Notes under the pieces: generated by a model | The model's input: the letters and a program-made list of their open reading frames with translations, nothing else | Database searches by the model: none | What the model was told of the DNA's origin: nothing | Shown here: positions 1 through 64,000 of the stretch, in pieces | Numbering within the stretch: the first letter of the stretch is position 1 | Layout: each line of letters starts with the position of its first letter | From: Isurus oxyrinchus | Lineage: Eukaryota | DNA length: 64,000 nucleotides | Reading direction: 5' to 3' | NCBI GenBank assembly: GCA_026770705.1 | Contig: JANJGN010000052.1 | Span: 3,844,001 to 3,908,000 of the forward strand | Translations under genes and position numbers: made by a program

Positions 1-39
1 CTTAGCTTGCTCACTTTTAAACACTTGATTTGTTTTTAG

Positions 40-321
40 ATGCACCACAGGATCTCTCAATTACTTCTCTTGATATGATTAACGCTTCATCGATCAATAT
101 AATTGAGGGGAATTCTGCAGTGATAATCTGCTCTGTCGAGAGCTTCCCAGCTTCTAACCTGACGTGGCGACATCTTAATGTCCCAATGAACAGAACAAGT
201 TCCAACAATGAGCTGTGGTTGGTGATTCCTCACGTTACATCCAGGGACACTGGAGACTATCAGTGTGTGGCAGAGAATGAACATGGAGCAGTGGAGGGAT
301 TCATAACCATCACTGTGGAAT
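40..321 (+). CDS. Gene A C2-set Ig exon (282 nt, phase 1-1)
   Basis: tttttag|ATGCACCA...GTGGAAT|gtgagt; encodes APQDLSITSL...CSVESFPASNLTW...DTGDYQCVAENEHG. Confidence 0.92.
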
Positions 322-358
322 GTGAGTTAACACAAACTTCAACATTACTCTCACATAT

Positions 359-389
<31 letters not shown>

Positions 390-3300
390 GACACGTGCAC
401 ACAAACAAGCATTCATGTGCAATCCCACATGTGCACAGGTGTGCACGCCTGCATGCTCACACACAGAAGCATACATACAGAATCACACGTGTGCTTGCTC
501 ACACACACACAGACATGAGTGAGTTGTCTGTTCTCCCTGTGCTGCACTGGAGTGTTGCTCCAGATTCTGCTCTGAAACACTGACGACATCAGCTGAACAA
601 GACCCTGTATTGGACGAGCAGCCCCCTGCACAGAGAATTGTAGGTTTATCACTCAATACCCCATTATTCTAAAGCAATTCCTCCACTGTCAAATCCCTGT
701 GAACCTCCTGATGATGTGAAAGACACTTTCTTTTCTTCTAGCCCGACAGTGTCTCCTCTGGTGGAAGGCTGTAATTACAGCGTGACAGTTTACATATCCA
801 CATGCAGCAAGAGCTGAACAACACTCAGCTTGGGCTGAGACAATTAATGCATCACAAGCACCAGGCAGTGATCATGTCCAACAAGAGAGAATCTAACCAT
901 CTCCCCTTGATGTTCAGTGAGTTTACTATCACTGAATCCCCCACAATCAACATCCTGGGGGATGTTAACCAAACTACTAACTGGACCGGCCAATAAAACT
1001 GTGGCTATAGGAGCCGGTCAGAGGCTGGGAATTCTGTGGGGGTGAAAAACTCACCACCACCTCCTCAAAGGCAATTAGGGATGGGTAATAAATGCTGGTC
1101 TAGATAGATACATCCACTTCCCATGAATGTACAAAAAGAAAAACACCGGCAGTGACCATTATAAAAGTTGACATAGGAACTTAAAACAGGAAAGAAACCT
1201 TGAAATGCACATAGACACCAAATAGAGAGAGATGTATCATGGAGTCTTGCTGTGCACTGTGTTTGCTCACAATGAAACCTTTATTTGTATTTAGATGCAC
1301 CACGGAACCTATCAATTACTTCTCTTGATATGATTAACGCTTCATCGATCAATATAATTGAGGGGAATTCTGCAGTGATAATCTGCTCTGTCGAGAGCTT
1401 CCCAGCTTCTAACCTGACGTGGCGACATCTTAATGTCCCAATGAACAGAACAAGTTCCAACAATGAGCTGTGGTTGGTGATTCCTCACGTTACATCCAGG
1501 GACACTGGAGACTATCAGTGTGTGGCAGAGAATGAACATGGAGCAGTGGAGGGGTTCATAACCATCACTGTGGAACGTGAGTTANNNNNNNNNNNNNNNN
1601 NNNNNNNNNNNNNNNNNNNNNNNNNNNNNNNNNNNNNNNNNNNNNNNNNNNNNNNNNNNNNNNNNNNNNNNNNNNNNNNNNNNNNNNNNNNNNNNNNNNN
1701 NNNNNNNNNNNNNNNNNNNNNNNNNNNNNNNNNNNNNNNNNNNNNNNNNNNNNNNNNNNNNNNNNNNNNNNNNNNNNNNNNNNNNNCATACACATGCACA
1801 CACTCACTCATGCACAGATGTATACAAACAGGCACACGCACACATGCGCATACACACACACACGCACACATAAACATACTCACTAGAGCAAAAACACAAA
1901 CACACAAAAACACACAAACACAAACACATGTGTGAGTTCCCTGTCCTCTCTCAGTGCTGCACTGGAGTCTCGGTATCAGCTCCGATTCTGTGTTGAAGGA
2001 AGGTAAACTCCAGATCAACAAGACCCTGAATTGGATGAGCAACCTCCTGAACAGAGAATTGTAGATTTACCCCTCAGTGCTCCATCAATCAAATACAATC
2101 ATTGCCTGTCAAGCCCTTGGGTATATCCTGAGGATGTGAAAGTTTCTTTCATTCTAGGTGGACAGCACCTCTACTGCAGTTTGACTGTTTACATAGGCAG
2201 TGCCCATTATAAATTTGACAGTGGAAGTTATATGGAGGGAAGGTATCTGGAAATGCATACAGACATCAGATACAGAGAGATGATGCATGGAGTCTAGCTG
2301 TAAACTGTGCTTGCTCACATTAAACACTTGATTTGTTCTTAGATGCTCCACAGAATCTCTCATTTACTTCTCTTGATATGATTAACGCTTCATCGATCAA
2401 TATAATTGAGGGGAATTCTACAATGATAATCTGCTCTGTCGAGAGCTTCCCAGCTTCTAACCTGACGTGGCGACATCTTAATGTCCCAATGAACAGAACA
2501 AGTTCCAACAATGAGCTGTGGTTGGTGATTCCTCACGTTACATCCAGGGACACTGGAGACTATCAGTGTGTGGCAGAGAATGAACATGGAGCAGTGGAGG
2601 GGTTCATAACCATCACTGTGGAATGTGAGTGTGGAGATACATTTGTTTGTTTGTTGTCTCCGTGGTCTCCGTGGAGCCATTGGGATCGTGTTGTTTTTAA
2701 TCCAGTTTTCTTCAATCCTCGCTCAGTCCACGTTATCCACACACCCAATTTTTCCTCTCCCTTTCTGTTTTTGCTCTCAGTTTCTCCTTCAATGGTTGTG
2801 AGGACAAGGCTGTCAGGTCTTCGTTTCCAATCTCCGTACTTGACGACCTTTCTCTCTCTAACTGTCCTGAACAACCCTTTTAATTGCTGAACTTCTCATT
2901 CTTTAATTGATAAATATTATATATTAATGTTACATGGATTACTTTGAAATGCAATACCTGTATTCATAAATTGCTTAGAAATTACTAAACATTCAACAGC
3001 CAGTGAAGCATTATCGAAGTGAGCTCACTGTTCTAATGTAGGAAACACAGGTACTGATTTGTGCACAGCAAGATCCCGCAAACCACCATGTGATAATGAG
3101 CTGATAGTCGATTATTTCAGTGAGGTTGGTTGTTACATGTGTAGAGACTACATACCCTTTAGGGAGGGAAGCATGTCTCGATGTGGATGTGACTCCAGTC
3201 TCAAACACCAACATGGTTAACTCTTACCTGCCCTCTGAACTGGTCTCCCAGTTTGGGACAAACCAGTGGTTCAGGAGGAATACCCCCCACCACCTTCTCA

Positions 3301-5794
3301 AGGGAAACTAGGGATGGACAATAAATGTCAGCATTGCCCGAGAATGAGTATTTAAACACTGAGTGAGTGTATCGCTTCTCGAGATACATCGGAGCATCAT
3401 TGTAAACCTGTAGTGCAGTAATTAATGGCTGTTTTTACAGGTAGAGACTCCAGTAAATGGACAGTAGGATTGTTCACGGCTGGGATCATGTTGAGTGTTT
3501 TCCTGGCTGGAATCTTCATCTTCATCTGTGTGAGAAAGTAAGTCTGAAGATTTAACTTGATTTTAATATAAACATTTGCTTCAATGTTCTATCCTTAAGT
3601 CGGTGATTGTTTCCCTTGGGAGCAGCACCAGGTCCCTCTCTGTAAGTGGTCCCTGTGTCCACTCTGATCCGGAGAGAACCTTTCATTGTCCTGTATCCAG
3701 GTAAACAATCACGAGACCCAGAGATTCCTCACTCTGCACGATTACTCCTGGATAAATATTTGCTTCAATGTTCTTTCCTGAAGTCGGTGATTGTTTCCCT
3801 TGTGTTAAGCGCTAGATGCCTCTCCGTAACTGGTCTCTTTTGTCCCTTACGATCCAGACAGTGTTTTTCATTGCCCGTTATCCAGATGAATAATAATCAG
3901 TTGCTGTGATCTGGAAGGTGCTGCCTGAAAGGGCGCTGGAAGCAGATTTAATAGGATCTTTCAAAAGGGGAATTGGATAAATACTTGAAGGGGGAACATT
4001 TGAAGGGCTATGGGGGGAAGAGCAGGGGTGGAGGGGGGGTCAAAGATATGGCGTGTCATTATAATGATATTATACCTTAGGCTTATTTATTGTACAAGAA
4101 ACAAAGCACCAATCGCTCACAGGGATTGGGTGAGAATGTTAATGATTTGTTTATCAAGACTCGGCACGAGAACAGTTATACATATGGAGAAAGATTGAAG
4201 GCATCAGAGCCATGAGTGTGTGTTCTGCTCAAAGCAAAAGTCAAACTAAGATTGGATCACATGACACACTTCCATTATAGTGATGTCACGCTGATACCCC
4301 TTATTGGAACTAGAGACAGTCCATTCGTTGGTGTAAGGTTACACTGGGCTCTGTGTCTGTGCTGCACTGACTCTCTGCTATATGATAACCACAGTGTGAT
4401 ATTGTGTTATTGCAGGAGAAAGACAGCGATGGAGGAGAGAGTTTCAGGGACCAGTGACATTGTATTGACCCCCAGTCCACTCTCTGTGAAGCACCAGGTA
4501 CAGGAGCTGTTTACACTCACTCCAAAGCTTCTATCTCAGTGTGTAGACAACACATGTCCCAGATTCCCAGCCAGGTTACCCACAGATATCTAACTGTGTA
4601 GTCAGATATGGCTCAGTATGTAGCATTGTCTCTCGCTCCCTCCCCCTCTTCCCTCCATCACTCGCTCTTTGACCAGAAACCTGAACGCAATAATGACAAG
4701 GCACCTGATGTCAGTAGTGAGGGAGTGCTGCACTGTCCTAGGGTCTGTGCTGAGGGAGTGCTGGAGTGTCAGAAGGTCAGTACTGAGGGAGTGTTGCACT
4801 GTCAGAGGGTCTGTACTGAGGGAGAGCTAGACTGTCAGAGGGTCAGTACTGAGGGAGTGCTGCGCTGTCATAGGGTCAGTACTGAGGGAGTGCTGGACTG
4901 TCGGACGGTCAGTACCGAGGGAGTGCTGCACTGTCGGAGGGTCAGTACTGAGGGAGTGCTGCACTGTCGGATGGTCAGTACTGAGGACAGTACTGAGTGA
5001 GTGCTGCACTGTCAAAGAGTCCATTTGCAAGGGGTGCTGCCCTCTTGAAGGGGCAGTTCCGAGGGAGTGCTGCACTGTCAGCAGAGAGCACTGAGAGAAC
5101 ATTGCAGTGTTCGAGGTGCCTCTTTCAGAATAGTTGTATAATGCTGACCATGTTTACCATCTTATCTGGTCCCATGGCCACATTTCCAACACTGTAGCAG
5201 TGTCTCCCTTCAATAAAATTCCTTCATTGGCGTGAGGTTCTTTGTGTGTCTGTGTTTGTGAATAATGGGGCACAAATCTCATGATTGGGATGGTAACATA
5301 GGACTTCAAGACTCAGGTCTGCGATAGCGAGAGAGATTACATGATAAATAGAGAGAGAAAGCAAGAGAGAGAGAGAGAAAGAGAGACAGAGAAAGAGATT
5401 GAAAAAAAGGAGACAGAGAAAGAGAGTGAAAAAGAGGGTTAAACCCATTGAGACATGACTGACAGTAACGAGGCTGCAGAATAACTTAACCCTATCAGTG
5501 CCAGTAAATGATGTGAGGATGTCTTCTGTTTCTATTTCTCTGTAGGGTAAACAGAACGTGCTGATTACTGAGCCCCGGAACACAACCAGAGACACAACTA
5601 GTGAGGGGGAGACCCCAGCTCCCCGGGGTCTCTCTGAAGGTCCAGTGGGAGGCGATGTTGGACATGGGAACCCCGACAAACCCGACGAGCTTTTCTACGC
5701 CAACATCAACTTTTCAAAGCTGCCCAGCGGTGACAGGACTGTGCACAGGAGCGAGGACACGGAATACGCACAGATCAGGTTCCAGAAAAACTGA
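40..5794 (+). CDS. Siglec-like inhibitory receptor, gene A, 3' part (5' end upstream of window). Exons 40-321, 1295-1576, 2343-2624 (C2-Ig), 3441-3537 (TM), 4416-4497 (cyto1), 5546-5794 (cyto2, ITIM+ITSM)
   Basis: All exons have AG/GT boundaries and compatible phases (1-1, 1-1, 1-1, 1-2, 2-0, 0-stop). The spliced frame is open. C2 exons have C...W...DTGDYQC and join as VE(Y/H)AP, as in CD22/MAG/Siglecs. Confidence 0.9.
790..1145 (+). mobile_element. Non-LTR retrotransposon (shark HER1-like, CR1/L2 group) 3' fragment
   Basis: Degenerate RT-end ORF (ESPTINILG...NWT) and a 3' tail 'ggcaattagggatgggtaataaatgctgg' shared with many copies in the window; mirrored at 55615-55980. Confidence 0.65.
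1295..1576 (+). CDS. Gene A C2-set Ig exon (282 nt, phase 1-1)
   Basis: Near-identical copy of 40-321 with canonical splice sites. Confidence 0.92.
2343..2624 (+). CDS. Gene A membrane-proximal C2-set Ig exon (282 nt)
   Basis: Near-identical copy with canonical splice sites; carries the NSTM variant. Confidence 0.92.
3441..3537 (+). CDS. Gene A transmembrane exon
   Basis: tttacag|GTAGAGAC...AGAAA|gtaagt; RDSSKWTVGLFTAGIMLSVFLAGIFIFICVRK is an uncharged hydrophobic helix followed by basic residues. Confidence 0.9.
4416..4497 (+). CDS. Gene A cytoplasmic exon 1
   Basis: ttgcag|G AGA AAG...CAC CAG|gtacag; phase 2-0 bridges the TM and last exon exactly (RKTAMEERVSGTSDIVLTPSPLSVKHQ). Confidence 0.8.
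4705..5090 (-). repeat. 33-bp minisatellite (ctccctcagtactgaccctccgacagtgcagca)n
   Basis: Tandem units visible in reverse orientation. Confidence 0.85.
5546..5794 (+). CDS. Gene A terminal exon with ITIM (LFYANI) and ITSM/ITIM-like (TEYAQI) motifs
   Basis: tgtag|GGTAAA, phase 0; ends ELFYANINFSKLPSGDRTVHRSEDTEYAQIRFQKN*, the same layout as CD33-related Siglec tails (LHYASL/TEYSEI). Confidence 0.9.
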   Translation, partial: GKQNVLITEPRNTTRDTTSEGETPAPRGLSEGPVGGDVGHGNPDKPDELFYANINFSKLPSGDRTVHRSEDTEYAQIRFQKN

Positions 5795-5984
5795 GTGTGA
5801 AACAGGGAGCGGGGCTGTGGGGTGTGTGCAGCCAACATGGCCAAATAGTAATGAACACAAATATGATGTTGCTCAACTTTTTTTTATTGGTTTTAACTGA
5901 GCTTTCTGAATGCTGCACCTTTTTCCATGCTGTAAAAGATTGTGAGAAGCTTATGAATTATGTATAATTTTACATCTGTTAATA

Positions 5985-7240
5985 CAAGGTGAGGTGAGAG
6001 TGACTGCCTTTGACATCAAGGCTGCATTTGACCGAGTGTGGCATCTAGGATCCCGAGTAAAACTGGAGTCAATGGGAATCAGGGGTGGTGCGAAAGTATA
6101 ATAATTTGCTTAATATTTTCCTGGTTTGTTGTAAACTAGGTTTATGGGTGTGAGTGTAGATGGGTCTGTCTGTGTAGTTTAATTACATCTGGAGACAGGT
6201 AGACTGCAAGTTTGAGATTATCAAAAGAAGCTAGATGTAGAAATGTACTTGAAATGCTAATGAGAACACATGGAGGCTGCCTTAGCATGTAAGGTGTGAA
6301 GGGGTTGTTTAGATTTCAAAGGGATATTGGTCTGTTTAGGACAAGCCCAATAAGCAAAGCTAAGGAGTTTTTTTTTAATTTTACCCAAACTTCATTGACA
6401 ATATTGGCAACATGAAAGTTTATATTATGGGAAAGGTACAGTTCCAAAGAATTTACACATGAAAGAGAGAGAAACATGTATAAAGGAGAATGAAAGGCTA
6501 TGTTGGGGGCCATGTAAGATCTAACAGGAGTGTGTGAAACAGGCTTGAAGAAGCCTCCAGGCATTTGTGCATAAGTCTGTTATGTTCAGTAAATAAAGTT
6601 GGAGAAACCCATTTAGAATTCCAGTGTCAAGTGTGTGCTGTGTTAACTCGCTGGATTTGTTTTTAATCTAAAATCTTATTTTGGACTGTTGCCTTAAAAG
6701 GGGTATGTAACTGGGAGTCAGGTTAATTAGGAATTTGAGAATATATTTTAGCTGTAACTAACCGTGGTATTATGTCTGTGCTTGAAATCTTTTATTTTGT
6801 TAATAAATATCTTAATTGAATTTTTAAAATCTCTAAAGGTTGTGGTCAACTCATTACTCCTGAATTCAGTGCACGCTTCTTGTAATAAATACAAATTGCA
6901 AAACTATTGTGATAGCGTGACCAATTTTCTCTTGTGGATTTGGAGCACCAAGCACACATCATCTGCCATGTCATGTCACAGGGAAAACTCTCCACTCGTT
7001 GGATTCATACCAAGTACAAAGGAAGGTGGTTGTGGTTTTTGGAGGACAGTCATCTCCGTTCCAGGACTGTCGTTGGGTCAGAATCCTGCAACACCCTCCC
7101 AAACAGTTCTGTGGGTGTACATACACCACAGAGACTGCAGCAGTTCAAGAAGGCACCTCATCCCCATATTCTCAAGGACAATTAGGGATGGGCAATAAAT
7201 TCTGGCCTAGCCAGTGTCAGTGAATAAATACAAAAAAGCA
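5985..7240 (+). mobile_element. HER1-like LINE fragment inserted in the gene A 3' region, itself interrupted by a solo LTR
   Basis: RT-like 'gacatcaaggctgcatttgaccgagtgtggcat' at ~6012, resumes at 6981 (gggaaaactctccac) and ends in the LINE tail at ~7180-7238. Confidence 0.65.
6086..6980 (+). mobile_element. Putative solo LTR (~895 bp)
   Basis: TG...CA termini, internal AATAAA, flanks gggg/ggga; cleanly splits the LINE sequence ggaatcagggg|aaaactctcc. Confidence 0.55.
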
Positions 7241-7644
7241 ATTAAAATGCCCTGACATTTCTGTACATTTTTATCAAATTAAATACGTACTCTAGTGAAT
7301 AATTCCATTCTCCAAGGCACCACTTCCTGTTGTCACATGTCCTTCTGATTATTTAAATTCCTGTGTCATTGGTAATGGAACATTCCCATGTAAACATGTC
7401 ACACTGTAATTACAGCCTCCTACCAGCGGTGGTGCTTTAGTGTCCTAGTTTTGCTTCTCAGAGACTGGAGGAGCTGGAAACGTTGTGTTTACAATATAAG
7501 TAACACTCAGGAGAGACCAGGGGGATTCTTTTGGCCAAGTTTACGATGTTGCTAAGATACAATGGCCCCGTAGGATTTTTCCTACTGCGTTTACAAGGTT
7601 GAATTGAAGAGATTTTTGAAGTGTCTGGCACAGTTTTATTAAGG

Positions 7645-7855
7645 TCCCCTCACACCCAATCTGGAGTCACTGGGTTCAGTTCTGGGTCCAGCAGCTTAGG
7701 AAGGATATATTGTCCTTGGAGGGGGTGCTGTGCAGAGTCACCAGGATGATCCCGGGGCTGAAAGGGTTAAATCCCGAGGACAGGTTGCACAGACCAGGCT
7801 TGTGTTCCCTCGAGTCTCGAAGATTAAGGGGTGATCTAATCGAGGGGTTTAAGAT
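7645..7855 (+). mobile_element. CR1-like LINE fragment
   Basis: Encodes RMIPGLKGLNPEDRL...LESRRLRGDLIE, typical of the CR1 ORF2 C-terminus. Confidence 0.7.
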
Positions 7856-8524
7856 GAGCCGTCTCTGTGACCTGCTTCAACCCTGTTGGTCAGCAATGAC
7901 AACATGAGTTGATGTTAGCCTGATATGTAGTGCATGGAGGGATATTACTCTCCAGGGTGTGTGTGCATCACAGTGCTCATTCACATGTGTTCCATGTGCA
8001 CCTACATCAGCTGTGTAGACATACAAGCCTCAATGCTGCATCCGGGGAATGTGCCATGTCTCACACCTTAGCTGCAGCACGACCCTTCCCTTGGAGCTCT
8101 GTGTGCTCGAGACCTATTTTGTTATTTTTTCCTGCCGTCTCTGTGTCCCCCGACCCGGGAGTGAAAATCCGGCCTTAACTTCCACTTTCTAGTGTCTGAG
8201 ACAAGAGGCAATGAGTGAGTGGGCTGACGGTCAGGATTAATGCTGTTAATCTGTGTTTGAGGGGCTGTGAATTCTCGGGGGACTAGTTACTCTCTGAGCA
8301 GCAGCTTCCAAATTCTTATTTGATGCCGTGCATGTGGGGTTGGAAGATTCTTTTTAAAACCACAGGCAGTTCACAGAAACCAACAGGAAACCCACAGAGA
8401 GACAGTCACTGGAATACACACTCACTCCTTGTGGTTTCACCTTTTAACCACACCCTGTCTGTGTGGCTTAAATGTTAAACACAGCGGCCACACTCAGGGA
8501 GGTTTCACTCTGTGAAGCGCTTGC

Positions 8525-8960
8525 TCTCTCTCTCTCACAAAAACACACACAGACACACACACACAGACACATACACAGACATACCCATACACACATACTC
8601 ACATACAGAGACACACACACTCACTCACACACACACACAGACACGCACACACACATACACAAACAGACATACACATGCTCACACACATACACAAACACAC
8701 ATACACACGCTCACACACTTACAGACAGACACANNNNNNNNNNNNNNNNNNNNNNNNNNNNNNNNNNNNNNNNNNNNNNNNNNNNNNNNNNNNNNNNNNN
8801 NNNNNNNNNNNNNNNNNNNNNNNNNNNNNNNNNNNNNNNNNNNNNNNNNNNNNNNNNNNNNNNNNNNNNNNNNNNNNNNNNNNNNNAGACAGACACAAAC
8901 ACACTCACATTCTCACACACACACAGACACTCACTTACACACACCCAAACACACACCCAA
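8525..8960. repeat. CA-rich microsatellite region with assembly gap
   Basis: (CA)n-rich sequence flanking an N run. Confidence 0.85.
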
Positions 8961-8982
8961 AGACAATATCCTGACAGCAAAC

Positions 8983-9841
8983 TGTGATTTAGAGCTTCCT
9001 ACAACTTAACTAACTGACCAAAGATGTATTGAACTGTCTAAAAGTGACCTGTTTTGCAAAGAAATACAAGATTGTACACAGATCAAAAATGGCTGACACA
9101 AGTCATCTGATAGCTGATACTGTGAAGTTGATCACTTCTCTGGAAAAGTTCAAATGAATTGCACTGCAGACCTGTTGCAGGAAGGTCACGCCTGGGGTGT
9201 GTCAGGGTTCACTGCAAACAGGGACACTCTTAAAAGGAAAGCATTAAAATGCAAAGTGCTGGACTTTGAGCAGCTGTAGTTCTATCAAAACAGTGGGAAC
9301 TGCTCACCAAGCGGATAATCATCAGCCATTCAAAACCCCCTGTGGAGGATGCAATACCCCCATCACCTGTTGATTTATATCTTGAAATGCATCAAATGTT
9401 TTGGAGATGCAAAGATAAAAAACGTGAATACTTGGCCTTTAACAATGAATGCAAAACATGCTGATTGAATTCCCTTTCAGGAATATACAGACAGGAGTTT
9501 AACAAATGGTTCTGCCAAGCAGATATAAGAGAAAGGAGGAGGAAAAAGAAATGTGGCAGTCATCTAAAAACCCTGCTAGAAAAGAACAGAAATGATTTCT
9601 CCCTCTCTCCCTGTCTCTCTCTCTCTCTCTCTCGCACCTTCTTTCTCTCTCTCTGTCTGAAGCTAACAGAGTGTCTTCAATCATGTGCAAGTCTGAGCCA
9701 GATGAAATACAGGATTCTACAGCAAACCAACTAATTTAAAACAGCTTCAAACTTCACAAACTATGCTGCAGTATGATAACTCTTTGATTTTTTTTTTAAT
9801 TGGGCTCCATAATTATTTTACCTCTGATATCTGTGTGTGTG

Positions 9842-9887
<46 letters not shown>

Positions 9888-10261
9888 CTTCCTGTGTGAG
9901 CGTGTGTGTGTGTCTGTGCCTGTCTGTGTGTGGGTGTCAGTGTGGTGTGTGTCTGTGCTTGTCTGTGTTTGTGTGCGTTTGTGTGTGTATGCGTGTGCAC
10001 CTGTGTGTCTGTGTATGTGGGCCTGCGTGTGAGTGTGTGTATGTGTGCCTGTGTGTGAGCGTGTGTATGTGTGCCTGTGTGTGAGCGTGTGTATGTGTGC
10101 CTGTGTGTGAGCGTGTGTATGTGTGCCTGTGTGTTAGCGTGTGTATGACTTGTTGTGGAAATTGCATTTGGGGGAAACTATATTTTAAACCCTTTTTGCA
10201 ACCAACCATGGGGGTTGAATAGAAAGGGAGCCAGTTCACTGCCCGTCACCCAGTTGTAACA
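8983..10261 (+). mobile_element. Putative LTR-like element with internal (TG)n expansion; second diverged copy at ~11770-12670
   Basis: TG...CA ends; 8990-9760 aligns by eye with 11770-12480; no clear TSD. Confidence 0.4.
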
Positions 10262-10448
10262 ACATTCACACACACACACACTCTCACACACACACACTCT
10301 CACACACACACATTCACACACACCCACATCCCCTTACCCACACACAAACACACACAAACAAAGATAATGTCCCACTGACAGGAAACTGCGACTGAGTGAC
10401 AGCATGTCAGGAATATATAATAATCTCCATAATGTTATTGGAATTTAT

Positions 10449-11769
10449 TGTAAAATAGAGTCCATGTGTCTGTGTCCACATGTGTCTGTGATGTGTTTGT
10501 GTGAGACTTATTGGAATTAGAGGAAGCTGGTCTGGGTGTTTTGATGGAAGAAGAGAAGTTAGGTTTGAACTGTTTATTAGGTAAACATGGGGAAGTTTTA
10601 GAATGTGAAGTGTAAAGGGGGCAATTTGCATTTTAAGTTAAACCAAACGAGATTGTTTTCAAAGACGGAGAGAAATGTGTCACCGAGCCAGGTGAAGATA
10701 AGAAACAGTGTGTTTATTTTTGCCAAAGATTACTGGTAAAACTTAGGGCTATGAGAGATTTGTATTATTACAAAAATAAAGTCCAAAGACATAGTGAAAC
10801 AATGGGAATTTGCATTCAAAGGGGAAAATATGTATCAAGGAGTGAAGACTGTGTGTAAGGGTCGGTGTTTTTAAGATCTTACAATGATGAAAAACCTTCA
10901 GCCTGCATGTACCAAGCTGCTGCCTCCAGGGACTGAAGTTAAGAGAATTCACTTTGAACTCAACTGTTCAGCGTATCGTTTACTGTTCCTGGGACATTTA
11001 AAATCTCTGTCTTTTACTGTTGCCTTAACAGAGATAACAGAGCGTCTTCAACAAAATGCAAATCTGAATCAAATAACCACCAGGATGCCACAGGTAACCA
11101 ATTAACTTTGAACAGCTACAAACTTCAGCAATCTACGCCACAAAGACAAGCAAAGGTATTAATCATATATTCTTTCAAATTTTTGTCGGACTCTAACTTT
11201 TTAATTCTGACGTGTGTAAATGGAAGTTAAATTAATTAAGGGATTTAGAAGTTATTATAGTAGTAATTTATAGACAGATGTGTATGCTTAAAAATCATTT
11301 TTTCTTGTTAATCAATGTTTAATTTAGTTTTATAAAATCCTCTTACACTGAAAAAAGGGTGAACTCTATTGTAAAGTGTTCTGGGACATCCAGAGACCAT
11401 GCTGTACAGAAGAGATTTGACTGGAGTAGCAAGTGTTTTACTTACAGGAGAATGAGTCCCCAGGATTGTAGAGTCAATCCTGTCAGATGAATGACTAACT
11501 GGAGACACTTCAGGGAGCTGATCTAATTCTGGAAATGTTCAGTTTACCAGGATCGGAAGAGAGATGATCTCCCTCTCCTGACTGCATCAGACAAGTGGTG
11601 AACCTGTTGAGGTGAACAGAATTACCTGTTAAACCTCTTAACCTCATTACTACTGAATTCAAAGCCCACATCTCAAAACATACAAGTTGGAAATTAGTTG
11701 TGACAGTTGTTTCAAGTTTCCCTCCAGGATTTGAACAGCTCAGCATTTACCATCTGTTATGTCATAACA
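10449..11769 (+). mobile_element. Putative LTR-like element with a nested ~270-bp insert
   Basis: tgtaaaa...gtcataaca termini; 3' end resembles that of 6086-6980. Confidence 0.35.
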
Positions 11770-13054
11770 GAGCTTCCTTCAACTTAACCAACAAGCCAAA
11801 AATGTATTGAACTGTTTAAAGGAGACCTGTTTTTCAAAAGTACCAGATTAGGCTCTGATCAAAAATGGCTGTCACGAGTCACCTGATTGCTGATACTGCA
11901 AACTTGATCACTTCTCTGGAAAGCTTCAAATGAATTGCACTACAGACATGTTGCATGAAGGTTCTCACTGAGATGTGTCAGGGTCCACTTGAAACTGGGA
12001 CTCCCTTAAAAATGCAAAGTGCTGGGCTTTGATCACTGTAGGTCTATCAAGATAATGGGAACTGCTCACCATGCAGATATTCATCAATCATTCAAAACCC
12101 CTTGTGGAGGATGAAATGTCTCCATCTCCTGTTGATTTATATCTTGAAATGCACCAAATGTTTCAGAGATGCAAAGATCAAAAAATGGGATTACTTGGTC
12201 TGTAACAATGAATGCAAGACATGCTGATCGAATTTCCTTTGGGAATATACAAACAGGAGTTTAGCAACAGGTTCTGTCAAGCAGATATAAGAGAAAGTAG
12301 GAGGAAAAGGAAAGATGGCAGTCACCCAAAAACACTGCTGGAAAAGAGCAGAAATTCTCTCTCTCTCTCTCTCTTTCTGAAGCTAACAGAGCATCTTCAA
12401 CAAGTCCAAATCTGAATCAAATCACCACAAGGATGCCACAGGAAACCAATCAACTTTGCAAACTTCAACAATCTACACCTCGAAGACAAGCAAAGCTATC
12501 AATCATATATTCATTTAAATTTTTATTGGACTCTAACTTTTTATTTCTGACATGTGTGTGTGTGTGTGGCTGTCTCTCTGCCTGTCTGTGTGAGCATGAG
12601 TGTGTCTGCCTGCGCGAGCGTGTGTCAGTGTGAACATATGTGAGTGTGTGTGTGTGTCTGAGTGAGTCTATGTNNNNNNNNNNNNNNNNNNNNNNNNNNN
12701 NNNNNNNNNNNNNNNNNNNNNNNNNNNNNNNNNNNNNNNNNNNNNNNNNNNNNNNNNNNNNNNNNNNNNNNNNNNNNNNNNNNNNNNNNNNNNNNNNNNN
12801 NNNNNNNNNNNNNNNNNNNNNNNNNNNNNNNNNNNNTATTGTTGCATCTTAATTATTAATGTTATTTAAAAATAGTGATCACACAAGCCTGGTTTCTAAG
12901 GAAATGAAACTGCCAACAATTTAGAGTAAAGTGAAACGTACAGGAATAATCTATTTATTTTGAGCTGATGATATATAATTATACATGAGGCATGTTGCTA
13001 ATTTCAAACATCATCTGAAATATGGCAGGTCTGACAGAGCAGCTTTCCCTCAGC

Positions 13055-13290
13055 GCTCACCCTCCGACAGTGCAGCACTCCCTCAGTACTGACCCTCTGA
13101 CAGTGCAGCACTCCCTCAGTACTGACCCTCCGACAGTTCAGCACTGCCTCAGTACTGACCCTTTGATCGAGCAGGGTCTCCCTCAGTACTGACCTCCTGA
13201 CAGTGCAGCACTCCCTCAGTACTCACCCTCTGACAGTGCAGCACTCCCTCAATATTGACCTTCCAACAGTGCAGCACTCCCTCAGCACTC
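13055..13290 (+). repeat. 33-bp minisatellite
   Basis: Tandem cagtactgaccct...gcagcactccct units. Confidence 0.85.
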
Positions 13291-13364
13291 CCTCACTGGG
13301 GAGAGTCCATCTGGTTTTGAGCTGTAACCTTGAGACGGTTTGAAAACCCCAACCTGCTGTCTTG

Positions 13365-13875
13365 GAGAGAGAGAGAGAGAGAGTGAGTGCGTGTGTGAGA
13401 AAGAGAGACAATGTGTGTGTGAGAGAGTGACAGTGCGTATGTGTGCGAGAGAGAAGGATAGAGAGAAAGAGAAAATGTGTGAGAGAGCAAAAGAGAGGTA
13501 GAGTGTGTACGCATGAGAGAGTCAGGTAGCTGAATTGTGTGAGAGAGAGAGTGTGTGTGAGAGAAAGGGAATGTCTGTGTTAGAGAGAGAGCTTATGTGT
13601 GAGAGAGAAAGATAGAGAGAGAATCTGTGTGTGTTAGATAGTGTGTGTGTGAAAGAGGGAGTGTGTATGTGAGAGAGCGTGTGCATGAGAGCGTGTGTGT
13701 GTGTGTTTGAGAGAGAGGGTGTATGTGTTAGAGAGAGGGAGTGTGCGAGAGAGGGTGTGCGTGTTTGAGAGGGAGTGTGTGTGTTTAAAAGAATGAACAA
13801 GAGAAAATGTGTGTGTGTGTGTGTGTGTGTGAGTGTGTGTGTGTGTTTGTGTGTGTGTGTGTATGTGTGTGCATT
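13365..13875. repeat. GA/GT-rich low-complexity microsatellite
   Basis: Direct inspection. Confidence 0.85.
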
Positions 13876-14399
13876 CTGACTGAGTCGAGTTCACAGTTTC
13901 ACACGTTGCTAGGGACCACTTTTCCACCTCTCTGTCAGACTGTGTGTATCTGACAGCAGGTCAGGCAGAAATAGTCCAGAATGCGCTGTGGTTTTGTAGC
14001 ATTGAAACAACGACAGGAACTAAATGAGTGCTGCACCAAATAAAGACATGGAGTTACCACACCAAAAAACCACGTGACTTCCCCAGTTTCACATCTCCCT
14101 CAAACACAGAAAAACTGGGTTAACACTGACCCTCCTCCCAGAGCCAGTTCACCTCGTGTCCGATGCAGTCAAGAGAGGAAGATCATCTCTCCTCCGATCC
14201 TGGTAAACTGAACATTTCCAGAATTAGATCAGATCCCTGAAGTGTCTCCAGTTAGTCATTCATCTGACAGGATTGACTCTACAACCCTGGGGACTCATTC
14301 TCCTGTAAGTAAAACACTTGCTGCTCCTGTCAAATCTCTTCTGTACAGCATGGTCTCTGGATGTCCCAGAACACTTTACAATAGAGTTCACCCTTTTTT

Positions 14400-14625
14400 C
14401 GAAGTGTGGTTACTGTTGTAATGTAGGAAACGCAGCAGCCAATTAGCGCACAGCAAGCTCCCACAAACAGCAATGTGATCATCTGTTTTTGGTGATGTTG
14501 GTTGAGGGATAAATATTGGTGCCAGGACACCGGGGAGAATTCCCCCTTGCTCTTCCTCCAAATAGTGGCTGTGGGATCTTTCACACCCGCCCGAGAGGGC
14601 AGACGGGGGACTCGGTTTAGTGTCT
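14400..14625 (+). mobile_element. DeuSINE-like (SacSINE1/AmnSINE1-type) SINE fragment; other copies at ~3020-3130, 42870-43240, 43740-43915(-), 45330-45630
   Basis: Shared core 'tgtaggaaacgcagcagccaat...gcacagcaagctcccacaaacagcaatgtga...gagggataaatattgg...caggacaccggggaga'; family name from recollection of the consensus. Confidence 0.55.
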
Positions 14626-15262
14626 AATATTGGACTAATCTCCAGGCGAGGTTGGCTGGATGGATTATTGACAAGGTCCATTCACCCTGTAAAGAGTTTC
14701 TCTGGTTTGAAATACCCGATCAAACATCAAGTTCTGTGTCTAAGCTTTGTGTTGAAAAGATACCTTTCCAGCTCTTCACCTGCCATTAGCTTGTTGAGTC
14801 TTCACACGCTCCGTCTGTCCGTAACCAACCCCTCTTAGCTCATCCTTTCCTTGTCGTACATCGAGCTGTTCATCCTGACGGGTTCCCTCCTTCCCAGTAA
14901 CACTCCATCTCCGACATCAAACTAACTCCCAACACGTTGATGAATTGTATGGATTCCAGCGTCAGTTGGTTCTGTCTGAGGCTGTTTCTCTGATCGGGGA
15001 CCGAGCTGTTCTGAATGGACATTGTGTTCAGCAGTTCTTATTGCAGATCAGGCTGTTCAACCAATGCTGCTGTTCACTGAGGTGACTCCGATTCTACATT
15101 CACACATTAATGATCTCATGTCCAGCAGCAAACATCTGAATGAAGCCAGGTTCAAGAAAAAACCCAGCTGCTTGATCCGACAGTTATCTGTTCAGGCATG
15201 GCCCCTTGTTCCAAATAACAAACATTATTTAAAAATAGTCATCACATGAGCCTGGTTAACAA

Positions 15263-15300
15263 GGAAATGAAACCATTAACAATTTGCAGTAAAGTGAAAC
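15263..15300 (+). promoter_or_regulatory. EICE/ISRE-like (GGAAATGAAAC) and IRF-E (AAAGTGAAAC) sites upstream of gene B; duplicated at 12900-12937
   Basis: Match to GGAAnnGAAA and AAnnGAAA consensus; both motifs are intact in the two diverged copies. Confidence 0.45.
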
Positions 15301-15849
15301 GTACAGGACAATCTATTTATATAGAGCTGATGATTTATTTTACACGAGACATGTTGCTAATTTCAAACATCATCCGAAGTATGGCAGTTCTGACAGTGCA
15401 GCACTTCCTCAGTACTGACCCTTTGACAGTGCAGCACTCCCCCAGTACTGACCCACTGACAGTGCAGCACTCCCTTGGGACTGAATCCAGAGATACAAGG
15501 AAGAGACTGAAGAGCTGACGATTCAGCTGAATTTAAAAACAGAGGCAGTTACAGAATCACAACAAGTTTACAGAGCAGAAGGAGGCCATTCAGCCCCTCG
15601 AGCCTGTTACACAGGAACTGGAGCGGCCATTCAGCCCCCTCGAGCCTGTTACACAGGAACAGGAGGAGGCCCATTCAGCCCCTCGAGACTGTTACACAGG
15701 AACAGGAAGAGGCAATTCAACCACATTCTTGACACCAAAGGGGTTACCAGTTTGCTTACGGTGGAAGACAAAGAGTTGGTTTCTCAAATTCACACAAACC
15801 AACTCACATTTTGACTCACAGAGACACATTCACCCTTTCTAATTAAATA

Positions 15850-15939
15850 CACAGAGGGAGGAGCACAGGAAGAGGTCATTCAGCCCAAGCAGAGCGTGTG
15901 GGCAGTTCCTCCCCAGGCGAGCAGTCGGACAGGTCCTGG
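15850..15939 (+). other. Putative non-coding exon 1 of gene B (5' end approximate)
   Basis: Strong donor tgg|gtaagt; block conserved at 29700-29786 and 30345-30434; preceded by TGACTCA and ETS-like sites. Confidence 0.55.
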
Positions 15940-16350
15940 GTAAGTAACGGAACGATTGGAATTCACTTCCACGACCAACACCGTCCTTTGCTGATGTTGT
16001 GACTTTATAAAGACAGATTCCAATGATTGATGCCTTTGAAAGATTTCTACTGATTATTGAGATCTGGGTGTGAGGCTCAAGTCTGTTGTACAGAACATCT
16101 TTCTAGCTCAAGGGATGAGGAAAATGGGATGCCCTGAGCTGGTGAAAGGTGCTATAGAAATGCAAGCCCTTCATTGTTTTTCATTCTTAAAGCCTTGTAA
16201 CTCTCTGCAGAACACCTATCATCCCACAGGGAATCAAATTAGTCTTTGAAGTCATTGTCTAAAAGGAGTTCTGATCTCTCGAGATCTGTTGGTCAAGAGG
16301 TGAGGTCTCATTAACTCCTTTCTCTTTCAGAGTTTGAGAGTGAGAAGTGG

Positions 16351-16411
16351 ATGGAATATCTGGGAGTGGACAATGATCGGGAAATCTACTTCCTCCTGTC
16401 ACTTCTCCAAG
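16351..16411 (+). CDS. Gene B signal-peptide exon (coding part)
   Basis: MEYLGVDNDREIYFLLSLLQ + G|gtaata, phase 1, joins the V exon as ...LLQVGLSQEW; acceptor at 16330. Confidence 0.75.
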
Positions 16412-17589
16412 GTAATATCATCATCAGATTTAATGTTAATAGTCTCTGTAAAGGATCATTCTTATTGAGCTGTGATTGGGAACCGATTCAGCAGTGACCC
16501 TGTGCACAAACTCAGACCAAGTCCCATTCACCCATCACCCCTGTGCTCACTGATATACACTGACTCCCTGTCTGACAGCAGAATTGGAAGTGATCAGAGA
16601 TCTCAGAGAGTTGTAGGGACTGGAGGACGTTACAAAGTTCAGCAGAATTGTAGCAGCGAGAGCAGGATCTTAAAATTCAGGTGCTGTCAGACGTTGGTCA
16701 GTGAGCGATGGGGAGTGATGGGTTGAGTAGAGAAGCAAAGATAAAAACTGGGGGATGAAGTCTATCCTGCTGCGAGGTCTCCGATAGCAATGGCCTGAAA
16801 TTTGTGTCCTTTGCTGCCTTTATTCAAAATTGCCCATGAAGACAACACAGCAGCTCCTAGAATAGACAGGCTGTTCAGTGTCACACTTCCTGTCCATCCT
16901 CACCTTGCTAGATACTTCAATAAGGGAGCAAGATAACTGAAAGAGAGAAGGAAGGTAAAGCTGTCTGTGTGTAAAGCTGTCAAATATTCTGAGATATCAT
17001 GAGTGTCTCTGACCTGCTGCAGAGTTTAAAGTTCTCAGAACATTAGCACTTTGCAGCTCAGAGAGAGACCATTGACTCACTGCCTGAAAGGCCGGTGGAA
17101 GCAGATTCAACAGGAACTTTCAGAAGGGAAACTGGATAAATACTTGAAGGGAAATTTGCAGGGATGTGCGAAAGGTGCTGGAGAGGAATTGGGAAAGAGC
17201 CAGCACATGCACGATGGGTCAAATGAGCTCCTCCTGTGTTGTATCATTCAACAATCAGACAATTTAAGACCCTTGTCAGCAAATCTTCAGAATCCTGCTG
17301 AATCACAGATGTTTCAGAAGGACAGGGAACACGAGGTTTCTGGTAGCAGCGTTTCATGTGGGGCCCAGTTCAGTTTGAACAAATAAACAACACCATCTTT
17401 GAAAGTCATGAACCCACCACAGCGGCACCTCCGACACATGCAGAGCTCAGGCTAGAGGCGCTTTGTTAGTGTGTTTCACAGTGTCTGCTGGAGTAGGGTC
17501 AGTGCTGAGCTTGGGGACAAGTCAGTCTACAATGCTGCATCGGAATCAACAATACAAAAATATGGGGTTTAGATCAGAAATAATCCATT

Positions 17590-17750
17590 AGACAATGAGG
17601 ATCCAAAGAGATTCCTTAGACAATGAGGATCCAAAGAGATTCCTTAGACAATGAGGATCCAAAGAGATTCCTCAGACAATGAGGATCCAAAGAGATTCCT
17701 CAGACAATGAGGGTCCAAAGTGATTCCTTAGACAATGAAGATACAAAGTG
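17590..17750. repeat. 28-bp tandem repeat (agacaatgaggatccaaagagattcctt), ~5.5 copies
   Basis: Direct inspection. Confidence 0.9.
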
Positions 17751-17959
17751 CACCAATCAGATTGAACCAGATTAACTAATCAGCTGTGTTGAAGAGCAGA
17801 CAGGAATGTTAGGCTAATTAGTGATTCATGACGGTGATAATGGGGGGAGTTCTGAGGGCTCCTAATCCATTGTCCTGTCTTGTAAATCAGCACTGAATGG
17901 ATCTCAATGGGTGGGTCTCGTAGACACTGTGTTGGGTGGAAGACTGGCTTCACTAAGGG

Positions 17960-18240
17960 GAAGCGGCAGTAGAGAGGCATTGTCACTGGGCTAGTATTCC
18001 AGAGGCCCAGGGTGATGCTCTGGGGCCCTGGGTGTGAATCCCATCACAGCAGATGAATGGGATTAAAAAGCCTGGTTCACTGATCCCCTTCAGGGAAGGA
18101 AATCTCCACCCTTACCGAGTCTGGCCTACATGTCACTCCAAACCCACAGCAATACAATTGATTCTTAAATGCCTCTGATGGACATGGGATGGGTAATAAA
18201 TGCTGGGCACATCCCATGAACGGATAATTTGAAAAACACA
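17960..18240 (+). mobile_element. HE1-like SINE (tRNA-derived head, LINE-derived tail); related copies at ~37560-37690, 39920-40225, 49380-49720(-)
   Basis: A/B-box-like head (gtcactgggctagtattccagagg...gggtgtgaatccca) and tail 'gggatgggtaataaatgctgg' shared with the LINE fragments. Confidence 0.6.
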
Positions 18241-18500
18241 TGACTTGGAGACACTGTGTTGGGTGGAAGACTGGCTTCACTAAACAGGGTCCTGAGGACC
18301 ATGAGCCAATGTAGAATGAACTTGTCCACTCCTGTGTCCAGGATTCTCTTCCATCCATTGTGAAACCTTGGGGAGATCCCTGTGTGTCCTGTAGATGGTC
18401 CACACTGCAGCCACTGTGCCCCAGTGATGGACGGGGTGGATATTGAGTCTAGTGGATCTACAAACCAACCAGAGTTAAATATTGATATTTCTCTCCCCAG

Positions 18501-18869
18501 TTGGACTGTCACAAGAGTGGAAAGGTGACACTCCACGAGAGGTGACAGCGCAGGAAGATTCGTGTGTACAGATTCCATGTCATTACAGTTATCCATCACA
18601 TTTGGAAAGCCAACCACGAGTCGGAGTCTGGTTTAATAATGAGAATCAGATTCCTGGATCTCCCATTGCCTTTCACTCCAAGGATCACAGTCACGAGTTA
18701 CCACGGTTCCACCATCGGACCCGGCTGTCTGGAGACCTGAAAGATGGCGACTGTTCCCTGATTATAAACAACATCAGACGGGAAGATGCAGGACCTTATT
18801 TCTTCAGGATAGAATTTGACAGCAGTAATAGTTACAACTACTATCCTGTAACCCAGCTTCACGTTTCTG
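18501..18869 (+). CDS. Gene B Siglec V-set (sialic-acid-binding) domain exon, intact
   Basis: 369 nt, phase 1-1. Hallmarks: CVQIPCHYSYP, W, GDCSLII (Siglec-type B-E intrasheet Cys), DAGPYFFRIE with the essential Arg at 18806-18808 and no F-strand Cys. Confidence 0.95.
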
Positions 18870-19269
18870 GTAAGTGCTGTGTTATAATTACTCAACAATT
18901 CACATTCAACACTCAATGGGAATTAACACAAACTGTGACGTTTACATATTAACACAAAACACAGCTTATTATAACACACTGTCTGATTCTCAATAACCTG
19001 CTGATAGCTTCCAGTTCAGTCCTAAAGCAACCTCTAATACTCACTTTAATATCAATGATTAAATGTATTGACTGTGTCCATCAAAGTTATCAGGTTATCC
19101 ACTCTCATCGATCTCTCTAATCCTGTTTAAAATAATTTCCTGATCATTGTAACCTCTCAGTTCTGATATCATCCTTGTAAAAGTGCTTTCTCTTGTGGGA
19201 CTGTGATAACTATTTGAACTGATGCTTCACGTTATATTTCTCTAAAAGGATCCATTCTCTGTCTGTTAG

Positions 19270-19566
19270 ATTTCACAGATAAACCCACGATATTCCCTGC
19301 TGAAATTATTGCAGGAAAGCCTGTGGATGTAAGCTGCACCTTCAACACAACGTGCAATGGAACAGCAGCACCTGTCTTAACCTGGGACATTCCCACTGAC
19401 GTACCTGGATCAGTCTCAAACACTGTAACTCAGCATGGTGTCACTCTGACCTATACTTCTGTTCTGACCCTGATCCCATCACTCAAACACCACGGACACA
19501 CTCTCAGCTGCAGAGTGAGATATCCATCTGTTTCATCGGAGCGGACCCTCGTACTAACTGTACAAG
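19270..19566 (+). CDS. Gene B Siglec domain-2 (C-type Ig) exon, intact
   Basis: 297 nt, phase 1-1; DFTDKP...SCTFNTTCNGTAAPVLTW...HHGHTLSCRV. The extra Cys matches the Siglec V-D2 interdomain disulfide. Confidence 0.93.
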
Positions 19567-19779
19567 GTAAGTATGGACATCCTTCATTATACATTCGCTG
19601 GAACAGTCTATATTGTGCACAGCAGGATCCCATAGAAAGGTATTCTGATGAGAACCAGATCATCTGTAGTTTAGGGAAAAACACTAACCAGAAAACAGTT
19701 AATGACAGTTTCTGAACATTAACACTGGAGCTTTTTTTTCCAGCCAAGAAGCTGATAGAGCAGAGCATCATTCACAATA

Positions 19780-20740
19780 TACTAACCCCCTGACAGTGCA
19801 GCACTCCCTCAGTACTGACCGCCTGACAGTGCAGCACTCCCTCAGTACTGACCGCCTGACAGTGCAGCACTCCCTCAGTACTGATCCTCCAACAGTGCAG
19901 AACTCCCTCAGCACTGACCCTCTGACAGTGTAGCACTCCCTCAGTACTGTCCCTCTGACAGTGCAGCACTCCCTCAGTACTGACCTGCTGAAATTGCAGC
20001 TCTCCCTCAGTACTGACCCTCTGACATTGCAGCACTCCCTCAGTACTGACCCTCTGACAGTGCAGCACTGCCTCAGTACTGACCCTCCAATAATGAAACA
20101 ATCCCTCAGTACTGACTCTCCGACAGTGCAGCACTCCTTCACTGCTGACCCTCCACCTCTGCAGTGCTCCCTCAGGACTGAAAATCCAACATTTCATATC
20201 TCCCTCCTGACTGACCATCTGAAAATACAACAGATCCTCGGTCGAGTCCTTCAAACAGTGCTGCACTTCCACAGTACAGAATCTCCCCCCCACCCACAGT
20301 GCAGCACTTCCACAGTACTGAACCTCTGACAGTGCAGCACTCCCTCAGTACTGACCCTCCCACCTGCAGCACTCCCTCAGTACTGACCCTCCCACATGCA
20401 GCATTCCCTCAGTACTGACCCTCCCACATGCAGCACTCACTCAGTACTGACCCTCCCACAGTGCAGCACTCCCTCAGTACTGACCCTCCCACATGCAGCA
20501 CTCACTCAGTACTGACCCTCCCACAGTGCAGCACTCCCTCAGTACTGACCCTCCCACATGCAGCACTCCCTCAGTACTCACCCTCCCACAGTGCAGCACT
20601 CCCTCAGTACTGACCCTCCCACATGCAGCACTCCCTCAGTACTGACCCTCCCACATGCAGCACTCCCTCAGTACTGACCCTCCCACATGCAGCACTCCCT
20701 CAGTACTGACCCTTTGACAGTGCTGCACTACCTCACTATT
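19780..20740 (+). repeat. 31/33-bp minisatellite array
   Basis: Tandem units. Confidence 0.9.
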
Positions 20741-20974
20741 GGCTTTAAACTAAATAGAGTGTGGGGCGAATGTTTCTGGAGAGGGTATATGTACAGTTAC
20801 AAACCAAAAGGATTTATTAGCATTGCAGGATAGCTGTTTTGGCAATGATACCCAGTGTGTGACAGGAAGGGACACAGTGTCCAAACATAAAAATACATCA
20901 GCAAATAGTGTCAGAGGGGGGGAAATGATAAAAAGACAAAATTAATGGCTCTTTACTTAAATGCACATAGTATT

Positions 20975-21626
20975 TGGAATGTTGGCCTTTATTTCAAAGG
21001 GAATGGAGTATAAAAATAGGGAAGCCTTGCTAAAACTATACAAGGCACTAGTTAGACCACACCTAGAATACTGTGAGCAGTTTTGGTGCCCTTATCTAAG
21101 GAAAGATGTACTGGCATTGGAGGCAGTCCCGAGAAGGTTCACTAGGTTGATCCCAGTAATGAGGGATTTTCATATGAGGAGAGGTTGAGTAGGATGGGCC
21201 TGTACTCATTGGAGTTTAGGAGAATGAGAGCTGACCTTATTGAAACATATAAGATTCTTAGGGTGCTTGACAGGGTAGATGCTGAGAGGTTGTTTCCCCT
21301 TGTGGGAGAGTCTAGGACCAGAGGGCATAATCTCAGAGTAAGGGGTCACCCATTTAAGACAGAGATGAGGAGTTTCTTCTCTCAGAGGGTAGTGAATGTG
21401 TGGAATTCTTTACTGCAGAGATCTGCAGAGGCTGGGAAATTAATTATATTCAAGGCTGAGATACACAGTTTTTTAATCAGTCAGGGAATCAAAGGCTATG
21501 GGGAAGAGGCAGGAAAGTGGAGTTGAGGATTGTCAGATCAGCCATGGTGTCATTGAATGGCGGAGCCTAGTTGATTGGCCGAATGGCCTCCTTCTGCTCT
21601 GACGTCTTGTGGTCTTATGGTCTTAT
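20975..21626 (+). mobile_element. CR1-like LINE 3' fragment
   Basis: LYKALVRPHLEYCEQFW...SLEFRRMRADLIETYK...FFSQRVVNVWN plus 3' UTR. Confidence 0.85.
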
Positions 21627-21629
21627 CAC

Positions 21630-22095
21630 CCTCCAACAGTGCAGAGCTCCCTAATTACTGACCCTCCGACAGTGCAGCACTCTTCCAGTACTGACCCTTC
21701 GACAGTGCAGCATTGCCTCAGTACTGACCCTCCAACAGTGCAGAGATCCCTAATTACTGACGCTCCGACAATGCAGCACTCTTCCAGTACTGACCCTCCG
21801 ACAGTGCAGCATTCCCTAAGTACTGACCCTCCAACAGTGCAGCACTGCCTCAATACTGACCCTCCAACAGTGCAGCACTGCCTCAATACTGACCCTCCAA
21901 CAGTGCAGCACTCCCTCAGTGCTGACCCTCCGACAGTGAAGTACTCGCTCAGTACTGACTATGCGGCAGTGAAGCTTTCACAGTACCCACCCACCATCAG
22001 TACAGCAGGTCCTCAGTACTCACCCTCCAACAGGGCAGCACTCCCTCAGTACTGACCCTCCAACAGTGCAGCACTCCCTCAGTACTGAACTGAAG
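21630..22095 (+). repeat. 33-bp minisatellite array
   Basis: Tandem units. Confidence 0.9.
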
Positions 22096-22212
22096 AGTCT
22101 GCCTGAATTATGTGCTTTGTGGTGAAGGATTGATATTACACCTGTAACATTGTCAGGGTCTCTGAAAGTGCTTCACAGTCAATGTAAGTAACTGATCTTT
22201 ATTCGTTTTTAG

Positions 22213-22485
22213 ATGCACCACAGAATCTCTCAATTACTTTTCATGATATGATTAATGCTTCATGGATCAATATAATTGAGGGGAATTCTGCAGTGATAAT
22301 CTGCTCTGTCGAGAGCTTCCCAGCTTCTAACCTGATGTGGTGACATCTTAATGTCCCAATGAACAGAACAAGTTCCAACAATGAGCTGTGGTTGGTGATT
22401 CCTCACGTTATATCCAGGGACACTGGAGATTATCAGTGTGTGGCAGAGAATGAACATGGAGCAGTGGACGGGTTCATAAACATTC
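22213..22485 (+). pseudogene. Gene B disrupted C2 exon (D3)
   Basis: Copy of the 282-nt exon with CGA>TGA stop at 22341-22343; 3' end and donor lost at the LINE junction. Confidence 0.9.
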
Positions 22486-22487
22486 TG

Positions 22488-23535
22488 TTTTTATTAGTTC
22501 ATGGGATGTGGGTAGTGTTGACAAGACCAGAGATTATTGCCCATCTGTAACTGCCCCTTGAGAAGATGGTGGTGAGCTGCCTTCTTTAACCACTGCAGTC
22601 CATGTGGTGTACGCACACCCACAGTGCTGTTAGGGAGGGAGTTCCAGGATTTTGTCCCAGTGATGGTGAAGGAACGGCCGATATATTTCCAAGTCCCAGG
22701 GCAGACCACCACCTCAAGTTCGCTTCCAAATCACACACCACACTGACTTGGAACTGTCTTGGTGGAAGAGGTTAAGGGTTTGGAAGGTGCTGTCGAAGGA
22801 GCCTTGGTGAGTTGCTGCAGTGCATCTTGTAGATGGTGCACACACTGCTGCCATTGTGTGCCAGTGGTGAAGGGTATGAATGTTTATGCTGGTGGATGGG
22901 CTGTCGATCAAACAAGCTGCTCCTGGATGGTGTCGAGCTTCTTGAGTGTTGTTGGAGCTGCACTTATCCAGCCAAGTGGAGATTATTCCATCACACTCCT
23001 GAAATGTGCCTTGTCCGATGGTGGACAGGCTTTGGGGAGTCAGGAGGTGAGTTACTCACCGCAGAGTTCCCAGCCTCTTACCCGCATTTGTAGCCACATT
23101 ATTTCCTGTTGCCGGGATGTTGCCAGGGCCAATAGTCTTTGCTGTATCCAGTATCATCAGCTGATTCCTGATGTCACGTGGAGTCAATCGAATTGTCTGA
23201 AAGCTGACATCTGTGATGCTGGGACCCTCTGGAGGAGGCCGAGATGGAGCATCCACTCAGCACTTCTGGCTGAACATGGTTGCCAAAGCTTCAGCCTTGT
23301 CGTTTGCACTGATGTGCTGAGCTCCCCCATCATTAAGGATGGGGTTATTTGTGGAACATCCTCCTCCTGTTAGATCTTTAGTTGTCCATCACCATTCATG
23401 ACTGGATGTGGCAGGACTGCAGAGCTTAGATCTGACCCGTTGGTTGTGGGATCGCTTTGCTCTGTCTATAGCATGTTGTTTCCGCTGTTTGGTGTGTATG
23501 TAGTCCTGTGTGTCACCTCAGCAGCTTGGCACCTC
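22488..23535 (-). mobile_element. HER1-like LINE fragment(s)
   Basis: Reverse-strand LINE tail at 22490-22600 plus degenerate RT-region ORFs (PSITDVSFQTIRLTPRDI...LDTAK). Confidence 0.75.
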
Positions 23536-23727
23536 TGTTATATGTGAATCCTCCTTATAGAAACCTGCATGTACATGGATATTATCAATAAATATTACAT
23601 AGATATATGTTATTTGTATAGACCTTTCATGCATAGACAATATCACTTCACAAGTTCAGAATTACTACATGTACATAGGGAACCATTCTCAAACTGTACC
23701 GGAGTCATTCATTGGCTGATTTTACAG

Positions 23728-23824
23728 GGCGAGATTCCAATGAATGGAAAGCAGGATTGCTTGGAGCTGGAATCTGTTTGAGTGTTGGACTGAGTGGATT
23801 CTTCATTTTCAAGTCTGTGAGAAA
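23728..23824 (+). CDS. Gene B transmembrane exon (intact, 97 nt, phase 1-2)
   Basis: tttacag|GG CGA GAT...AGA AA|gtaagt; RDSNEWKAGLLGAGICLSVGLSGFFIFKSVRK; same length and phase as, and homologous to, the gene A TM exon. Confidence 0.85.
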
Positions 23825-23887
23825 GTAAGTGCGAAGGTTTAATTGGTTGATTTCAAACATTTTTTCTTCAACCTTCTCTCCTTATAG

Positions 23888-23944
23888 CAGGAATCAAATC
23901 GAACCATCGTGTTGATGAATATCGAGGTCCTGTTTATGAAAACT
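23888..23944 (+). CDS. Putative gene B cytoplasmic exon (GIKSNHRVDEYRGPVYEN)
   Basis: Polypyrimidine tract plus AG, donor gtgagt and a YxN motif; phase does not match the TM exon 63 nt upstream. Confidence 0.4.
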
Positions 23945-24104
23945 GTGAGTGTGGTTGGGCTTTGAGGAATCAGGTGAGTCACACACCACAGGATCCCCAG
24001 CCTCTCAGCTGCTCCAGTAGCCTGGTTATTGATATGGCTGCTCCACTCCTGTATCTGCAATGTTTTATACAGTCACTCCCAAACCCAACCAAACTCACAC
24101 CCAA

Positions 24105-26190
24105 CACCGTTCAGAATCAATAATCAAACCCCGTTCAGTATCAATAATCAAACCCCGTTCGATATCAATAATCAAACCCCATTCAGTATCAATAATCAAA
24201 CCCCATTCAGTATCAATAATCAAACCCCGTTCAGAATCAATAATCACACCCCGTTCAGTATCAATAATCAAACCCCGTTCAGAATCAATAATCACACCCC
24301 GTTCAGTATCAATAATCACACCCCGTTCAGAATCAATAATCACACCCCGTTCAGTATTAATAATCAAACCCCGTTCAGTATCAATACTCAAACCCCGTTC
24401 AGAATCAATAATCAAACCCCGTTCAGAATCAATAATCAAAACCCGTTCAGTATCAATAATCAAACCCCGTTCAGAATCAATAATCAAACATCATTCAGTA
24501 TCAATAATCAAACCCCATTCAGAATTAATAATCAAACCCCGTTCAGTATCAAAAATCAACCCCCTTTCAGAATCAATAATCAAACTCCGTTCAGGTTCAA
24601 TAATCAAACATCGTTTAGAATCAATAATCAAACCCCGTTCAGTATCAATAATCAAAACCCGTTCAGAATCAATAATCAAACCCCGTTCAGAATTAATAAT
24701 CAAACCCCGTTCAGTATCAATAATCAAACCCCATTCAGAATCAATAATCAAACACCATTCAGTATCTATAATCAAACCCCGTTCAGAATCAATAATCAAA
24801 CCCCGTTCAGTATCAATAATCAACCCCCTTTCAGAATCAATAATCAAACCCTGTTCAGTATCAATAATCAAACTCCGTTCAGGTTCAATAATCAAACACC
24901 GTTTAGAATCAATAATCAAACCCCGTTCAGAATCAATAATCAAACACCATTCAGTATCAATAATCAAACCCCGTTCAGAATAAATAATCAAACCCCGTTC
25001 GGAATCAATAATCAAACACCGTTCAGTATCAATAATCAACCCCCTTTCAGAATCAGTAATCAAACACTGTTCAGAATCAATAATCAAACACTGTTCAGTA
25101 TCAATAATCAAACTCCATTCAGATTCAATAATCAAACACCGTTTAGAATCAATAATCAAACCCCGTTAAGTATCAATAATCAACCCCAGTTCAGAATCAA
25201 TAATCAAACTCCATTCAGGTTCAATAATCAAACAACGTTTAGAATCAATAATCAAACACCATTTAGAATCAATAATCAAACCCCGTTCAATGTCAATAAT
25301 CAAACCCCGTTCAGTATCAATAATCAAACGCCGTTCAGAATCAATAATCAAAGCCCGTTCAGTATCAATAATCAAACGCCGTTCAGAATCAATAATCAAA
25401 CCCCGTTCAGTATCAATAATCAAACGCCGTTCAGAATCAATAATCAAACCCCATTCAGTATCAATAATCAAACCCCTTTCAGAATCAATAATCAAACCCC
25501 TTTCAGAATCCATAATCAAACCCCGTTCAGAATCCATAATCAAACCCCTTTCAGAATCCATAATCAAACCCCTTTCAGGATCAATAATCAAACCCTGTTC
25601 AGGATCAATAATCAAACCCCGTTCAGAATCCATAATCAAACCCCTTTCAGAATCAATAATCAAACCCCTTTCAGAATCAATAATCAAACCCTGTTCAGGA
25701 TCAATAATCAAACCCCATTCAGAATCAATAATCAAACCCCATTCAGAATCCATAATCAAACCCCGTTCAGTATCAATAATCAAACCCCATTCAGAATCAA
25801 TAATCAAACCCTGTTCAGAATCAATAATCAAACCCCGTTCAGTATCAATAATCAAACACTGTTCAGAATCAATAATCAAACCCTGTTCAGTATCAATAAT
25901 CAAACACTGTTCAGTATCAATAATCAAACCCCTTTCAGGATCAATAATCAAACCCTGTTCAGGATCAATAATCAAACCCCATTCAGTGTCAATATTCAAA
26001 CCTCGTTCAGAATCAATAATCAAACCCCGTTCAGAATCAATAATCAAACTCCGTTCAGTATCAATAATCAAACCCCGTTCAGAATCAGTAATCAAACCCC
26101 GTTCAGTATCAATAATCAAACACTGTTCACAATCAATAATCAAACACTGTTCAGTATCAATAATCAAACCCCGTTCAGTATCAATAATTA
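24105..26190. repeat. 24-bp minisatellite (aataatcaaaccccgttcagaatc), ~87 copies
   Basis: Direct inspection; explains the long NNQTPFRI / SIIKPRSE ORFs. Confidence 0.95.
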
Positions 26191-26286
26191 ATGTCTCTAC
26201 TGTGGATGGAATTTTTGATTTGGATCAATAATACTAAACACTGATCACTCTGATTGTCACTCTGATCATTTCTGTTTCTATTACAG

Positions 26287-26403
26287 AAGAAAGATGAAAA
26301 GGTTCTGGAAATGAAATCTAACCGCGGAGTCAATCCTGATACAGATGATGATCTTTACGCAAACTGTGATTTTGCCAAGGATTCTGTTTATGGGAATTTA
26401 TAA
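26287..26403 (+). CDS. Putative gene B terminal cytoplasmic exon with two tyrosine motifs
   Basis: ctattacag|AAG...; KKDEKVLEMKSNRGVNPDTDDDLYANCDFAKDSVYGNL*. Confidence 0.65.
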   Translation, partial: KKDEKVLEMKSNRGVNPDTDDDLYANCDFAKDSVYGNL

Positions 26404-27739
26404 ACTGAGCAAGAATGAGACACACACAGTGTGGGGAGAATACAGAATGGGAGAATCATTCAAAACTCCAATTTACCTTCCTAATATCCACAGGAACTCA
26501 CTCCCAGGAAATAGATTTAAACCTCTTGTTACAATCTGATGGAATTTCTTCGGAATGATCTATCCAGGATGATTGTCTGTGGGTTTCAATTCGAACATCC
26601 TCCTTCAGAATTGTCCCTCACTGTTGGAAACATCCTTCTCTCCAATCTGATTGTAAATGTCTTTAGATATCGTTCGATGATGTACCAGGACAGAACGGAC
26701 AAATTCAATCCCGTGTCCGTGATTATGAGTTAATTTTCATTCTGTTATTCAGCTTCCTGTCTGTCAGTGTTTACAGAATATTCATCAGCCAGTGTAGACT
26801 TCAGGAAATGCAGGATCGGTGGATAATTGGAGCAGAGGAGATTGTTAATATTTACTCACCATTTTGTAGTCAAATGTATTTTCAGAAATATATTTGGATT
26901 TTACACTTCATCGTTAAACAGCGAAACGAACAACAATCTGGGAAACAGGGAAGCAATTTGATTGGAGATTTGAGAAATTCTCTGCAGCTTAGAGGATAAC
27001 TTGTGCTACAGTGCCACCAATGATGGGAGTTCATCAGTACAACGTGACATGTTTACATTGATATAGCCAATGAACATAGGAAATTATGATGTGAAAATTT
27101 GGTTGCAGGTTTATCTTCTTCAATATGTGATGGATGGATGAGACAGCTTTGATAACAGAATGAGACAGAGCTGCAATAAACCATCATTTTAGTCTTTCAC
27201 ACTTGGAGAGTACAATTAGCATCCATCCTGATGGCTGAGTGGATGGGTGGACTGTGCGATGTGTTACAGATTACAGAGACCAACATACTCGATCCTGGTT
27301 CCGCTCTGTGTTTGATGAGATGCTTGGATCAAAGATTGGGAAAATAAATAATCCTCCTGCATTGATCTGTATCTGGTCTCTCCCTCTATCAATGTCCTGA
27401 GGACAGAATTGGGTTCCATGTCCAAAATCAGACACATGCTTTGACTGCCCATTGAATCGGAACAGGAGGAGGCCATTCAGCCCCCTCGAGCCTGCTACTC
27501 AGGAACAAGAGGGCACCTGAAACAAAAACAGAAATGCTGGAGACTGAGTAGTTCTGGCAGCATCTGTGCAGAGATAAACAGAATTAACATTTCGAGTCCG
27601 TATGACCCTTCTTCAGAGTCTCAAAGCAAAAACTCTGTTTCTCTCTCCACAGCTGCTGCCAGACCTGCTGAGTTAATGCAGCATTTTCTGATTTTATTTA
27701 GATTTACAGCATCTGCAGTATTTATTTTTAATGAGAGGA

Positions 27740-28410
27740 GGACATTCAGCAGCTCAAGCCTGTTACACAGGAACAGGAGGAGGCCCCATTCAGCCCCCTC
27801 AAGCCTGTTACCCAGGAACAGGAGGAGGCCCATTCAGCCCCCTCGAGCCTGTTACACAGGAACAGGAGGAGGCCCATTCAGCCCCTCGAGCCTGTTGCAC
27901 AGGAACAGGAGGAGGCCCATTCAGCCACTCAATTCTGTTACATGAGGACAGGAGAAGGCCCATCAGCCTCATGAGCCTATTACACAGGAACAGGAAAAGG
28001 ACATTCAGTCCCTCAACACCCTTCCACAGGAACAGGAGAGACTCTCAGCCCCTCGAGCCTGTTACACAGGAAAAGGAGGAGTCCTATTCAGCCCCATAGA
28101 GCCTGTAACACAGGAACAGGAGGAGGCCATTCAGTCACCTGAGCCTGTTACCCAGGAACAGGAAGAGCACATTCAGTCTCTCAACCCTCTTACACAAGAA
28201 TAGGAAACCTATGCAGTCCCTCGTGCCTGTTTTACAGGATCAAGAGGAGGCCCATTCAGCCCCCTCGAGCCTGTTACACAGGAAGAGGAGGAGGCCCATT
28301 CTGTCCCCTTGAGCCTGTTACACAGGTACAGGAGGCCCATTCAGCCTCCACAAGCTTGTTACACAGGAACATTAGGGGCTCCATTCAGCCACTCAAGCCT
28401 GTTCCACATG
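27740..28410 (+). repeat. ~42-bp minisatellite (cctgttacacaggaacaggaggaggccattcagcccctcgag); also at 15575-15720, 29270-29540, 50850-51170(-)
   Basis: Tandem units. Confidence 0.85.
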
Positions 28411-28414
28411 AACG

Positions 28415-29250
28415 GGAACAAAAACAAAAATAGCTGGAAAAACTCAGCAGGTCTGACAGGATCTGCGGAGACGAACACACTTGACGTTTTGGGTCTGTAT
28501 GACTCTTCATCAGAACTAAGGGAATCGAGAAATGAGGTGACGTTTTAGCTGGTAGAGGGGGTGGGACAGGTAGAGCTGGATTGTGGGCCAGTGATAGGTG
28601 GAGGTAAAGAAGAGGTGGCCAAAGATGTGATAGACAAAAGGACAAAGGGGTGTTGACGGTGGTGATATTATCTGAGGAATGTGCTAATGGGGACATTAAG
28701 GGTAGAAAGCAGGACGAACAAGAGACAGATAGTCCTAGTGGGGGTGGGGTGGGGGAAAGGATTGAAATAGGCTAAAAGGTAGAGATACAACAACAGATGT
28801 AAAACATTTAAAAATAATGGAAATAGGGGGGAAAAGAAAAATATATCAATAAAATAAATATTAAAAATGATAAATTATTGGAAAAAAGGAGATTGGAAAG
28901 GGGGTGGGGATGGAGGAGAGAGTTCATGATCTGAAATTGTTGAACTCAATATTCAGTCGGGAAGGCTGTAAAGTGCCAGGTCGGAAGATGAGGTGCTGTT
29001 CCTCCAGTTTGTGTTGGGCTTCACTGGAACAATGCAGCAGGCCAAGGACGGACATGTGGGCATGAGAGCAGGGTGGGGTGTTAAAATGGCAAGCGACAGG
29101 GAGGTCTGGGTCATGCTTGTGGACAGACCGAAGGTGTTCATCAGAGCGATCACCCAGTCTGTGTTTGGTCTGTCCCATGTAGAGGAGACCACATTGGGAG
29201 CAGTGAAGGCAGTAGATTAAATTGAGGGAAGTGCAAGTGAAATGCTGCTC
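28415..29250 (-). mobile_element. Penelope-like element fragment (GIY-YIG endonuclease end plus tail)
   Basis: YMGQTKHRLGDR..EHLRSV...LPVACHFN...LEEQHLIFR.GTLQP..LNIEF. Confidence 0.8.
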
Positions 29251-29559
29251 CCAATGATGCTCCTAATGTACTCGAGCCTGGTACACAGGAACTGGGGAAG
29301 GCCAATTCAGCCCCTTTAGCCTTTTACACAGGAACAGGAGGAGGCCCACTCAGCCCCATGAGCCTGGTACACAGTGAGAGAAGGAGGCCATTCAGCCCCC
29401 ATGAGCCTGTTACACAGGAACAGGAGGAGGCCCATTCAGCCCCGCGAGCCTTTTACACAGGAACAGGAGGAGGCCCATTCAGCCCCTCGAGCCTGTTACA
29501 CAGGAACAGGAGGAGGCCCAGTCAACCCCTCGAGCTTGTTGCATGTGAACAGTCAATGG

Positions 29560-29865
29560 CCCTTCAAAAACATTCTTGGCACGCAAAGGGTTAACAGTTT
29601 TCTAACAGTGCGAGGCAAAGAGCATCTTTCTCACTTGGTACCAAGCACTTCCTCATTTTGACTCACAGTGACACATCCACCCTTTTTAATTAAACACAAA
29701 TAGGGAGCAGCACAGGAAGAGTTCATTCAGCCCAAGCAGAGCGTGTGGGCAGTTCCTCCCCAGGCGAGCAGTCGGACAGGTCCGGGGTAAGTAACGGAAT
29801 GATTGGAAATCACGGGGGGAGTTCTGAGGGCTCCTAATCCATTGTCCTGTCTTGTAAATCAGCAC
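29560..29865 (+). pseudogene. Relic Siglec promoter/exon-1 fragment with an internal deletion
   Basis: Copy of 15725-15960 fused directly to a copy of 17843-17893. Confidence 0.6.
29645..29666 (+). promoter_or_regulatory. PU.1/ETS (CACTTCCTCATT) plus AP-1 (TGACTCA) composite; also at ~30295-30313, with AP-1 at ~15812
   Basis: Consensus matches immediately upstream of the conserved non-coding first exons. Confidence 0.5.
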
Positions 29866-31626
29866 CTTAATACTGACCCTTCAACAGTGCGGCACTCCCT
29901 CAGTACTGATCCTCCAACATTGCAGCACTCCCTGATTAATGTCCCTCTGACAGTGCAGCACTCCCTCAGTACTGACCCTCAAACAGTGGAGATCTCCCTC
30001 AGTGCTGATCTTACAATAGTGCAGTAATGACCATCCGACAGTGCAGCACTCCCTCAGGACTGACACTGGGCAGTTTCAGTCTACTCTGTGGGGCAGACGT
30101 CCCCTGAATGGGGTCTTGAATCCCACAACATTCTGACCCCCTGAATTTGGCTGTGAAACCCACTGACCCACAGGAGAAACTCCTGGTCAATGACTGTCCA
30201 CCTGTCAGCAGAAATATCAACACAGGGTCAGGACACAAAGGGTTAACAGTTCACCAACATCTCAAAACATGAGCTGCTCTGTCACTTTGATCCAACTTCC
30301 TCATTTTGACTCACAGAGACACATCAACCCTTTCTCATTAAATACACAGAGGGAGCAGCACAGGAAGAGGTCATTCAGCCCAAGCAGAGCGTGTGGGCAG
30401 TTCCTCCCCAGGCGAGCAGTCGGACAGGTCCTGGGTAAGTAACGGAACGATTGGAATTCACTTCCACCACCAACACCGTCCTTTGTTGATGTTGTGACTT
30501 TATAAAGAGAGATTCCAATGAATGATGTCTTTGAAAGATTTCTACTGGTTATTGAGATCTGGGTGTGAGGCTCAAGTCTGTTGTACAGAACATCTTTCTA
30601 GCTCAGGGGATGAGGGAAGTGCAGAGACATGAGCTTTGGGATGTCCTGAGGTGGTGAAAGGTGCTATAGAAATGCAAATCCTTCATTGTTTGTCTTTCTT
30701 AAAGCCTTGTAACTCTCTGCAGAGCACCTATCATCCCACAGAGAATCAAATTAGTCTGTGAAGACATTGTCTAAAAGCAGTTCTGATCTCTCGAGAGGTG
30801 CTGGACAAGAGGTGAGGTCTCATTAACTCCTTTCTCTTTCACAGCTTGAGAGTGAGAAGTGGATGGAATATCTGGGAGTGGACAATGATCGGGAAGTCTA
30901 CTTCCTCTTGTCACTTCTCCAAGGTAATATCATCGTCAGCTTGGACAGATTTATGTTTAACAGTCTTTGTAAAAGATCATTCTTATCTCTTTATCTCTGT
31001 AACCTCCTGCAACTCACCCAAACAACTTCCCAGATCTCTGTGTTACTCCAATTCCGGCCTCTTGACCATCCCCCAATTCCCATCACTCCAGTACTGGTGG
31101 CCGTGCCTTCAGCTGCCTGGGGCCTGAGCTCTGGAATTCACTCCCTAAACCTCGGGGATTGAGGAGATCAGAGGGTTTCATTTTACTGAGAATCACCACG
31201 ACCACATCACAGCTGCAGTGAGAATAGACAGAGAGTCCAGCCCTCACACTTCCTGCACAGTTTCACCATAGCAACCACAATAAGGAAATTTAACAATACT
31301 GAAAGTTAAACTGAAGCTCAGCCCATTCAGTGTTGAGAGATGAGATATTTACACAGTTTCCCTGTGTATCTTGTGGACACTGTGTTGGGTGGAAGACTGG
31401 CTTCACTAAACAGGGTCCTGAGGACCATGAGCCAATGTAGAATGAAATTGTCCACTCCTGTGTCCAGGATTCTGTTCCATCCGTTGTGAAACCTTGGGGA
31501 GTTCCTTGTGTGTCCTGTAGATGGTCCACACTGCAGCCACTGTGCCCCAGTGATGGAGGGGGTGGATATCGAGTCTAGTGGATCTACAAACTATCCAGAG
31601 TCAAATGTTGATATTTCTCTCCCCAG

Positions 31627-32000
31627 TTGGACTGTCACAAGAGTGGAAAGGTGACACTCCACGAGAGGTGACAGCACAGGAAGGTTCATGTGTACCGATT
31701 CCATGTCATTCCAGTTACTTATCAAATTTCGTAGGGAGATCACGTGCGGAATCTGGTTGAAAGGAATAGATGGGAACCCACAGCCTAAATGGTCTATAGC
31801 CTTTCACTCCGAGGGTCACAGTCACAGGGATCAAAGATTCCGCCATCGGACCCGGCTGTCTGGAGACCTGAAAGATGGCGACTGTTCCCTGATTATAAAC
31901 AACATCAGACGGGAAGATGCAGGACCTTATTTTTTCAGAATAGAGTTTGACAGCAGGAATAGTTACAGCTAGTATCCTGTAACCCAGCTTGACGTTTCTG
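31627..32000 (+). pseudogene. Gene C V-set exon, frameshifted
   Basis: Homologous to 18501-18869 and retains YFFRIE, but has a frameshift and a stop. Confidence 0.9.
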
Positions 32001-34339
32001 GTAAGTGCTGTGTTATAATTACTCAACAATTCACATCCAACACTCAATGGGAAATAACACAAACTGTGACGTTTACATAATAACACAAAACACAGCTTAT
32101 TATAACACACTGTCTGATTCTCAATAACCTGGTGATAGCTTCCAGTTCAGTCCTAAAGCAACCTCTAAAAATCACTTTAATATCAATGATGAAAAGCATT
32201 AACTGTACCGACATCTTTCATTCTACATCAGCACTCCCTCAGCGCTGACCCTCTGACAGTGCAGCCCATTCTCAGTGTCCACATTCTCAGACCTCTCAAA
32301 ATGCTTCACAGTCGATAGAAGTTAATTGATCTTTATTTGATTATTGCTGAATGAAGAGACAAGCTGTCTAAACTTTACATCTCGCACACACCATTCTCCA
32401 CGGCAACACCTCCACCTATCAGAGACCACTTGCCAACCAATCAGCACTGTCTTCCCATTAAGTATAAATTGTTGTTCACTTTCTGTTGGTAATTGTGCAT
32501 ACGGGGTTCTTGATTCCCTCCCTGACATCTTAATGTCCCAATGAACAGAAGAAGTTCCAACAATGAGCTGTGGTTGGTGATTCCTCACGTTACATCCAGG
32601 GACACTGGCGACTATCAGTGTGTGGCAGAGAATGAACATGGAGCAGTGGAGGGGTTCATAACCATTACTGTGGAATGTGAGTGTACACAGACTTCAACAT
32701 CTCTCTCAGATTCGAATACTACACAAACACCCTCAAACGTACAGACCTAAATAGACACGTGCAGACACACATATATGACCACACACAAAGACACACTCAC
32801 AAACAAACACACTAGCACAAGACTCCCTCATGGGTTACCTGACCTCCCTCAGTACTGCACTGGAGCGTGGGCTGAATTCTGGGATCTGTGTTCCCATTCA
32901 TATTTATGGAAGAATATGGAAATTACTCGTACAAACACTCAGATGCATAGAGGCACTCATAGATACTCTCTGCATCTCCAACTCTCTCTCTCCCTTTAAG
33001 GAGCTACCTGAAACCTAACCCTTTGACGAATAACTAGTCCCAACTCCTCTTTATCTGATTATGTGATTTTTTTGTGAATCTGAGAGTAAGAGAGAGGTGG
33101 AGAGGTTTAGTAAGAGAATTCCTGCTGATGAAAAGCTTACATCCTGTTCTCACTATTTCCGTGCCCATTATGTCCAAAGCCCCTGTTTATAGTGATGACT
33201 CCCTATGTAAACGTCACACTGTAGTTACAGCCTCCCACCAGTGGTGGCATTGTAGCACTTAATCCTTGTGTTTCCCAGCTTTTCAAGCAAATCTACTTCC
33301 CAGTTTGCTACACAAGCTGGGAGTTCATCGGAATTCAATTATTTCTCAAACGGTAGATTTGATAATTCATTTTATTGAGAACTTCCTCAGCACCTCCCTG
33401 AAGTGTTTACACTCTCCGGGAAGCAGGAATAGGCTGGATGTTGGGGAGTTCATCTTTTCCCAGAGAGTAGGGATCCTCGGGAATGTGCTGTCAGTGGGTG
33501 TGGTGGTTGCTGTCTCTCTGTCACCTTCAAGAGGGATCTGGAGTGGTTACTGACTGGGGGAGAGATCATGGAAGCGGAGAATGATACAGCACAGGAGGAG
33601 GCCATTCAGTCCATGGTGCCTGTGCCAGGTCTTTCAATGTTCTATCCCATCAGATCCACTAACCACCACTCCACTTTGCCCCCATCTTCCTCCTTCAAGT
33701 GTTTATCCAATTTCCCTTTTGAAAGTTCCTATTGAATCTGCTTCCACCGCCCTTTCAGGCAGCACCTTCCAGATGACAACAACTCGCTCTGTCAAAACAA
33801 ATTCTCCTCATCTCCCCCTCCGGTTTGTCAATCTGTGTCCCTCTGGTTACCGACCCTCCTGCCCCTTAAATACATCGATACTGTTCACCTCAACCACTCC
33901 CTGTGGGATCGAGTTCCACATTCTCCCCTCTCTCTGGGTAAAGATTGGAACTGTTTATTAAGCGGGGGTTGTAAGTCCGTGGGGGAGTCCATCTCGATCC
34001 TCCCTGATTCGCACACACGTCCGAGATGGATTTCAACCCTGCACTAAACGTTTCCAGAATTTTCTACAGCACAATCCTGTACACAGTGATGGAGAGAAAC
34101 ATTGGACAGGGAGTCCAACAACACAATGATCCATTCTCACCAATGTTCCACGCTAAGGGGAAAGTTCCGATTGTCCACTCTTAGAGTGTTTACAATGAAA
34201 ACATTCATTCCACATTGAATCCCAGTGGATGGGTCAATAATACAGCAAATGTTGCAGTGATATGAAGCTTGATTGTTCAGCCAGAGTGAGAGATTGAAAG
34301 AGGAGAGTCAGTGATGATTTCTTTCTGTGTGTTCTCTAG

Positions 34340-34479
34340 ACAGTGGAGGAGAGATTCTGCACGTGATCCTGATCCTGGGAATACGAGCTGTGATATTCCT
34401 TGTGGCTGTGGTTATCACTATCGCTGGAGTCTGTGTCTGGGAGAGACAAACAGTGAAAGGAAGTCGACAGACTGTTTGA
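34340..34479 (+). CDS. Activating-type TM + short tail exon (Arg inside the TM helix)
   Basis: ctctag|AC AGT..., phase 1; (Y)SGGEILHVILILGIRAVIFLVAVVITIAGVCVWERQTVKGSRQTV*; Arg codon at 34384-34386. Confidence 0.8.
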
Positions 34480-34599
34480 AGCTTTGTACAGCAACAATCT
34501 GGTCAGTCAGTGCGGACAAATAACGTGTGATGTTGGGTTAAGTGTAATGAAACTGGTCAGTGTCCTGGTTAGAATCACCTTCGTATCAGAGAGGCATTC

Positions 34600-35200
34600 C
34601 AGGACAGTGGGAGACCATTCAGCCCATTGAGTCCATGTTGTCTCTTTGTAGAGCAATCCACTCAGTCCCATTCCCCCGCTCTATCCCCGTATCCCTGCAA
34701 GTTTATTTCCCCTCAAGTGTCCATCCAATTTCCTTTTGAAATTGTTCATCGTCTCCGGTTCCACCATCCTCGTAGGCAGCGAGTTCCAGCTCATTACCAC
34801 TCGCTGTGTAAAAAAGTTCCTCCTCACATCCCCCCTCTGCCCAAAACCTTCAATCTGTGTCCCCCAGTCCTTGTACCATCAGCTAATGGCAACAGCTTCT
34901 CTTTGTCTACCTGATCTAAACCCATCATCATCTTGTACACCTCGATCAGATCCCCCCTCAATCTCCTTTGCTCCAAGGAGAACAACCCCAGCTTCTCCAA
35001 CCCAACCTTGTAGCTAAAATCCCTCATCCCTGGACCCATTCTGCTCAATCTCCTCCCCACCCTCTCAAGGACCCTCACTTCCTTCCCAAAGTGAGGAGAC
35101 CAGAACTGGACACAATACTCTAGTTGTGACCTAACCAGAGCTTTATAAATGTTCAGCATAACCTCCCTGTGTTTGTACTCAATCCTTCGATTTATGAAAA
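34600..35200 (-). mobile_element. CR1-like LINE fragment
   Basis: YKALVRSQLEYCVQFWSP...LEQRRLRGDLIEVYK. Confidence 0.85.
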
Positions 35201-35904
35201 GCTAATTCTTTCCATCAGCACAAACAGCAATTTCCAAGCGGACTCCCATCAGCAGACAGAGTGCAATGAAACATCGGCATGCCTGCTTCTTAATGTACGG
35301 AGAGAAACCTGGAACGAGAGATTCTCCTTCTTCTCCTCAGCAAGCTGAAACTTTTCCTTATACCTGGTGCTCCCCAGTCCTGCTGTGTGGACACATCATA
35401 ACCACGGCATTGTCTGGCTGTGTGCAGCCAACATGGTCGAATAGGAATGAACAGAAATGTGACGTTGCTAAACTCTGTTCTCTGATTGGAATGTGCTTTC
35501 TGAATGCTGCACCTTTTTCATGCTGCGATAGATTGTACGAAGCATTTGGGTTATGAATAAAATTACATTGATTAACTCAAGTGATTAAAATGTTCAGGCT
35601 GTTCTGTAGATATTTAAAGATTAAAATTCTTGTTTTGCTGCAAAATACTTGGCTCAAAGGCATTACTTCATGTTGTCACGTTTTCCAATCAGATGAATTC
35701 CTCTGTCCATCTTTATAATAGAAATTTCCAATGTAAACATGTCACATTGTAACTGCACACACTTGCCAGTGGCTGGTGTGATATCAAAGCTGTCTTGCTG
35801 TCGAGAAACAGCGAGAAATATTCCTGTTGTGTGCATGAACTTCATGTTAGCATGAGACACAGGCATCAGATACAATTTTGTGCAATTTGTACAATGTTCT
35901 TTAG

Positions 35905-36455
35905 ACAGCGCAGCACTCCCTCAGTACTGACCCTCCAACAGCGCAGCACTCCCTCAGTTCAGACCGTCCTACAGTGCAGCACTCCCTCAGTTCAAACCCT
36001 CCGACAATGCAGCACTTCCTCAGTTCAAACCCTCTGACAGTGCAGCACTCCCTCAGTTCAGACCCTCCTACAGTGCAGCACTCCTTCAGATCAGACCCTC
36101 CGACAATGCAGCACTCCCTCAGTTCAAACCCTCCGACAGTGCAGCACTCCCTCAGTTCAGACCCTCCGACTGTGCAGCACTCCCTCAGTTCAAACCCTCA
36201 GACAGTGCAGCACTCCCTCAGTTCAGAACCTCCGACAGTGCAGCACTCTCTCAGTTCAAACCATCCGACAGTGCAGCACTCCCTCAGTTCAAACCCTCCG
36301 ACAGTGCAGCTCTCCCTCAGTTCAAACCCTCCAACAGTGCAGCACTCCCTCAGCTCAGAGCCTCCGACAGTGCAGCACTCCCTCAGCTCAGACCCTCCGA
36401 CAGTGCAGCACTCCCTCAGTACTGAACCTCCGACAGTGCTGCACTACCTCAGTAC
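35905..36455 (+). repeat. 33-bp minisatellite (cagttcaaacc variant)
   Basis: Tandem units. Confidence 0.9.
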
Positions 36456-37949
36456 TTCTCCGCCGATGCTGCCAGACCTGCTGAGTTTTTCCAGCTATTT
36501 CTGTTTCTGTTTCTGTTTTGGATTTCCAGCATCTGCAGTTTTTTTGCTTTTAGTGCTGGGCAGTTCCTCAGCAAGGATTCGGGCCACAAAACATTGCGAG
36601 TGCTGTGGGTCTGCGCCACGATTTAGAGAGCTGTGCTTGGCATGCCTATTCTAGTCCCAGTCCAGTGTGGTGGGGAGAGCCTGGCAGTCCTGGGTTGGTC
36701 GTGCCCAGCATGGTGTGCAGGACGTGGTCAGTCCCTCACACACGTCCATCCTGGGGGTGGGTGGCTTGATACTAGGCCGCAGGTGGCACAATCCCAGTCA
36801 GGGGAGGCATCTGCAGCCTGTCAGTGGGGAGCAGGTAATATAGAGGGTAGGGGTGGGGGTGGGAATCGAGGGGGGCCGGTGGTCTCTGTAAGTCACAGTA
36901 CAATGGGCCTCTAGTTGGAGAGAGGTCAGGTCTACATGGGGCATTGGGATGTCAACATCAGACTGTCTAGGGAGGAGGACTGGGATGTCAACCCCGAATA
37001 AGATCAAGGATTAGAGAGGAAGGGAGGAGACTGATTGGAAGGAGGGGAATGTGCACATTATGCTCCTCCAGCACGATGGGAGGGACTGTGATGGTTACGG
37101 GGGTGGGGGGGGGGTGACGTGTGAGGGGATAGAAGCTTACCTGGTGGTATTGCCTCAGCCTCACCCTTTTTCAAGCTGATCCAATGTCGCAGTTGAAGAA
37201 TAAGCTACAAAACAAATTGGCAGGGGAGGTCTCCCAGGGCCTGTGGGAGACATCACCCACTGCATCTTCGGCCTGTTTGAAGGGGCACCCGAACAATTCC
37301 GGCTTTTCCAAATGATGAGGAAGACACAGCTGCACCCCGAGTCCCCTACTGGGGATCCAGAAGGTTGCAATAGCGCTGCGAGGGACTCATGGGCTCCACA
37401 GTGACTCCCTAATTAGCGACTGGAAGGTTTATGTTCATTTATCTTTATTATCCGTTCATATTGAGCAATGGAGCTCCTGATTTGTCACCTTTCTGTACCT
37501 CGTCCAATGCTTCTGTTATCAGGACTTCCACATCGATGTGAAAGAGCCATGATGATAGCAGACAGTCGCACAATGGGAATAGCACTAGGCCAGTGATCCA
37601 GAGGCCCAGGTGAATGCTTTGAAGGCACGGGTTCAAATCCCACCACGGCAGCTGGAGGAATTTCAATTCGATTAATCAATAAATTTAATTGATTGATACA
37701 TTTTTTTCTTATTCATTTCAGGGATGTTGGTGTCGCTGACTAGGCCAGTATTTGTTGCCCATCCCCAATTGCCTTTGAGAACATCTGGATATCTGAGTTA
37801 GGATCAGGAGTAGGTCACTCAGTCCCTCGAACCTGCTCCGCCATTCAGTAAGATCATGGCTGATCTGATTGTCACCTCAACCTCACATTCCTGCCTAACC
37901 CCAATGACCTTTCACCCCCTTGTTAATCAAGAATCTATCTAGCTCTGTG

Positions 37950-39900
37950 GAAGGGGAGCCAATCAATCGGGCTGCTTTGTCCTGGATGGTGTCGAGTTTC
38001 TTGAGTGTTGTTGGAGCTGCACTCATCCAGGCATGTGGAGAGTATTCCATCACACTCCTGACTTGTGCGTTGTAGATGGTGGACAGGCTTTGGGGAGTCA
38101 GGAGGTGAGTTACTGTCTGCAGGGTTCCCAGCCTCTGACCTGCTCTTGCAGCCACAGTGTTTATATGGCTGGTCCAGTTCAGTTTCTGCTCAATGGTAAC
38201 TCCCAGGATGTTGATATTGGGGGATTCATTGATGGTAATGCCATTGAATGTCAAGGGGCTATGGTTATGAATGGTCTGTGGAATACTCTGGTACAAAATT
38301 TCAACACTCGGACTCCAGATGCAATATTCAAGTGGTTCCTTTATTAGGCATGTGGGGAGCAAACGCTGGGCAGTCCAGGTGCTTCTCCATCGAGGTTCAA
38401 ATGAGCACAGTTTATATATTTTTACTCTCAGTTACAAGGTAATGGTATTAGTTAGACAAAGGCCACAGCACAATGACCCTCCGGTGGGCTGATAATTGTG
38501 TTCTTGTACAGTAATTACAGGGCAGAGACTGGCTATTGTCCTTTTGAGACAGCAAAGAATCTATGTTTGTTCGATACAAAAGGTTTCTGGGGGCTGACTG
38601 GATGTGGTTCAAGGCCATCGGACGGTGTGAAATAACCTTCCCCATTTCTTGATTAAGTCACCCAGTGTCCTTGTGTGTGTGTCTCCCATTTCCTCATTGC
38701 AAATTTCCAACTGAGCCCTTAGTACAGGTTTTTAAGTTTTCACGTAAGGATGTGTACGCTTTGGCGCCCTAGCTGCTGGTCCTGGCTGGCTCTTGAACAT
38801 AAATCCAAATTTTCTGCACCTTCAATTAGATTCTCTCTTGTTGGAGCTGGTCATTGCCTGGTACTTGTGTGGCATGAATGTTACTTGTCACCTGTCAGCC
38901 CAAGCCTGGATGTTGTCCAGGTCTTGCTGCATTTGGACATAACTTGCTTCAGTATCTGAGGAGCTGTGAATGGTGCTGAACATTGTGCAAATATCAGCAA
39001 ACATCCCCACTTCTGACCTTATGATGGAAGGAAGGTCATTGATGAAGCAGTTGAAGATGTTTGAGCCTAGGACACTACCCTGAGTAACTCCTGCAGTGAT
39101 GTCCTGGAACTGAGATGATTGACCCCCAATAATCACAACCATTTTCCTTTGTGCTGGGTATGACTCCAAGCAGCGGAGAGTTTTCCCCCGATTCCCATTG
39201 ACTCCAGTTTTGCTCGGGCTCCTTGATTTGCCACACTCAGTCAAATGCTGCCTTGATGTCAAGGGCAGTCCCTCTCACCTCTGGAGTTCAGCTCATTTGT
39301 GCATGTTTGAACCAAGGCTGTAATGAGGCCAGGAGCTGAATGATCCTGGTGGAACACAAACTGAGCGTCAGTGAGCAGGTTCTTGCTAAGCAGGTGCTGC
39401 TTGCAAGCGCTGTTGATGACCCCTTCCATCACTTTAGTAATGATCAAGAATAGACTGCTGGGGAATTAGCTGGGTTGGATTTGTCCTGCTTTTTGTGTAC
39501 AGAACGTACCCCATAGCCGGGTAGTTGCCAGTGTTGCAGCTGTACTAGAAAATTCCAGAAAAGCTTGGCTAGGGGCGCAGCAAGTTCTGGAGCACAAGTC
39601 TTCAGTACTATTGCCAGAATATTGTCAGGGCCTGGAGCCTTTGCAATATCCAGTGCCTTCAGCCCTTTCTTGATGTCACGTGGAATTAATCGAATTGGCT
39701 AAAGATTGGCATCTCTGATGCTGGGGACCTCAGGAGGAGGCCGAGATGGATCAGCCACTCAGCACTTCTGGCTGAAGATTGTTGCGCATGCTTCAGTCTT
39801 GTCTTTTGCACCGATGTGCTGGGCTCCTCCATCATTGAGGATGGGGATATTTGTGGAGACTCCTCCTCCAGTGAGTTGTTTAATTGTCCACGACTGGATG
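37950..39900 (-). mobile_element. HER1-like LINE ORF2 (RT) fragment, interrupted at ~38280-38835
   Basis: GVTQGSVLG..IFNCFINDLP...MFAD (RT core); NILGVTIEQKLNWTSHIN...VRSVMEYSP. Confidence 0.85.
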
Positions 39901-41769
39901 TGACATCTGGAATGCGAAGCTAGTCTCAGTAATGGTGACCATGAAACTAAGGCCAATTGTTGCAAAAACCCATCTGGGTCACTAATGCCCTTTGGGGAAG
40001 GAAACCTGCCGTCCTTACCCATTCTGGCCTACGCGTGACTCCTGACCCACAGCAATGTGGTTGAATATTAACTGGCCCCTGAAATGGCCGAGCAAGCCAC
40101 TGAGTTATATCAAAACCCACCACAGACCAGTCAAACCAGGTGAACTGCAGCACTTCGAAAAGGCAGCTCAGCACCCCCTTCTCAAGGGCTCAGTCTGGAA
40201 CAGGTAACAAACGCTGTCCACATCCCGTGAAAGAATTTTGGTAAAAAGGTAGCCGTGTATCACCACCCACGGCCAGCGCCAACCCCCCCACCCCTACCTG
40301 ATTGCACCAGTTTCAGATTACACCAGGTCAATGAACGGATAGAAACCCAAACCAATGAGATGAGCACAGAGAAGGATCAAGCCAGAGAGAGTTGGTGGGA
40401 AGAATTGGGAAAGCAACAAAAAAGGCAGAGCGGACACTAACACTATAACAAAGTAAAGACCAGAGGAGGAAGGAAGCAAGTGCGAAGAGGAATTGAGAGC
40501 AGAGCTGGTCGGCTGCTTGTCGAAGCCAAGGAACCTCCATAGGGCACATCCACAGTGCTTTTGGGGAGGGAGTTACATGATTTTGACCCAGGATCATCAA
40601 GTTTTGCACTGGCAGAGCCTTTAAAGAAAAGGGACCTTCACTACCCGTGTCCCCCGCCCTACAAAGCTGTTGACATGCCGAGTCCACCTGTACAGGCAAC
40701 CTCCAGACAGTTGACTACAAAGGCCATTGCAGCTGCTGAATATGACTTCCAGTTTCAAAACCTTCATGAATACAAGGATGGGGGATTCAGCAGGAATATT
40801 CCTGCACATCCTGTGGCAGATCCTGTAAATAAAAGGGACCTTCACTCACTCCTCAAAGCTGCTGACCTGCTGATTCACATCTACAGGCAACCTCCAAACA
40901 GTCGACTAGAGAAGACAATGCAGCTGCTGAATGTGACTCCTAGTTTCAAACCCTTCACTCTGGAAAGAAGGAATCCAGAGCAATGGGCCTCACTATGATA
41001 CTTGACAGAAACTGATTTTAACTCTCATCTCTAAGTATTATTTTTCCTTTGCTTACATTTTAATCCCTGCACCTGATGGCTTTATTGCTTCAAATTAAAT
41101 AACTTTCAGCAGGAGCCAGGTTCAAATTGAATGGACAAGCAGGCTTGGGAGGCCAAAAGGCCTACTCCTGCTTCTGTTTATTTATGTTTGTGTTGTTATG
41201 TAGTGGAACTAGAGAGGTTATAGCAGTTATGAGAGCATTAAGCAAACAGCAGCAAGAATTGAACACCTACGTTGTGGTTTATGAAAAGGTTTTCAACCTG
41301 GTCAACTGGTAAAATCTGTTGAAAGTGGGCTATCATGGCGTGTGCCCTTTGTGAGATATTTGTAACAACGTTCTCGATGTCGGAACAGCTTGCATTGAAC
41401 AAAGCTGATCTTTACCCCGAACTTCAGAGGAAGGGGGGACAATTGTTCCCTGGTGTGGGGGGCATGGTGGGGGGGGAGGGTGAGGGGGAGACAAGTAGCC
41501 TGAAATACCAAGCCAGACTCTTTGTGAAGACAAAAGTTCTTTATTCATTTTTTTTTTACAAATCATAATCTTTACAATTAAAGTCCCGACAAGATAATGG
41601 TGAATCATGAACACATTGTCGGGGTGAATCTGTGCCCGGGAGCATAAAGCAGCAAAATCAGGAGCCCGCTTTACATCTCTCTGAATTTTAACTATCATTA
41701 ACCCCAGTAACATCCATTCAAATGACTTAGTCATAAGATTCCTCACACATTCACTTGCACACTCACACA

Positions 41770-42295
41770 CCCACACCCACACAGACACACTGACACACTC
41801 ACTCATTCACATTGACACACACTGACACAGTCACACACACCCACACAGACACACTGACACACTCACTCATTCACATTGACACACACTGACAGTCACACAC
41901 ACCCACACAGACACACTGACACACTCACTCATTCACATTGACACACACTGACACAGTCACACACACCCACACAGACACACTGACACACTCACTCATTCAC
42001 ATTGACACACACTGACAGTCACACACACCCACACAGACACACTGACACACTCACTCATTCACATTGACACACACTGACACAGTCACACACACCCACACAG
42101 ACACACTGACACACTCACTCATTCACTTTGACATACACTGACAGTCACACACACCCACACAGACACACTGACACACTCACTCATTCACATTGACACACAC
42201 TGACACAGTCACACACACCTACACAGACACACTGACACACTCACTCATTCACATTGACACACACATATTGACAGTCACACACATACACACACACA
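41770..42295. repeat. ~60-bp CA-rich minisatellite
   Basis: Repeated 'cacactcactcattcacattgacacacactgacacagtcacacacacccacacagacacactga'. Confidence 0.85.
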
Positions 42296-42629
42296 CACGC
42301 TCATAAAGACAGACACAAACACAGTCACGTGAGGTGAATAGTGTCGATGTATTTAAGGGGAAGCTGGATAAACACACGAGGGAGAAATGAATAGAAGGAT
42401 ATGGTGATGGGGTGAGATGGAGAAGGGGTGGGCGGAGACTCGTGTGGAGCAGAAACACCAGCATGGAGCAGATGGGCCAAATGGCTTCTTTCCCTGCTGT
42501 AAAACGCAGGTAAAGTTTCAGTTGGAATTAATGAACAGGGCCTGTGTTAAATAGATTGCTAAGCAGTAGATAAGGAGGGGAGAGGCTGTGGCATGGTGCA
42601 GGATGACCTTGCGTGAATGAGGACAGGGT

Positions 42630-42746
42630 CTAATATCTACAGCAGATACCACAAGTCTCATTTGGTTCTCTCCAATTACAGCAGTTACAGCAGAATCTGC
42701 AGTGCCGCTGTCTGCCCATTCTCTTCTGGCACAGCAGTAAGGAGCC
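42630..42746 (-). CDS. hamp: Hepcidin-like exon 3
   Basis: ttttccag|GGC...; GSLLLCQKRMGRQRHCRFCCNCCNWREPNETCGICCRY*. Confidence 0.9.
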   Translation of the reverse strand, partial: GSLLLCQKRMGRQRHCRFCCNCCNWREPNETCGICCRY

Positions 42747-45700
42747 CTGGAAAAGCAGGAGCACAATAGGTGAGAACATTCCGGAAAGAAAGAAGGCACC
42801 GCCTCCCTTTGACTCTGGCATCATTTCAATCAGGCGCGTCATTGGAAGGAGGATGGCGCATTTCTCTAGCACCTTTCCCCTCCTCAGGATGGCCCAAAAT
42901 GTTCAACAGCTGATGGAAGGACTTTTTCTGAAGTGAGCTCACCGCTGTAATGTAGGAAACGCAGCAGGCAATTCACGCACAGCAAGATCCCACAAACAGA
43001 AATGTGATAATGGCCCCGATTTTCAGTTTTTTACCAATGTCAGTTGAGGGATAAATGTTTGCCCCAGGAAAGCGGACATAACTCCACCCCATCCAGCCCC
43101 CACCACCCCCTCCACACATACCCCCCAACTCCTGACGCACTTCATCTAAATTGTGGCCATGGAATCCTCTATATCCACCTGAGAGGGCAGATTGGTTGCC
43201 CCAGTTTAATGTCTCATCTGAAAGACAGCGCCTTCAACAGTGCAGCACCCCCTCAGTACTGACCCTCCGACTGTGCAGCACTCCCTCAGTAAGGACTCTG
43301 ACAATGCAGCACATCCTCAGTACTGACCCTCCAACAGTGCAGCACTCCCTCAAGACTGACCCTCTGACAATGCAACACTCCCTCAGTACTAACCCTCCGA
43401 CTGTGCATCCCCCCGCCGGTACTGACCCTTCGACAGTGCAACACTCCCTCAAGACTGACCCTCTGACAATGCAGCACTCCCTCAGTACTGACCCTCTGAC
43501 AATGCAGCACTCCCTCAGTACTGACCCTCTGACAATGCAGCACTCCCTCAGTACTGACCCTCTGACAATGCAGCACTCCCTCAGTACTGACCCTCTGACA
43601 ATGCAGCACACCCTCAATACTGACCCTCCGATAGCTCGGTCATTCCTCAATTACGCCTGGTGGTCCTTTTAATTCAGAGCTGAGAGTCCCAGAGAATCGA
43701 GCAGACACCCTGAACTGACTCTTGCAGTGCAAGTACTGGGAGCGCGCTGGTCATTATCATGCTGCTGTCTGTGGGATCTTACTGTGCGCCAATGGCTGAT
43801 TCTTTTCCCACATTACATCAGTGACCTCACATGAAAGAAAAAAGCACTTGATTGTCTGCGAAACACTTTGGGACGTCCTGATGTGTTGGAAGGCGCTAGA
43901 GAAATGCAAGTCCTCTTTGTCTTTCACTCGATCCTCTAAGGTGTCTGTTGATTAACCAGCCTCTCGGTGTTTGATGTAGGCCTGGTTATAAACAGGTAGA
44001 AGGATCAAATATCAAAAGTGCTTTGGCTGACAGTCAAACCGATTGTGCATTCGGAGAGATTAGATACGGTCTGCACACAATGACTCCAGTCTCTGGCACT
44101 GACTGCTGCCTGGGGACTCCCTTCCACATAACACTCACAACTTGCATTTACACAGCGCCTCTGACATTGCAAAATGTCCCAGCCCACATAACCGGAGCGT
44201 AAATCAGAGAGAAGTCTAACACTGAGTCACATATGGAGATATTAGGGATAGGTGACCAAAAGCTTGGTCAAAGATGTCAGTTTTTAAGGAACGTCTTAAA
44301 GGAGAGAGAGAGAGAGAGAGGCAGAGAGGTTAAGGGAGGGTATTCCGGAGCTCAGGGCCCCAGGAAGCTGAAGGCACGGCCTCCAATGGTGGAGCGATGG
44401 GAATCAGGGGGACCCGGGAGATGCAGTAATGTCAGAGATTTTGGAGGAACATCGGGACCGGAGGAGGTGTTCTCCTGCTCCATATCTCTCTCTCTCTTCC
44501 TCTCATCCACTCCTCCTCTCCCTGTCTCTCTCTCTCCTACTCTTCCGCTCAATTGCCCTCTCTCCCAATCTTTCTCTCCTCTCTCCCTTTTCCTGTCTCT
44601 CTCCCTCTCTCTCCCTGTCTCCTTCTCCCACTCTGTATCTCTCCCTCTCTCTCACACTATTTTTGTACCTTTCGCTCACTCTGTAACTCTCCCTTTCCTG
44701 TTAATTTCTCTCTCTTGGACAATCTCTCTTCCCTTTTCACTTTCCCTCACTCTGCATCTCTTCTTTAATTTCTCCCTCTGTCACTCTCTCCCACCTATGT
44801 TCTTTCCCTTTCACCCCTCCCCGTCCCACTCTCTGTCTCTCTCTTCCAATCCCTCCCTCCCCCATTCCATCCCTCTCTCCGACTCTCGACTCCCAGCCTC
44901 TCTTTAACCCACTCCCAGGCTGGATCAGTCTCCCTCTCACTATTCCCGGCGTGGGTTACATTTAAAATTCCTGTGGGGATATGTTCACTTCCTTGGAATT
45001 GTCTCTTCCCAGCTTTGCAAAAAAAGGAGGGGGGGGGGGGCTCGATTTCAAACATGCCTCCTGAGTATAACCGAGACAGACTGCCACTGAAATCAGCTTG
45101 AAATCAGAAAACTTTCTGTGGAAGAAACGAGCAGGGAGAAACCTTAAAATAAGGAATGAATTTCCACCTACCGTGTCCGGGGAATCCACAGATTTCTCAA
45201 TCGTCGAAGAACCTAAAGCAGTGTCAACCTGCAAAAAGAAAGAATTTATCAGGGAGAAAGTGAGAGGAGGATTGAGGGAGAGGGAGAGAGAGAGAGAGAG
45301 GTACAGGAGAGAGAGGGGGAGGAGGACAGACTTGCATTTCTCTAACGCCTTTCACCACATCCCAAAGCATTTCACAGCCACTGAAGGATGTTTTTGAAGT
45401 GCACTCACACTGTAGGAAATGTGGCAGCTGATTTGTGCACAGCAAGATCCCACAAATAGCAATGTGATCATGGCCTAGATCATCTGTTTTTGGTGATGTT
45501 GGGTGAGGGATAAATATTGGTGCCAGGACACCGGGGAGAACACCCCCTGCTCTTCCTCCAAATAGTGGCTGTGGGATCTTTCACACCCGCCCGAGAGGGC
45601 AGACGGGGGACTCGGTTTAATGTCTCATTCAACATTGTTGTGCTCCCTCAGTACTAACCCTTTGACACTGCAGCACTCCCTTAGTATTAACCCTTCGATA

Positions 45701-47507
45701 GTGCTGCGCTCCCTCAGTACTGTCCCTCCGTCAGTGCAGCGCTCCCTCAGTACTGACCCTCCGACAGTGCAACACTTCCACAGTACTGACCTCCGACAGT
45801 ATAGCGCTCCCTCAGTACTGACCCTCCGTCAGTGCAGCTCTATTTCATTACTAACCCTTCGACACAGCAGCACTCCCTCAGTACTGACCTCCGACAGTAT
45901 AGCACTCCCTCAGTACTGTCCCTCCAATAGTGCAACACTTCCACACTACTGACCCTCTGAGAGTGCAGCACTCCCTCAGCACGGAGCATTGATCTACATT
46001 ATGGGACTGAATTCCCTGGAGTGAGACTCAGACCAGTGATTTAGGTAGGGGTGTGGGGGCTGGAGGAGGTTACAGAGATAGGGAGGGCTGTAGAGGCTGT
46101 AGGAGGTTACAGAGAAAGGGAGGGTTGTAAGGGCTGTAGGAAGTTACAGAGATAGGGAGGGTTGTAGAGGCTGTAGGAGGTTACAGAAATAGGGAGGTGA
46201 GTAGGGGCTGGAGGAGGTTACAGAAATAGGGAGGCTGTAGAGGCTGTAGGAGGTTACAGAGATAGGGAGGGTTGTAAGGGCTGTAGGAAGTTACAGAGAT
46301 AGGGGGGTTGTAGAGGCTGTAGGAGGTTACAAAGATGGGGGAGTTGTGGGGGCTGGAGGAGGTTACAGAGGTAGGGAGGTGTGTAGGGGCTGTAGGAGGT
46401 TACAGAGATGGGGTGGTTGTGGGGGCTGGAGGAGGTTACAGATGTAGGGAGGGTTGTAGAGGCTGGAGGAGGTTACCAAAATAGACACTGCTGTAGGGGC
46501 CACAGTATGTTACAGAGATAGGGAGAGTTATAGTGTGGAGAGGAGGTTATAGAGTTCAGGAGGATTGTAGGGGCTGGAGGAGGTTACAGTGATTGTGAGG
46601 GTTGTGGGGCCTGGAGGATTTTACAGAGATAGGGAGGGTTGTAGGGTCTGAAGCAGGTTACAGAGATAGGGAGGGTTGTAGGGTCTGGAGCAGGTTACAG
46701 AGATAGGGAGGGTTGTAGGGTCTGGAGCAGGTTACAGAGATAGGGAGGGTTGTAGGGTCTGGAGCAGGTTACAGTGATCGTGAGGGTTGTGGGGCCTGGG
46801 GGAGGTTACAGAGATAGGGAGTGCTGTGGGGACTGTAGGAGGTTACATAGATAGGGAGGGTTGTCGGGTCTGGAGGAGGTAACAGAGATAGGGAGGGTTA
46901 TAGGGACTGGAGGAGGTTACAGAGATAGGGAGGGTTGTCGAGACTGTAGGATGTTACAGAGATAGGGATTGTTGTAGGGGCTGGAGGAAGTTACAGAGAT
47001 AGGGAGGGTTGTAGGGGCTGGAGGAGGTTACAGAGATAGGGAGGGGTGTAGGGGCTGGAGGAGGTTACAGAGATAGGGAGGGTTGTACGGGCTGGAGGAG
47101 GTTACAGAGATAGGGAGGGTTGTAGGGGCTGGAGGAAGTTACAGAGATAGGGAGGGTTGTAAGGCCTGGTGGAGGTTACAGAGATAGGGAGGGTTGTACG
47201 GGCTGGAGGAGGTTACAGAGATAGGGAGTCGCTGAGGAGGGATTGAAAACAAGAATGAGAATTTCAGGGGAAATGACAGAAGGAAATGATGTTAAATTCA
47301 TAGAGGGCGACAATATTAAAGGCATGAACATAATAATATCAAACTGCGGAAGAGACCAGTCTATCTGGGTGGTAGACGTAGAGTCATGTGCAAGAAGCAC
47401 CTCACCCAGAGGGACATCTCTTAGCTTAACCTCGACAAGGAGAAGAAGTGACTCAGCTGCAGGGAGAGCAGCAAAGTCAGAGTGAACAAGACAAGTCGCC
47501 ATTTCAT
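42630..47507 (-). CDS. hamp: Hepcidin-like gene (3 exons: 47507-~47431 signal peptide, 45228-45172 pro-region, 42746-42630 pro-end plus mature peptide); possibly a pseudogene as assembled
   Basis: Exon 3 encodes CRFCCNCC...CGICCRY*, the 8-Cys hepcidin pattern at the C-terminus after QKR. Exon 2 is 57 nt, phase 0-0. Exon 1 MKWRLVLFTLTLLLSLQLSHFFS is a signal peptide. The exon-1 donor is 1 nt out of phase. Confidence 0.82.
43235..43635 (+). repeat. 33-bp minisatellite continuing from a SINE body
   Basis: Tandem units. Confidence 0.85.
44483..44905. repeat. CT-rich low-complexity tract
   Basis: Direct inspection. Confidence 0.8.
45172..45228 (-). CDS. hamp: Hepcidin-like exon 2 (pro-segment)
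   Basis: ttctttttgcag|GTT...ACG|gtaggt; the only open frame is VDTALGSSTIEKSVDSPDT; acidic/Ser-rich, size and phase as in hepcidin exon 2. Confidence 0.7.
45640..45985 (+). repeat. 33-bp minisatellite continuing from a SINE body
   Basis: Tandem units. Confidence 0.8.
46045..47230 (+). repeat. 37-bp G-rich minisatellite (gggagggttgtaggggctggaggaggttacagagata); reverse array at 49880-50460
   Basis: Tandem units. Confidence 0.9.
47431..47507 (-). CDS. hamp: Hepcidin-like exon 1 (signal peptide)
   Basis: ATG at 47507; basic n-region plus Leu-rich h-region; TATA-like box ~90 nt upstream. Confidence 0.7.
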
Positions 47508-47591
47508 CTGGGAGCTTCCCATCTCTGCCTGTCTCTTCTGATCTTCTGGCTCTGCTTTGATGCTTTGGTTTGTAACTACAGGAGCTTCCTG

Positions 47592-47806
47592 CTCTTATAC
47601 CTGAAACACTTGAAGGGGACAGCCGCGGGTGGGTAGCTGTGTGGTATCACACCCATTTCTGGATATTGCAGTGTCGATGTTCCCTGTCCCACTGGCCTGG
47701 GACCAGCAGTAAGGTCACTGGGACATTGACTGTCTGGCGCCGAGAACTATCAGTCCCTCCGCAACGCCCTTCACCTTGTGCAAATATGTGTTCATATTGA
47801 TGCAAC
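47592..47806 (-). promoter_or_regulatory. Hepcidin-like promoter: TATAAG (47599-47594), GTCT+GGCGCC BMP/SMAD element (47732-47741), C/EBP-like TTGTGCAA (47776-47783), TGATGCAA (47798-47805)
   Basis: Motif matches; BMP-RE GGCGCC and C/EBP sites are known HAMP promoter elements. Confidence 0.5.
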
Positions 47807-48194
47807 ACAACATAGCAAAAAGATAGGGGCTGGTTCTTATGTCGGCAAATCAGGTGAAGCGCACGCCCCCTAACCCCTTACTCCTCTCATTGCTCCTCCT
47901 TCCTGCCAGACACTTACTATTTTACAAATTGTGTGCGTTGCTTTTATTTCGGACAAGGGGCCTCGAGGGGGAACTGATTTACGCTGAGGTTTAGGGGTTA
48001 ACAGCCATGTCATGTGTTGATCGGTCAGTGTTTACCATGTGGAGACTGTCTATCACCAGCTTTGTTCATGGTTTATCCAGGAACATTGAAGGGCATGAAC
48101 GTTCTTGCTTTGTATGGAACAAGTTACCAACTGGGTTCAGTCATCGACTCAGACTCACATCAACATAAACTGGCTTCTGACAGGTAAGTTTCTA

Positions 48195-48800
48195 TTACAT
48201 AAGGGTAGGAGGAGGCCATTTGGCCCCTCGAGCCTGCTCCACCATTCAAAGAGTTCATGGCTGATCTGCAAACTAGCCCCATATGCCTTTGTCCCATCTC
48301 CTTTAATACCTTTGGATAACAAAAATCTAACAGTCTCACAGGTTTAAAATGAACAACTTGATCGTGCATCAGTTCCTGTTTGGGGAAGAGAGTTCCAAAT
48401 TTCTCCCACCCTTTGTACTTCCTAATTTAATTCCTTTTTAGGCTCTGACCCCGAGTCCCAGACTCCCCCCAACCAGGGGAAATGGTTTCTCTTTATTGCC
48501 CCCGATCTGTTCCCCTTAATATCATGCGAACTTTCATCAAATCTCCTGCTTAACATTCTAACTTCCAGGGAATACAAGCCGAGTTTGTGTTTAATCTCTC
48601 CTTGTGATTTAACCCTTGGAGTCCCGGTCTCATTCTGGTAAACTGACACTGCTCTCCCTCCGAGGTCAATATATCCTTCCTAAGGTGTGGGGCCCAGAAT
48701 GTCTCACAGTGACTCCAGGTGTGGTCTAGCCAGGGCTTTATGTAGACTGAAGCATGACCTCTGCCCCCTTATATTCTAATCCGTGAGATAGAAAGGGCAG
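48195..48800 (-). mobile_element. CR1-like LINE fragment (degenerate)
   Basis: GLEYKGAEVMLQ / KLGLYSLEVR remnants plus a CR1-type 3' UTR. Confidence 0.65.
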
Positions 48801-51239
48801 AGTTCCAGAATTGTTGTGTTTATTCGGCAACAGAATAACAGAGGAAGGTTTCCTCTCTGCCCTCTTCAGCCCCACTGGGAAGGTCAGGATGAGAAGGTTG
48901 GGCTGGGTCCCCTGTACTGGACACTCGCTGAATCTTCCAATGATAGTTCTGGGCTGGATTTCAAAACGCATAGACAAGGATTCAGTGTTCCATCACATTC
49001 TGCCTTTGTCTCTTTTCCTCTCGTTCTCTTTCTCTACCATCCTCTCTCTCTATCTATCTATCTTTCTCCTCATTCTCTCCTGCTTCATCTCTATCACTTT
49101 CTTTCTACTTCTTTGTGTGTCTCTGTCTGTCTCTCTCTCTCACTCTTTCTTTCCTTGTCCTTATCTCTTTCAGTGTCTCCCTCTTTCTCTCTCTCTCTCT
49201 CTCTCTAAATGTGCCCCTCTCTAACAGTTTGGCCCAGTACTCTTATTTCCCTGTTTTACTGGTGTTCCATTTGAAGGTATACAAGACCAGATCAGACCAG
49301 AATGTTTATTTTCCAGTGTTTACTGTGTTTTTTTCATTCTGGGTGTCTCTCGACTCTGTCTGTCCCTCTCTGTCCTTTTATTTCATTCTTTCATGTGATG
49401 TGGACATCACTGCCTAGGCCAGCATTTATTGCCCAACCCTAATTGCCCTTGTTCAGAGGCCACTTTTTAAAAGTGAACCACATTGCTGTGGGTCTGGAGT
49501 CACATGTTGGCCAGACCAGGTAAGGACAGCAGATTTCCCTCCCTAAAGGGCATTTATGACCCAAATACAAGAATCAGCAATGGTTTCCTGGTCATCATCG
49601 GACTTTTAATTCCAGGTTTTTATTGAGTTCAAATTCCACCAACTGCTGTGGTGGGATTCTAACCAGGGTCCCAGGACCATTACGCTGGGTCTCTGGATTA
49701 CTGGTCCAGTGAAAATACCATCAGGCCAACACCTCCCCACTCTTCCCTTCCACCATCTTTCACACTTGTTCTCTCTCTCTCTCACTCTCCTTCTCTCTTC
49801 CCCCTCTCTCAGTCTCTGTCTGTCTCTCAATCTCTCTATCGCTCTCTATCTCCTGGAGGCTCTCTCTCTGACTGTCTCCCTCCCTATATCTGTAACCTCC
49901 TCTCTCTGTCCCTTTCCTCCAGCCCATACAACCGTCCCCATCTCTGTAACCTCCTCCACCTCCCACAACCCTCCCTATATCTGTAACCTCCTCCACAAGC
50001 CCATACAATCCTCCCTATCCCTGTAACAACCTCCAGCCCGACAACACCCCTATACATGTCACCTCCTCTAGCCACTGTAACCCTAATAATCTCCCAAGCC
50101 TCCACCAGCCTTGACAATCCTGCCCATCTCTGTAACATCCTCCAACCACCACAACCCTCCCTATTTCTGTAATCTCTTCCAGTCCCTACAACCCTCCCTA
50201 TCTCTACAACCTGCTCCACCCCCTGCGACTCGCCCTATCTCTGTGTCATCCTCCAGCCCCTACAACCCTCCCTATACCTGTAACCTCCTCCAGCCCCTAC
50301 AACCCTCCCTATCTCTGGAACAGCTTCCAGCACCTACAACCCTCCCTATCTCTGTAACCTCCTCCAGCCCCTACAACACTCCTTATCTCTGTAACCTCCT
50401 CCAGCCCCTACAACCCTCCCTATCTCTGTAACCTCCTCCAGCCCCTGTAACCCTCCCCATCTCTTGAAGGGTTCTCAAAATTTCCAACTGTCAAGGAACC
50501 CTGGGTTGGTGAGCGTGACCCCTGACCTCTCCTAGTGCAATTTAGTTAGGGTTTGGGGGTGGGACAAGGATAAGGGCATTAGTAGCGTGATTCTCCCTCG
50601 TTATGCCGTGTGTTCCCCATTCTTAACTCAGTGTACTTTGTAAGTCTGTATAATCTCAGTGTCATCCTAATGTTAGAAGTTCATTTGTGACTTCAGTAAA
50701 CTCAGTTTTTGTCTTGCACCAAAACCAGTTGTCTGCTGCACTTTGTGACAAGCCCCGAATAAGTCCAAGGTCTAGAACCCAGGGATTGGGAGTGATTCAG
50801 ACGGCTCAGAAGTCGCAGGTGAAGCTGACACACACCACCACACCCTACAAGGGGCTGAATGGCCTCCTCCTGTTCCTGTGTAATGGGCTTCAGTGGCTGA
50901 ATTGCCTCCTCCTGTTCCTGTATAACGGACATAAGTGGCAGAATGGCCTCCTCCTGTTTCTGTGTAACAGTCTTGAGGGGGCTGAATGGCCTTCTCCTGT
51001 TCCTGTGTAACAGTCTCGAGGGGGCTGAATGGGCCTCTTCCTGTTCCTGTGTAACAGGCTCGAGGGGACTGAATGGCCTCCTCCTGTTCCTGTGTAACAG
51101 TCTCGAGGGGGCTGAATGGCCCCCTTCTGTTCCTGTGTAACAGGCTCGACGGGCTGAATGGCCTCCTTCTGCACTGTAAACTTGTTGTGATACTGTAACT
51201 GCCTCTTTGGTTTCATTCAGCTGAATCTTCAGCTCTTCA

Positions 51240-52112
51240 GTCTCTTCCTTGTATCTCTTGCCTTCCTCCTGGAACATTGGACATGGTTGGGTCTTCCCTG
51301 CCAACTGTTTCTTCAGTTTGCTCAGAGCGGCACAGAATTCGCTTTCTTTCTCTTCAGGATTTTCCAGTGGAACCAACTCTGACCTGAGGGACACTTGCAG
51401 CCTGTGAGGATGCTTCAATTCTTCAAACTCATTCCGAGATACACTCTCATATTCCCCCAGCAACTCAGCAACTCCTCCAGTGAAACATTTCAGAGCAGCT
51501 GAGCTTGGTTTTCTGGAACCAGTCTCGGCCCAGAAGACTAGGGCCCTCACCTGTCGCTATGATCACTGGAAGCTGGGCTGTCTGCTGCCTGTAGGACACA
51601 GGTACTGGGATGAGGTCCTTTCCCTGTATGGATTCTCCAGTGTGTGTCTTCAGCTGATCCATTGTTGGCTCTAAATTCAGCGTCTGGGTTCCTTCATTTA
51701 GCTGTTTAAATGTGGGCTCTTCCACCACTGTGTCTGAGGCTCCCGTATCTGCCCCATTACTAGTGGCTGCCCATTCACTTGGGTTGTGATGGTTATAGGT
51801 TCAGTTTTTACCGCTGTGACATTGGACAGGGAATAGACATCGGTATCAGCAGCTTCAGGCTCTGTGATATTATTCACTTCCATCATGTTGGTGCACTGCC
51901 TGATGGGCTGTCTCGATTTCACCCTGCATTGCTTTATTACCCGCCCCTTTCTTGTGGCAGTGATGGCATTCTGCCCCCTTGAACCTGCAGGTGTCCGGTA
52001 CGAGCTCACTCCCCCCCACATCGAGAACAGGCCAACTTCGGAGTTGCTGCTGAAATACTCCCACGAAGCCTTTTAGTTTCTGGAGCGGCAGAGACTGTCT
52101 CTCGCTTGGCGG

Positions 52113-52145
<33 letters not shown>

Positions 52146-52428
52146 GTTTGAGCCTCACGCCTGGTGGTTGGTTCCTGTCCCAGCTGAGGACTGGCGCCAT
52201 GTTGTACATCCTGTAAATCCCGCCAGTCTCTCCCAGCACTTTCCATGCCTGGCGCTATTTCCATGGTGCGCTTCAAATCGATGTCGGCTTCTGCGAGTAA
52301 ACGGCTCTGAATGGCGTTGGGGTGAACGACACAAACCAATCGGCCCCGCAACATGTCATTGAGTGTGTCTCCGAGGTCCCAGTGCTCAGTCACCTGCTTC
52401 CACTTCACTGTATAGGTTGCGATGGACA
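51240..52428 (-). mobile_element. Degenerate Ty3/Gypsy LTR retrotransposon gag-protease remnant
   Basis: LNDMLRGRLVC...IQSRLLAE (gag), CRFKGAECHHCHKKG (Zn knuckle), VNGQPLVM / LKTHTGE / GEGPSLLGRDW (protease region); frameshifted. Confidence 0.8.
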
Positions 52429-53222
52429 CCAATAACTGGACTGTCTCTAGTTCCAATAAGGGGTATCAGCGTGACATCACTATAATGGAAGTGTGTCATG
52501 TGATCCAATCTCAGTTTGACATTTGCTTTGAGCAGAGCACACACTCACAGCTCTGATACCTTCAATCTTTCTCCATATGTATAACTGTTCTCATGCCGAG
52601 TCTTGATAAACAAATCATTAACATTCTCACCAAATCCCCTGTGAGTGATTGGTGTTTTCTGTCTTATACAGTTAATAAGCCTAAGGTATAATATCATTAT
52701 AATGACACGCCATATCTTTGACCCCCCCTCCACCCCTGCTCTTCCCCCCGTAGCCCTTCAAATGTTCCCCCTTCAAGTATTTATCCAATTCCCCTTTTGA
52801 AAGATCCTATTGAATCTGCTTCCACCGCCCTTTCAGGCAGCACCTTCCAGATCACAGCAACTGATTATTATTCATCTGGATAACGGGCAATGAAAAACAC
52901 TCTCTGGATCATAAGGGACAAAGTGACCAGTTACGGAGAGGCACCTGGCGCTTAACACAAGGGAAACAATCACCGACTTCAGGAAAGAACATTGAAGCAA
53001 ATGTTTATCCAGGAGTAATCGTGCAGAGTGAGGAATCTCTGGGTCTCGTGATCATTTACCTGGATACAGGACAATGAAAGGTTCTCTCCGGATCAGAGTG
53101 GACACAGGGATCACTTACAGAGAGGGACCTGGTGCTGATCCCAAGGGAAACATTCACCGACTTAAGGAAAGAAAATTGAAGCAAATGTTTATATTAAAAT
53201 CAAGTTAAATCTTCAGACTTAC

Positions 53223-53319
53223 TTTCTCACACAGATGAAGATGAAGATTCCAGCCAGGAAAACACTCAACATGATCCCAGCCGTGAACAATCCTACTGTC
53301 CATTTACTGGAGTCTCTAC
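53223..53319 (-). CDS. Gene D transmembrane exon
   Basis: Reverse complement of 3441-3537. Confidence 0.9.
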
Positions 53320-55108
53320 CTGTAAAAACAGCCATTAATTACTGCACTACAGGTTTACAATGATGCTCCGATGTATCTCGAGAAGCGATACACTCACTCA
53401 GTGTTTAAATACTCATTCTCGGGCAATGCTGACATTTATTGTCCATCCCTAGTTTCCCCTTGAGAAGGTGGTGGGGAGTCTTCCTCCTGAACCACTGGTT
53501 TGTCCCAAACTGGGAGACCAGTTCAGAGGGCAGGTAAGAGTTAACCATGCTGGTGTCTGAGACTGGAGTCACATCCACATCGAGACATGCTTCCCTCCCT
53601 AAAGGGTATGTAGTCTCTACACATGTAACAACCAACCTCACTGAAATAATCAACTATCAGGTCATTATCACACGGTAGTTTGCGGGATCTTGCTGTGCAC
53701 AAATCAGTACCTGTGTTTCCTACATTACAAAAGTGTGCTCACTTCGATAATGCTTCACTGGCTGTTGAATGTTTAGTAATTTCTAAGCAATTTATGAATA
53801 CAAGTGTTGCATTTCAAAGTAATCCATGTTACATTTATATATAATATTTATCAATTAAAGAATGAGAAGTTCAGCAATTAAAAGGGTTGTTCAGGACAGT
53901 TAGAGAGAGAAAGGTCTTCAAGCACGGAGATTGGAAACGAAGACCTGACAGCCTTGTCCTGACAACCATTGAAGGAGAAACTGAGAGCAAAAACAGAAAG
54001 GGAGAGGAAAAATTGGGTGTGTGGATAACGTGGACTGAGCGAGGATTGAAGAAAACTGGATTAAAAACAACACGATCCCAATGGTTCCACGGAGACCACG
54101 GAGACAACAAACAAACAAATGTATCTCCACACTCACGTTCCACAGTGATGGTTATGAACCCCTCCACTGCTCCATGTTCATTCTCTGCCACACACTGATA
54201 GTCTCCAGTGTCCCTGGATGTAACGTGAGGAATCACCAACCACACCTCATTGTTGGAACTTGTTCTGTTCATTGGGACATTAAGATGTCGCCACGTCAGG
54301 TTAGAAGCTGGGAAGCTCTCGACAGAGCAGATTATCATTGTAGAATTCCCCTCAATTATATTGATCGATGAAGCGTTAATCATATCAAGAGAAGTAAATG
54401 AGAGATTCTGTGGAGCATCTAAGAACAAATCAAGTGTTTAAAAGTGAGCAAGCACAGTTTACAGCAAGACTCCATGCATCATCTCTCTGTATCTGATGTC
54501 TGTATGCATAGCCAGGTCCCTCCACTCCATATAACTTCCATTGACAAATTTATAGTGGGCACTGCCTATGTAAACAGTCAAACTGCAGTTACATTCTCCC
54601 AACAGTAGAGGTGCTGTCCACCTAGAATGGAAGAAACTTTCACATCCTCAGGATATACACAAGGGCTTGACAGGCAATGATTGTATTTGATTGATGGAGC
54701 ACTGAGGGGTAAATCTACAATTCTCTGTTCAGGAGGTTGCTCATCCAATTCAGGGTCTTGTTGATCTGGAGTTTACCTTCCTTCAACACAGAATCAGAGC
54801 TGATACCGAGACTCCAGTGCAGCACTGAGAGAGGACAGGGAACTCACACATGTGTTTGTGTTTGTGTGTTTTAGTGTGTTTGTGTTTCTGCACAAGAGAG
54901 TATGTTTATGTGTGCGTGTGTGTATGTGTTTGTGCATGTGTGCATGTGCCTGTTTGTATACATCTGTGCATGAGTGAGTGTGTGCATGTGTATGTCTATG
55001 TGTGTGCACATGTGACTGTGTGTGTGAGTTGAGTGTGTGTGTGTTTCTGTGTATGTGTTTCAACATGCATCACTGTGTGTGTAAGTGTGCGTGTATGTGT
55101 CTACACAT

Positions 55109-55159
<51 letters not shown>

Positions 55160-57433
55160 TGATGTTGAAGTTTGCAGTAACTCACGTTCCACAGTGATGG
55201 TTATGAACCCCTCCACTGCTCCATGTTCATTCTCTGCCACACACTGATAGTCTCCAGTGTCCCTGGATGTAACGTGAGGAATCACCAACCACAGCTCATT
55301 GTTGGAACTTGTTCTGTTCATTGGGACATTAAGATGTCGCCACGTCAGGTTAGAAGCTGGGAAGCTCTCGACAGAGCAGATTATCACTGCAGAATTCCCC
55401 TCAATTATCTTGATCGATGAAGCGTTAATCATATCAAGAGAAGTAATTGATGGGTTCCGTGGTGCATCTAAATACAAATAAAGGTTTCATTGTGAGCAAA
55501 CACAGTGCACAGCAAGACTCCATGATACATCTCTCTCTATTTGGTGTCTATGTGCATTTCAAGGTTTCTGTCCTGTTTTAAGTTTCTATGTCAACTTTTA
55601 TAATGGTCACTGCCGGCGTTTTTCTTTTTGTACATTCATGGGAAGTGGCTGTATCTATCTAGAGCAGCATTTATTACCCATCCCTAATTGCCCTTGAGGA
55701 GGTGGTGGTGAGTTTTTCACCCCCACAGGATTCCCAGCCTCTGACCGGCTCCTGTAGCCACAGTATTTATGGCCGGTCCAGTTAGTTGTTTGGTTAACAC
55801 CCCCCAGGATGTTGATTGTGGGGGATTCAGTGACCGTAAACTCACTGAACATCAAGGGGAGATGGTTAGATTCTCTCTTGTTGGACATGATCACTGCCTG
55901 GTGCTTGTGTGGTGTGAACATTACTTGTCATTTCTCAGCCCAAGCTGAGTGTTGCTCAGTTCTTGCTGCGTGTGGATATGTAAACTGTCACGCTGTAATT
56001 ACAGCCTTCCACCAGAGGAGACACTGTCGGGCTAGGAGAAAAGAAAATGTCTTTCACATCATCAGGATGTTCACAGGGATTTGACAGTGGAGGAATTGCT
56101 TTAGAATAATGCGGTATTGAGTGATAAACCTACAATTCTCTGTGCAGGGGGCTGCTCGTCCAATACAGGGTCTTGTTCAGCTGATGTCGTCAGTGTTTCA
56201 GAGCAGAATCTGGAGCAACACTCCAGTGCAGCACAGGGAGAACAGACAACTCACACATGTCTGTGTGTGTGTGTGAGCAAGCACACGTGTGATTCTGTAT
56301 GTATGCTTCTGTGTGTGAGCATGCAGGCGTGCACACCTGTGCACATGTGGGATTCCACATGAATGCTTGTTTGTGTGCACGTGTCTGTGTGTGTGTGTTT
56401 GTGTGAGTGTGTGTGTATATATGAGAGTAATGTTGAAGTTTGTGTTAACTCACATTCCACAGTGATGGTTATGAACCCCTCCACTGCTCCATGTTCATTC
56501 TCTGCCACACACTGATAGTCTCCAGTGTCCCTGGATGTAACGTGAGGAATCACCAACCACAGCTCATTGTTGGAACTTGTTCTGTTCATTGGGACATTAA
56601 GATGTTGCCACGTCAGGTTAGAAGCTGGGAAGCTCTTGACAGAGCAGATTATCACTGCAGAATTCCCCTCAATTATATTGATCGATGAAGCATTAATCAT
56701 TTCAAGAGAAGTAAATGAGAGATCCTGTGGTGAATCTAAGAACAAATCAAGTGTTTAATGTGAGCAAGCAAAGTGCACAGCAAGACTCCACGCATCATCT
56801 CTCTGTATCTGATGTCTGTATGCATTGGCAGGTACCGTCCCTCCATATAACTTCCACTGTCAAATTTATAATGGGCACTGCCTATGTAAACAGTCAAACT
56901 GCAGTTACATTCTCCCACCAGTAGAGGTGCTGTCTACCTAGAATGAAAGAAACTTTCACATCCTCAGGATTTTGCCAAGGGATTTACGGGAATGAATTGT
57001 ATTTGATTGATGGAGCACTGAGGGGTAAATCTACAATTCTCTGTTCAGGAGGTTGCTCATCCAATTCAGGGTCTTGATCTGGAGTTTACCTTCCTACAAC
57101 ACAGAATCGGAGCTGATATCGAGACTCCAGTGCGGCACTGAGAGAGTAGCGGGACCTCACGTGTCTGTATGTTTGTGTTTGTGTTTCTGCAGATGTGAGT
57201 GTGTTTGTGTGGGTATGCACACATGTGTCTGTGTGTGCATGTGTGTATGTGTTTGCGCAAATGTGCGTGTGTCTTTGTGTATATTTCTGTGCATAAGTGA
57301 ATGTGTGTACATGTGTATGTGTATGTGTGTGCACGTGTGAGTGTGTGTGTGTGAGTTGAGTGTGTGTATGTTTCTGTGTAGGTTTTTGCACATGTATGAC
57401 TGTGTGTAAATGTGCATGTATGTGCCCCCACAT

Positions 57434-57493
<60 letters not shown>

Positions 57494-59384
57494 AAGATGT
57501 TGAGGTCTGTGTAACTCACGTTCCACAGTGATGGTTATGAACCCATCCACTGCTCCATGTTCATTCTCTGCCACACACTGATAGTCTCCAGTGTCCCTGG
57601 ATGTAACGTGAGGAATCACCAACCACAGCTCATTGTTGGAACTTGTTCTGTTCACTGGGACATTAAGATGTCGCCACATTAGGTTAGAAGCTGGGAAGCT
57701 CTTAACAGAGCAGATTATCACTGCAGGATTCCCCTCAATTATATTGATCGATGAAGCGTTAATCATACCAAGTGATGTAATTGAGACATCCTGTGGTGCA
57801 TCTAAAAACATAGAAAAATTTTAATGTGAGCAAATATAGTGCACAGCAAGACTCCATGCATCATGTCTCTGTATCTGATGTCTGAATGCATTTCCAGGTA
57901 ACTTCCCTCAGGATAAGGTCTTATGGCACATTTATAATTGACACTGCCTATGTAAACTGTCACACTGCAGTTGCATTCTCCCACCAGTAGAGGTGTTGTC
58001 CATTTAGAATGAAAGAAGCTTGCTTTCACATCCTCAGGATTTCGCAAAGGGCTGGACAGGCAATGAATTTTATTTGATCGAGGGAGCATTTAGGGGTAAA
58101 TCTACATTTCTCTGTTCAGGAGGTTGCTCCATCCAATTCAGGGTCTTGTTGATCTGGAGTTTACCTTCCTTCAACACAGAATTGGAGCTGACACCGAGAC
58201 TCCAGTGCAGCACTGAGAGAGGACAGGGAACTCACGCGTGTGTATGTGTGTGTTTGTGTTTCTGCACAAGTGAGCGTGTTTGTGTGTGTATGCACACATG
58301 TGTCTGTGTTTGCACTTGCGCATGTGTCTGTGTGTCTACGTCTGTCCATGAGTGAGAGTATGTGCATGTGTGTGTCTATGTGTGGGCATGAATATGTGTG
58401 TGTTTGAGATGGGTGTGTATTTTCCTGTGTATGTGTTTGTGTGTGTATGACTGTGTGTGTATAATTATGCATGTGTGTGCCTACAGGTGTCTGTCTGGGT
58501 GTGTGTGTGTGTCTGTGTGCGTGTGCGTGTGCGTGTGTGTGTGTGTGTCTGTAGGTGATGTTGAAGTTTGCAGTAACTCACGTTCCACAGTGATGGTTAT
58601 GAATCCCTCCACTGCTCCATGTTCATTCTCTGCCACACACTGATAGTCTCCAGTGTCCCTGGATGTAACGTGAGGGATCACCAACCACAGCTCATTGTTG
58701 GAACTTGTTCTGTTCATTGGGACATTAAGATGTCGCCACGTCAGGTTAGAAGCTGGGAAGCTCTCGACAGAGCAGATTATCACTGCAGAATTCCCCTCAA
58801 TTATATTGATCGATGAAGCATTAATCATTTCAAGAGAAGTAAATGTGAGATTCTGTGGAGCATCTAAGAACAAATCAAGTGTTTAATGTGAGCAAGCAGC
58901 GTGCACAGCAAGAATCCATGCATCATGTCTCTGTATCTGATGTTGGAATGCATTTCCAGGTACCTTCCCTCATGAAAAAATACTGTCACATTTATAATGG
59001 GCACTTCCTCTGTAAACTGTCACACGGCAGTTGCTTTTTCCCACCAGTAGAGTTGCTAACCCTCTAGAATGAAAGAAACATCCTTTAACACTCTCAAGAT
59101 GTCCCCAAAGGCTTGACAGGCAATGAATTGTATTTGATCGATGGAGCACTGAGGGCTAAATCTACATTTCTCTGTTCAGGAGGTTGCTCATCCAATTCAG
59201 GGTCTTGCTGATCTGGAGTTTACCTTCCTTCAGCACAGAATCAGAGCTGATACCAAGACTCCAGTGCAGCACTGAGAGAGGAGAGGCCGCTCATACTTGT
59301 GTGTGTTTGTGTGTGTGTGTGTGTGTACTTCTGCGCAAGTGAGTTTGTATTTGTGTGTATGCGCGTGTCTGTCAGCGCATATGT

Positions 59385-59417
<33 letters not shown>

Positions 59418-60609
59418 TGTGTGTGTATGTCTGTGCTTGAGGGAGTGTGTGTGCATATGTGTCTCTATGTGTGCGCATGAATGATTGTATGTGTGAGTTG
59501 AGTTTGTGTGTGTTTCTGTGTATGTGTTTGAACGTATGTTTGTGTGTAAGCGTGCATGTTTGTGTCTACACATGAGTGTTTTTGCATGTGTGAGTGTGTG
59601 TGTGTGTGAGTGATGTTGAAGTCTGTGTACACTCACATTCCACAGTGATGGTTATGAATCCCTCCACTGCTCCATGTTCATTCTCTGCCACACACTGATA
59701 GTCTCCAGTGTCCCTGGATGTAACGTGAGGAATCACCAACCACAGCTCATTGTTGGAACTTGTTCTGTTCATTGGGACATTAAGATGTCGCCACGTCAGG
59801 TTAGAAGCTGGGAAGCTCTTAACAGAGCAGATTATCACTGCAGGATTCCCCTCAATTATATTGATCGATGAAGCGTTAATCATATCAAGAGAATTAATTG
59901 AGAGATTCAATGGTGCATCTAAATATATGGAAAGATTTTAATGTGAGCAAATATAGTGCACAGCAAGACTCCATGCATCATGTCTCTGTATCTGATGTCT
60001 GAATGCATTTCCAGGTAACTTCCCTCAGGATAAGGTCTTATGGCACATTTATAATTGACACTGCCTATGTAAACTGTCACACTGCAGTTGCATTCTCCCA
60101 CCAGTAGAGGTGTTGTCCATTTAGAATGAAAGAAGCTTGCTTTCACATCCTCAGGATTTCGCAAAGGGCTGGACAGGCAATGAATTGTATTTGATTGATG
60201 GAGCACTTAGGGGTAAATCTACAATTCGCTGTTCAGGAGGTTGCTCATCCAATTCAGGGTATTGTTGATCTGGCGTTTACCTTCCTTCAACACAGAATTG
60301 GAGCTGACACCGAGACTCCAGTGCAGCCCTGAGAGAGGAGAGGGAGCTCACGCGTGTGTATGTGTGTGTCTGTGTTTGCTTTTCTGCACAGGTGAGTGTG
60401 CTTGTGTGTGTATGCACACCTGTATCTGTGTGTGCGCATGCACGCGTTTCTGTGTGTCTACGTCTGTCCATGAGTGAGTGAATGTGCATGTGTGTGTCTA
60501 TGTTTGGGCATGAATATGTGTGTGTGATTGAGATGGGTGTGTATTTTCCTGTGTATGTGTTTGTACGTGTATGAATGTGTGTATATAATTATGCATGTGT
60601 ATGCTTACA

Positions 60610-60654
<45 letters not shown>

Positions 60655-63600
60655 GCGTGTCTGTATGTGTGTGTGTGTGTGTGTGTGAGAGATGTTGAAG
60701 TTTGCAGTAACTCACGTTCCACAGTGATGGTTATGAATCCCTCCACTGCTCCATGTTCATTCTCTGCCACACACTGATAGTCTCCAGTGTCCCTGGATGT
60801 AACGTGAGGAATCACCAACCACAGCTCATTGTTGGAACTTGTTCTGTTCATTGGGACATTAAGATGTCGCCACGTCAGGTTAGAAGCTGGGAAGCTCTCG
60901 ACAGAGCAGATTATCACTGCAGAATTCCCCTCAATTATATTGATCGTTGAAGCGTTAATCATATCAAGAGAAGTAAATGAGAGATTCTGTGGTGCATCTA
61001 AAAACATATAAAGATTTTAATGTGAGCAAGCACAGTGCACAGCAAGACTCCATGCATCATCTCTCTGTATCTGATGTCTGAATGCATTTCCAGGTTCCTT
61101 CCCTCAGGATAAGAACTTATTTCACATTTACAATGGGCACTGCCTATGTAAACTGTCACACTGCAGTTACATTCTCCCACCAGTGGAGGTGTCCATCTAG
61201 AATGCAGGAAACTCCCTTTCAGATCCTCAGGATGTCCCCAAGGGCTTCAAAGGCAATGAATTGTGTTTGATCGATGGAGCACTGAGGGGTAAATATACAT
61301 TTCTCTGTTCAGGAGGTTGCTCCATCCAGTTCAGGGTCTTGTTGATCTGGAGTTCACCTTCCTTCAACACAGAATCAGAGCTGATACCGAGACTCCAGTG
61401 CAGCACTGAGAGAGGAGAGGGTACCCACACGTTTTTGTCTGTGTATGTGTGTGTTGGCTTGTGTGTGTGTATGTTTNNNNNNNNNNNNNNNNNNNNNNNN
61501 NNNNNNNNNNNNNNNNNNNNNNNNNNNNNNNNNNNNNNNNNNNNNNNNNNNNNNNNNNNNNNNNNNNNNNNNNNNNNNNNNNNNNNNNNNNNNNNNNNNN
61601 NNNNNNNNNNNNNNNNNNNNNNNNNCACTCACATTCCACAGTGATGGTTATGAACCCCTCCACTGCTCCATGTTCATTCTCTGCCACACACTGATAGTCT
61701 CCAGTGTCCCTGGATGTAACGTGAGGAATCACCAACCACAGCTCATTGTTGGAACTTGTTCTGTTCATTGGGACATTAAGATGTCGCCACATCAGGTTAG
61801 AAGCTGGGAAGCTCTCGACAGAGCAGATTATCACTGCAGAATTCCCCTCAATTATATTGATCGATGAAGCGTTAATCATATCAAGATAAGTAATTGAGAG
61901 ATTCTGTGGTGCATCTAAAAACATATAAAGATTTTAATATGAGCAAATATAGTGCACAGCAAGACTCCATGCATCATGTCTCTGTATCTGATGTCTGAAT
62001 GCATTTCCAGGTACCTTCCCTCAGGATAAGAACTTATTTCACATTTACAACGGGCACTGCCTATGTAAACTGTCACACTGCAGTTACATTCTCCCACCAG
62101 TGGAGGGGTCTATCTAGAATGCAGGAAACTCCCTTTCAGATCCTCAGGATGTCCCCAAGGGCTTCAAAGGCAATGAATTGTATTTGATCGATGGAGAACT
62201 GAGGGGTAAATCTACAATTCACTGTTCAGGAGGTTGCTCATCCAGTTCAGGGTCTTGTTGATCTGGAGTTTACCTTCCATCAACAAAGAATCGGAGCTGA
62301 TACCGAGACTCCAGTGCAGCACTGAGAGAGGAGAGGGTACCCACACGTTTTTGTGTGTGAATGTGTGTGTTGGCTTGTGTGTGTGTATGTTTCTGCACAA
62401 CAAGGATCTGTGTGTGCACGCACGCATGTGTGTTTGTGTGTGTGCGCACGTGTGTCTGTCTGTGCGTGTGTGTGTGTGTGAGTTAAGGTTGTGTGTCCTT
62501 CTGCATGTGTGTCTGTTTGTGTGTGTGTGTGTGTGTGAGTGTGTGTGTGTATGTGTGTGTGTGTGTGTGAGTGATGTTGAAGTTTGCAGTAACTCACGTT
62601 CCACAGTGATGGTTATGAACCCCTCCACTGCTCCATGTTCATTCTCTGCCACACACTGATAGTCTCCAGTGTCCCTGGATGTAACGTGAGGAATCACCAA
62701 CCACAGCTCATTGTTGGAACTTGTTCTGTTCATTTGGACATTAAGATGTCGCCACGTCAGGTTAGAAGCTGGGAAGCTCTCGACAGAGCAGATTATCACT
62801 GCAGAATTCCCCTCAATTATGTTGATCGATGAAGCGTTAATCATATCAAGAGAATTAATTGAGAGATTCTGTGGTGCATCTAAAAACAAATAAACATCAA
62901 TTAACTTAAACTGACTGTGAAGCACTTTGAAATACACTGAGAATGTGAAAGGTTTGATATCAATGCAGGTTCTTTCACCACAAAGCCCGTAATCCAGGCA
63001 GACAAATCAGTTCAGTATTGAGGGAGTGCTGCAATGACAGAGGGTCAGTACTGAGGGAGTGCTGCACTGTCAGTGTGTCAGTACTGAGGGAGTGCTGTAG
63101 TGTCAGACGGTCAGTACTGAGGGAGTGCTGCATTGTCAGTGTGTCAGTACTGAGGGAATGCTGCACTGTCAGAGGGTCAGTACTGAGGGAGTGCTGCACT
63201 GTCAGTGGGTCAGTACTGAGGGAGTGCTGCACTGTCAGATGGTCAGTAAAGAGGGGGTGCTGCACTGTTTGACGGTCAGAACTGAGGGGGTGCTGCACTC
63301 TCAGAGGGTCAGTACTGAGGGAGTGCTGCACTGCGAAGATTCAGTACTGAGGGGGTGCTGCACTGTCGAAGGGTCAGTAGTGAGGGAATGCTGCAGTGTT
63401 GGAGAGTCAGTATTCAGGGACTGCTGCAGTGTCAGAGGTGAATTTGTATCAATTAAAGACTATTGATTTGTTGCTAAACACAATGCAGTTGTGGGATCTT
63501 GCAGTGTACTATGTGGAGCTTTCTAGCTAATGTAGATGGAAGGGAGTCGGTACTTACCTTGCACAGTTAGTACGAGGGTCCGCTCCGATGAAACAGATGG

Positions 63601-63854
63601 ATATCTCACTCTGCAGCTGAGAGTGTGTCCGTGGTGTTTGAGTGATGGGATCAGGGTCAGAACAGAAGTATAGGTCAGAGTGACACCATGCTGAGTTACA
63701 GTGTTTGAGACTGATCCAGGTACGTCAGTGGGAGTGTCCCTGGTTAAGACAGGTGCTGCTGTTCCATTGCACGTTGTGTTGAAGGTGCAGCTTACATCCA
63801 CACGCTTTCCTGCAATAATTTCAGCAGGGAATATCGTGGGTTTATCTGTGAAAT
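53223..63854 (-). CDS. Siglec-like gene D (5' end beyond window): D2 63854-63558; nine C2 exons 62879-62598, 61914-61633, 60997-60716, 59918-59637, 58863-58582, 57801-57520, 56735-56454, 55467-55186, 54418-54137; TM 53319-53223; no cytoplasmic exons found
   Basis: All exons are open with AG/GT boundaries. D2 is near-identical to gene B D2. The last three C2 exons, TM and introns are an inverted near-copy of gene A. Confidence 0.88.
63015..63435 (-). repeat. 33-bp minisatellite
   Basis: Tandem units; same intron position as the arrays in gene B. Confidence 0.85.
63558..63854 (-). CDS. Gene D Siglec domain-2 exon
   Basis: Reverse-complement homolog of 19270-19566; conserved Trp replaced by Arg. 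Confidence 0.9.
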
Positions 63855-64000
63855 CTAACAGACAGAGAATGGATCCTTTTAGAGAAATATAACGTGAAGC
63901 ATCAGTTCAAATAGAAATCACAGTCCCACAAGAGAAAGCACTTTTACAAGGATGATATCAGAACTGAGTTGTTTTAACTATCCTGATAGACTGTTAGACA

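Follow-up and report, generated by a model that had tools for sequence, protein, structure and literature searches.

Organisation of the receptor cluster

The window, that is, the whole stretch of 64,000 nucleotides of DNA that was analysed, contains four neighbouring Siglec-type receptor genes (A, B, C and D) that share an exon kit, and within it a working signalling end is found only in the inhibitory gene A. An earlier note on this DNA had named the exons of these genes and supposed a cartilaginous fish as the probable host. All of the named exons were found, at or close to the positions that it gave, and the host proved to be a shark, with shark RefSeq models as its closest protein matches. 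The closest proteins in the protein search were models of Carcharodon, Cetorhinus, Scyliorhinus, Chiloscyllium, Stegostoma and Mustelus, with a per-exon protein identity of 85-98% to those of Carcharodon and Cetorhinus. All searches were performed exon by exon.

The attachment of one exon kit to differing ends, as the earlier note had described it, recurs across genes A-D. Near-identical ectodomain exons were observed in adjacent genes: the C2 exons are 93-99% identical, the second-domain (D2) exon common to B and D is 95% identical in DNA, flanks included (97.6% in protein), and the V frameworks of B and C are 95% alike, with flanking introns at 94-98%. Within the V exons of B and C, a central loop patch is only 67% alike and carries indels. 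The genes of the cluster are probably built from a small number of phase-compatible exons, comprising leader, V, D2 and repeatable C2 exons, transmembrane (TM) exons of two kinds and tails of two kinds.

Four runs of N are present, all of them intronic or intergenic, and none interrupts an exon. Two of the four fall within C2 arrays. The run at 1585-1786 begins 8 nt past the gene A C2 exon at 1295-1576, beyond its donor GTGAGTTA, and the run at 61477-61625 begins 7 nt past the gene D C2 exon at 61633-61914 on the minus strand. Given these gaps, the copy number of the C2 arrays is only as reliable as the assembly. A TM-like open reading frame was also seen at 14330-14584, for which the Pfam scan returned no match.

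Siglec identity of the V domain

The V domain had been proposed to be of the Siglec type, and the PDB matches, the arginine and the cysteine pattern bore this out. The top block of PDB matches to the V exon consisted of 17 distinct Siglec sequences, with Siglec-5, MAG, Siglec-8, CD33, Siglec-10, Siglec-7 and sialoadhesin leading at E values of 5e-15 to 2e-12, followed by Siglec-15 at 3e-7; the first non-Siglec match was pIgR at 1e-6. The Pfam scan of the same exon gave V-set (1.7e-12) and Ig_CD22 (6.7e-9). The F-strand arginine that in Siglecs binds the carboxylate of sialic acid lies in GPYFFRIE of gene B, as well as in the second frame of gene C, and aligns with GSYFFRVE of Siglec-5. Likewise, the two B-strand cysteines of SCVQIPC and the E-strand cysteine of DCSLII align with those of LCVLVPC and NCSLSI in Siglec-5, and the F strand reads YFFR without the canonical F-strand cysteine. 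Judged from these residues, the shark V domain would be expected to bind sialic acid. The D2 exon was assigned to Pfam C2-set_2 and aligns to residues ~126-214 of MAG, CD33, Siglec-10 and Siglec-5; Nectin-4 scored slightly above the Siglecs, so this domain-2 feature is not exclusive to them.

In the V-domain tree, the shark genes formed a clade of their own with 98/99 support. This clade stood apart from the CD22-like and MAG-like genes of sharks as well as from the amniote CD33-related Siglecs, and it was separate from the Siglec-12/turtle clade; the deeper forks were unsupported in this tree of a short domain that included Siglecs only.

Gene A and the tandem C2 arrays

The C2 exon is 282 nt long, is phase 1-1, and lies between an acceptor ending in TTTTTAG and a donor beginning with GTGAGT. 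The window holds 14 copies of it: three in gene A, nine in gene D, one dead copy in gene B and one half copy in gene C. The earlier claim that the same C2 exon occurs in all four genes was therefore correct as to its presence, while only A and D hold whole and open copies. The last three C2 exons of gene A are located at 40-321, 1295-1576 and 2343-2624 on the plus strand (Pfam Ig_3/I-set), and the array, together with the V and D2 exons of the gene, extends leftward out of the window. The gene D array spans 54137-62879 on the minus strand, with a period of ~1.05 kb and CA-rich introns. Its nine exons are located at 62598-62879, 61633-61914, 60716-60997, 59637-59918 and 58582-58863 (exons 1-5) and at 57520-57801, 56454-56735, 55186-55467 and 54137-54418 (exons 6-9). 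These tandem arrays had not been described in the earlier note.

The silent sites of the C2 exons have been homogenised. Over the exon core, the silent-site difference (pS) is 0.024, or 2.4%, and pN is 0.015, whereas the introns differ by 10-27%. Gene conversion, which the earlier note had named for the mammalian Siglec pairs, is supported for the C2 arrays; for the other exons only recent duplication is needed, as the introns around V and D2 are as alike as the exons themselves.

Downstream of its array, gene A presents a complete signalling end on the plus strand. The TM exon (3441-3537, GRDSSKWTVGLFTAGIMLSVFLAGIFIFICVRK) encodes a helix without a charged residue and ends in phase 2. It is followed by a first tail exon (4416-4497, phase 2 to phase 0) that matches the shark models P0003 and P0013, and by a last coding exon (5546-5794) with its stop at 5792-5794. 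The tail carries the ITIM LFYANI and the ITSM-like TEYAQI, with tyrosines 23 residues apart. The ITIM and ITSM tail ascribed to this gene was hence confirmed, with both motifs read and the TM exon intact, and the same pair was found in the shark homologues P0003, P0016 and P0017. Gene A probably represents the 3' portion of an inhibitory Siglec of great length, in which a C2 array is followed by an uncharged TM and an ITIM and ITSM tail. By analogy with the mammalian CD33-related Siglecs, its tail, once phosphorylated, would be expected to recruit SHP-1/SHP-2.

Gene D, an inverted duplicate of gene A

The segment at 52426-56773 on the minus strand is an inverted duplicate of window positions 1-4334 with 96% identity. 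Gene D, which runs through it, has its D2 exon at 63558-63854 (minus strand), with the V exon past the end of the window, and its TM exon at 53223-53319 (minus strand), whose protein is identical to the gene A TM. The edge of the duplicate falls 80 nt short of the place of the first tail exon of gene A, and no tail exon was found in the 17 kb downstream of the gene D TM exon, in agreement with the earlier description of a TM without tail exons. Gene D is probably a recent inverted duplicate of gene A (4% diverged) in which the TM exon survives along with D2 and nine C2 exons. Since the duplicate was separated from the tail exons, the gene is a tail-less or dead copy.

If left unspliced, the gene D TM exon would read ...VRK and then TAA. 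An independent tail-less decoy receptor was considered but set aside, as nothing supports a polyadenylation site at the unspliced TM end. The long open reading frames past the edge of the A/D duplication (52456-50702, minus strand) gave no match in the Pfam scan; they may represent a retroelement gag.

The inverted copies and the C2 arrays could in principle be an artefact of assembly, in which collapsed or mis-joined haplotypes or paralogues have produced structures that are not real. The four N gaps, two of them in arrays, the CA microsatellites that occur in all of the array introns and the minisatellites across the window would all favour such errors. However, the copies in A and D are 4% apart, and among the array copies the exons differ by 1-7% and the introns by 10-15% or more, with an ordered correspondence (A1/D7, A2/D8, A3/D9). 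All 12 of the C2 exons in A and D are open and have canonical splice sites, and many copies of this exon are also strung together in the models of other sharks, namely Stegostoma P0012 (1463 aa), Cetorhinus P0199 and Carcharodon P0201. We consider an artefact very unlikely.

Gene B and its unlinked YxN tail

Gene B, on the plus strand, begins with the coding part of its leader at 16351-16411 (MEYLGVDNDREIYFLLSLLQ), followed by an intact V-set exon (18501-18869) that has both the arginine of YFFRIE and the cysteine pattern of Siglecs, and an intact C2-set_2 second-domain exon (19270-19566). Its single C2 copy (22213-22484) is dead: it contains an in-frame TGA at 22341-22343, and a repeat at 22484 replaces its 3' end and donor. 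The TM exon (23728-23824, RDSNEWKAGLLGAGICLSVGLSGFFIFKSVRK) is 93% identical to P0015 and ends in phase 2.

The earlier note had assigned a YxN-rich tail to this gene. The motifs are present: the B-type last exon (26287-26403, KKDEKVLEMKSNRGVNPDTDDDLYANCDFAKDSVYGNL followed by a stop), which starts in phase 0, carries YANC and SVYGNL, the latter also fitting the ITIM pattern. Nevertheless, this CD22-like tail is not joinable in frame to the TM exon in the assembly. A tail-like exon at 23888-23973 reads NRNQIEPSC and then a stop if translated in the phase that the TM exon imposes; its other frame reads ...VDEYRGPVYEN..., and no alternative GT donor that would open this frame was found in the TM exon. 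The phase-2-to-0 exon that should link the TM and last exons is missing, and there is no N gap between them. A homologue of the B-type first tail exon, corresponding to P0015 residues 258-294, was located at 15855-15939 on the plus strand, upstream of the gene B leader. As the linking first tail exon has been lost, gene B as assembled would end a few residues past the membrane. Gene B is probably CD33-like and of two domains, its leader, V, D2 and TM exons all being intact. It may also use exons or phases that escaped detection.

Gene C and its arginine-bearing TM exon

Gene C also lies on the plus strand, and the second and third copies resembling tail exon 1 are located upstream of its leader (30350-30434 and ~29706-29797). 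The leader exon (30845-30923) has its ATG at 30863. The V exon (31627-32000) is broken by a 1-nt deletion near 31747, which lies outside a homopolymer, and by a TAG at 31970-31972, a substitution from TAC. There is no D2 exon, and the C2 exon is reduced to its 3' half (32526-32676), which has kept the donor but lost the acceptor and the first half. The terminal part is preserved. The Arg-TM exon (34340-34501, DSGGEILHVILILGIRAVIFLVAVVITIAGVCVWERQTVKGSRQTV followed by a stop) has a phase-1 acceptor, a stop at 34477-34479 and a donor at 34501, and it encodes a GIRAVIF helix, whose arginine is buried, and a Tyr-free end of 13 residues (WERQTVKGSRQTV followed by a stop). An untranslated 3' exon (35219-35560), with AATAAA near 35555, has a conserved block in common with the 3'UTR of the gene A ITIM exon. 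The arginine-containing TM with a Tyr-free tail that had been reported for this gene is thus real and its terminal exon intact, but the ectodomain exons are broken and the gene, as assembled, is a pseudogene. The lesions of both B and C were read from one assembly, which contains gaps and microsatellites, and individuals with intact alleles are possible.

Splicing was checked on Logan contigs, whose RNA label was guessed, with reads placed at 90% likeness. GT..AG joints were observed at 30434>30845, 30921>31625 (cut +2) and 34500>35218 (cut +1), such that the leader is spliced to the gene C V exon, and the limits of one contig coincide with those of the Arg-TM exon (34338-34501). Among the 15 joints listed of 90, none led into the acceptor of the Arg-TM exon at 34340, so no Ig exon was seen spliced to the Arg-TM exon here. 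Given the 90% likeness and the guessed RNA label, the joints could stem from near-identical paralogues elsewhere in the genome.

These observations bear on two alternative explanations. Under the first, the locus is an intact pair, in which C is a working activating gene and B a working YxN gene, while errors of assembly or the null alleles of one individual explain the lesions. In its favour, the Arg-TM exon is intact together with its acceptor and its 3' splice, and all of these appear in RNA contigs, the V lesions of C amount to two small changes, other sharks have gene models of such a design, and contig X3 record 19 spans 31689-31883 with one gap and could carry a repaired frame. The absence from C of D2, the C2 acceptor and the first half of C2 represents structural losses rather than base errors, the deletion outside a homopolymer and the TAC>TAG substitution likewise argue against an intact gene, and B lacks its linking exon where the assembly has no N gap. 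We regard an intact pair as unlikely.

Under the second, there is one gene with alternative ends: the V and D2 exons of B are spliced either to the B TM or, ~10 kb on, to the Arg-TM exon, and the Ig exons of C are skipped relics. Phase 1 is shared by the ends of all of the Ig exons and by the Arg-TM acceptor; moreover, the B tail is unjoinable and C has no live Ig exon of its own, yet its Arg-TM exon has stayed intact and is transcribed. Loose ends at 31838 bear the B patch sequence, which implies that a B-type V is expressed. However, a joint from B to the Arg-TM exon was absent among the 15 listed of 90, the leader spliced to the C V exon sits between B and the Arg-TM exon, and the relevant models of other sharks place the Arg-TM straight after their own C2 exons. 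An arrangement of this kind is quite unlikely.

Gene C is probably a decayed activating-type gene with an intact terminal cassette that is represented in spliced RNA. From its arginine, this cassette would be predicted to dock an Asp-bearing ITAM adaptor. As no FcR-gamma homologue was present in the shark data of 2014 (PMC4016189), the adaptor for a shark Arg-TM receptor is not established.

A shark family with paired design

The earlier note had proposed a paired inhibitory/activating system. This proposal holds at the level of the family and is not supported at this locus. In the models P0006 and P0170 of Scyliorhinus torazame and P0022 of Chiloscyllium punctatum, Siglec V and C2 domains lead into a TM end with the GIR arginine, and since Ig exons of this type are connected to the Arg-TM exon in the RefSeq gene models of other sharks, the paired design holds for the shark family. 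As assembled, the window shows no intact pair: C is a pseudogene, D a tail-less partial duplicate and the B tail not joinable. The Arg-TM end of gene C has 80% protein identity to the end of P0006, and P0022 has the same GIR helix. In the V-domain tree, the Arg-TM model P0006 was sister to the ITIM model P0001 (100/98). The ITIM and ITSM, YxN and Arg-TM ends were all found among shark homologues.

The window is not the first evidence of this family, for which automatic RefSeq labels exist already. The names in use are 'sialic acid-binding Ig-like lectin 8/10/12/13', 'CD33-like' and 'hemicentin-1-like'; they are unreviewed and were given by similarity. A literature search found no published description of a shark Siglec family. 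Beyond sharks, no relatives of the ITIM tail and Arg-TM end were found in a search that required shared 5-residue words, and for this reason the shark-only matches say nothing of tetrapods.

Taken together, we interpret the window as part of a large Siglec cluster that is shark-specific and duplicates fast, and in which A is the inhibitory gene, D a tail-less copy, B a gene unlinked from its tail and C a decayed gene, and we place the probability of this reading at about 75%. The window pictures the turnover of the family in a truncated inverted duplicate, the loss of a tail link and a dead activating copy with a surviving membrane cassette. A shark family with ITIM/ITSM, YxN and Arg-TM ends would date the paired Siglec design to the oldest jawed vertebrates, or re-invent it in them, and would offer a natural series of exon-shuffled receptors.

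A broader reading is proposed tentatively, as one that may well prove wrong. The sharks may possess an old cassette-based Siglec system, in which a single conserved Arg-TM exon and two tail types were re-attached time and again to V domains that change fast and to C2 arrays of varying length, and in which the ITIM-ITSM tail predates the cartilaginous/bony split. The re-attachment would have proceeded through duplication and exon-limited conversion. If true, the system would be common to at least lamniform, carcharhiniform and orectolobiform sharks, and loci of this kind would record the ongoing birth and death of activating copies. A CD33-type tail with the 23-residue spacing that is older than the cartilaginous/bony split would, if true, contradict its published absence from fish: in the bony fish covered, only Siglec-1, CD22, MAG and Siglec-15 were reported and inhibitory CD33-related Siglecs were absent (PMC7226832).

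Comparison with known Siglec systems

The human CD33-related Siglecs resemble the shark genes in the V-set with the YFFR arginine and B/E-strand cysteines, the C2-set D2, the proximal ITIM and the distal TEYAQI. The tyrosine spacing of 23 residues is that of Siglec-7 and Siglec-9. The shark genes differ in that they stand in a separate clade, orthologous to no mammalian member, can hold 9-12 copies of one C2 exon, and belong to a family with a second tail type bearing YxN motifs.

CD22 (Siglec-2) is similar in its many C2 domains and in tail tyrosines that stand in a YxN context, which is the context of the CD22 Grb2 site. In contrast to the window family, the separate CD22-like genes that sharks have (P0040, P0045 and P0083) fall outside the clade.

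The closest parallel in layout lies with the pairs Siglec-5/Siglec-14 and Siglec-11/Siglec-16, in which adjacent genes with near-identical ectodomain exons likewise set an ITIM end against a charged-TM, short-tail end. The charged TM of primates has an arginine or lysine in its helix, and activating copies are often lost, as in the SIGLEC14 null and SIGLEC16P. Siglec-5 is known to be paired, and exon-homogenised, with Siglec-14 (PMC4042635). The shark window differs from these pairs in that its activating partner is dead and the family to which it belongs is far larger. Furthermore, the shark Arg-TM is a single conserved cassette and not a recent derivative of a neighbouring TM exon.

Gene Content of the Window

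The window consisted of AT-rich vertebrate DNA, dense in micro- and minisatellites. By tblastn and inspection of the exon borders, the exons listed in the earlier note were found in four Siglec-like gene bodies, namely A, B and C on the plus strand and D on the minus strand; the searches were run exon by exon rather than with joined spliced models. A C2 exon of 282 nt (phase 1-1), preceded by the acceptor TTTTTAG and followed by the donor GTGAGT, was present 14 times: three tandem copies in gene A at the left window end (plus), nine in tandem in gene D at 54.1-62.9 kb (minus), a single copy in gene B and a 3' half-copy in gene C. The array copy numbers are those given by the assembly. All 12 copies in A and D were open and 93-99% identical, and the donor motif occurred 13 times in the window versus 0.01 expected by chance. 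The four N runs were all intronic or intergenic, and the nearest two started 7-8 nt past exon ends, therefore no exon was cut.

Siglec Identity and Shark Relatives

Pfam assigned the V exon to V-set and Ig_CD22, the D2 (second domain) exon to C2-set_2 and the C2 exon to Ig_3/I-set. Against the PDB, the V exon of gene B matched Siglec-5, MAG, Siglec-8, CD33, Siglec-10, Siglec-7 and sialoadhesin with E-values of 5e-15 to 2e-12, with Siglec-15 next (3e-7) and pIgR, the best-scoring non-Siglec, after it (1e-6); in these matches YFFRIE fell on YFFRVE, SCVQIPC on LCVLVPC and DCSL on NCSL. The D2 exon aligned to the second domains of MAG, CD33, Siglec-10 and Siglec-5, and the C2 exon was a generic I-set domain. 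When 1.8 billion representatives were scanned in full with HMMER, 290 hits had E-values below 1e-10. The top matches were shark RefSeq models carrying the names "sialic acid-binding Ig-like lectin 8/10/12/13", "CD33-like" and "hemicentin-1-like", and the protein identity per exon to Carcharodon and Cetorhinus models was 85-98%. The host is therefore a shark near the lamniforms, which bears out the cartilaginous-fish host proposed earlier.

All three signalling ends were found among the homologous protein models: the ITIM and ITSM end in P0003, P0016 and P0017, the YxN end (e.g., SIYENV and SIYGNI) in P0026 and P0039, and the transmembrane (TM) end with the GIR arginine in P0006 and P0170 (both Scyliorhinus torazame) and P0022 (Chiloscyllium punctatum). 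In a maximum-likelihood tree built from 37 V domains without a non-Siglec outgroup, the window V domain and 19 shark proteins formed one clade (98/99), separate from the shark CD22-like and MAG-like genes, an actinopterygian group and a Siglec-12/turtle group, the deeper forks being without resolution. Inside this shark group, P0006 (Arg-TM end) and P0001 (ITIM end) were sister models (100/98).

Gene A and Its Truncated Copy

In gene A, the TM exon (3441-3537, plus), which encodes an uncharged helix and ends in phase 2, was followed by a first tail exon (4416-4497, plus) and a last exon (5546-5794, plus) ending with DELFYANINFSKLPSGDRTVHRSEDTEYAQIRFQKN and a stop. The tail has LFYANI, which matches the ITIM pattern, and TEYAQI, which matches that of an ITSM, with their tyrosines 23 residues apart. 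The three exons showed a 62-82% match to the shark RefSeq models P0003 (Cetorhinus) and P0013 (Carcharodon). The only complete signalling end in the window is inhibitory. An intact pair of inhibitory and activating receptors was thus not supported in the window: the inhibitory end is complete in gene A, but the activating-type gene C is a pseudogene as assembled.

Positions 1-1584 and 1787-4334 recurred as an inverted copy at 56773-55178 and 54994-52426 with 96-97% identity, so that gene D is a duplicate of the 3' portion of gene A. Gene D carried a D2 exon (63558-63854, minus) and a TM exon (53223-53319, minus) whose protein was identical to that of A. The similarity ended 80 nt short of where the first tail exon of A would be, and unrelated long ORFs lay past this edge. 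With about 200 shark Siglec proteins as queries, no tail exon was detected in the 17 kb downstream, hence the description of D as a TM without tail exons was right; these are missing because the duplication of A was truncated. The long ORFs (50702-52456, minus) start exactly at the end of the duplication and had no Pfam match; we take them to resemble retroelement gag. A retroelement at the duplication edge would account for the lost tail exons.

Gene B and Its Unattached Tail

Four parts of gene B, all on the plus strand, were intact: the leader at 16351-16411, the V exon at 18501-18869, the D2 exon at 19270-19566 and the TM exon at 23728-23824, which ends in phase 2. Its C2 exon was dead, with CGA changed to TGA at 22341-22343 and the last 11 nt and donor replaced by a repeat from 22484. 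An exon-like piece after the TM exon (23888-23944/23973) reads NRNQIEPSC and then a stop in the phase-2 frame; the ...VDEYRGPVYEN reading proposed earlier exists there, but only in a frame other than the one the TM exon sets. The last exon (26287-26403, plus) starts in phase 0 and ends with DDLYANCDFAKDSVYGNL and a stop. In the Carcharodon model P0015, the TM and last exons are joined by an exon of 28 codons that runs from phase 2 to phase 0. This linking exon was absent between the two in gene B, where there was no N gap, so that the YxN motifs, although present as claimed, are unattached to the membrane anchor as assembled.

Copies of the linking exon, which in B-type Siglecs is the first exon of the tail, were located at 15855-15939, about 29706-29797 and 30350-30434, upstream of the B and C leaders, at distances of about 400-500 nt 5' of these. 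The intron ahead of the last exon of B was filled by 2.1 kb of minisatellite repeats of 24 nt each (24029-26191), which give a false ORF of 720 residues. The leaders of B (16351-16411) and C (30863-30923) lacked a T present at 30898 in many RNA contigs; in its absence, the in-frame start reads MEYLGVDNDREVYFLLSLLQ, versus MIGKSYFLLSLLQ in most shark models (putative signal peptide).

Gene C, a Pseudogene With a Preserved Terminal Cassette

The leader of gene C (30845-30923, plus) was spliceable. The V exon (31627-32000, plus) was 5 nt longer than that of B because of an in-frame difference of 6 nt in a loop and the deletion of 1 nt near 31747; its frame was lost, with a stop after 44 codons and a further TAC to TAG change at 31970-31972. 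No D2 exon was found in gene C, since the similarity to B stops at 32206, and only the 3' 151 nt and donor of the C2 exon were left. The Arg-TM exon (34340-34501, plus) was intact, with a phase-1 acceptor, the reading DSGGEILHVILILGIRAVIFLVAVVITIAGVCVWERQTVKGSRQTV and a stop at 34477-34479; splicing continues from it to an untranslated exon that begins at 35219. The Arg-TM assigned to C by the earlier note was real, but the Ig part of the gene is broken, and C is therefore a pseudogene with a surviving terminal cassette. The untranslated exon (35219-35560) and the 3'UTR of the A ITIM exon (5795-5900) had a conserved ~65-nt block in common, at about 90% identity; it seems that the untranslated end of the activating-type gene is a retained former inhibitory tail exon.

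Runs from two organisms were retrieved, and four runs were aligned to 29500-35400 at 90% likeness; all consist of contigs that are only guessed to be RNA. In these presumed RNA contigs, GT..AG joints matched three predicted introns, linking the tail-exon-1-like exon to the C leader (30434>30845), the leader to the V exon (30921>31625, cut +2) and the Arg-TM exon to the 3' exon (34500>35218, cut +1). One contig had the Arg-TM exon as its bounds (34338-34501), and no joint into the acceptor at 34340 was seen among the 15 joints listed, with 75 more existing. Loose ends carried the patch sequence of B at 31838 and a full C2 exon at 32524, thus paralogues were among the sources of the contigs. Across the 30434>30845 joint, the reading frame was open through the tail-exon-like piece into the C leader; this piece may be a recruited 5' exon or reflect read-through between adjacent genes.

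Exon Homogenisation and Loop Variation

Silent differences among the 12 array C2 exons amounted to a proportion of 0.024 in codons 15-93 versus 0.18 in codons 1-14, and the array introns differed by 10-15% in BLAST alignments, with a mean of 27% in the 200 nt upstream. This is homogenisation of the exon core, as gene conversion would predict. The introns flanking the V (B versus C) and D2 (B versus D) exons were 94-98% alike, the same as the exons, so recent duplication is enough there; maintenance by gene conversion, which the earlier note cites for mammalian Siglec pairs, is supported for the C2 arrays but is not needed for V and D2.

The V exons of B and C differed sharply only in a 120-nt patch, 67% identical with indels, which, judged by position, covers the strands and loops between strands B and D. 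This region determines ligand specificity in mammalian Siglecs. The patch (31710-31835 in C, 18585-18705 in B) had a 6-nt length difference, with the rest of V 95% alike, and the RNA contigs showed more variants in it, e.g., a form without 78 nt (31717>31796). The patch and the contig variants point to loop hypervariability among paralogues.

A 33-nt minisatellite, reading HCQRVSTEGVL in one frame, occurred in Siglec introns and intergenic sequence on both strands (4709-5081, 13030-13290, 19780-20740, 21628-22090, 35904-36456, 43231-43630, 45643-45980 and 63012-63440), and is a possible substrate for unequal and inverted exchanges in the window. A 254-nt inverted repeat with 96% identity was also observed (11350-11603 versus 14147-14400). 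An ORF containing a TM-like stretch (14330-14584, minus) overlaps one of the arms; neither Pfam nor the Siglec protein queries gave a match for this ORF.

Comparison With Known Siglec Systems

By analogy with mammalian Siglecs, once the V domain binds sialoglycans, tyrosines in A-type tails would be phosphorylated and SHP phosphatases recruited; the partner of Arg-TM forms would be an ITAM chain that carries an Asp. A 2014 survey reported no FcR-gamma homologue in sharks (PMC4016189). Our literature search turned up no description of an expansion of Siglecs in sharks; the whale-shark genome paper merely lists Siglecs among Ig-domain families, and CD33-related Siglecs are described as absent from fish genomes (PMC7226832). 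The paired Siglec-5/14 system has been described (PMC4042635) and reviewed (PMC13358205).

What the first reader, a model, noticed from the sequence alone, without database searches (positions are those of the whole stretch)
34340..34479. Unannotated activating-type TM exon with intramembrane Arg
This frame is not shown in the ORF track. A phase-1 exon reads ILHVILILGI-R-AVIFLVAVVITIAGVCVW followed by a 12-aa Tyr-free tail and stop. A basic TM residue is the hallmark of DAP12/FcRgamma-coupled receptors (Siglec-14 Arg; Siglec-15/-16 Lys). The exon is unrelated to the A/B/D TM exon and remains open although upstream gene C exons are broken.
Basis: partly seen in the sequence, partly recalled or inferred. 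Interest (0 to 1): 0.8.

Follow-up and report, generated by a model that had tools for sequence, protein, structure and literature searches.

The report
Shark Siglec arginine membrane-anchor exon, orphaned
This is a real, spliced exon that gives shark Siglec-type immune receptors a membrane anchor with a buried arginine and almost no tail, the usual build of an "activating" receptor, but in this stretch of DNA the sensor exons in front of it are broken or missing.

Summary
At 34340 a phase-1 exon with a good acceptor reads SGGE-ILHVILILGIRAVIFLVAVVITIAGVCVW-ERQTVKGSRQTV-stop.

It is not chance and not a repeat:
- The 45-residue peptide finds 9 real relatives among 1.84 billion proteins (best E 7e-14). 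All are elasmobranch Ig receptors and all keep the Arg.
- Contigs of likely RNA runs from two studies enter the exon exactly at 34340. One shows letters of a D2-type Ig exon in front.
- Those contigs leave the exon by a GT..AG joint, 34501 to 35219.

So the exon is 34340-34501. It is followed by a 3'UTR exon and is not the last exon.

Gene models with V-D2-this anchor already stand in public annotation of other sharks (for example Carcharodon "CD33-like", 270 aa). This scan has noted the same exon many times elsewhere in this genome.

Here gene C is gutted. Its V exon has a 1-base loss and a TAG, D2 is absent, and only half of a C2 exon is left. I could not show which V and D2 exons feed this copy. 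The hybrid with gene B is possible but unshown, and pairing with an adaptor chain is inferred. I file it as a new member of a known kind, of modest interest.

The parts
34340..34501 (+). Arg-bearing membrane-anchor exon (162 nt): short stalk DSGGE, membrane helix with Arg, 12-residue tail, stop, then 22 nt of 3'UTR
   Evidence: Sequence and frame. Contigs X4 rec12 and X5 rec22 match 34338-34500/1 with 0 other letters. Joint to 35218/9 is GT..AG. Splice-site letters.
34384..34386 (+). CGA codon of the intramembrane arginine (11th residue after the Glu that opens the hydrophobic run, 18 hydrophobic residues behind it)
   Evidence: ILGIRA-x-IF is the same in the window and in 15 relatives.
34477..34479 (+). 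TGA stop, 22 nt before the exon-exon junction (inside the usual 50-55 nt limit, so by the textbook rule no nonsense-mediated decay is expected)
34502..35218 (+). Intron (GT...AG) holding a LINE-type reverse-transcriptase tail on the minus strand (ORF 34824-35159)
   Evidence: Joint in X4 and X5. ORF.
35219..35608 (+). Non-coding 3' exon. AATAAA at 35556 and ATTAAA at 35584. The X5 contig ends at 35608. Part 35416-35581 is 78% like the 3'UTR just behind gene A's Tyr-motif exon (5820-5988).
30845..30923 (+). Gene C leader exon (ATG at 30863; MEYLGVDNDREVYFLLSLLQ), about 90% like gene B's
   Evidence: Joints 30433->30844 and 30921->31625 come from contigs that are not exact matches.
31627..32000 (+). 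Gene C V-set exon, broken: one base lost between 31746 and 31747, and an in-frame TAG at 31970-31972
   Evidence: Alignment with gene B's V exon, tblastn break, Pfam V-set on the open piece, coordinates.
32524..32676 (+). Second half only of a C2-set exon (no acceptor, first 47 codons missing). No D2 exon lies between 32000 and 34340.
19270..19566 (+). Gene B D2 (C2-set) exon, ends in phase 1. It is the only plus-strand D2 exon upstream of 34340 in the window, so it is the only possible in-window donor.
   Evidence: Base 19562 is A, where the X1 junction contig has G.

Best explanation
34340-34501 is one genomic copy of a conserved elasmobranch 'arginine anchor' exon. In the family it follows an Ig-domain exon in phase 1. 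It supplies a five-residue stalk, a single membrane helix with one buried Arg, a 12-residue tail without tyrosine, and the stop codon. A non-coding exon follows. The finished proteins (V-set + C2-set + this anchor, about 270 aa in other sharks) are the activating-type twins of the neighbouring Tyr-motif Siglec-like receptors. The most likely mechanism, inferred and not shown, is that the Arg pairs inside the membrane with an acidic residue of a dimeric ITAM adaptor (DAP12, FcR-gamma or zeta type). That adaptor would then carry the signal that the tail cannot. At this locus the exon is the surviving 3' end of gene C. Gene C's own V exon is dead and its D2 exon is deleted, so this copy is probably an orphan. 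It is either transcribed without a working reading frame of its own or it is silent, in which case the exact-match contigs come from an identical copy elsewhere. Shown: the exon, its splice joints, its conservation, and the decay of gene C. Inferred: adaptor pairing, activating function, and orphan status.
For: Family and conservation:
- 10 proteins at E<=0.001 among 1,835,955,588. Nine carry the anchor with the Arg aligned, and in 8 of these 9 it is the C-terminus.
- 7 of 55 Siglec-like relatives carry it, including Carcharodon P0011/P0012 (96% identical to the window peptide) and P0015 (V-D2-anchor, 270 aa).
- the source names cover 8 species in 3 shark orders, under Siglec-like, CD22-like, SLAM-like and single-V proteins.
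- ILGIRA-x-IF is identical in 16 of 16 sequences. None of the window's 45 residues is private to it.

Splicing:
- contigs of X1, X4 and X5 begin their match at 34338. X1 shows 29 letters of a D2-exon end in front.
- The GT..AG joint 34501->35219 appears in 2 of 4 runs (X4, X5), which are two samples from two studies.
- In X5 depth is 0 over the 370 nt in front of the exon and 76 on the exon.
- poly(A) signals lie just before the end of the X5 contig.

Context:
- gene C has a frameshift, a TAG, no D2 and only half a C2 exon.
- the neighbouring V exons are Siglec-type. The best solved relative is Siglec-5 (E 3.7e-15), and the YFFR motif aligns.
- genes A and B carry Tyr-motif tail exons, so an inhibitory partner stands beside it.
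Against: - The runs are only guessed to be RNA. Contigs show neither strand nor level.
- Earlier notes of this scan report many more copies of this exon in the genome, four on this same piece. The contigs with 0 mismatches may therefore come from another identical copy.
- The letters in front of the two exact-match contigs (44 and 296 letters) were not shown to me, so I do not know which D2 or V they carry.
- No adaptor was examined. The Arg lies 11 residues in from the outer end of a 29-residue hydrophobic run, which does not tell DAP12 from FcR-gamma.
- No dN/dS was possible. An open 46-codon frame is weak evidence of constraint.
Confidence: 0.65

Rival explanations
1. Hybrid gene. Gene B's leader, V and D2 exons are spliced over about 14.8 kb from 19566 to 34340. 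This would skip B's own C2, anchor and Tyr-motif exons and the wreck of gene C. One promoter and one ligand-binding head would then serve both an inhibitory and an activating receptor.
For: - Phases fit: 19566 ends in phase 1 and 34340 starts in phase 1.
- Contigs that match the anchor exon with 0 mismatches carry unlaid sequence in front, and in X5 its length (296+2 nt) equals a whole D2 exon (297 nt).
- Gene C has no D2 exon of its own.
- X5 has depth 0 on gene C's V exon while the anchor exon is covered.
Against: - B has a complete 3' end of its own: C2 exon 22206-22484, anchor about 23730-23828, tail exons 23893-23979 and 26287-26400. These would have to be skipped and read through.
- The only junction letters seen (X1) have G where B has A at 19562.
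- Many other copies of the exon, some inside intact V-D2-anchor genes, are reported elsewhere in the genome and could be the source.
- Read laying could not be repeated on B's D2.
Confidence: 0.2
2. The anchor is real, but the Arg does not recruit an ITAM adaptor. It might instead serve retention and quality control, pairing with some other membrane partner, or controlled shedding. The short-tailed proteins would then act as decoys for the inhibitory twins.
For: - No adaptor was tested.
- The cassette has no Pfam match.
- It found no mammalian activating receptor at E<=0.001.
- An invariant Cys near the inner end hints at other membrane-proximal features.
Against: - From established knowledge of KIR, LILR, NKp46, Siglec-14/-15/-16 and fish NITR/LITR: a single basic residue in the helix, a tail without motifs and an ITIM-bearing twin next door together form the recurrent signature of adaptor-coupled receptors.
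- Strict invariance of the Arg and its neighbours across four ectodomain types fits a conserved protein partner.
Confidence: 0.1
3. Chance open frame or part of a transposable element, never exonic.
For: The exon is flanked by repeat debris (33579-33818 and 34600-35160).
Against: - Single copy in the window.
- Low depth in its immediate flanks against thousands on the repeats.
- GT..AG joints on both sides.
- E 7e-14 relatives that end annotated receptors.
Confidence: 0.01

Closest known systems
Public gene models of other sharks: Carcharodon carcharias 'myeloid cell surface antigen CD33-like' (P0015, 270 aa) and 'Siglec-12' (P0011/P0012); Scyliorhinus canicula 'Siglec-14 isoform X2' / 'Siglec-13' (P0014/P0016); S. 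torazame 'CD33-like' (P0001)
   Same: The same exon in the same place...SSERTLVLTVQ | DSGGE-ILHVILILGIRAV...-stop. Identity to the window peptide is 82-96%. The architecture is V-set, C2-set, anchor.
   Different: Those are intact predicted genes. Here the V exon is broken and D2 is missing. The names are automatic best-hit names, not orthology.
Human paired Siglecs: Siglec-14 (with Siglec-5) and Siglec-16 (with Siglec-11); DAP12-coupled (recalled knowledge)
   Same: An activating twin shares a near-identical sialic-acid-binding head with an ITIM-bearing neighbour, and has a basic residue in the helix and a short tail. The window's V exons are closest to Siglec-5 among solved structures. As with the human SIGLEC14 null allele (recalled), the activating member is the one that is damaged here.
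   Different: The anchor exon is not detectably homologous to the mammalian ones: no mammalian hit at E<=0.001. The adaptor is unknown. The shark cassette is shared with non-Siglec receptor families.
Siglec-15 (Lys in the helix, DAP12, conserved across vertebrates; recalled, with review abstracts listed)
   Same: A Siglec with a charged helix and adaptor signalling that is old in vertebrates.
   Different: Siglec-15's V domain is a far weaker match (E 4.4e-07 against 3.7e-15 for Siglec-5). It is a single conserved gene, not a member of an expanding paired cluster.
Activating KIR, LILRA/PIR-A, NKp46, Fc-alpha-RI/CHIR-AB1, teleost NITR and LITR (recalled; Fc-alpha-RI and CHIR-AB1 charged helix stated in PMC4016189, passages seen)
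   Same: The general design: Ig ectodomain, one basic residue in the helix, no signalling tail, ITAM adaptor, and inhibitory twins in the same cluster.
   Different: Different Ig families. Here one nearly invariant anchor exon serves several ectodomain families (Siglec-like, CD22-like, SLAM-like, single V).

Membership tests
Adaptor-coupled (activating-type) Ig receptors | Single basic residue inside the membrane helix | tested here: met
   Arg at 34384-34386 within a 29-residue hydrophobic run, KD19 maximum 2.95. The Arg is kept in 9 of 9 real phmmer relatives.
Adaptor-coupled (activating-type) Ig receptors | Short cytoplasmic tail without ITIM, ITSM or ITAM tyrosines | tested here: met
   ERQTVKGSRQTV then stop, no Tyr. 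Relatives end within 4-12 residues of the helix.
Adaptor-coupled (activating-type) Ig receptors | Working Ig ectodomain joined to the anchor | tested here: inconclusive
   Met in relatives (V-set + C2-set_2 in P0015, P0001) and in contigs (D2 joined to 34340). At this locus the V exon has a frameshift and a TAG, and D2 is absent.
Adaptor-coupled (activating-type) Ig receptors | Inhibitory twin with a similar ectodomain nearby | tested here: met
   Gene C's 5' part is about 90% like gene B's. B has tail exons with VYENC, LYANC and VYGNL. A has LFYANI and TEYAQI.
Adaptor-coupled (activating-type) Ig receptors | Physical and functional association with a DAP12, FcR-gamma or zeta chain through the basic residue | not testable with these tools
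   No adaptor sequence was to hand. Six literature searches found no paper on shark adaptors paired with Siglecs.
Siglecs (CD33-related type) | N-terminal V-set domain with the conserved Arg of the YFFR motif | tested here: met
   Gene B V exon: Pfam V-set 8.8e-13 and Ig_CD22 3.8e-09. Best solved relative is Siglec-5, E 3.7e-15, with GPYFFRIE aligned on GSYFFRVE. Gene C's relic keeps FFRIE (ORF 31688-31972).
Siglecs (CD33-related type) | C2-set domain(s) behind the V domain | tested here: met
   D2 exon: C2-set_2 1.5e-08.
Siglecs (CD33-related type) | Binding of sialic acid | not testable with these tools
   Needs glycan-binding assays.
Orthologue of mammalian Siglec-14/-15/-16 anchor exon | Detectable sequence homology of the anchor exon | tested here: not met
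   no mammalian protein at E<=0.001. Every real hit whose source I looked up is elasmobranch. A 45-residue query has little power, so this is weak.
   Only a self-hit in the window. Flanks have low depth, and there are GT..AG joints on both sides. The several copies elsewhere in the genome are gene-family copies according to the scan's notes, which I did not check.

The most novel reading that the evidence does not exclude
One portable arginine-anchor exon has been passed among at least four unrelated Ig-receptor families of sharks (Siglec-like, CD22-like, SLAM-like, single-V). At this locus the orphaned copy is captured by long-range splicing from the intact inhibitory neighbour B. One gene head would then yield both a brake and an accelerator, a paired receptor made by a choice of 3' end rather than by two genes.
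Probability: 0.15. Interest if true: 0.65.

Novelty: new member of a known kind. Interest (0 to 1): 0.3.

Why it matters
Paired inhibitory and activating receptors are a recurring answer to pathogens that exploit inhibitory receptors. Finding the activating half of a Siglec pair in sharks puts this arms-race design at the base of jawed vertebrates. It also shows a single, almost invariant anchor exon shared by several receptor families, which points to one conserved but still unidentified adaptor partner.

For this window the practical gain is annotation: the exon bounds, a 3'UTR exon, and the finding that gene C is a wreck whose anchor exon survives. The general point is already visible in public gene models, and this scan has reached it several times on other DNA of the same genome. 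This copy adds little beyond an example of loss of the activating member.

Tried and rejected
1. The 3' exon as a decayed ITIM-coding exon. Only 35416-35581 is like gene A's 3'UTR (78% over 169 nt). A local alignment of 35160-35416 with A's coding exon (5500-5820) scored 17, and 169 of 300 shuffles reached that score. No homology was shown, so I dropped the idea.

2. Reading the source gene from the contigs. The X1 V-exon contig (31689-31883) restores the lost base (T behind 31746). But it has 5 other letters, and at 31952 it runs into letters that fit another paralogue's loop. So it is not gene C.

3. Finding the D2+anchor fragment among proteins predicted from run assemblies. A search with gene B's D2 exon returned only P0057 (1 hit among 2 candidates). 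A region search with the anchor of P0015 returned 3 proteins among 6 candidates. Neither helped.

5. Rfam on 30000-36000: 0 matches. The high-depth stretch 32070-32443 is the 33-base satellite and repeat debris, not an RNA gene.

6. Organism B (run X6) has depth 0 on the exon. Its share of words came from the repeat behind 34560.

7. Literature. Six searches gave listings only, with titles and abstract starts. None dealt with shark Siglecs or a shark charged anchor. From PMC4016189 I saw five passages, which are general statements only. I asked for no supplementary files.

8. Search by sequence in the scan's notes: blank.

9. I made no joined (spliced) protein model. The exons were searched apart: anchor, V and D2.

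Full report
WHAT IS THERE

The window holds part of a Siglec-like receptor cluster of a shark. Its proteins are 90-97% identical to Carcharodon carcharias models, so it is probably a lamniform.

tblastn with the window's own exons gives this gene map:
- Gene A (+): repeated C2 exons at 30, 1285 and 2333; a neutral anchor exon about 3440-3540; a Tyr-motif exon at 5522-5791.
- Gene B (+): leader about 16330-16411; V 18501-18869; D2 19270-19566; C2 22206-22484; neutral anchor about 23730-23828; tail exons 23893-23979 and 26287-26400.
- Gene C (+): described below.
- Gene D (-): D2 and nine C2 exons between 63801 and 53874.

The V exons are Siglec-type. Pfam gives V-set 8.8e-13 and Ig_CD22 3.8e-09. 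The best solved relatives are Siglec-5, -8, -10, CD33, MAG, Siglec-7 and sialoadhesin, and the YFFR motif is aligned.

THE OBSERVATION

It is exactly as described. AG stands at 34338-34339 after TTTCTTTCTGTGTGTTCTCT. A phase-1 start at 34340 is followed by the peptide SGGEILHVILILGIRAVIFLVAVVITIAGVCVWERQTVKGSRQTV and TGA at 34477-34479. The hydrophobic run is 29 residues. The Arg is the 11th residue from its outer end, and 18 hydrophobic residues follow it. Mean hydropathy over 19 residues reaches 2.95. Nothing else in the window resembles the exon. The A/B/D anchor exon is a different, neutral, internal exon.

IS IT AN EXON?

I searched the exon peptide alone.

phmmer against 1.84 billion representatives gave 10 hits at E<=0.001:
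- One hit (P0008) is a repetitive protein matched over residues 22-39 only, so I discount it.
- The other nine carry the peptide with the Arg aligned.
- In eight of those nine it is the very C-terminus. In P0010 it lies inside the model, which looks mis-joined.

By their source names the carriers are:
- Siglec-like: Scyliorhinus torazame, Chiloscyllium punctatum, C. plagiosum.
- CD22-like: C. punctatum, Hemiscyllium ocellatum.
- A single-V 'sialoadhesin-like' protein: Rhincodon typus.
- SLAM-like: Mustelus asterias, S. torazame.

A search with P0001 (55 hits among 143 candidates) added Carcharodon P0011/P0012 and P0015 and S. canicula P0014/P0016. In these the anchor directly follows ...SSERTLVLTVQ, the end of D2. 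The other 48 of the 55 end in neutral anchors with Tyr tails or are partial.

ILGIRA-x-IF and a Cys-Val near the inner end are identical in the window and all 15 carriers. I picked that set with a pattern that contains the Arg. But no listed protein has a look-alike anchor without it. Every residue of the window's peptide is also seen in some relative, so this copy has no private change.

RNA-TYPE EVIDENCE

The run search with 34340-34600 listed 23 runs. Of these, 20 hold part of it and none is on record as RNA. The kind is guessed from small contig sets.

I laid X1, X4, X5 and X6 on 30200-35800.

At the 5' side of the exon:
- X4 record 12 and X5 record 22 match 34338-34500/1 with no mismatch, and they begin exactly at the acceptor.
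- X1 shows 29 letters in front that read the end of a D2 exon.
- X5's 850-letter contig carries 296 unlaid letters in front. With the two shared letters, that is one whole D2 exon (297 nt).

At the 3' side of the exon:
- X4 and X5 (two samples, two studies) each hold one contig with a GT..AG joint from 34501 to 35219.
- X5's contig ends at 35608, just behind AATAAA (35556) and ATTAAA (35584).

The exon is therefore 34340-34501, followed by a non-coding exon. The stop lies 22 nt before the junction.

Depth also fits an exon. In X5 it is 0 over 33940-34313 and 76 on the exon bin, though depth from contigs is crude. X6 (another organism) has nothing on the exon.

X1 also holds a second form that is 2.5-3.4% different. 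It is unspliced across 33749-34392, and it reads through the 34501 donor to 34602. This is another copy or another allele.

GENE C

Its 5' part copies gene B: 30292-30986 matches 15799-16465, and 31370-32206 matches 18244-19075, both at about 90%.

The V exon (31627-32000) has lost one base between 31746 and 31747 and has an in-frame TAG at 31970-31972.

Homology with B then jumps from B 19075 to B 22341. The D2 exon and the first half of the C2 exon are therefore gone. What remains is 32524-32676, without an acceptor.

None of the contigs listed on gene C's leader and V exons is an exact match (3-5 other letters each). X5 has no contig there at all.

WHICH HEAD FEEDS THIS COPY?

The only plus-strand D2 upstream in the window is gene B's, and its phase fits. 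But the one junction whose letters I could see (X1, the divergent form) has G where B has A at 19562. B has a full 3' end of its own.

The scan's earlier notes report many further copies of this exon in the genome. Four of them lie on the same piece, at 82 kb to 3.4 Mb from here.

I therefore rate the B-C hybrid at about 0.2. The plain reading is that this is an orphan copy whose exact-match contigs come either from read-through at this locus or from an identical copy.

MECHANISM

The following together form the recurrent signature of receptors that borrow an ITAM adaptor:
- one basic residue in the helix;
- a motif-free 12-residue tail;
- a Tyr-motif twin with a closely similar head beside it;
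- near-invariance of the Arg and its neighbours across four ectodomain types.

This rests on established knowledge of KIR, LILR, NKp46, Siglec-14/-15/-16 and fish NITR/LITR. PMC4016189, of which I saw passages, states the charged-helix rule for Fc-alpha-RI and CHIR-AB1.

Which adaptor is used cannot be read from the sequence. The pairing itself is inferred.

COMPARISON AND NOVELTY

The design is that of Siglec-14/Siglec-5 type pairs, but the anchor exon shows no detectable homology to mammalian ones.

The same exon is already in automatic gene models of eight shark species. Six literature searches found no paper on it (listings only).

This scan has reached the same conclusion on other DNA of this genome (s1-868598, s1-300793, s1-869921, s1-864018), including orphan copies (s1-871578, s1-864017) and a broken one (s1-868605).

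This is therefore a new member of a known kind. The finding is right and the annotation is improved, but the interest is modest.

LIMITS

I could therefore not compare intact loci of other sharks or compute dN/dS.
- The runs' RNA status is a guess.
- I asked for no supplementary files.

Noticed in passing
window 30342-30434 (also 15829-15939 and 29706-29801): Copies of a juxtamembrane cytoplasmic exon (RGSSTGRGHSAQAERVGSSSPGEQSDRSW, like residues 267-294 of Carcharodon P0025) lie upstream of the leader exons of genes B and C. In contigs of X1 and X5 the copy ending at 30434 is spliced (GT..AG) to the leader exon at 30845. It therefore serves as a 5'UTR exon, or it marks read-through chimeras between neighbouring genes.
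   Followed up: partly
window 30863-30923 and 16347-16411: In both B and C the start MIGKSYFLLSLLQ, used by other sharks' models, is out of frame because one T is missing. An upstream ATG (MEYLGVDNDREVYFLLSLLQ) keeps the hydrophobic part in frame. This may be a species-specific leader.
   Followed up: partly
window 33749-34602: Run X1 holds a second form of the anchor exon with its upstream intron. It differs at 22 of 644 letters, at least 19 of them in the intron. It is not spliced at 34501 but reads on to 34602 and then into different sequence. This is a paralogue or allele in which the anchor exon is the last exon.
   Followed up: partly
window 24029-26191: A 2.1-kb minisatellite of 30-base units (open frame NNQTPFRI repeated about 70 times) sits in gene B's intron between its two Tyr-motif tail exons (23893-23979 and 26287-26400).
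   Followed up: no
window 4700-5100, 13030-13290, 19780-20740, 21630-22090, 29865-30067, 35900-36460, 43230-43630, 45640-45985, 63010-63440: Arrays of a 33-base satellite (reads TVQHSLSTDPL in one frame) are scattered through the introns and spacers of the cluster on both strands. It explains the very high contig depth at 32070-32443.
   Followed up: no
window 35416-35581 and 35584-35778 versus 5820-5988 and 7241-7434: The 3' exon behind the anchor exon shares its distal part with the 3'UTR of gene A's Tyr-motif exon (78% and 68%). In gene A that UTR is split by about 1.2 kb of inserted repeats.
   Followed up: partly
protein P0037 (Hypanus sabinus 'Siglec-10'): A stingray Siglec-like protein ends in a different anchor that also has one Arg (LISLAVRGVLFLL...). 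It may be a distant batoid version of the cassette.
   Followed up: no
protein P0010 (Chiloscyllium plagiosum 'Siglec-11'): The anchor peptide lies at residues 48-79, followed by D2 and further domains. The model most likely joins two neighbouring genes.
   Followed up: no

Follow-up and report, generated by a model that had tools for sequence, protein, structure and literature searches.

A hepcidin-type gene among Siglec/CD22-like exons

The window, by which we mean the whole 64,000-nucleotide stretch of DNA analysed here, carries a three-exon gene on the minus strand (47522-47430, 45228-45172 and 42746-42630) whose third exon encodes a hepcidin-like peptide, together with exons of Siglec/CD22-like genes:

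47636..47870, minus: block upstream of the gene that contains GGCGCC (47741-47736) and the half-site TGACCT (blastn)
47594..47599, minus: TATAAG, a TATA-like box that reads TATAAA in the canonical genes
47430..47522, minus: coding part of exon 1 (31 codons), with the predicted signal peptide and the beginning of the pro-region
47424..47429, minus: broken intron-1 donor, AGG/TTAAGC (GTAAGC in the canonical genes and intact copies)
45172..45228, minus: exon 2, pro-region, 19 codons, phase 0/0, AG and GT intact
42720..42746, minus: exon 3 pro-part, ending in C-Q-K-R
42630..42719, minus: mature-peptide codons and stop
42654..42662, minus: N-E-T sequon, within the loop from Cys5 to Cys6 (canonical genes: K-K-T)
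21..5794, plus: Siglec-like gene with Ig exons and an exon for a cytoplasmic tail that carries the tyrosine motif T-E-Y-A-Q-I
18479..19715, plus: Siglec/CD22-like V-set and C2-set exons (Pfam V-set, Ig_CD22, C2-set_2)
31655..31972, plus: remnant of a second Siglec/CD22-like V-set exon (Pfam V-set, Ig_CD22)
53871..63906, minus: tandem exons for Ig domains (I/C2-set) belonging to another Siglec-like gene (open reading frame list; two of the exons matched Pfam Ig_3 and C2-set_2)

Translation of 42719-42630 on the minus strand gives MGRQRHCRFCCNCCNWREPNETCGICCRY followed by a stop, a peptide of 29 residues with eight Cys and a net charge of +3. As the initial annotation had described it, the peptide is real: it has the hepcidin pattern C-x2-CC-x-CC-loop-C-G-x-CC with its eight Cys, eight residues (NWREPNET) separating Cys5 and Cys6, and one N-E-T sequon. 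The Pfam Hepcidin model (PF06446) matched window exon 3 with an E-value of 4e-5 and 24.3 bits, against a curated cut-off of 27 and with the exon scored alone, and we found 88 sister exons genome-wide (88 exact matches to the loop pattern). Since the peptide is encoded by the last exon of a three-exon gene, has a Pfam match and has 88 sister exons, we do not regard it as a chance reading. The closest named relatives of the window gene were shark and ray hepcidins, with that of basking shark first; the best PDB match was bass hepcidin 1s6w (CRFCCNCC-PN...CGVCCRF, E-value 0.07). An AlphaFold2 model of the peptide was uninformative (mean pLDDT 47.5, no secondary structure).

Two canonical hepcidin genes on contig C34

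A genome search with PF06446 returned 97 matches, the two best of which lie 31 kb apart on contig C34. Both C34 genes encode R-Q-K-R followed by MSHLSICMYCCGCCNKKGTKKTCGYCCKL, have intact splice sites and a TATAAA box, and specify a peptide with the N-terminus M-S-H-L-S-I-C and a net charge of +5; over the exon-3 query the pair is 92% identical to basking shark hepcidin. Siglec/CD22-like exons lie on both sides of the pair, and LSR, used as a synteny anchor, matched on C18, C452 and C1620 and had no match on C34. The orthology we propose for the C34 pair is thus based on sequence and on the Siglec/CD22-like neighbors, and the two genes likely keep the iron-hormone role. Nurse shark plasma proteins are reported to include hepcidin (PMC9207270).

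The long Cys5-Cys6 loop had been put forward as a sign of a non-iron hepcidin. Eight residues are also found there in both C34 genes and in five of the six named shark and ray hepcidins, the exception being a second paralogue in catshark, whose loop has four residues. A long loop thus belongs to sharks and rays and does not set apart the window-type family (hereafter the class), and that argument has to be given up. By the initial annotation, a canonical hepcidin with the same loop and the same N-terminus would refute its proposal; the C34 genes match on the loop, which is half of that case, and retain M-S-H-L-S-I-C as their own N-terminus. A motif x-S/T-H-hydrophobic before Cys1, which is a HAMP1 feature, was present in both C34 genes and five of the six named homologues, and in 0 of the 86 in-frame copies of the class.

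At least 128 hepcidin-derived loci

The class comprises no fewer than 128 loci derived from hepcidin, spread over 15 contigs; C52 holds 40 of them. Exact exon-1 donor patterns gave 51 TT and 71 GT matches, two of the latter being the canonical genes, and the total is made up of the 51 TT and 69 GT family matches plus 8 exon-3 matches without a donor match; it is a lower bound, as four further promoter blocks lie away from the scored loci. Exon 3 is present in 89 of the 128 loci, which agrees with the 88 exact loop-pattern matches, and in the 39 loci without it we found no CC-x-CC frame that could serve as an alternative third exon. Scored alone against PF06446, 75 exons genome-wide reach 27 bits or more (2 canonical and 73 class). 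A three-exon prepropeptide with a signal, in frame and spliceable, is encoded by 43 of the 128 loci, and the window copy fails at its intron-1 donor; the other 85 are broken, 31 of them by the TT donor only and the rest through missing exons or otherwise.

Hepcidin loci are accompanied by a Siglec/CD22-like V-set exon pattern with 686 exact matches genome-wide, or about five per hepcidin locus; among the first 100 of the 686 listed, 96 are on C52, 3 on C34 and 1 on C25. This Siglec-like array is very large and is possibly a larger finding than the hepcidins; a literature search for such an array found no paper. Within the window, a V-set exon keeps Y-F-F-R, the Arg of which presumably occupies the sialic-acid-binding position, and the tail exon of the gene at 21..5794 had no Pfam match, its T-E-Y-A-Q-I motif being one that we take to be ITIM-like. 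At 51400-52470 (minus) we saw, by eye, decayed frames resembling retrotransposon gag/protease remnants, and at 23978-26231 a tandem repeat of about 2.2 kb with a 24-base unit and long open frames; a similar repeat lies near the C34 genes.

In 21 loci, the exon that comes after hepcidin exons 1-2 is a Siglec-like tail exon, in phase 0:

Chimera-type loci: L034, L041, L046, L048, L050, L055, L060, L067, L077, L083, L087, L089, L096, L101, L106, L107, L111, L114, L117, L120, L126

The tail exon has 82 codons in 20 of the 21 loci and a GT donor in 13, and it is possible that these loci encode a putative secreted chimera with a tyrosine motif. Two basking shark isoforms, P0008 and P0009, likewise have hepcidin exons 1-2 joined to unrelated tails, the tail of P0009 resembling a repeat-like frame at window 31290-31574.

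Mature peptides of the class

The 43 intact copies encode 21 different mature peptides, the commonest of which, MGRQQLCRFCCNCCNWREPNETCGLCCRY, occurs in 13. All eight Cys are kept in 43 of 43 intact copies and in 84 of the 86 in-frame copies, and N-E-T is present in all 86. The furin site of the intact copies reads R-Q-K-R in 34, R-Q-N-R in 7 and H-Q-N-R in 2. Two features are specific to the class, its changed N-terminus and its N-E-T sequon. Variation within the peptide is greatest at the N-terminus, and most copies keep six residues before Cys1 and a free C-terminus. Seven copies (L040, L043, L068, L070, L084, L098 and L129) have a 6-base deletion that leaves M-G-R-F ahead of Cys1, which resembles the short N-termini found in teleost HAMP2. 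By hand count 9 of the 21 non-Cys positions are invariant, so the chance that N and T of the sequon are both invariant is near 0.17. The sequon, nine residues away from the C-terminus, adjoins a Cys, and sequons in such places are often incompletely occupied. The cationic N-terminus that the initial annotation had noted is found in the first six residues of the window peptide, although that peptide as a whole is less charged (+3) than the canonical one (+5). It does not serve as a class mark, as the N-terminus is M-D-R-Q-Q-L in 7 of the 43 intact copies and M-S-Q-H-Q-F in a second species, organism B.

The organism B sequence, hand-read from a difference table, comes from one class-type exon in a DNA run, with the loop unchanged and N-E-T and R-Q-K-R intact; the contig has a depth of 606 with no single-copy control, and hence no copy number was taken from it. 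An RNA-like run from the same organism (X5) was of the canonical type. Window exon 3 as a protein query had no match (word-seeded search; phmmer against 1.84 billion representatives), which, since a query of 38-40 residues is weak, shows only the absence of a close class member on record, and a basking shark protein as query returned canonical and catshark forms only and no class-type protein.

Transcripts, and the state of the window copy

Contigs X1-X3, all from one sample, were judged to be RNA by their exon-limited cover and splice junctions. Their summed depth is of the order of 1e5 on exon 1, where the cover has sharp edges, and below 500 in the intron; the exon 1-2 junction AGG/GTTGAC is present, and loose ends at 47430 continue as exon 2 in frame. 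In X1, exon 3 is covered and joined to exon 2, with several family alleles. Intact-type copies are therefore spliced in frame. Canonical-only letters at 42560, 42569 and 42597 account for about 3-6% of X1 summed depth, which is a hint only, because contig depth cannot rank genes.

The exon 1 coding part has 3-4 non-synonymous differences from canonical. The window copy differs from the intact copies at several points. Its intron-1 donor has changed from GT to TT; use of the shifted GT donor would give a product of 35 residues and then a stop. An exon-1 frameshift was considered and rejected, as the donor change accounts for the phase conflict. The furin site R-X-K/R-R is absent, a CpG transition at 42731 having turned the P4 Arg into a ninth Cys, and C-Q-K-R precedes the mature peptide in this copy alone (1 of 86 in-frame copies), so its mature start is uncertain. 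Window letters 47579, 42731 and 42623 are absent from the X1 contigs; this is not proof of silence, because the RNA donor may be another individual. Taking the donor, the P4 change and the absent private letters together, we conclude that the window copy is likely a pseudogene, which makes the single peptide flagged there of low value. Another locus, L090, is intact and has the same mature peptide behind R-Q-K-R, so a peptide of the window type may itself still be made.

A family-specific change (TTA>TGG) creates an out-of-frame ATG (window 47502-47431) whose frame agrees with that of the shifted donor in the TT copies, and the frame from ATG 47502 runs for 81 codons, signal-less and open through the end of the mature peptide. 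We consider it very improbable that the window and other TT-donor copies are active by this route, through a one-base donor shift and an 81-residue intracellular product without a signal. The open frame, the origin of the ATG within the family, the sharing of the TT donor by 51 copies, and a Phe allele on one X1 contig, which in the assembly only TT or acceptor-broken copies have, would fit such activity; but this ATG is the third in the mRNA and the first has a good context, GTTAAG makes a weak shifted donor, the family-type exon 1-2 junctions are at 47430 except for one variant, with 0 shifted among the 19 listed of 28 loose ends, and GT copies carry the same ATG, which is therefore older than the donor change.

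Excess divergence confined to the mature peptide

The family majority differs from C34 at 34.5% of mature-peptide bases (30 of 87), compared with 4-11% in the introns and 3'UTR and 1-4% in the 5'UTR; the introns are about 8% changed, and against a baseline of 0.08 the divergence of the mature part has a binomial P of 2.5e-12. Between class and canonical, the mature part has a pS of 0.29 (17 sites) and a pN of 0.36; as pS is also high, dN/dS is about 1.2 and the case for selection rests on the intron baseline. Within the family, we compared 69 full-length copies (the 88 with exon 3 minus 19 lacking an exon or having indels) and found a piN of 0.050 and a piS of 0.011 in the mature part, about 0.002 in exons 1-2, and 0.009-0.019 in the introns and 3'UTR; conversion may add to the very low exon-1 variation, because silent and UTR sites are included in it. 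Common variants occupy 13 of 87 mature sites vs 65 of 1383 non-coding sites (P 4e-4) and 0 of 150 sites in exons 1-2 (P 0.002), and all four allele combinations occur at 46 of 78 pairs of common exon-3 sites. We infer from these patterns that the change in the mature peptide was probably driven by positive selection, with variants shuffled by gene conversion. The proposal of a separate non-canonical class is thus upheld by its many copies, the loss of M-S-H-L-S-I-C, its fast divergence and its splicing in RNA, and loses the long loop and the cationic N-terminus as its marks.

A distal promoter block beside the TATA box

The upstream block at 47636-47870 is 83-84% identical over 235 nt to C34:15238481-15238706 and 15208302-15208527. 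This GGCGCC block lies 2.8 and 3.5 kb upstream in the canonical genes and about 0.1-0.35 kb upstream of the ATG in the window; a deletion junction lies near 47633-47636, and upstream of about 47633 the family and the canonical proximal promoter cease to match. The block pattern had 116 matches, of which the 100 listed were all on C34 or array contigs. GGCGCC is kept in 106 of the 122 family loci with exon 1 scored, and 16 have GGTGCC. The TGACCT in the block we take to be an HNF4/COUP-type half-site. We found no STAT3-site pattern within 400 bases in either class or canonical promoters. In human, the GGCGCC of the distal BMP element is at -2255, with bZIP and HNF4/COUP sites on its flanks (PMC3879105). 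The deletion placed a block resembling a distal BMP element beside the TATA box, and this may explain the strong expression.

Function and alternative explanations

In the hepcidin-ferroportin complex, contacts are reported to be made by the first six hepcidin residues (PMC9882908). The class has replaced these residues and keeps changing them, and for that reason we think it likely, judging from the peptide sequences, that it has lost ferroportin action. As the sequences show, a shark HAMP copy among Siglec/CD22-like genes lost about 3 kb of promoter, leaving the distal GGCGCC block beside the TATA box; its mature peptide changed at 30 bases, and it was amplified together with the Siglec neighbors. 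Intact copies are predicted to be secreted and cut after R-Q-K-R by a furin-type enzyme. Replacement of S-H-L-S-I by G/S/D-R-Q-Q-L would remove the ferroportin contacts, such that even very high class output would leave blood iron unlowered, and the disulfide hairpin may act instead on microbes, by killing, clumping or endotoxin binding, as in teleost HAMP2. The net charge of the class (0 to +4, most often +2, vs +5 in canonical) is low for membrane killing. Seahorse hampII peptides are reported to be weak killers, yet to clump microbes and bind endotoxin (PMC9073008), a mode that fits the class because its charge is low. Teleost HAMP2 is described as antimicrobial, with the same pattern of change (PMC8502971, PMC6240063).

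The copy number itself could in principle be an artefact of assembly, from haplotigs or from collapsed and re-expanded repeats, given that the loci lie on 15 unplaced-looking contigs and include three near-identical intact pairs, each across different contigs, which may be haplotigs. We find this scarcely credible, as C52 alone holds 40 loci with 17 intact copies and 11 different peptides, 38 of the 40 same-length intact copies are distinct at a threshold of 4 differences per ~2 kb, and several alleles occur in RNA. That the copies are passengers of the Siglec amplification, transcribed from a strong promoter without a selected role, is improbable: the 686 V-set matches against 128 hepcidin loci, the 85 broken loci, and the sharing of exon-3 variants at similar frequencies by TT-donor and intact copies would all be expected of passengers, but a four-fold excess of divergence confined to a mature peptide that keeps all eight Cys, exons 1-2 far less variable than the introns, and retention of the class with an unchanged loop in a second species would not.

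A continuing part in iron control, with the class as a BMP-driven and weak ferroportin binder, a competitor of the canonical hormone, or a ligand aimed at a divergent ferroportin paralogue, is to our minds unlikely. The GGCGCC beside the TATA box is the best evidence for it: a BMP-type element is the iron-sensing input in mammals, and the class promoter keeps it in most loci and brings it closer. The shark also has three ferroportin-like genes, L151 (C14:56.78 Mb), L152 (C3:138.66 Mb) and L153 (C14:74.69 Mb); L151 and L152 keep G-F-D-C, and L153 has G-F-D-G, lacking the Cys that matches human Cys326, and is therefore predicted to be hepcidin resistant. The six residues before Cys1 and the free C-terminus of most copies would suit a ferroportin ligand as well, and some croaker Hamp2 peptides are reported to affect intracellular iron (PMC6240063). 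Weighing against such a role, the His and hydrophobic residues have been replaced in what is now the most variable part of the peptide, rapid diversification into 21 peptides is an ill fit to one conserved host receptor, and 16 loci have GGTGCC. Another scheme, in which a BMP/iron enhancer fused to the core promoter, the loss of ferroportin binding, shuffling by conversion and the sequon would together have produced secreted glycopeptides that serve as partners, ligands or decoys of the Siglec-like receptors of the array, strikes us as quite improbable. On balance we lean towards the joint reading of a nonfunctional window copy, an intact class of predicted host-defence peptides that do not act on ferroportin, and a C34 pair that is the iron hormone.

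Comparison with known hepcidins

Human hepcidin-25 shares the 8-Cys pattern; unlike the class, it is the product of a single gene, has a ferroportin-binding N-terminus and has a four-residue Cys5-Cys6 loop. Its promoter has the distal GGCGCC about 2.3 kb upstream (PMC3879105), compared with 2.8-3.5 kb for the C34 block. The canonical shark and ray hepcidins (the C34 pair; XP_078389754.1 of basking shark, XP_038670190.1 of catshark, and XP_072914840.1 and XP_059813392.1 of rays) have the same three phase-0 exons as the class, a nearly identical signal and pro-region, an M that follows the dibasic site, eight Cys and the 8-residue loop, whereas the class has replaced the M-S-H-L-S/P-I/V N-terminus and the lysine-rich loop, gained the sequon and has a lower net charge. 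Catshark P0007 ('hepcidin-2-like', Scyliorhinus canicula) resembles the class as a divergent paralogue beside a canonical gene, with the N-terminus M-T-N-H-S-I; it differs in its four-residue loop, its lack of a sequon and its presence as one sequence in the collection, and represents a separate duplication.

Percomorph teleosts are known to have hepcidins of two kinds, an iron hormone and a defence class, the 15 genes of seabream being the highest count we found, and Hamp2 is reported only in Percomorphaceae and Ovalentaria (PMC6240063). We found no report of a shark hepcidin or shark Siglec expansion among titles and the starts of abstracts, and subscription papers or supplements may hold one. 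The split seems to have arisen separately in sharks, with at least 128 loci and similar residue changes. The canonical and derived peptides come from one genome and have signal, pro-region and loop length in common, and so offer a natural test of which residues make an iron hormone and which a defence peptide; in addition there are 21 candidate peptides from a group with little-studied antimicrobial peptides, a promoter deletion that isolates a distal BMP-type element, and a Siglec-like array that is large and unannotated.

The nearest known system is teleost HAMP2 (bass 1s6w, seabream hamp2.1-2.14, croaker Lchamp2-1 to 2-5 and seahorse hampII), which is likewise multi-copy beside a conserved HAMP1, has lost the HAMP1 N-terminal motif, is under positive selection and has a wide range of charge. 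The class and 1s6w share C-R-F-C-C-N-C-C and C-G-x-C-C-R-aromatic stretches, and 1s6w has an N-M-S sequon in the same loop as the class sequon; native bass hepcidin was reportedly isolated without a glycan. The charge of seabream HAMP2 is reported to range from -2 to +6.25 (PMC11043163). In copy number the class, with at least 128 loci and 43 intact copies, differs from seabream with 15 genes (PMC11043163) and croaker with 6, and it differs further in its promoter deletion, its co-amplification with Siglec-like genes and its independent origin from shark HAMP, the introns being about 92% identical to C34. Because it shares 89-99% identity with the canonical genes of the same shark in introns, UTRs and signal exon, the class is an analogue of HAMP2 and not a member; the analogy drawn in the initial annotation thus applies to the many copies and the diversifying mature peptide beside a conserved HAMP1, and does not extend to descent from the percomorph HAMP2 duplication. 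By this analogy, the class most likely works like teleost HAMP2, having arisen independently in sharks.

What the first reader, a model, noticed from the sequence alone, without database searches (positions are those of the whole stretch)
42630..47507. Hepcidin-like gene embedded within the Siglec cluster
A three-exon prepropeptide gene ends in the 8-Cys hepcidin signature. It is visible in the ORF track only as the tail of an 80-aa ORF. In human, HAMP lies next to MAG and CD22 (USF2-HAMP-MAG-CD22). This anchors the expanded cluster to the ancestral MAG/CD22 locus and suggests hepcidin copies may be co-duplicated with Siglecs (inference).
Basis: partly seen in the sequence, partly recalled or inferred. 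Interest (0 to 1): 0.82.

Follow-up and report, generated by a model that had tools for sequence, protein, structure and literature searches.

The report
Shark hepcidin gene copy among Siglecs
This is a real three-exon gene of the hepcidin (iron-hormone and defence peptide) family lying between Siglec-type immune-receptor genes, as HAMP does in mammals. Matching spliced RNA is extremely abundant, but this copy has a one-base fault at its first splice site and encodes an unusual long-loop peptide.

Summary
On the minus strand there is a three-exon hepcidin-family gene: exon 1 (47522-47430) encodes the signal peptide, exon 2 (45228-45172) the prodomain, and exon 3 (42746-42630) the cleavage site plus an 8-Cys peptide. 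Pfam's Hepcidin model matches exon 3 (E 6.6e-5, below the gathering score). The only solved structure matched is a bass hepcidin. The Cys pattern occurs once in the window and in none of 100 shuffles.

Public transcriptome-sized contigs of the same species cover just these three exons at depths of 10^4-10^5 and join them.

The reading frame holds only if exon 1 ends at 47430. Intron 1 then starts TT, not GT, and it looks like a +1 G>T change in AGG|GTAAGC. So this copy may be defective, with the RNA coming from sister copies.

The peptide lacks the ferroportin-binding N-terminus, has an 8-residue loop with an N-E-T sequon, and resembles teleost Hamp2. It is probably a defence-type hepcidin.

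The neighbours are Siglec-like. The window holds one hepcidin copy, and a 96% inverted Siglec duplication stops short of it.

The scan has already reported this gene kind at many other places in the same genome, with the TT donor in two of them.

The parts
47776..47783 (-). C/EBP-like palindrome TTGCACAA upstream of the gene (motif match only)
   Evidence: 1 hit vs 0.46 expected in 600 nt
47732..47741 (-). GGCGCC followed directly by AGAC, which resembles a BMP/SMAD-responsive element (motif match only)
   Evidence: 1 hit vs 0.11 expected
47594..47599 (-). TATA box (TATAAG), about 75 nt upstream of the first ATG
   Evidence: RNA depth is 0 (X1) in 47636-47800 and about 1.2e5 in 47452-47635
47430..47522 (-). 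Exon 1 coding part, 31 aa with a hydrophobic signal peptide. The first ATG is at 47522 and a second ATG at 47507. The 5' UTR extends upstream to about 47570 (inferred)
   Evidence: The joint 45228->47430 has depth 25037 in X2
47428..47429 (-). First two bases of intron 1 in the frame-keeping register. They read TT instead of GT: AGG|TTAAGC
45229..47429 (-). Intron 1. It contains a 37-mer satellite (46042-47228, 32 copies) and a 33-mer satellite (45643-45979), and ends in a good acceptor, tttctttttgcag
45172..45228 (-). Exon 2, 57 nt, 19 aa of prodomain (VDTALGSSTIEKSVDSPDT)
   Evidence: Depth is about 7e4 in the bin 45060-45243
42747..45171 (-). Intron 2, canonical GT..AG. It holds a 33-mer satellite (43237-43628), a CT-rich tract and SINE-like repeats
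42630..42746 (-). Exon 3 coding part: 38 aa plus the TAG stop. It encodes the end of the prodomain, a KR / RQR basic site and the 8-Cys peptide
42633..42719 (-). Predicted 29-aa mature peptide if cut after KR (24 aa if cut after RQR). Net charge is +3. The loop between Cys5 and Cys6 has 8 residues and carries an N-E-T sequon
42331..42629 (-). 3' UTR. Its end is not fixed, because it runs into a repeat element and depth there may include other transcripts. There is no AATAAA; an AATACA lies at about 42349-42354
18479..18949 (+). Neighbouring gene: Siglec-type V-set exon (V-set and Ig_CD22 models) with the GPYFFRIE arginine motif. A C2-set exon follows at 19218-19712
53874..63906 (-). Neighbouring gene: a run of Ig C2-type exons of a Siglec-like gene. 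Its 3' end (about 52426) faces the hepcidin promoter

Best explanation
This is one copy of a multi-copy, very strongly transcribed hepcidin-family gene of a cartilaginous fish. It lies between Siglec-like receptor genes, as expected from the old HAMP-MAG/CD22 linkage.

The gene encodes an 88-aa prepropeptide in three parts: a signal peptide (exon 1), a short acidic prodomain (exon 2), and a basic processing site plus an 8-Cys peptide (exon 3).

Inferred mechanism: the peptide is secreted, a proprotein convertase cuts it after KR (or RQR), and it folds into a four-disulfide hairpin.

It lacks the Q/D-S/T-H-F/L-P/S-I/L N-terminus of the iron-hormone type. Its core (CRFCCNCC...CGICCRY) resembles teleost Hamp2, so it most likely acts as a cationic defence peptide rather than as the ferroportin ligand. 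The lengthened loop carries a possible N-glycan site.

In this assembly the copy has T instead of G at the first base of intron 1. The abundant in-frame mRNA is therefore more likely made by sister copies with identical exons, and this copy may be splice-defective.
For: Hepcidin family: Pfam PF06446 E 6.6e-5 on exon 3. The only PDB match is bass hepcidin, aligned as CRFCCNCC..PN..CG[IV]CCR[YF]. The Cys pattern occurs once vs 0 in 100 shuffles. The size and three-exon layout fit published hepcidin genes: 81-96 aa prepro, 19-31 aa mature, three exons (PMC3978493).

Transcription and splicing: depth is 6e4-2.4e5 on exon 3, 7e4 on exon 2 and 1.2e5 on exon 1, against 10-100 on unique intron. Joints were seen at 42745/6->45171/2 and at 45228->47430 (depth 25037). 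Intron contigs with 0 mismatches over 398 and 237 nt show the same species.

Defence type: sea bass Hamp2 is HSSPGGCRFCCNCCPNMSGCGVCCRF, and only Hamp1 (QSHLSLC...) regulates ferroportin (PMC5665920).

Donor fault: the frame-keeping register AGG|TTAAGC matches the donor consensus at 6 of 9 places and misses at -2, +1 and +6, +1 being the invariant G. The GT one base upstream gives a stop at codon 36.

Several expressed sister sequences exist. One junction contig carries a different base at 45227, and one contig replaces the mature-peptide code (joint 42633->42717, depth 6460).

Siglec-like neighbours.
Against: The Pfam score is below the gathering threshold, and no homologue was retrieved from the large protein libraries. 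Those blanks reflect the 38-aa query and the word filter.

None of the 40 differences listed by read laying falls in an exon, and intron contigs match this copy exactly. So this very copy may be transcribed and spliced at TT.

No joint using the upstream GT appears among the 15 listed (58 were not shown).

The tissue of the RNA runs is unknown. No function was tested. There is no canonical R-X-K/R-R furin site.
Confidence: 0.72

Rival explanations
1. The copy is fully functional. Intron 1 is a genuine non-canonical TT-AG intron, cut efficiently at AGG|TTAAGC, and this locus contributes to the abundant mRNA.
For: The only exon 1-exon 2 joints listed keep the G at 47430. The exons show no listed mismatch to the RNA, and exact-match intron contigs exist. 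Apart from +1, the donor fits U1 pairing well. Two other scan notes report the same TT in other copies, so it may be a shared, tolerated feature. All three exons are otherwise intact.
Against: A G at donor +1 is almost invariant in spliceosomal introns, and +1 G>T is a classic inactivating change (established knowledge). The mRNA does not contain the intron, so it cannot be assigned to this copy. Other scan notes call other copies intact, so canonical copies with the same exons may exist but I did not see their donors. Recent duplicates have had no time to decay.
Confidence: 0.17
2. The T at 47429 is an assembly or consensus error, or one allele of a polymorphism. The real gene has GT and is an ordinary intact hepcidin copy.
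For: It is a single base. The region is part of a multi-copy family where consensus polishing can mix copies. The RNA junction is exactly what a GT at 47429-47428 would give.
Against: The same base is reported in at least two other copies by other notes, which argues for a real inherited change. I saw no read evidence for G at this place. Intron 1 near the donor has almost no RNA depth, and the DNA-like runs X5 and X6 do not cover it.
Confidence: 0.1
3. This is not a hepcidin. The Cys-rich tail is a chance ORF or another small Cys-rich family, and exons 1-2 belong to a Siglec leader.
For: The Pfam score is under the gathering threshold. The large-library searches were blank.
Against: RNA joins the three exons in frame. 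There were 0 chance matches in 100 shuffles. Hepcidin is the only family hit in Pfam and the only hit in PDB. The exon layout and sizes are those of hepcidin genes.
Confidence: 0.01

Closest known systems
Vertebrate hepcidin (HAMP; Pfam PF06446)
   Same: Three exons, with the mature peptide in the last one. Signal peptide, prodomain and basic site are present. The eight Cys follow the pattern C-x2-CC-x-CC-...-C-x2-CC. The prepropeptide is 88 aa. RNA is very abundant. The gene lies beside Siglec/MAG-type genes.
   Different: It has no D/Q-T/S-H-F/L-P/S-I/L N-terminus. The loop between the CC pair and the sixth Cys is 8 residues, against 4-5 in the sea bass peptides, and carries an N-E-T sequon. 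The processing site is KR/RQR rather than R-X-K/R-R. There is an extra Cys in the prodomain. The Pfam score on exon 3 is below gathering.
Teleost Hamp2 (e.g. sea bass/striped bass hepcidin, PDB 1S6W; PMC5665920)
   Same: The core CRFCCNCC and the end CG[IV]CCR[FY] are shared. The iron-hormone N-terminus is absent. The gene is multi-copy. A defence role is presumed.
   Different: Hamp2 is described only from ray-finned fish (PMC3978493), so the likeness is probably parallel evolution and not orthology. The loop here is longer and may carry a glycan.
Hepcidin gene expansions in teleosts (e.g. Larimichthys crocea, PMC6240063)
   Same: Tandem or segmental amplification of hepcidin copies with diversified mature peptides.
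   Different: Here the copies are, by the scan's other notes, interspersed with amplified Siglec-like genes in a cartilaginous fish. I did not test this myself.

Membership tests
Hepcidin (HAMP, PF06446) | Eight cysteines in the pattern C-x2-CC-x-CC-xn-C-x2-CC at the C-terminus | tested here: met
   a single match in the window; 0 matches in 100 shuffles. n = 8 here.
Hepcidin (HAMP, PF06446) | Match to the family profile above Pfam's gathering score | tested here: inconclusive
23.6 bits, E 6.6e-5, cut-off 27, profile positions 21-52 of 53. Only exon 3 was scored.
Hepcidin (HAMP, PF06446) | Three exons and two introns, with signal peptide, prodomain and mature peptide in that order | tested here: met
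   RNA joints; exon borders; translations; rule taken from PMC3978493.
Hepcidin (HAMP, PF06446) | Prepropeptide of 81-96 aa and mature peptide of 19-31 aa | tested here: met
   31 + 19 + 38 = 88 aa. The mature peptide is 29 or 24 aa.
Hepcidin (HAMP, PF06446) | Canonical R-X-K/R-R convertase site before the mature peptide | tested here: not met
   The sequence reads CQKR|MGRQR|HC. It has a dibasic KR and an RQR, but no R at P4 of either.
Iron-hormone type hepcidin (HAMP1 / mammalian hepcidin-25) | N-terminal D/Q-T/S-H-F/L-P/S-I/L before the first Cys (the ferroportin-binding end) | tested here: not met
   The residues before the first Cys are MGRQRH. Compare Hamp1 QSHLSLC in PMC5665920.
Iron-hormone type hepcidin (HAMP1 / mammalian hepcidin-25) | Causes ferroportin internalisation | not testable with these tools
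   Needs a peptide assay.
Teleost Hamp2 lineage | Descent from the ray-finned-fish Hamp2 duplication | not tested
   No homologue set could be retrieved, so only motif likeness is available. Hamp2 is reported only in actinopterygians.
Intact spliceosomal gene | GT (or GC) at the start of every intron, in the register that keeps the frame | tested here: not met
   Intron 1 begins TT at 47429-47428. The GT one base upstream shifts the frame and gives a stop at codon 36. Intron 2 is GT..AG.
Siglec (neighbouring genes) | N-terminal V-set domain with the sialic-acid-binding Arg in a YFFR-type motif, followed by C2-set domains | tested here: met
   V-set 47.9 bits, Ig_CD22 36.6 bits, C2-set_2 33.6 bits. 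GPYFFRIE. Sugar binding was not tested.
Ancestral USF2-HAMP-MAG-CD22 block | USF2, MAG, CD22 or FFAR orthologues next to the gene | not tested
   None was identified in the 64 kb. The scaffold beyond the window could not be read. The mammalian FFAR-HAMP-USF2 linkage is cited from PMC4453067; the MAG/CD22 order is from my own knowledge.

The most novel reading that the evidence does not exclude
The hepcidin family of this shark is expressed at very high level from copies whose first intron really starts with TT. That would be an efficiently spliced TT-AG intron, kept through repeated duplication of a hepcidin-Siglec module.
Probability: 0.15. Interest if true: 0.6.

Novelty: new member of a known kind. 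Interest (0 to 1): 0.4.

Why it matters
It shows that the linkage of hepcidin with Siglec/MAG-type genes goes back to cartilaginous fish. It also shows that sharks, like many teleosts, carry diverged defence-type hepcidin copies besides any iron hormone.

For annotation, the gene is invisible to ORF-based tracks.

The one-base donor fault matters for counting working copies. If the TT site is really used, it would be a rare natural case of efficient non-canonical splicing.

The scan has already reported the same gene kind at several other places in this genome, so this window adds one more copy rather than a new discovery.

Tried and rejected
- The search for homologous proteins with the 80-aa ORF found no candidate sharing three words.
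- The search of protein representatives with the 38-aa exon 3 peptide gave 0 hits at E<=0.001 in 1.8e9 proteins. The query is too short for that library, so the blank says little.
- The protein-atlas search gave no usable hit.
- The AlphaFold2 single-sequence model of exon 3 had pLDDT 64 and was all helices, which is not credible for a four-disulfide hairpin. I did not use it and ran no fold search.
- A brute-force search for exon 2 by AG/GT and phase was built on the wrong phase and was useless among the satellite repeats. The RNA joints gave the true exon.
- A second hepcidin copy in the window: none found by blastn, tblastn or regex.
- Chance ORF, or a Siglec leader exon misassigned to this gene: rejected by the RNA joints.
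- The spliced 88-aa product was not sent to any search or folding tool. The only joined computation was a count of the first stop in the shifted frame, done inside a script.
Full report
**What is there**

The minus-strand ORF 42630-42872 (80 aa) ends in ...CQKRMGRQRHCRFCCNCCNWREPNETCGICCRY. A strong acceptor (ctcctgcttttccag) lies just before GGC at 42746.
- Pfam's Hepcidin model (PF06446) is the only family hit: E 6.6e-5, 23.6 bits, profile positions 21-52 of 53, below the gathering score of 27.
- Against all PDB sequences, the only match at E<=10 is hybrid striped bass hepcidin 1S6W (E 0.11). It aligns CRFCCNCC, PN and CG[IV]CCR[YF].
- The pattern C-x2-CC-x-CC-x(2-12)-C-x2-CC occurs once in the six-frame translation of the window and never in 100 locally shuffled windows.

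**Gene model from RNA**

One search for public runs gave four transcriptome-sized contig sets of one sample (X1-X4, organism A) holding a third to a little over half of the words of exon 3 (0.33-0.56). I laid X1, X2 and two runs of organism B on 42300-47800.

In X1 and X2 the summed contig depth is:
- 6e4-2.4e5 over exon 3;
- about 7e4 in the bin holding 45172-45228;
- about 1.2e5 over 47452-47635;
- 0-144 upstream of 47636;
- only 10-100 on unique intron sequence.

Joints link 42745/6 to 45171/2 (CT..AC on the plus strand, which is GT..AG on the minus strand) and 45228 to 47430 (depth 25037 in X2).

Intron contigs with no mismatch over 398 nt and 237 nt show that organism A is the species of the window. 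One of them crosses the exon 2 acceptor unspliced, so it is pre-mRNA. The exon/intron depth contrast and the joints show the material is RNA, although the run records do not say so. The tissue is unknown.

The resulting model, minus strand:
- exon 1 coding part 47522-47430, MGSSQMKWRLVLFTLTLLLSLQLSHFFSLSR;
- exon 2 at 45228-45172, VDTALGSSTIEKSVDSPDT;
- exon 3 at 42746-42633, followed by TAG.

That is 31 + 19 + 38 = 88 aa. A TATAAG lies at 47599-47594. The layout and sizes are those published for hepcidin genes: three exons, prepropeptide 81-96 aa, mature peptide 19-31 aa (PMC3978493).

The joined 88-aa product was not sent to any search or fold tool. The only joined computation was a stop-codon count inside a script.

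**The splice-site fault**

Exon 2 is 57 nt and exon 3 starts in phase 0, so exon 1 must end in phase 0, at 47430 (...TCG AGG). The RNA junction contigs do keep that G.
- In the window the next two bases are TT (47429-47428), giving AGG|TTAAGC.
- This register matches the donor consensus MAG|GTRAGT at 6 of 9 places and fails at -2, +1 and +6, +1 being the invariant G. It therefore looks like a G>T substitution in AGG|GTAAGC.
- The GT one base upstream (GAG|GTTAAG, 5 of 9) would shift the frame and stop at codon 36. No such joint is among the 15 listed, but 58 were not shown.

Because the intron is absent from mRNA, the abundant in-frame RNA cannot be assigned to this copy. At least two further transcript forms exist. 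One junction contig carries a different base at 45227. One contig of depth 6460 keeps the prodomain end and the 3' UTR but does not align over the mature-peptide code (joint 42633->42717). So several sister genes are expressed.

I judge a splice-defective copy with identical exons the most likely reading (about 0.55 within the accepted family call). True TT splicing and an assembly error or polymorphism are the alternatives. Two other notes of this scan report the same fault in other copies. That argues against a random error and leaves open a shared, perhaps tolerated, feature.

**What the peptide is like**

Cutting after KR gives a 29-aa peptide with net charge +3. Cutting after RQR gives 24 aa with net charge +1. 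Neither site is a canonical R-X-K/R-R.

The six residues before the first Cys are MGRQRH, not the Q/D-S/T-H-F/L-P/S-I/L end of iron-hormone hepcidins. The core equals sea bass Hamp2 (HSSPGGCRFCCNCCPNMSGCGVCCRF), and in sea bass only Hamp1 (QSHLSLC...) regulates ferroportin (PMC5665920).

The loop between the second CC pair and the sixth Cys has 8 residues, against 4-5 in the sea bass peptides, and holds an N-E-T sequon.

From these points I infer a secreted, convertase-processed, four-disulfide defence-type peptide. No function was tested. Hamp2 is described only from ray-finned fish, so the likeness is probably parallel evolution.

**Surroundings**

- A V-set exon at 18479-18949(+) scores with V-set (47.9 bits) and Ig_CD22 (36.6 bits) and carries the Siglec motif GPYFFRIE. 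A C2-set exon follows at 19218-19712.
- A decayed copy of the V-set exon lies at 31655-31969.
- Ig C2 exons run on the plus strand at 21-2887 and on the minus strand at 53874-63906.

So the hepcidin gene is flanked on both sides by Siglec-like genes. The 3' part of the right-hand gene (52426-53500) is an inverted 96.4% duplicate of 4334-3261, and the duplicated stretch stops 4.9 kb before the hepcidin promoter. Within this window, therefore, hepcidin was not carried along with the recent Siglec duplication, and there is only one hepcidin copy.

No USF2, MAG, CD22 or FFAR orthologue was identified here. The mammalian FFAR-HAMP-USF2 linkage is cited from PMC4453067. The order USF2-HAMP-MAG-CD22 is from my own knowledge.

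**What is known**

Hepcidin has been listed among nurse shark plasma proteins (PMC9207270). I found no paper in the held library describing shark hepcidin genes, their copy number or their linkage to Siglecs.

The scan's own notes report the same long-loop hepcidin beside Siglec-like genes at about 1.68, 1.78 and 2.57 Mb before this window and on other pieces of the genome. They also report a standard-looking hepcidin expressed in the same animal. I did not test those notes.

**Verdict**

This is a real hepcidin-family gene copy in the expected genomic neighbourhood, with very abundant matching spliced RNA, an atypical defence-type peptide and a one-base fault at the first donor. It is a new member of a known kind, already met elsewhere in this genome by the scan.

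**Limits**

- The large-library protein searches were blank for a 38-aa query.
- The single-sequence structure model was not usable.

Noticed in passing
window 42633-42717 (minus-strand exon 3): One X2 contig of depth 6460 aligns to the prodomain end and to the stop/3' UTR but not to the 83 nt that code for the mature peptide. It is probably a sister hepcidin mRNA with a different mature peptide.
   Followed up: no
window 47732-47783: Upstream of the TATA box lie a GGCGCC directly followed by AGAC (BMP/SMAD-element-like; 1 hit vs 0.11 expected) and a C/EBP-like TTGCACAA. No STAT TTCNNNGAA site occurs in the 600 nt.
   Followed up: partly
window 46042-47228 and 49899-50464: A 37-mer satellite (32 copies) fills half of hepcidin intron 1. 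An inverted block of the same satellite lies 2.7 kb upstream of the gene.
   Followed up: partly
window 43237-43628, 45643-45979, and also 4707-5116, 13030-13294, 19780-20741, 21628-22088, 29865-30067, 35901-36467, 63012-63438: A 33-mer satellite (GCACTCCCTCAGTACTGACCCTC... type) attached to a SINE-like element recurs throughout the window, including both hepcidin introns. It attracts very deep RNA contigs from elsewhere.
   Followed up: partly
window 52426-53500 vs 3261-4334: A 96.4% inverted duplication covers the 3' parts (TM exon and tail region) of the two outer Siglec-like genes. It ends abruptly at 52426/4334.
   Followed up: partly
window 18479-18949(+) and 31655-31969(+): The first is a Siglec-type V-set exon with GPYFFRIE. 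The second copy keeps the C-terminal half identical but has a scrambled N-terminal half, so it is probably a decayed or rearranged V exon.
   Followed up: partly
window 38891-39274(-): A reverse-transcriptase fragment (RVT_1, E 1.7e-5, below gathering), a retroelement remnant between the Siglec-like genes and hepcidin.
   Followed up: no
window 43980 and 45226-45407: Minor alternative joints in RNA contigs: 43980->45171 at depth 98, and 45226->45407 at depth 45. These are low-level alternative or cryptic splicing within the hepcidin introns.
   Followed up: no

Follow-up and report, generated by a model that had tools for sequence, protein, structure and literature searches.

Gene structure at the locus

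The window (the whole stretch of 64,000 nucleotides analysed here, part of contig C52 of the Isurus oxyrinchus assembly) overlapped a minus-strand gene encoding a signal peptide, a V domain with a key Arg, a D2 domain, nine C2 domains and a transmembrane (TM) segment. All 13 exons of this gene were in frame and had canonical splice sites. The other end of the window carried the 3' end of an inverted sister gene. The features were as follows:

C52:3911723-3911762, minus strand: signal-peptide exon, 40 nt, past the window end
C52:3908226-3908591 (window-equivalent 64226-64591), minus strand: V-set exon, 121 aa, with the F-strand Arg and Cys 21, 26 and 83
63855..64000, minus strand: end of the V-D2 intron; the V and signal-peptide exons lie past the window end
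63558..63854, minus strand: D2 exon, Pfam C2-set_2, Cys 22/28/80, Arg at the usual Trp position
62598..62879, minus strand: C2/I-set stalk exon 1, 282 nt, phase 1-1
61633..61914, minus strand: stalk exon 2, 282 nt, phase 1-1
60716..60997, minus strand: stalk exon 3, 282 nt, phase 1-1
59637..59918, minus strand: stalk exon 4, 282 nt, phase 1-1
58582..58863, minus strand: stalk exon 5, 282 nt, phase 1-1
57520..57801, minus strand: stalk exon 6, the most diverged of the nine (13-19 nt from the others)
56454..56735, minus strand: stalk exon 7, 282 nt, phase 1-1
55186..55467, minus strand: stalk exon 8, 282 nt, phase 1-1
54137..54418, minus strand: stalk exon 9, 282 nt, phase 1-1
53223..53319, minus strand: TM exon, uncharged, phase-2 donor
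52426..52427, minus strand: deletion junction, TM intron fused to a retroelement-like remnant
40..5791, plus strand: 3' end of the inverted sister gene (the last 3 of its 11 C2 exons, TM and two tail exons)
3441-3537, plus strand: TM exon of the inverted sister
4414-4497, plus strand: first tail exon of the inverted sister
5546-5791, plus strand: ITIM-like/ITSM exon of the inverted sister

In line with the original prediction, we found nine tandem, near-identical and symmetric C2 exons. Namely, each of them was 282 nt long, had AG...GTGAGT ends and phase 1-1, and contained no stop codon. They differed pairwise by 6-19 nt, and no two were identical. The exons followed each other with a period of 917-1268 nt, so the expected 1.0-1.3 kb was broadly right except for two periods slightly below 1.0 kb. 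Each exon encoded a 93-94-residue Ig domain, with Pfam Ig_3/I-set matches in the two exons that were scanned. The number of predicted N-glycan sequons per domain (NLS, NAS, NLT, NRT and NST types) was 4, 3, 4, 4, 4, 2, 3, 3 and 5 in gene order, 32 in total, which agreed with the expected range of two to five. The estimate of at least 11 Ig domains (V, D2 and nine C2) was correct because the V exon sits just past the window end. A collapsed or invented repeat was ruled out, since all nine exons differ and their closest counterparts were mostly located in other genes.

It was also suggested that the gap at 61477-61625 could hide more exons. These 149 N were located where the sister introns carry a TG-rich tract, and such a tract was present in each stalk intron. 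Moreover, the segment 60710-61476 aligned to 61627-62392 at 96.5%, after which the TG-rich tract followed, and there were no other N runs in the 1.12 Mb of flanking sequence examined on the contig. Therefore, a hidden 282-nt exon in this stretch is unlikely, be it a mask or a gap, which look the same from the window.

Siglec identity of the family and its genomic cluster

The V exon matched the Pfam V-set and Ig_CD22 profiles. Its 13 best PDB matches were all Siglecs (sialoadhesin, MAG, Siglec-5, Siglec-8, CD33 and Siglec-10), the top one being sialoadhesin (E 7e-16), and its Arg in YFRIE aligned with the ligand Arg of sialoadhesin (FRFE) and MAG (YFRG), in line with a Siglec-type receptor. 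In Siglecs, one disulfide lies within the domain (B-E) and another links V to D2; the V and the D2 of the window gene each had three Cys at the sequence positions expected for this pattern, where such bonds may form. The conserved F-strand Arg has been described as a Siglec feature (PMC13358205). The V, D2 and C2 domains each matched MAG, D2 weakly: its matches to MAG and CD33 ranked below a nectin. We also modelled a homolog from the white shark, whose domains are each 88-94% identical to those of the window gene; the model (mean pLDDT 76.6) had MAG as its best fold match (E 4.5e-32, 28% identity). An identity as CEACAM, nectin or hemicentin was ruled out by the V matches and the fold of this homolog. 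The Siglec domain order (V, C2-set, TM, tail) was found in the family and the sister genes, and the window copy followed it without the tail exons. Thus, sequence features support a shark Siglec-type receptor gene with a long sequon-rich stalk as the host gene, with an Arg-bearing, probably sialic-acid-binding V in intact sisters.

A search for V relatives returned 107 matches at 52-91% V identity; all but one were named shark or ray proteins, and the closest were lamniform. RefSeq-predicted elasmobranch proteins called Siglec-10/12/13-like, sialoadhesin-like or hemicentin-like, all of them automatic names only, belonged to the same family, sharing D2, C2, TM and tails and having 0-10 C2 domains. 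Of 150 relatives from beyond the elasmobranchs, 20 were looked up, and these were Siglec-like proteins of amphibians, turtles, mammals and fish at ~32-39%. In an unrooted V-D2 tree of 22 rows, which had no true MAG or Siglec-1 row, the shark family was placed outside a 98/97-supported branch of mammalian CD33-like, amphibian, one turtle and charr sequences, and separate shark "MAG-like" proteins formed their own branch (81/80).

The window gene is a member of a multi-megabase cluster with several hundred Siglec-like copies. A 27-mer from D2 had 355 exact copies in the 4.98-Gb assembly (0 for the reversed control) and was carried by 31 of the 41 tiled D2 exons, which scales to ~470 units; both counts may be inflated, because sisters on other contigs could be uncollapsed alleles. 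The matches were located on C52, C71, C121, C150, C189, C323, C385, C546, C557, C646, C1184 and C1343. Within 1,182,079 contiguous bases (28% of C52), we identified 46 TM-anchored units. Class A (20 units) had the TM of the window gene, and in 19 of the 20 a tail with LxYANx and TEYAQI-like motifs; in the sisters these read LxYANI and TEYAQI, the first ending in Ile rather than the strict Leu/Val. Class B (10 units) had a different TM and a tail with a Tyr motif. The remaining 16 units, class C, had a short-tailed TM with an Arg in 15 of them. The completeness filter was failed by 17 of the 46 units, and broken, truncated units were common across the cluster.

Paired receptors combine ITIM-tailed inhibitory and short-tailed, charged-TM activating ends (PMC13358205). 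By this pattern, class A can be considered inhibitory-type and class C activating-type. D2 was 96.6-100% identical across the 41 tiled copies of all classes, and this near-identical ectodomain occurred on both the ITIM-tailed and the short-tailed TM-Arg genes. D2 and TM were nearly uniform, and the V exons were diverse, with 58 proteins among 68 open exons. The V Arg was kept in 51 of the 60 distinct V and lost in 9. Mean pairwise pN/pS of V (0.61) gave no sign of positive selection, though variation was clustered in a few stretches.

RNA of the family is spliced. We used run X5 (another sample of the same organism, type guessed as RNA) and run X17 (another organism, guessed as RNA). In X5, coverage was far higher in exon bins than in the intron bins next to them, and C2-C2, C2-TM and TM-to-first-tail-exon joints were present at loose contig ends; both the enrichment and the joints fit RNA. 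A C2-C2 joint was also present in X17. These joints can be assigned to the family and not to the window copy, and contigs of near-identical exons do not resolve exon skipping.

With at least 355 D2 copies and with inhibitory-type and activating-type ends, the cluster far exceeds mammalian Siglec clusters. It also stands beside the claim that fish genomes lack inhibitory CD33-related Siglecs, made in a paper on bony fish (PMC7226832) in which the word "shark" does not occur. We found no description of this family in the open-access literature searched (articles without supplements), including PMC7226832, PMC8455134, PMC13262535, PMC13358205, 10.64898/2026.08.25.746757 and 10.1101/2025.06.08.657570.

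Variation and evolution of stalk length

The suggestion that stalk length varies by copy number held well. The window gene had 9 C2 domains, and six sisters with a V at least 99% identical had 11, 11, 11, 11, 12 and 13. One of them was the neighbour, an inverted duplicate of ~24 kb. Outside the array the two were 96-97.6% identical, and the neighbour had 11 C2, an intact tail and a V differing by one residue. Six further loci were chosen as the top matches to the last stalk exon. Five of these had a V at least 99% identical and 11, 11, 11, 12 and 13 C2 (the V of the 13-C2 locus being broken), and the sixth had a broken V at 93% and 7 full C2. All six retained the tail and the D2 Trp. Among the 46 units, the number of full C2 exons was 0-11 in class A, 0-3 in class B and 0-1 in class C. 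A long stalk is not required, since 12 of the 20 class-A units had 0-4 C2. Class-C units mostly contained just a broken C2 remnant and had up to 7 V per unit.

The stalk was originally attributed to recent exon amplification, and this part was not supported in that form for the window gene. Across nine arrays, C2 units differed by 10.0 nt within genes and by 10.2 nt between genes, and the best match was inside the same gene for only 7 of 69 units. Similarly, the units of the window gene mapped onto those of the neighbour in shuffled order. The nine stalk exons were 96.2% alike and the adjacent 150 nt of intron 82.0% alike; 97 of 99 full-length C2 exons were open, and a mean pN/pS of 0.58 indicated modest constraint. 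Moreover, stalks of 8-10 copies were present in predicted proteins of sevengill, bamboo, zebra and cat sharks and of a stingray (five genera). The C2 domains within one protein were 96% identical in Heptranchias, 95% in Hypanus, 93% in the window gene, 84% in Chiloscyllium and Scyliorhinus canicula and 82% in Stegostoma, compared to 56-68% among the stalks of Heptranchias, Hypanus and the window gene. Because units were equally alike within and between genes and the arrays were homogenised per species, the stalk layout appears to be old and reshuffled rather than a one-off recent amplification. Such similarity is characteristic of concerted evolution or of repeated re-amplification of an old layout. 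The length was likely changed by unequal crossing-over and gene conversion. Since the phase 1-1 exons are symmetric, gain or loss of units would be frame-neutral, and therefore the length can drift.

Such drift could be all there is to stalk length, with symmetric exons beside microsatellites expanding and contracting in the absence of selection on reach. A C2 number spanning 0-13 inside one class, the TG-rich tract in each intron and the C2 pN/pS value are what this explanation would lead one to expect. However, long arrays occurred only in the ITIM class: half of the complete class-A units (8 of 16) had 7-11 intact C2, whereas all 9 complete class-C units had 0-1, a comparison in which the units are related, so that any test statistic is descriptive only. 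Arrays of 8-10 copies in five other elasmobranch genera also argue against neutrality. Thus, we consider purely neutral length rather unlikely, and neutral drift can be partly true beside the reading in which the stalk serves as a spacer.

The window copy, the proposed role of the stalk and known systems

The window copy was the only one of the 20 class-A units in which the tail exons were absent. At the junction (52427/52426), its TM intron broke off 81 nt short of the expected first tail exon and was joined to a retroelement-like remnant, so that ~15.5 kb including both tail exons was missing relative to a sister unit. The next gene in this orientation lies ~94 kb away, and no tail exons were found on the minus strand in the interval from the TM exon to that gene. 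Past the junction, the sequence had a match to a gag aspartyl-protease profile in one of three frames, below the cut-off (E 0.0066), and elsewhere the retroelement-like remnant follows a different pseudo-exon. In addition, D2 of the window copy had in the assembly sequence an Arg where 38 of the 41 tiled copies and all 103 homologs had a Trp. This Trp is the core residue of Ig domains, and its replacement likely destabilised D2. Because the tail exons are absent and the D2 Trp is changed to Arg, the window copy is probably a decaying duplicate, with the deletion seen in the assembly only. Any protein expressed from it would be tail-less and 1113 aa long, with a D2 that is likely destabilised. 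Since it appears damaged, it is a poor representative of the family.

An assembly misjoin between two of the many 96-99% identical segmental duplicates might instead account for the missing tail and possibly for the changed D2 residue, the real gene being an intact inhibitory member. A misjoin is conceivable because no public contig bridged the junction, which occurred a single time among the 40 candidates scored out of 1610 in the assembly. Namely, none of the contigs examined from the public runs X1, X4, X5 and X7 crossed it; those of X4, X5 and X7 stopped there, and that of X5 continued into the intact form. Both sides of the junction also exist in many copies. However, the two joined sides share just a few bases, unlike in a misjoin through long homology, and the cluster is full of other truncated units. 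The lack of a bridging contig proves nothing by itself, since the search covered only 50-65% of X1 and X4 and rare variants are lost from contigs. On balance, we regard a misjoin as improbable.

In an equally improbable alternative, the window copy would function without a tail, as a receptor or a decoy, with the post-TM intron retained; it would then act as a sialoadhesin-like adhesion molecule or as a competitor of the ITIM sisters. Its 13 in-frame exons, the retained V Arg and a polyadenylation-like hexamer at 51938, ~1.3 kb past the read-through stop, would fit such a role. Reading through the TM donor leads to an immediate, clean stop, giving a product of 1113 aa with a three-residue tail ending VRK. 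On the other hand, the TM donor was intact and identical to that of spliced sisters, the junction was single-copy, the D2 Trp kept in all 103 homologs was lost, and broken units were common in the cluster.

Taken together, we are fairly confident that the nine exons encode the repeated, predicted N-glycosylated Ig stalk of a shark Siglec-type gene whose length varies among near-identical sisters, likely via unequal crossing-over and gene conversion, and that the window copy, whose inhibitory tail exons are absent from the assembly, is probably a duplicate in decay. The stalk of the intact sisters would most likely act, by analogy, as a spacer that holds an inhibitory receptor above cis glycans. 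The sialoadhesin ectodomain of 17 Ig domains is ~33 nm long, six Ig domains span ~14 nm, and red-cell binding was not obtained with four domains or fewer (PMC10027830). Interpolated from these values, a stalked ectodomain of 11-13 domains would lift the Arg-bearing, probably sialic-acid-binding V ~22-26 nm above the membrane. The raised V would be less masked by the cell's own glycans, and the ITIM/ITSM receptor might then engage ligands on other cells.

The same V with 9-13 stalk domains in the sisters, and 0-13 in the family, provides a natural length series. With such a series, the idea derived from sialoadhesin, that a long ectodomain frees the lectin from ligands in cis, could be tested on an inhibitory receptor. 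The main interest lies in the cluster and the length series and not in the probably damaged window copy. More tentatively, the germline of sharks may encode several hundred paired Siglec-like receptors as a repertoire with two dials: the inhibitory ones would vary their reach via interchangeable C2 exons (0-13, homogenised per lineage since the shark-ray split), and the stalkless activating-type ones would vary their V heads (up to 7). If this is true, whether a receptor meets self sialic acid in cis or in trans would depend on its height. No description of such tuning was found for Siglecs in the literature searched.

Several known systems can be compared with this family. MAG (Siglec-4), the best fold match of the close homolog, is a conserved single-copy gene with 5 Ig domains. 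Sialoadhesin (Siglec-1/CD169) is encoded by one gene, and its C2 domains have diverged from each other; like the window gene, it has one Arg-bearing V and a long C2 run. In contrast, the C2 units of the window gene are 93% identical, their number varies among paralogs, and 19 of the 20 class members carry an ITIM-like/ITSM tail. For sialoadhesin, a total of 17 Ig domains and the absence of a signalling motif have been described (PMC10027830; PMC13358205), and its length helps it to escape cis masking (PMC10027830). The window gene and its close sisters had 11-15 Ig domains. The "sialoadhesin-like" label of the original prediction was apt for length alone and failed for the tail of the class; the window copy appears to be without one only through the 15.5-kb deletion.

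Another parallel was the CD33-related cluster with its paired Siglec-5/14 and Siglec-11/16 (PMC13358205). Both are fast-evolving tandem clusters with inverted duplicates and pseudogenes, both share V-D2 heads between inhibitory (ITIM-like and ITSM) and short-tailed TM-Arg ends, and both have lost the Arg in some V. A CD33-related tail, with a membrane-proximal ITIM and a distal ITIM-like/ITSM motif, was found in the sisters and was absent in the window copy. In comparison to the CD33-related clusters, the shark cluster contains hundreds of units rather than about ten, and a single gene can carry as many as 7 V or 13 C2. Thus, by analogy, the shark system may work like a CD33-related paired-Siglec cluster equipped with a sialoadhesin-like stalk.

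The inverted sister gene and the seven-C2 genes

The flagged copy had an inverted sister gene:
window 40-5791, + strand, and region L007, inverted sister gene (C2, V, D2, tail)
Its V was near-identical to that of the flagged copy, Trp was present in its D2, and both its 11 C2 exons and its ITIM-like/ITSM tail were intact. For experiments, this gene is more suitable than the flagged copy.

Another group comprised four genes with seven C2 exons:
G000:C52 (whole-contig coordinates):3027145, 3161216, 3626397 and 4069269, seven-C2 genes
All four shared an internally deleted first C2 exon (~90 nt remaining, splice sites apparently retained) and a 5'-truncated last one, features that identify them as copies of a single ancestor.

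Class-B and class-C units

window 15862-26400, + strand, class-B unit (Tyr-motif tail)
window 22213-22494, + strand, its sole C2 exon, with a stop and no donor
window 24103-26188, minisatellite (24-bp unit, 87 copies) between two of its tail exons
window 31600-34476, + strand, class-C unit (short-tailed TM); V broken, D2 absent, C2 a half remnant
window 34339-34476, + strand, its intact TM-Arg exon
G000:C52:3539149-3557558, class-C gene carrying a tandem run of seven V exons

The signal exon of the class-B unit was one base short, and no first tail exon was found at the expected place. The V number among class-C units ranged from 0 to 7, and four of the seven tandem V exons were nearly identical.

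Possible duplication breakpoints and related Siglec-like genes

G000:C52:3822515-3825696, 3916486-3919682 and others, orphan tail exons (ITIM, tail exon 1, ITIM) plus a class-B tail exon
G000:C52:3812904-3813176, truncated V pseudo-exon, one of ten in the 1,182,079-base tile, from a second Siglec-like family

The orphan and class-B tail exons lay immediately upstream of the signal exon in long-stalk genes, which suggests that duplication breakpoints fell within neighbouring genes. The V pseudo-exon, which moved together with segmental duplicates, matched the N-terminal V of the predicted Heptranchias protein P0032 at 71% and was followed by the retroelement-like remnant also seen at the flagged copy's junction.

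Three shark 'MAG-like' proteins (P0171, P0174 and P0262) were encoded on contigs equal in size to those bearing the family in Heptranchias and Scyliorhinus torazame, hinting that in both sharks the 'MAG-like' genes and family members belong to a single linked Siglec region.
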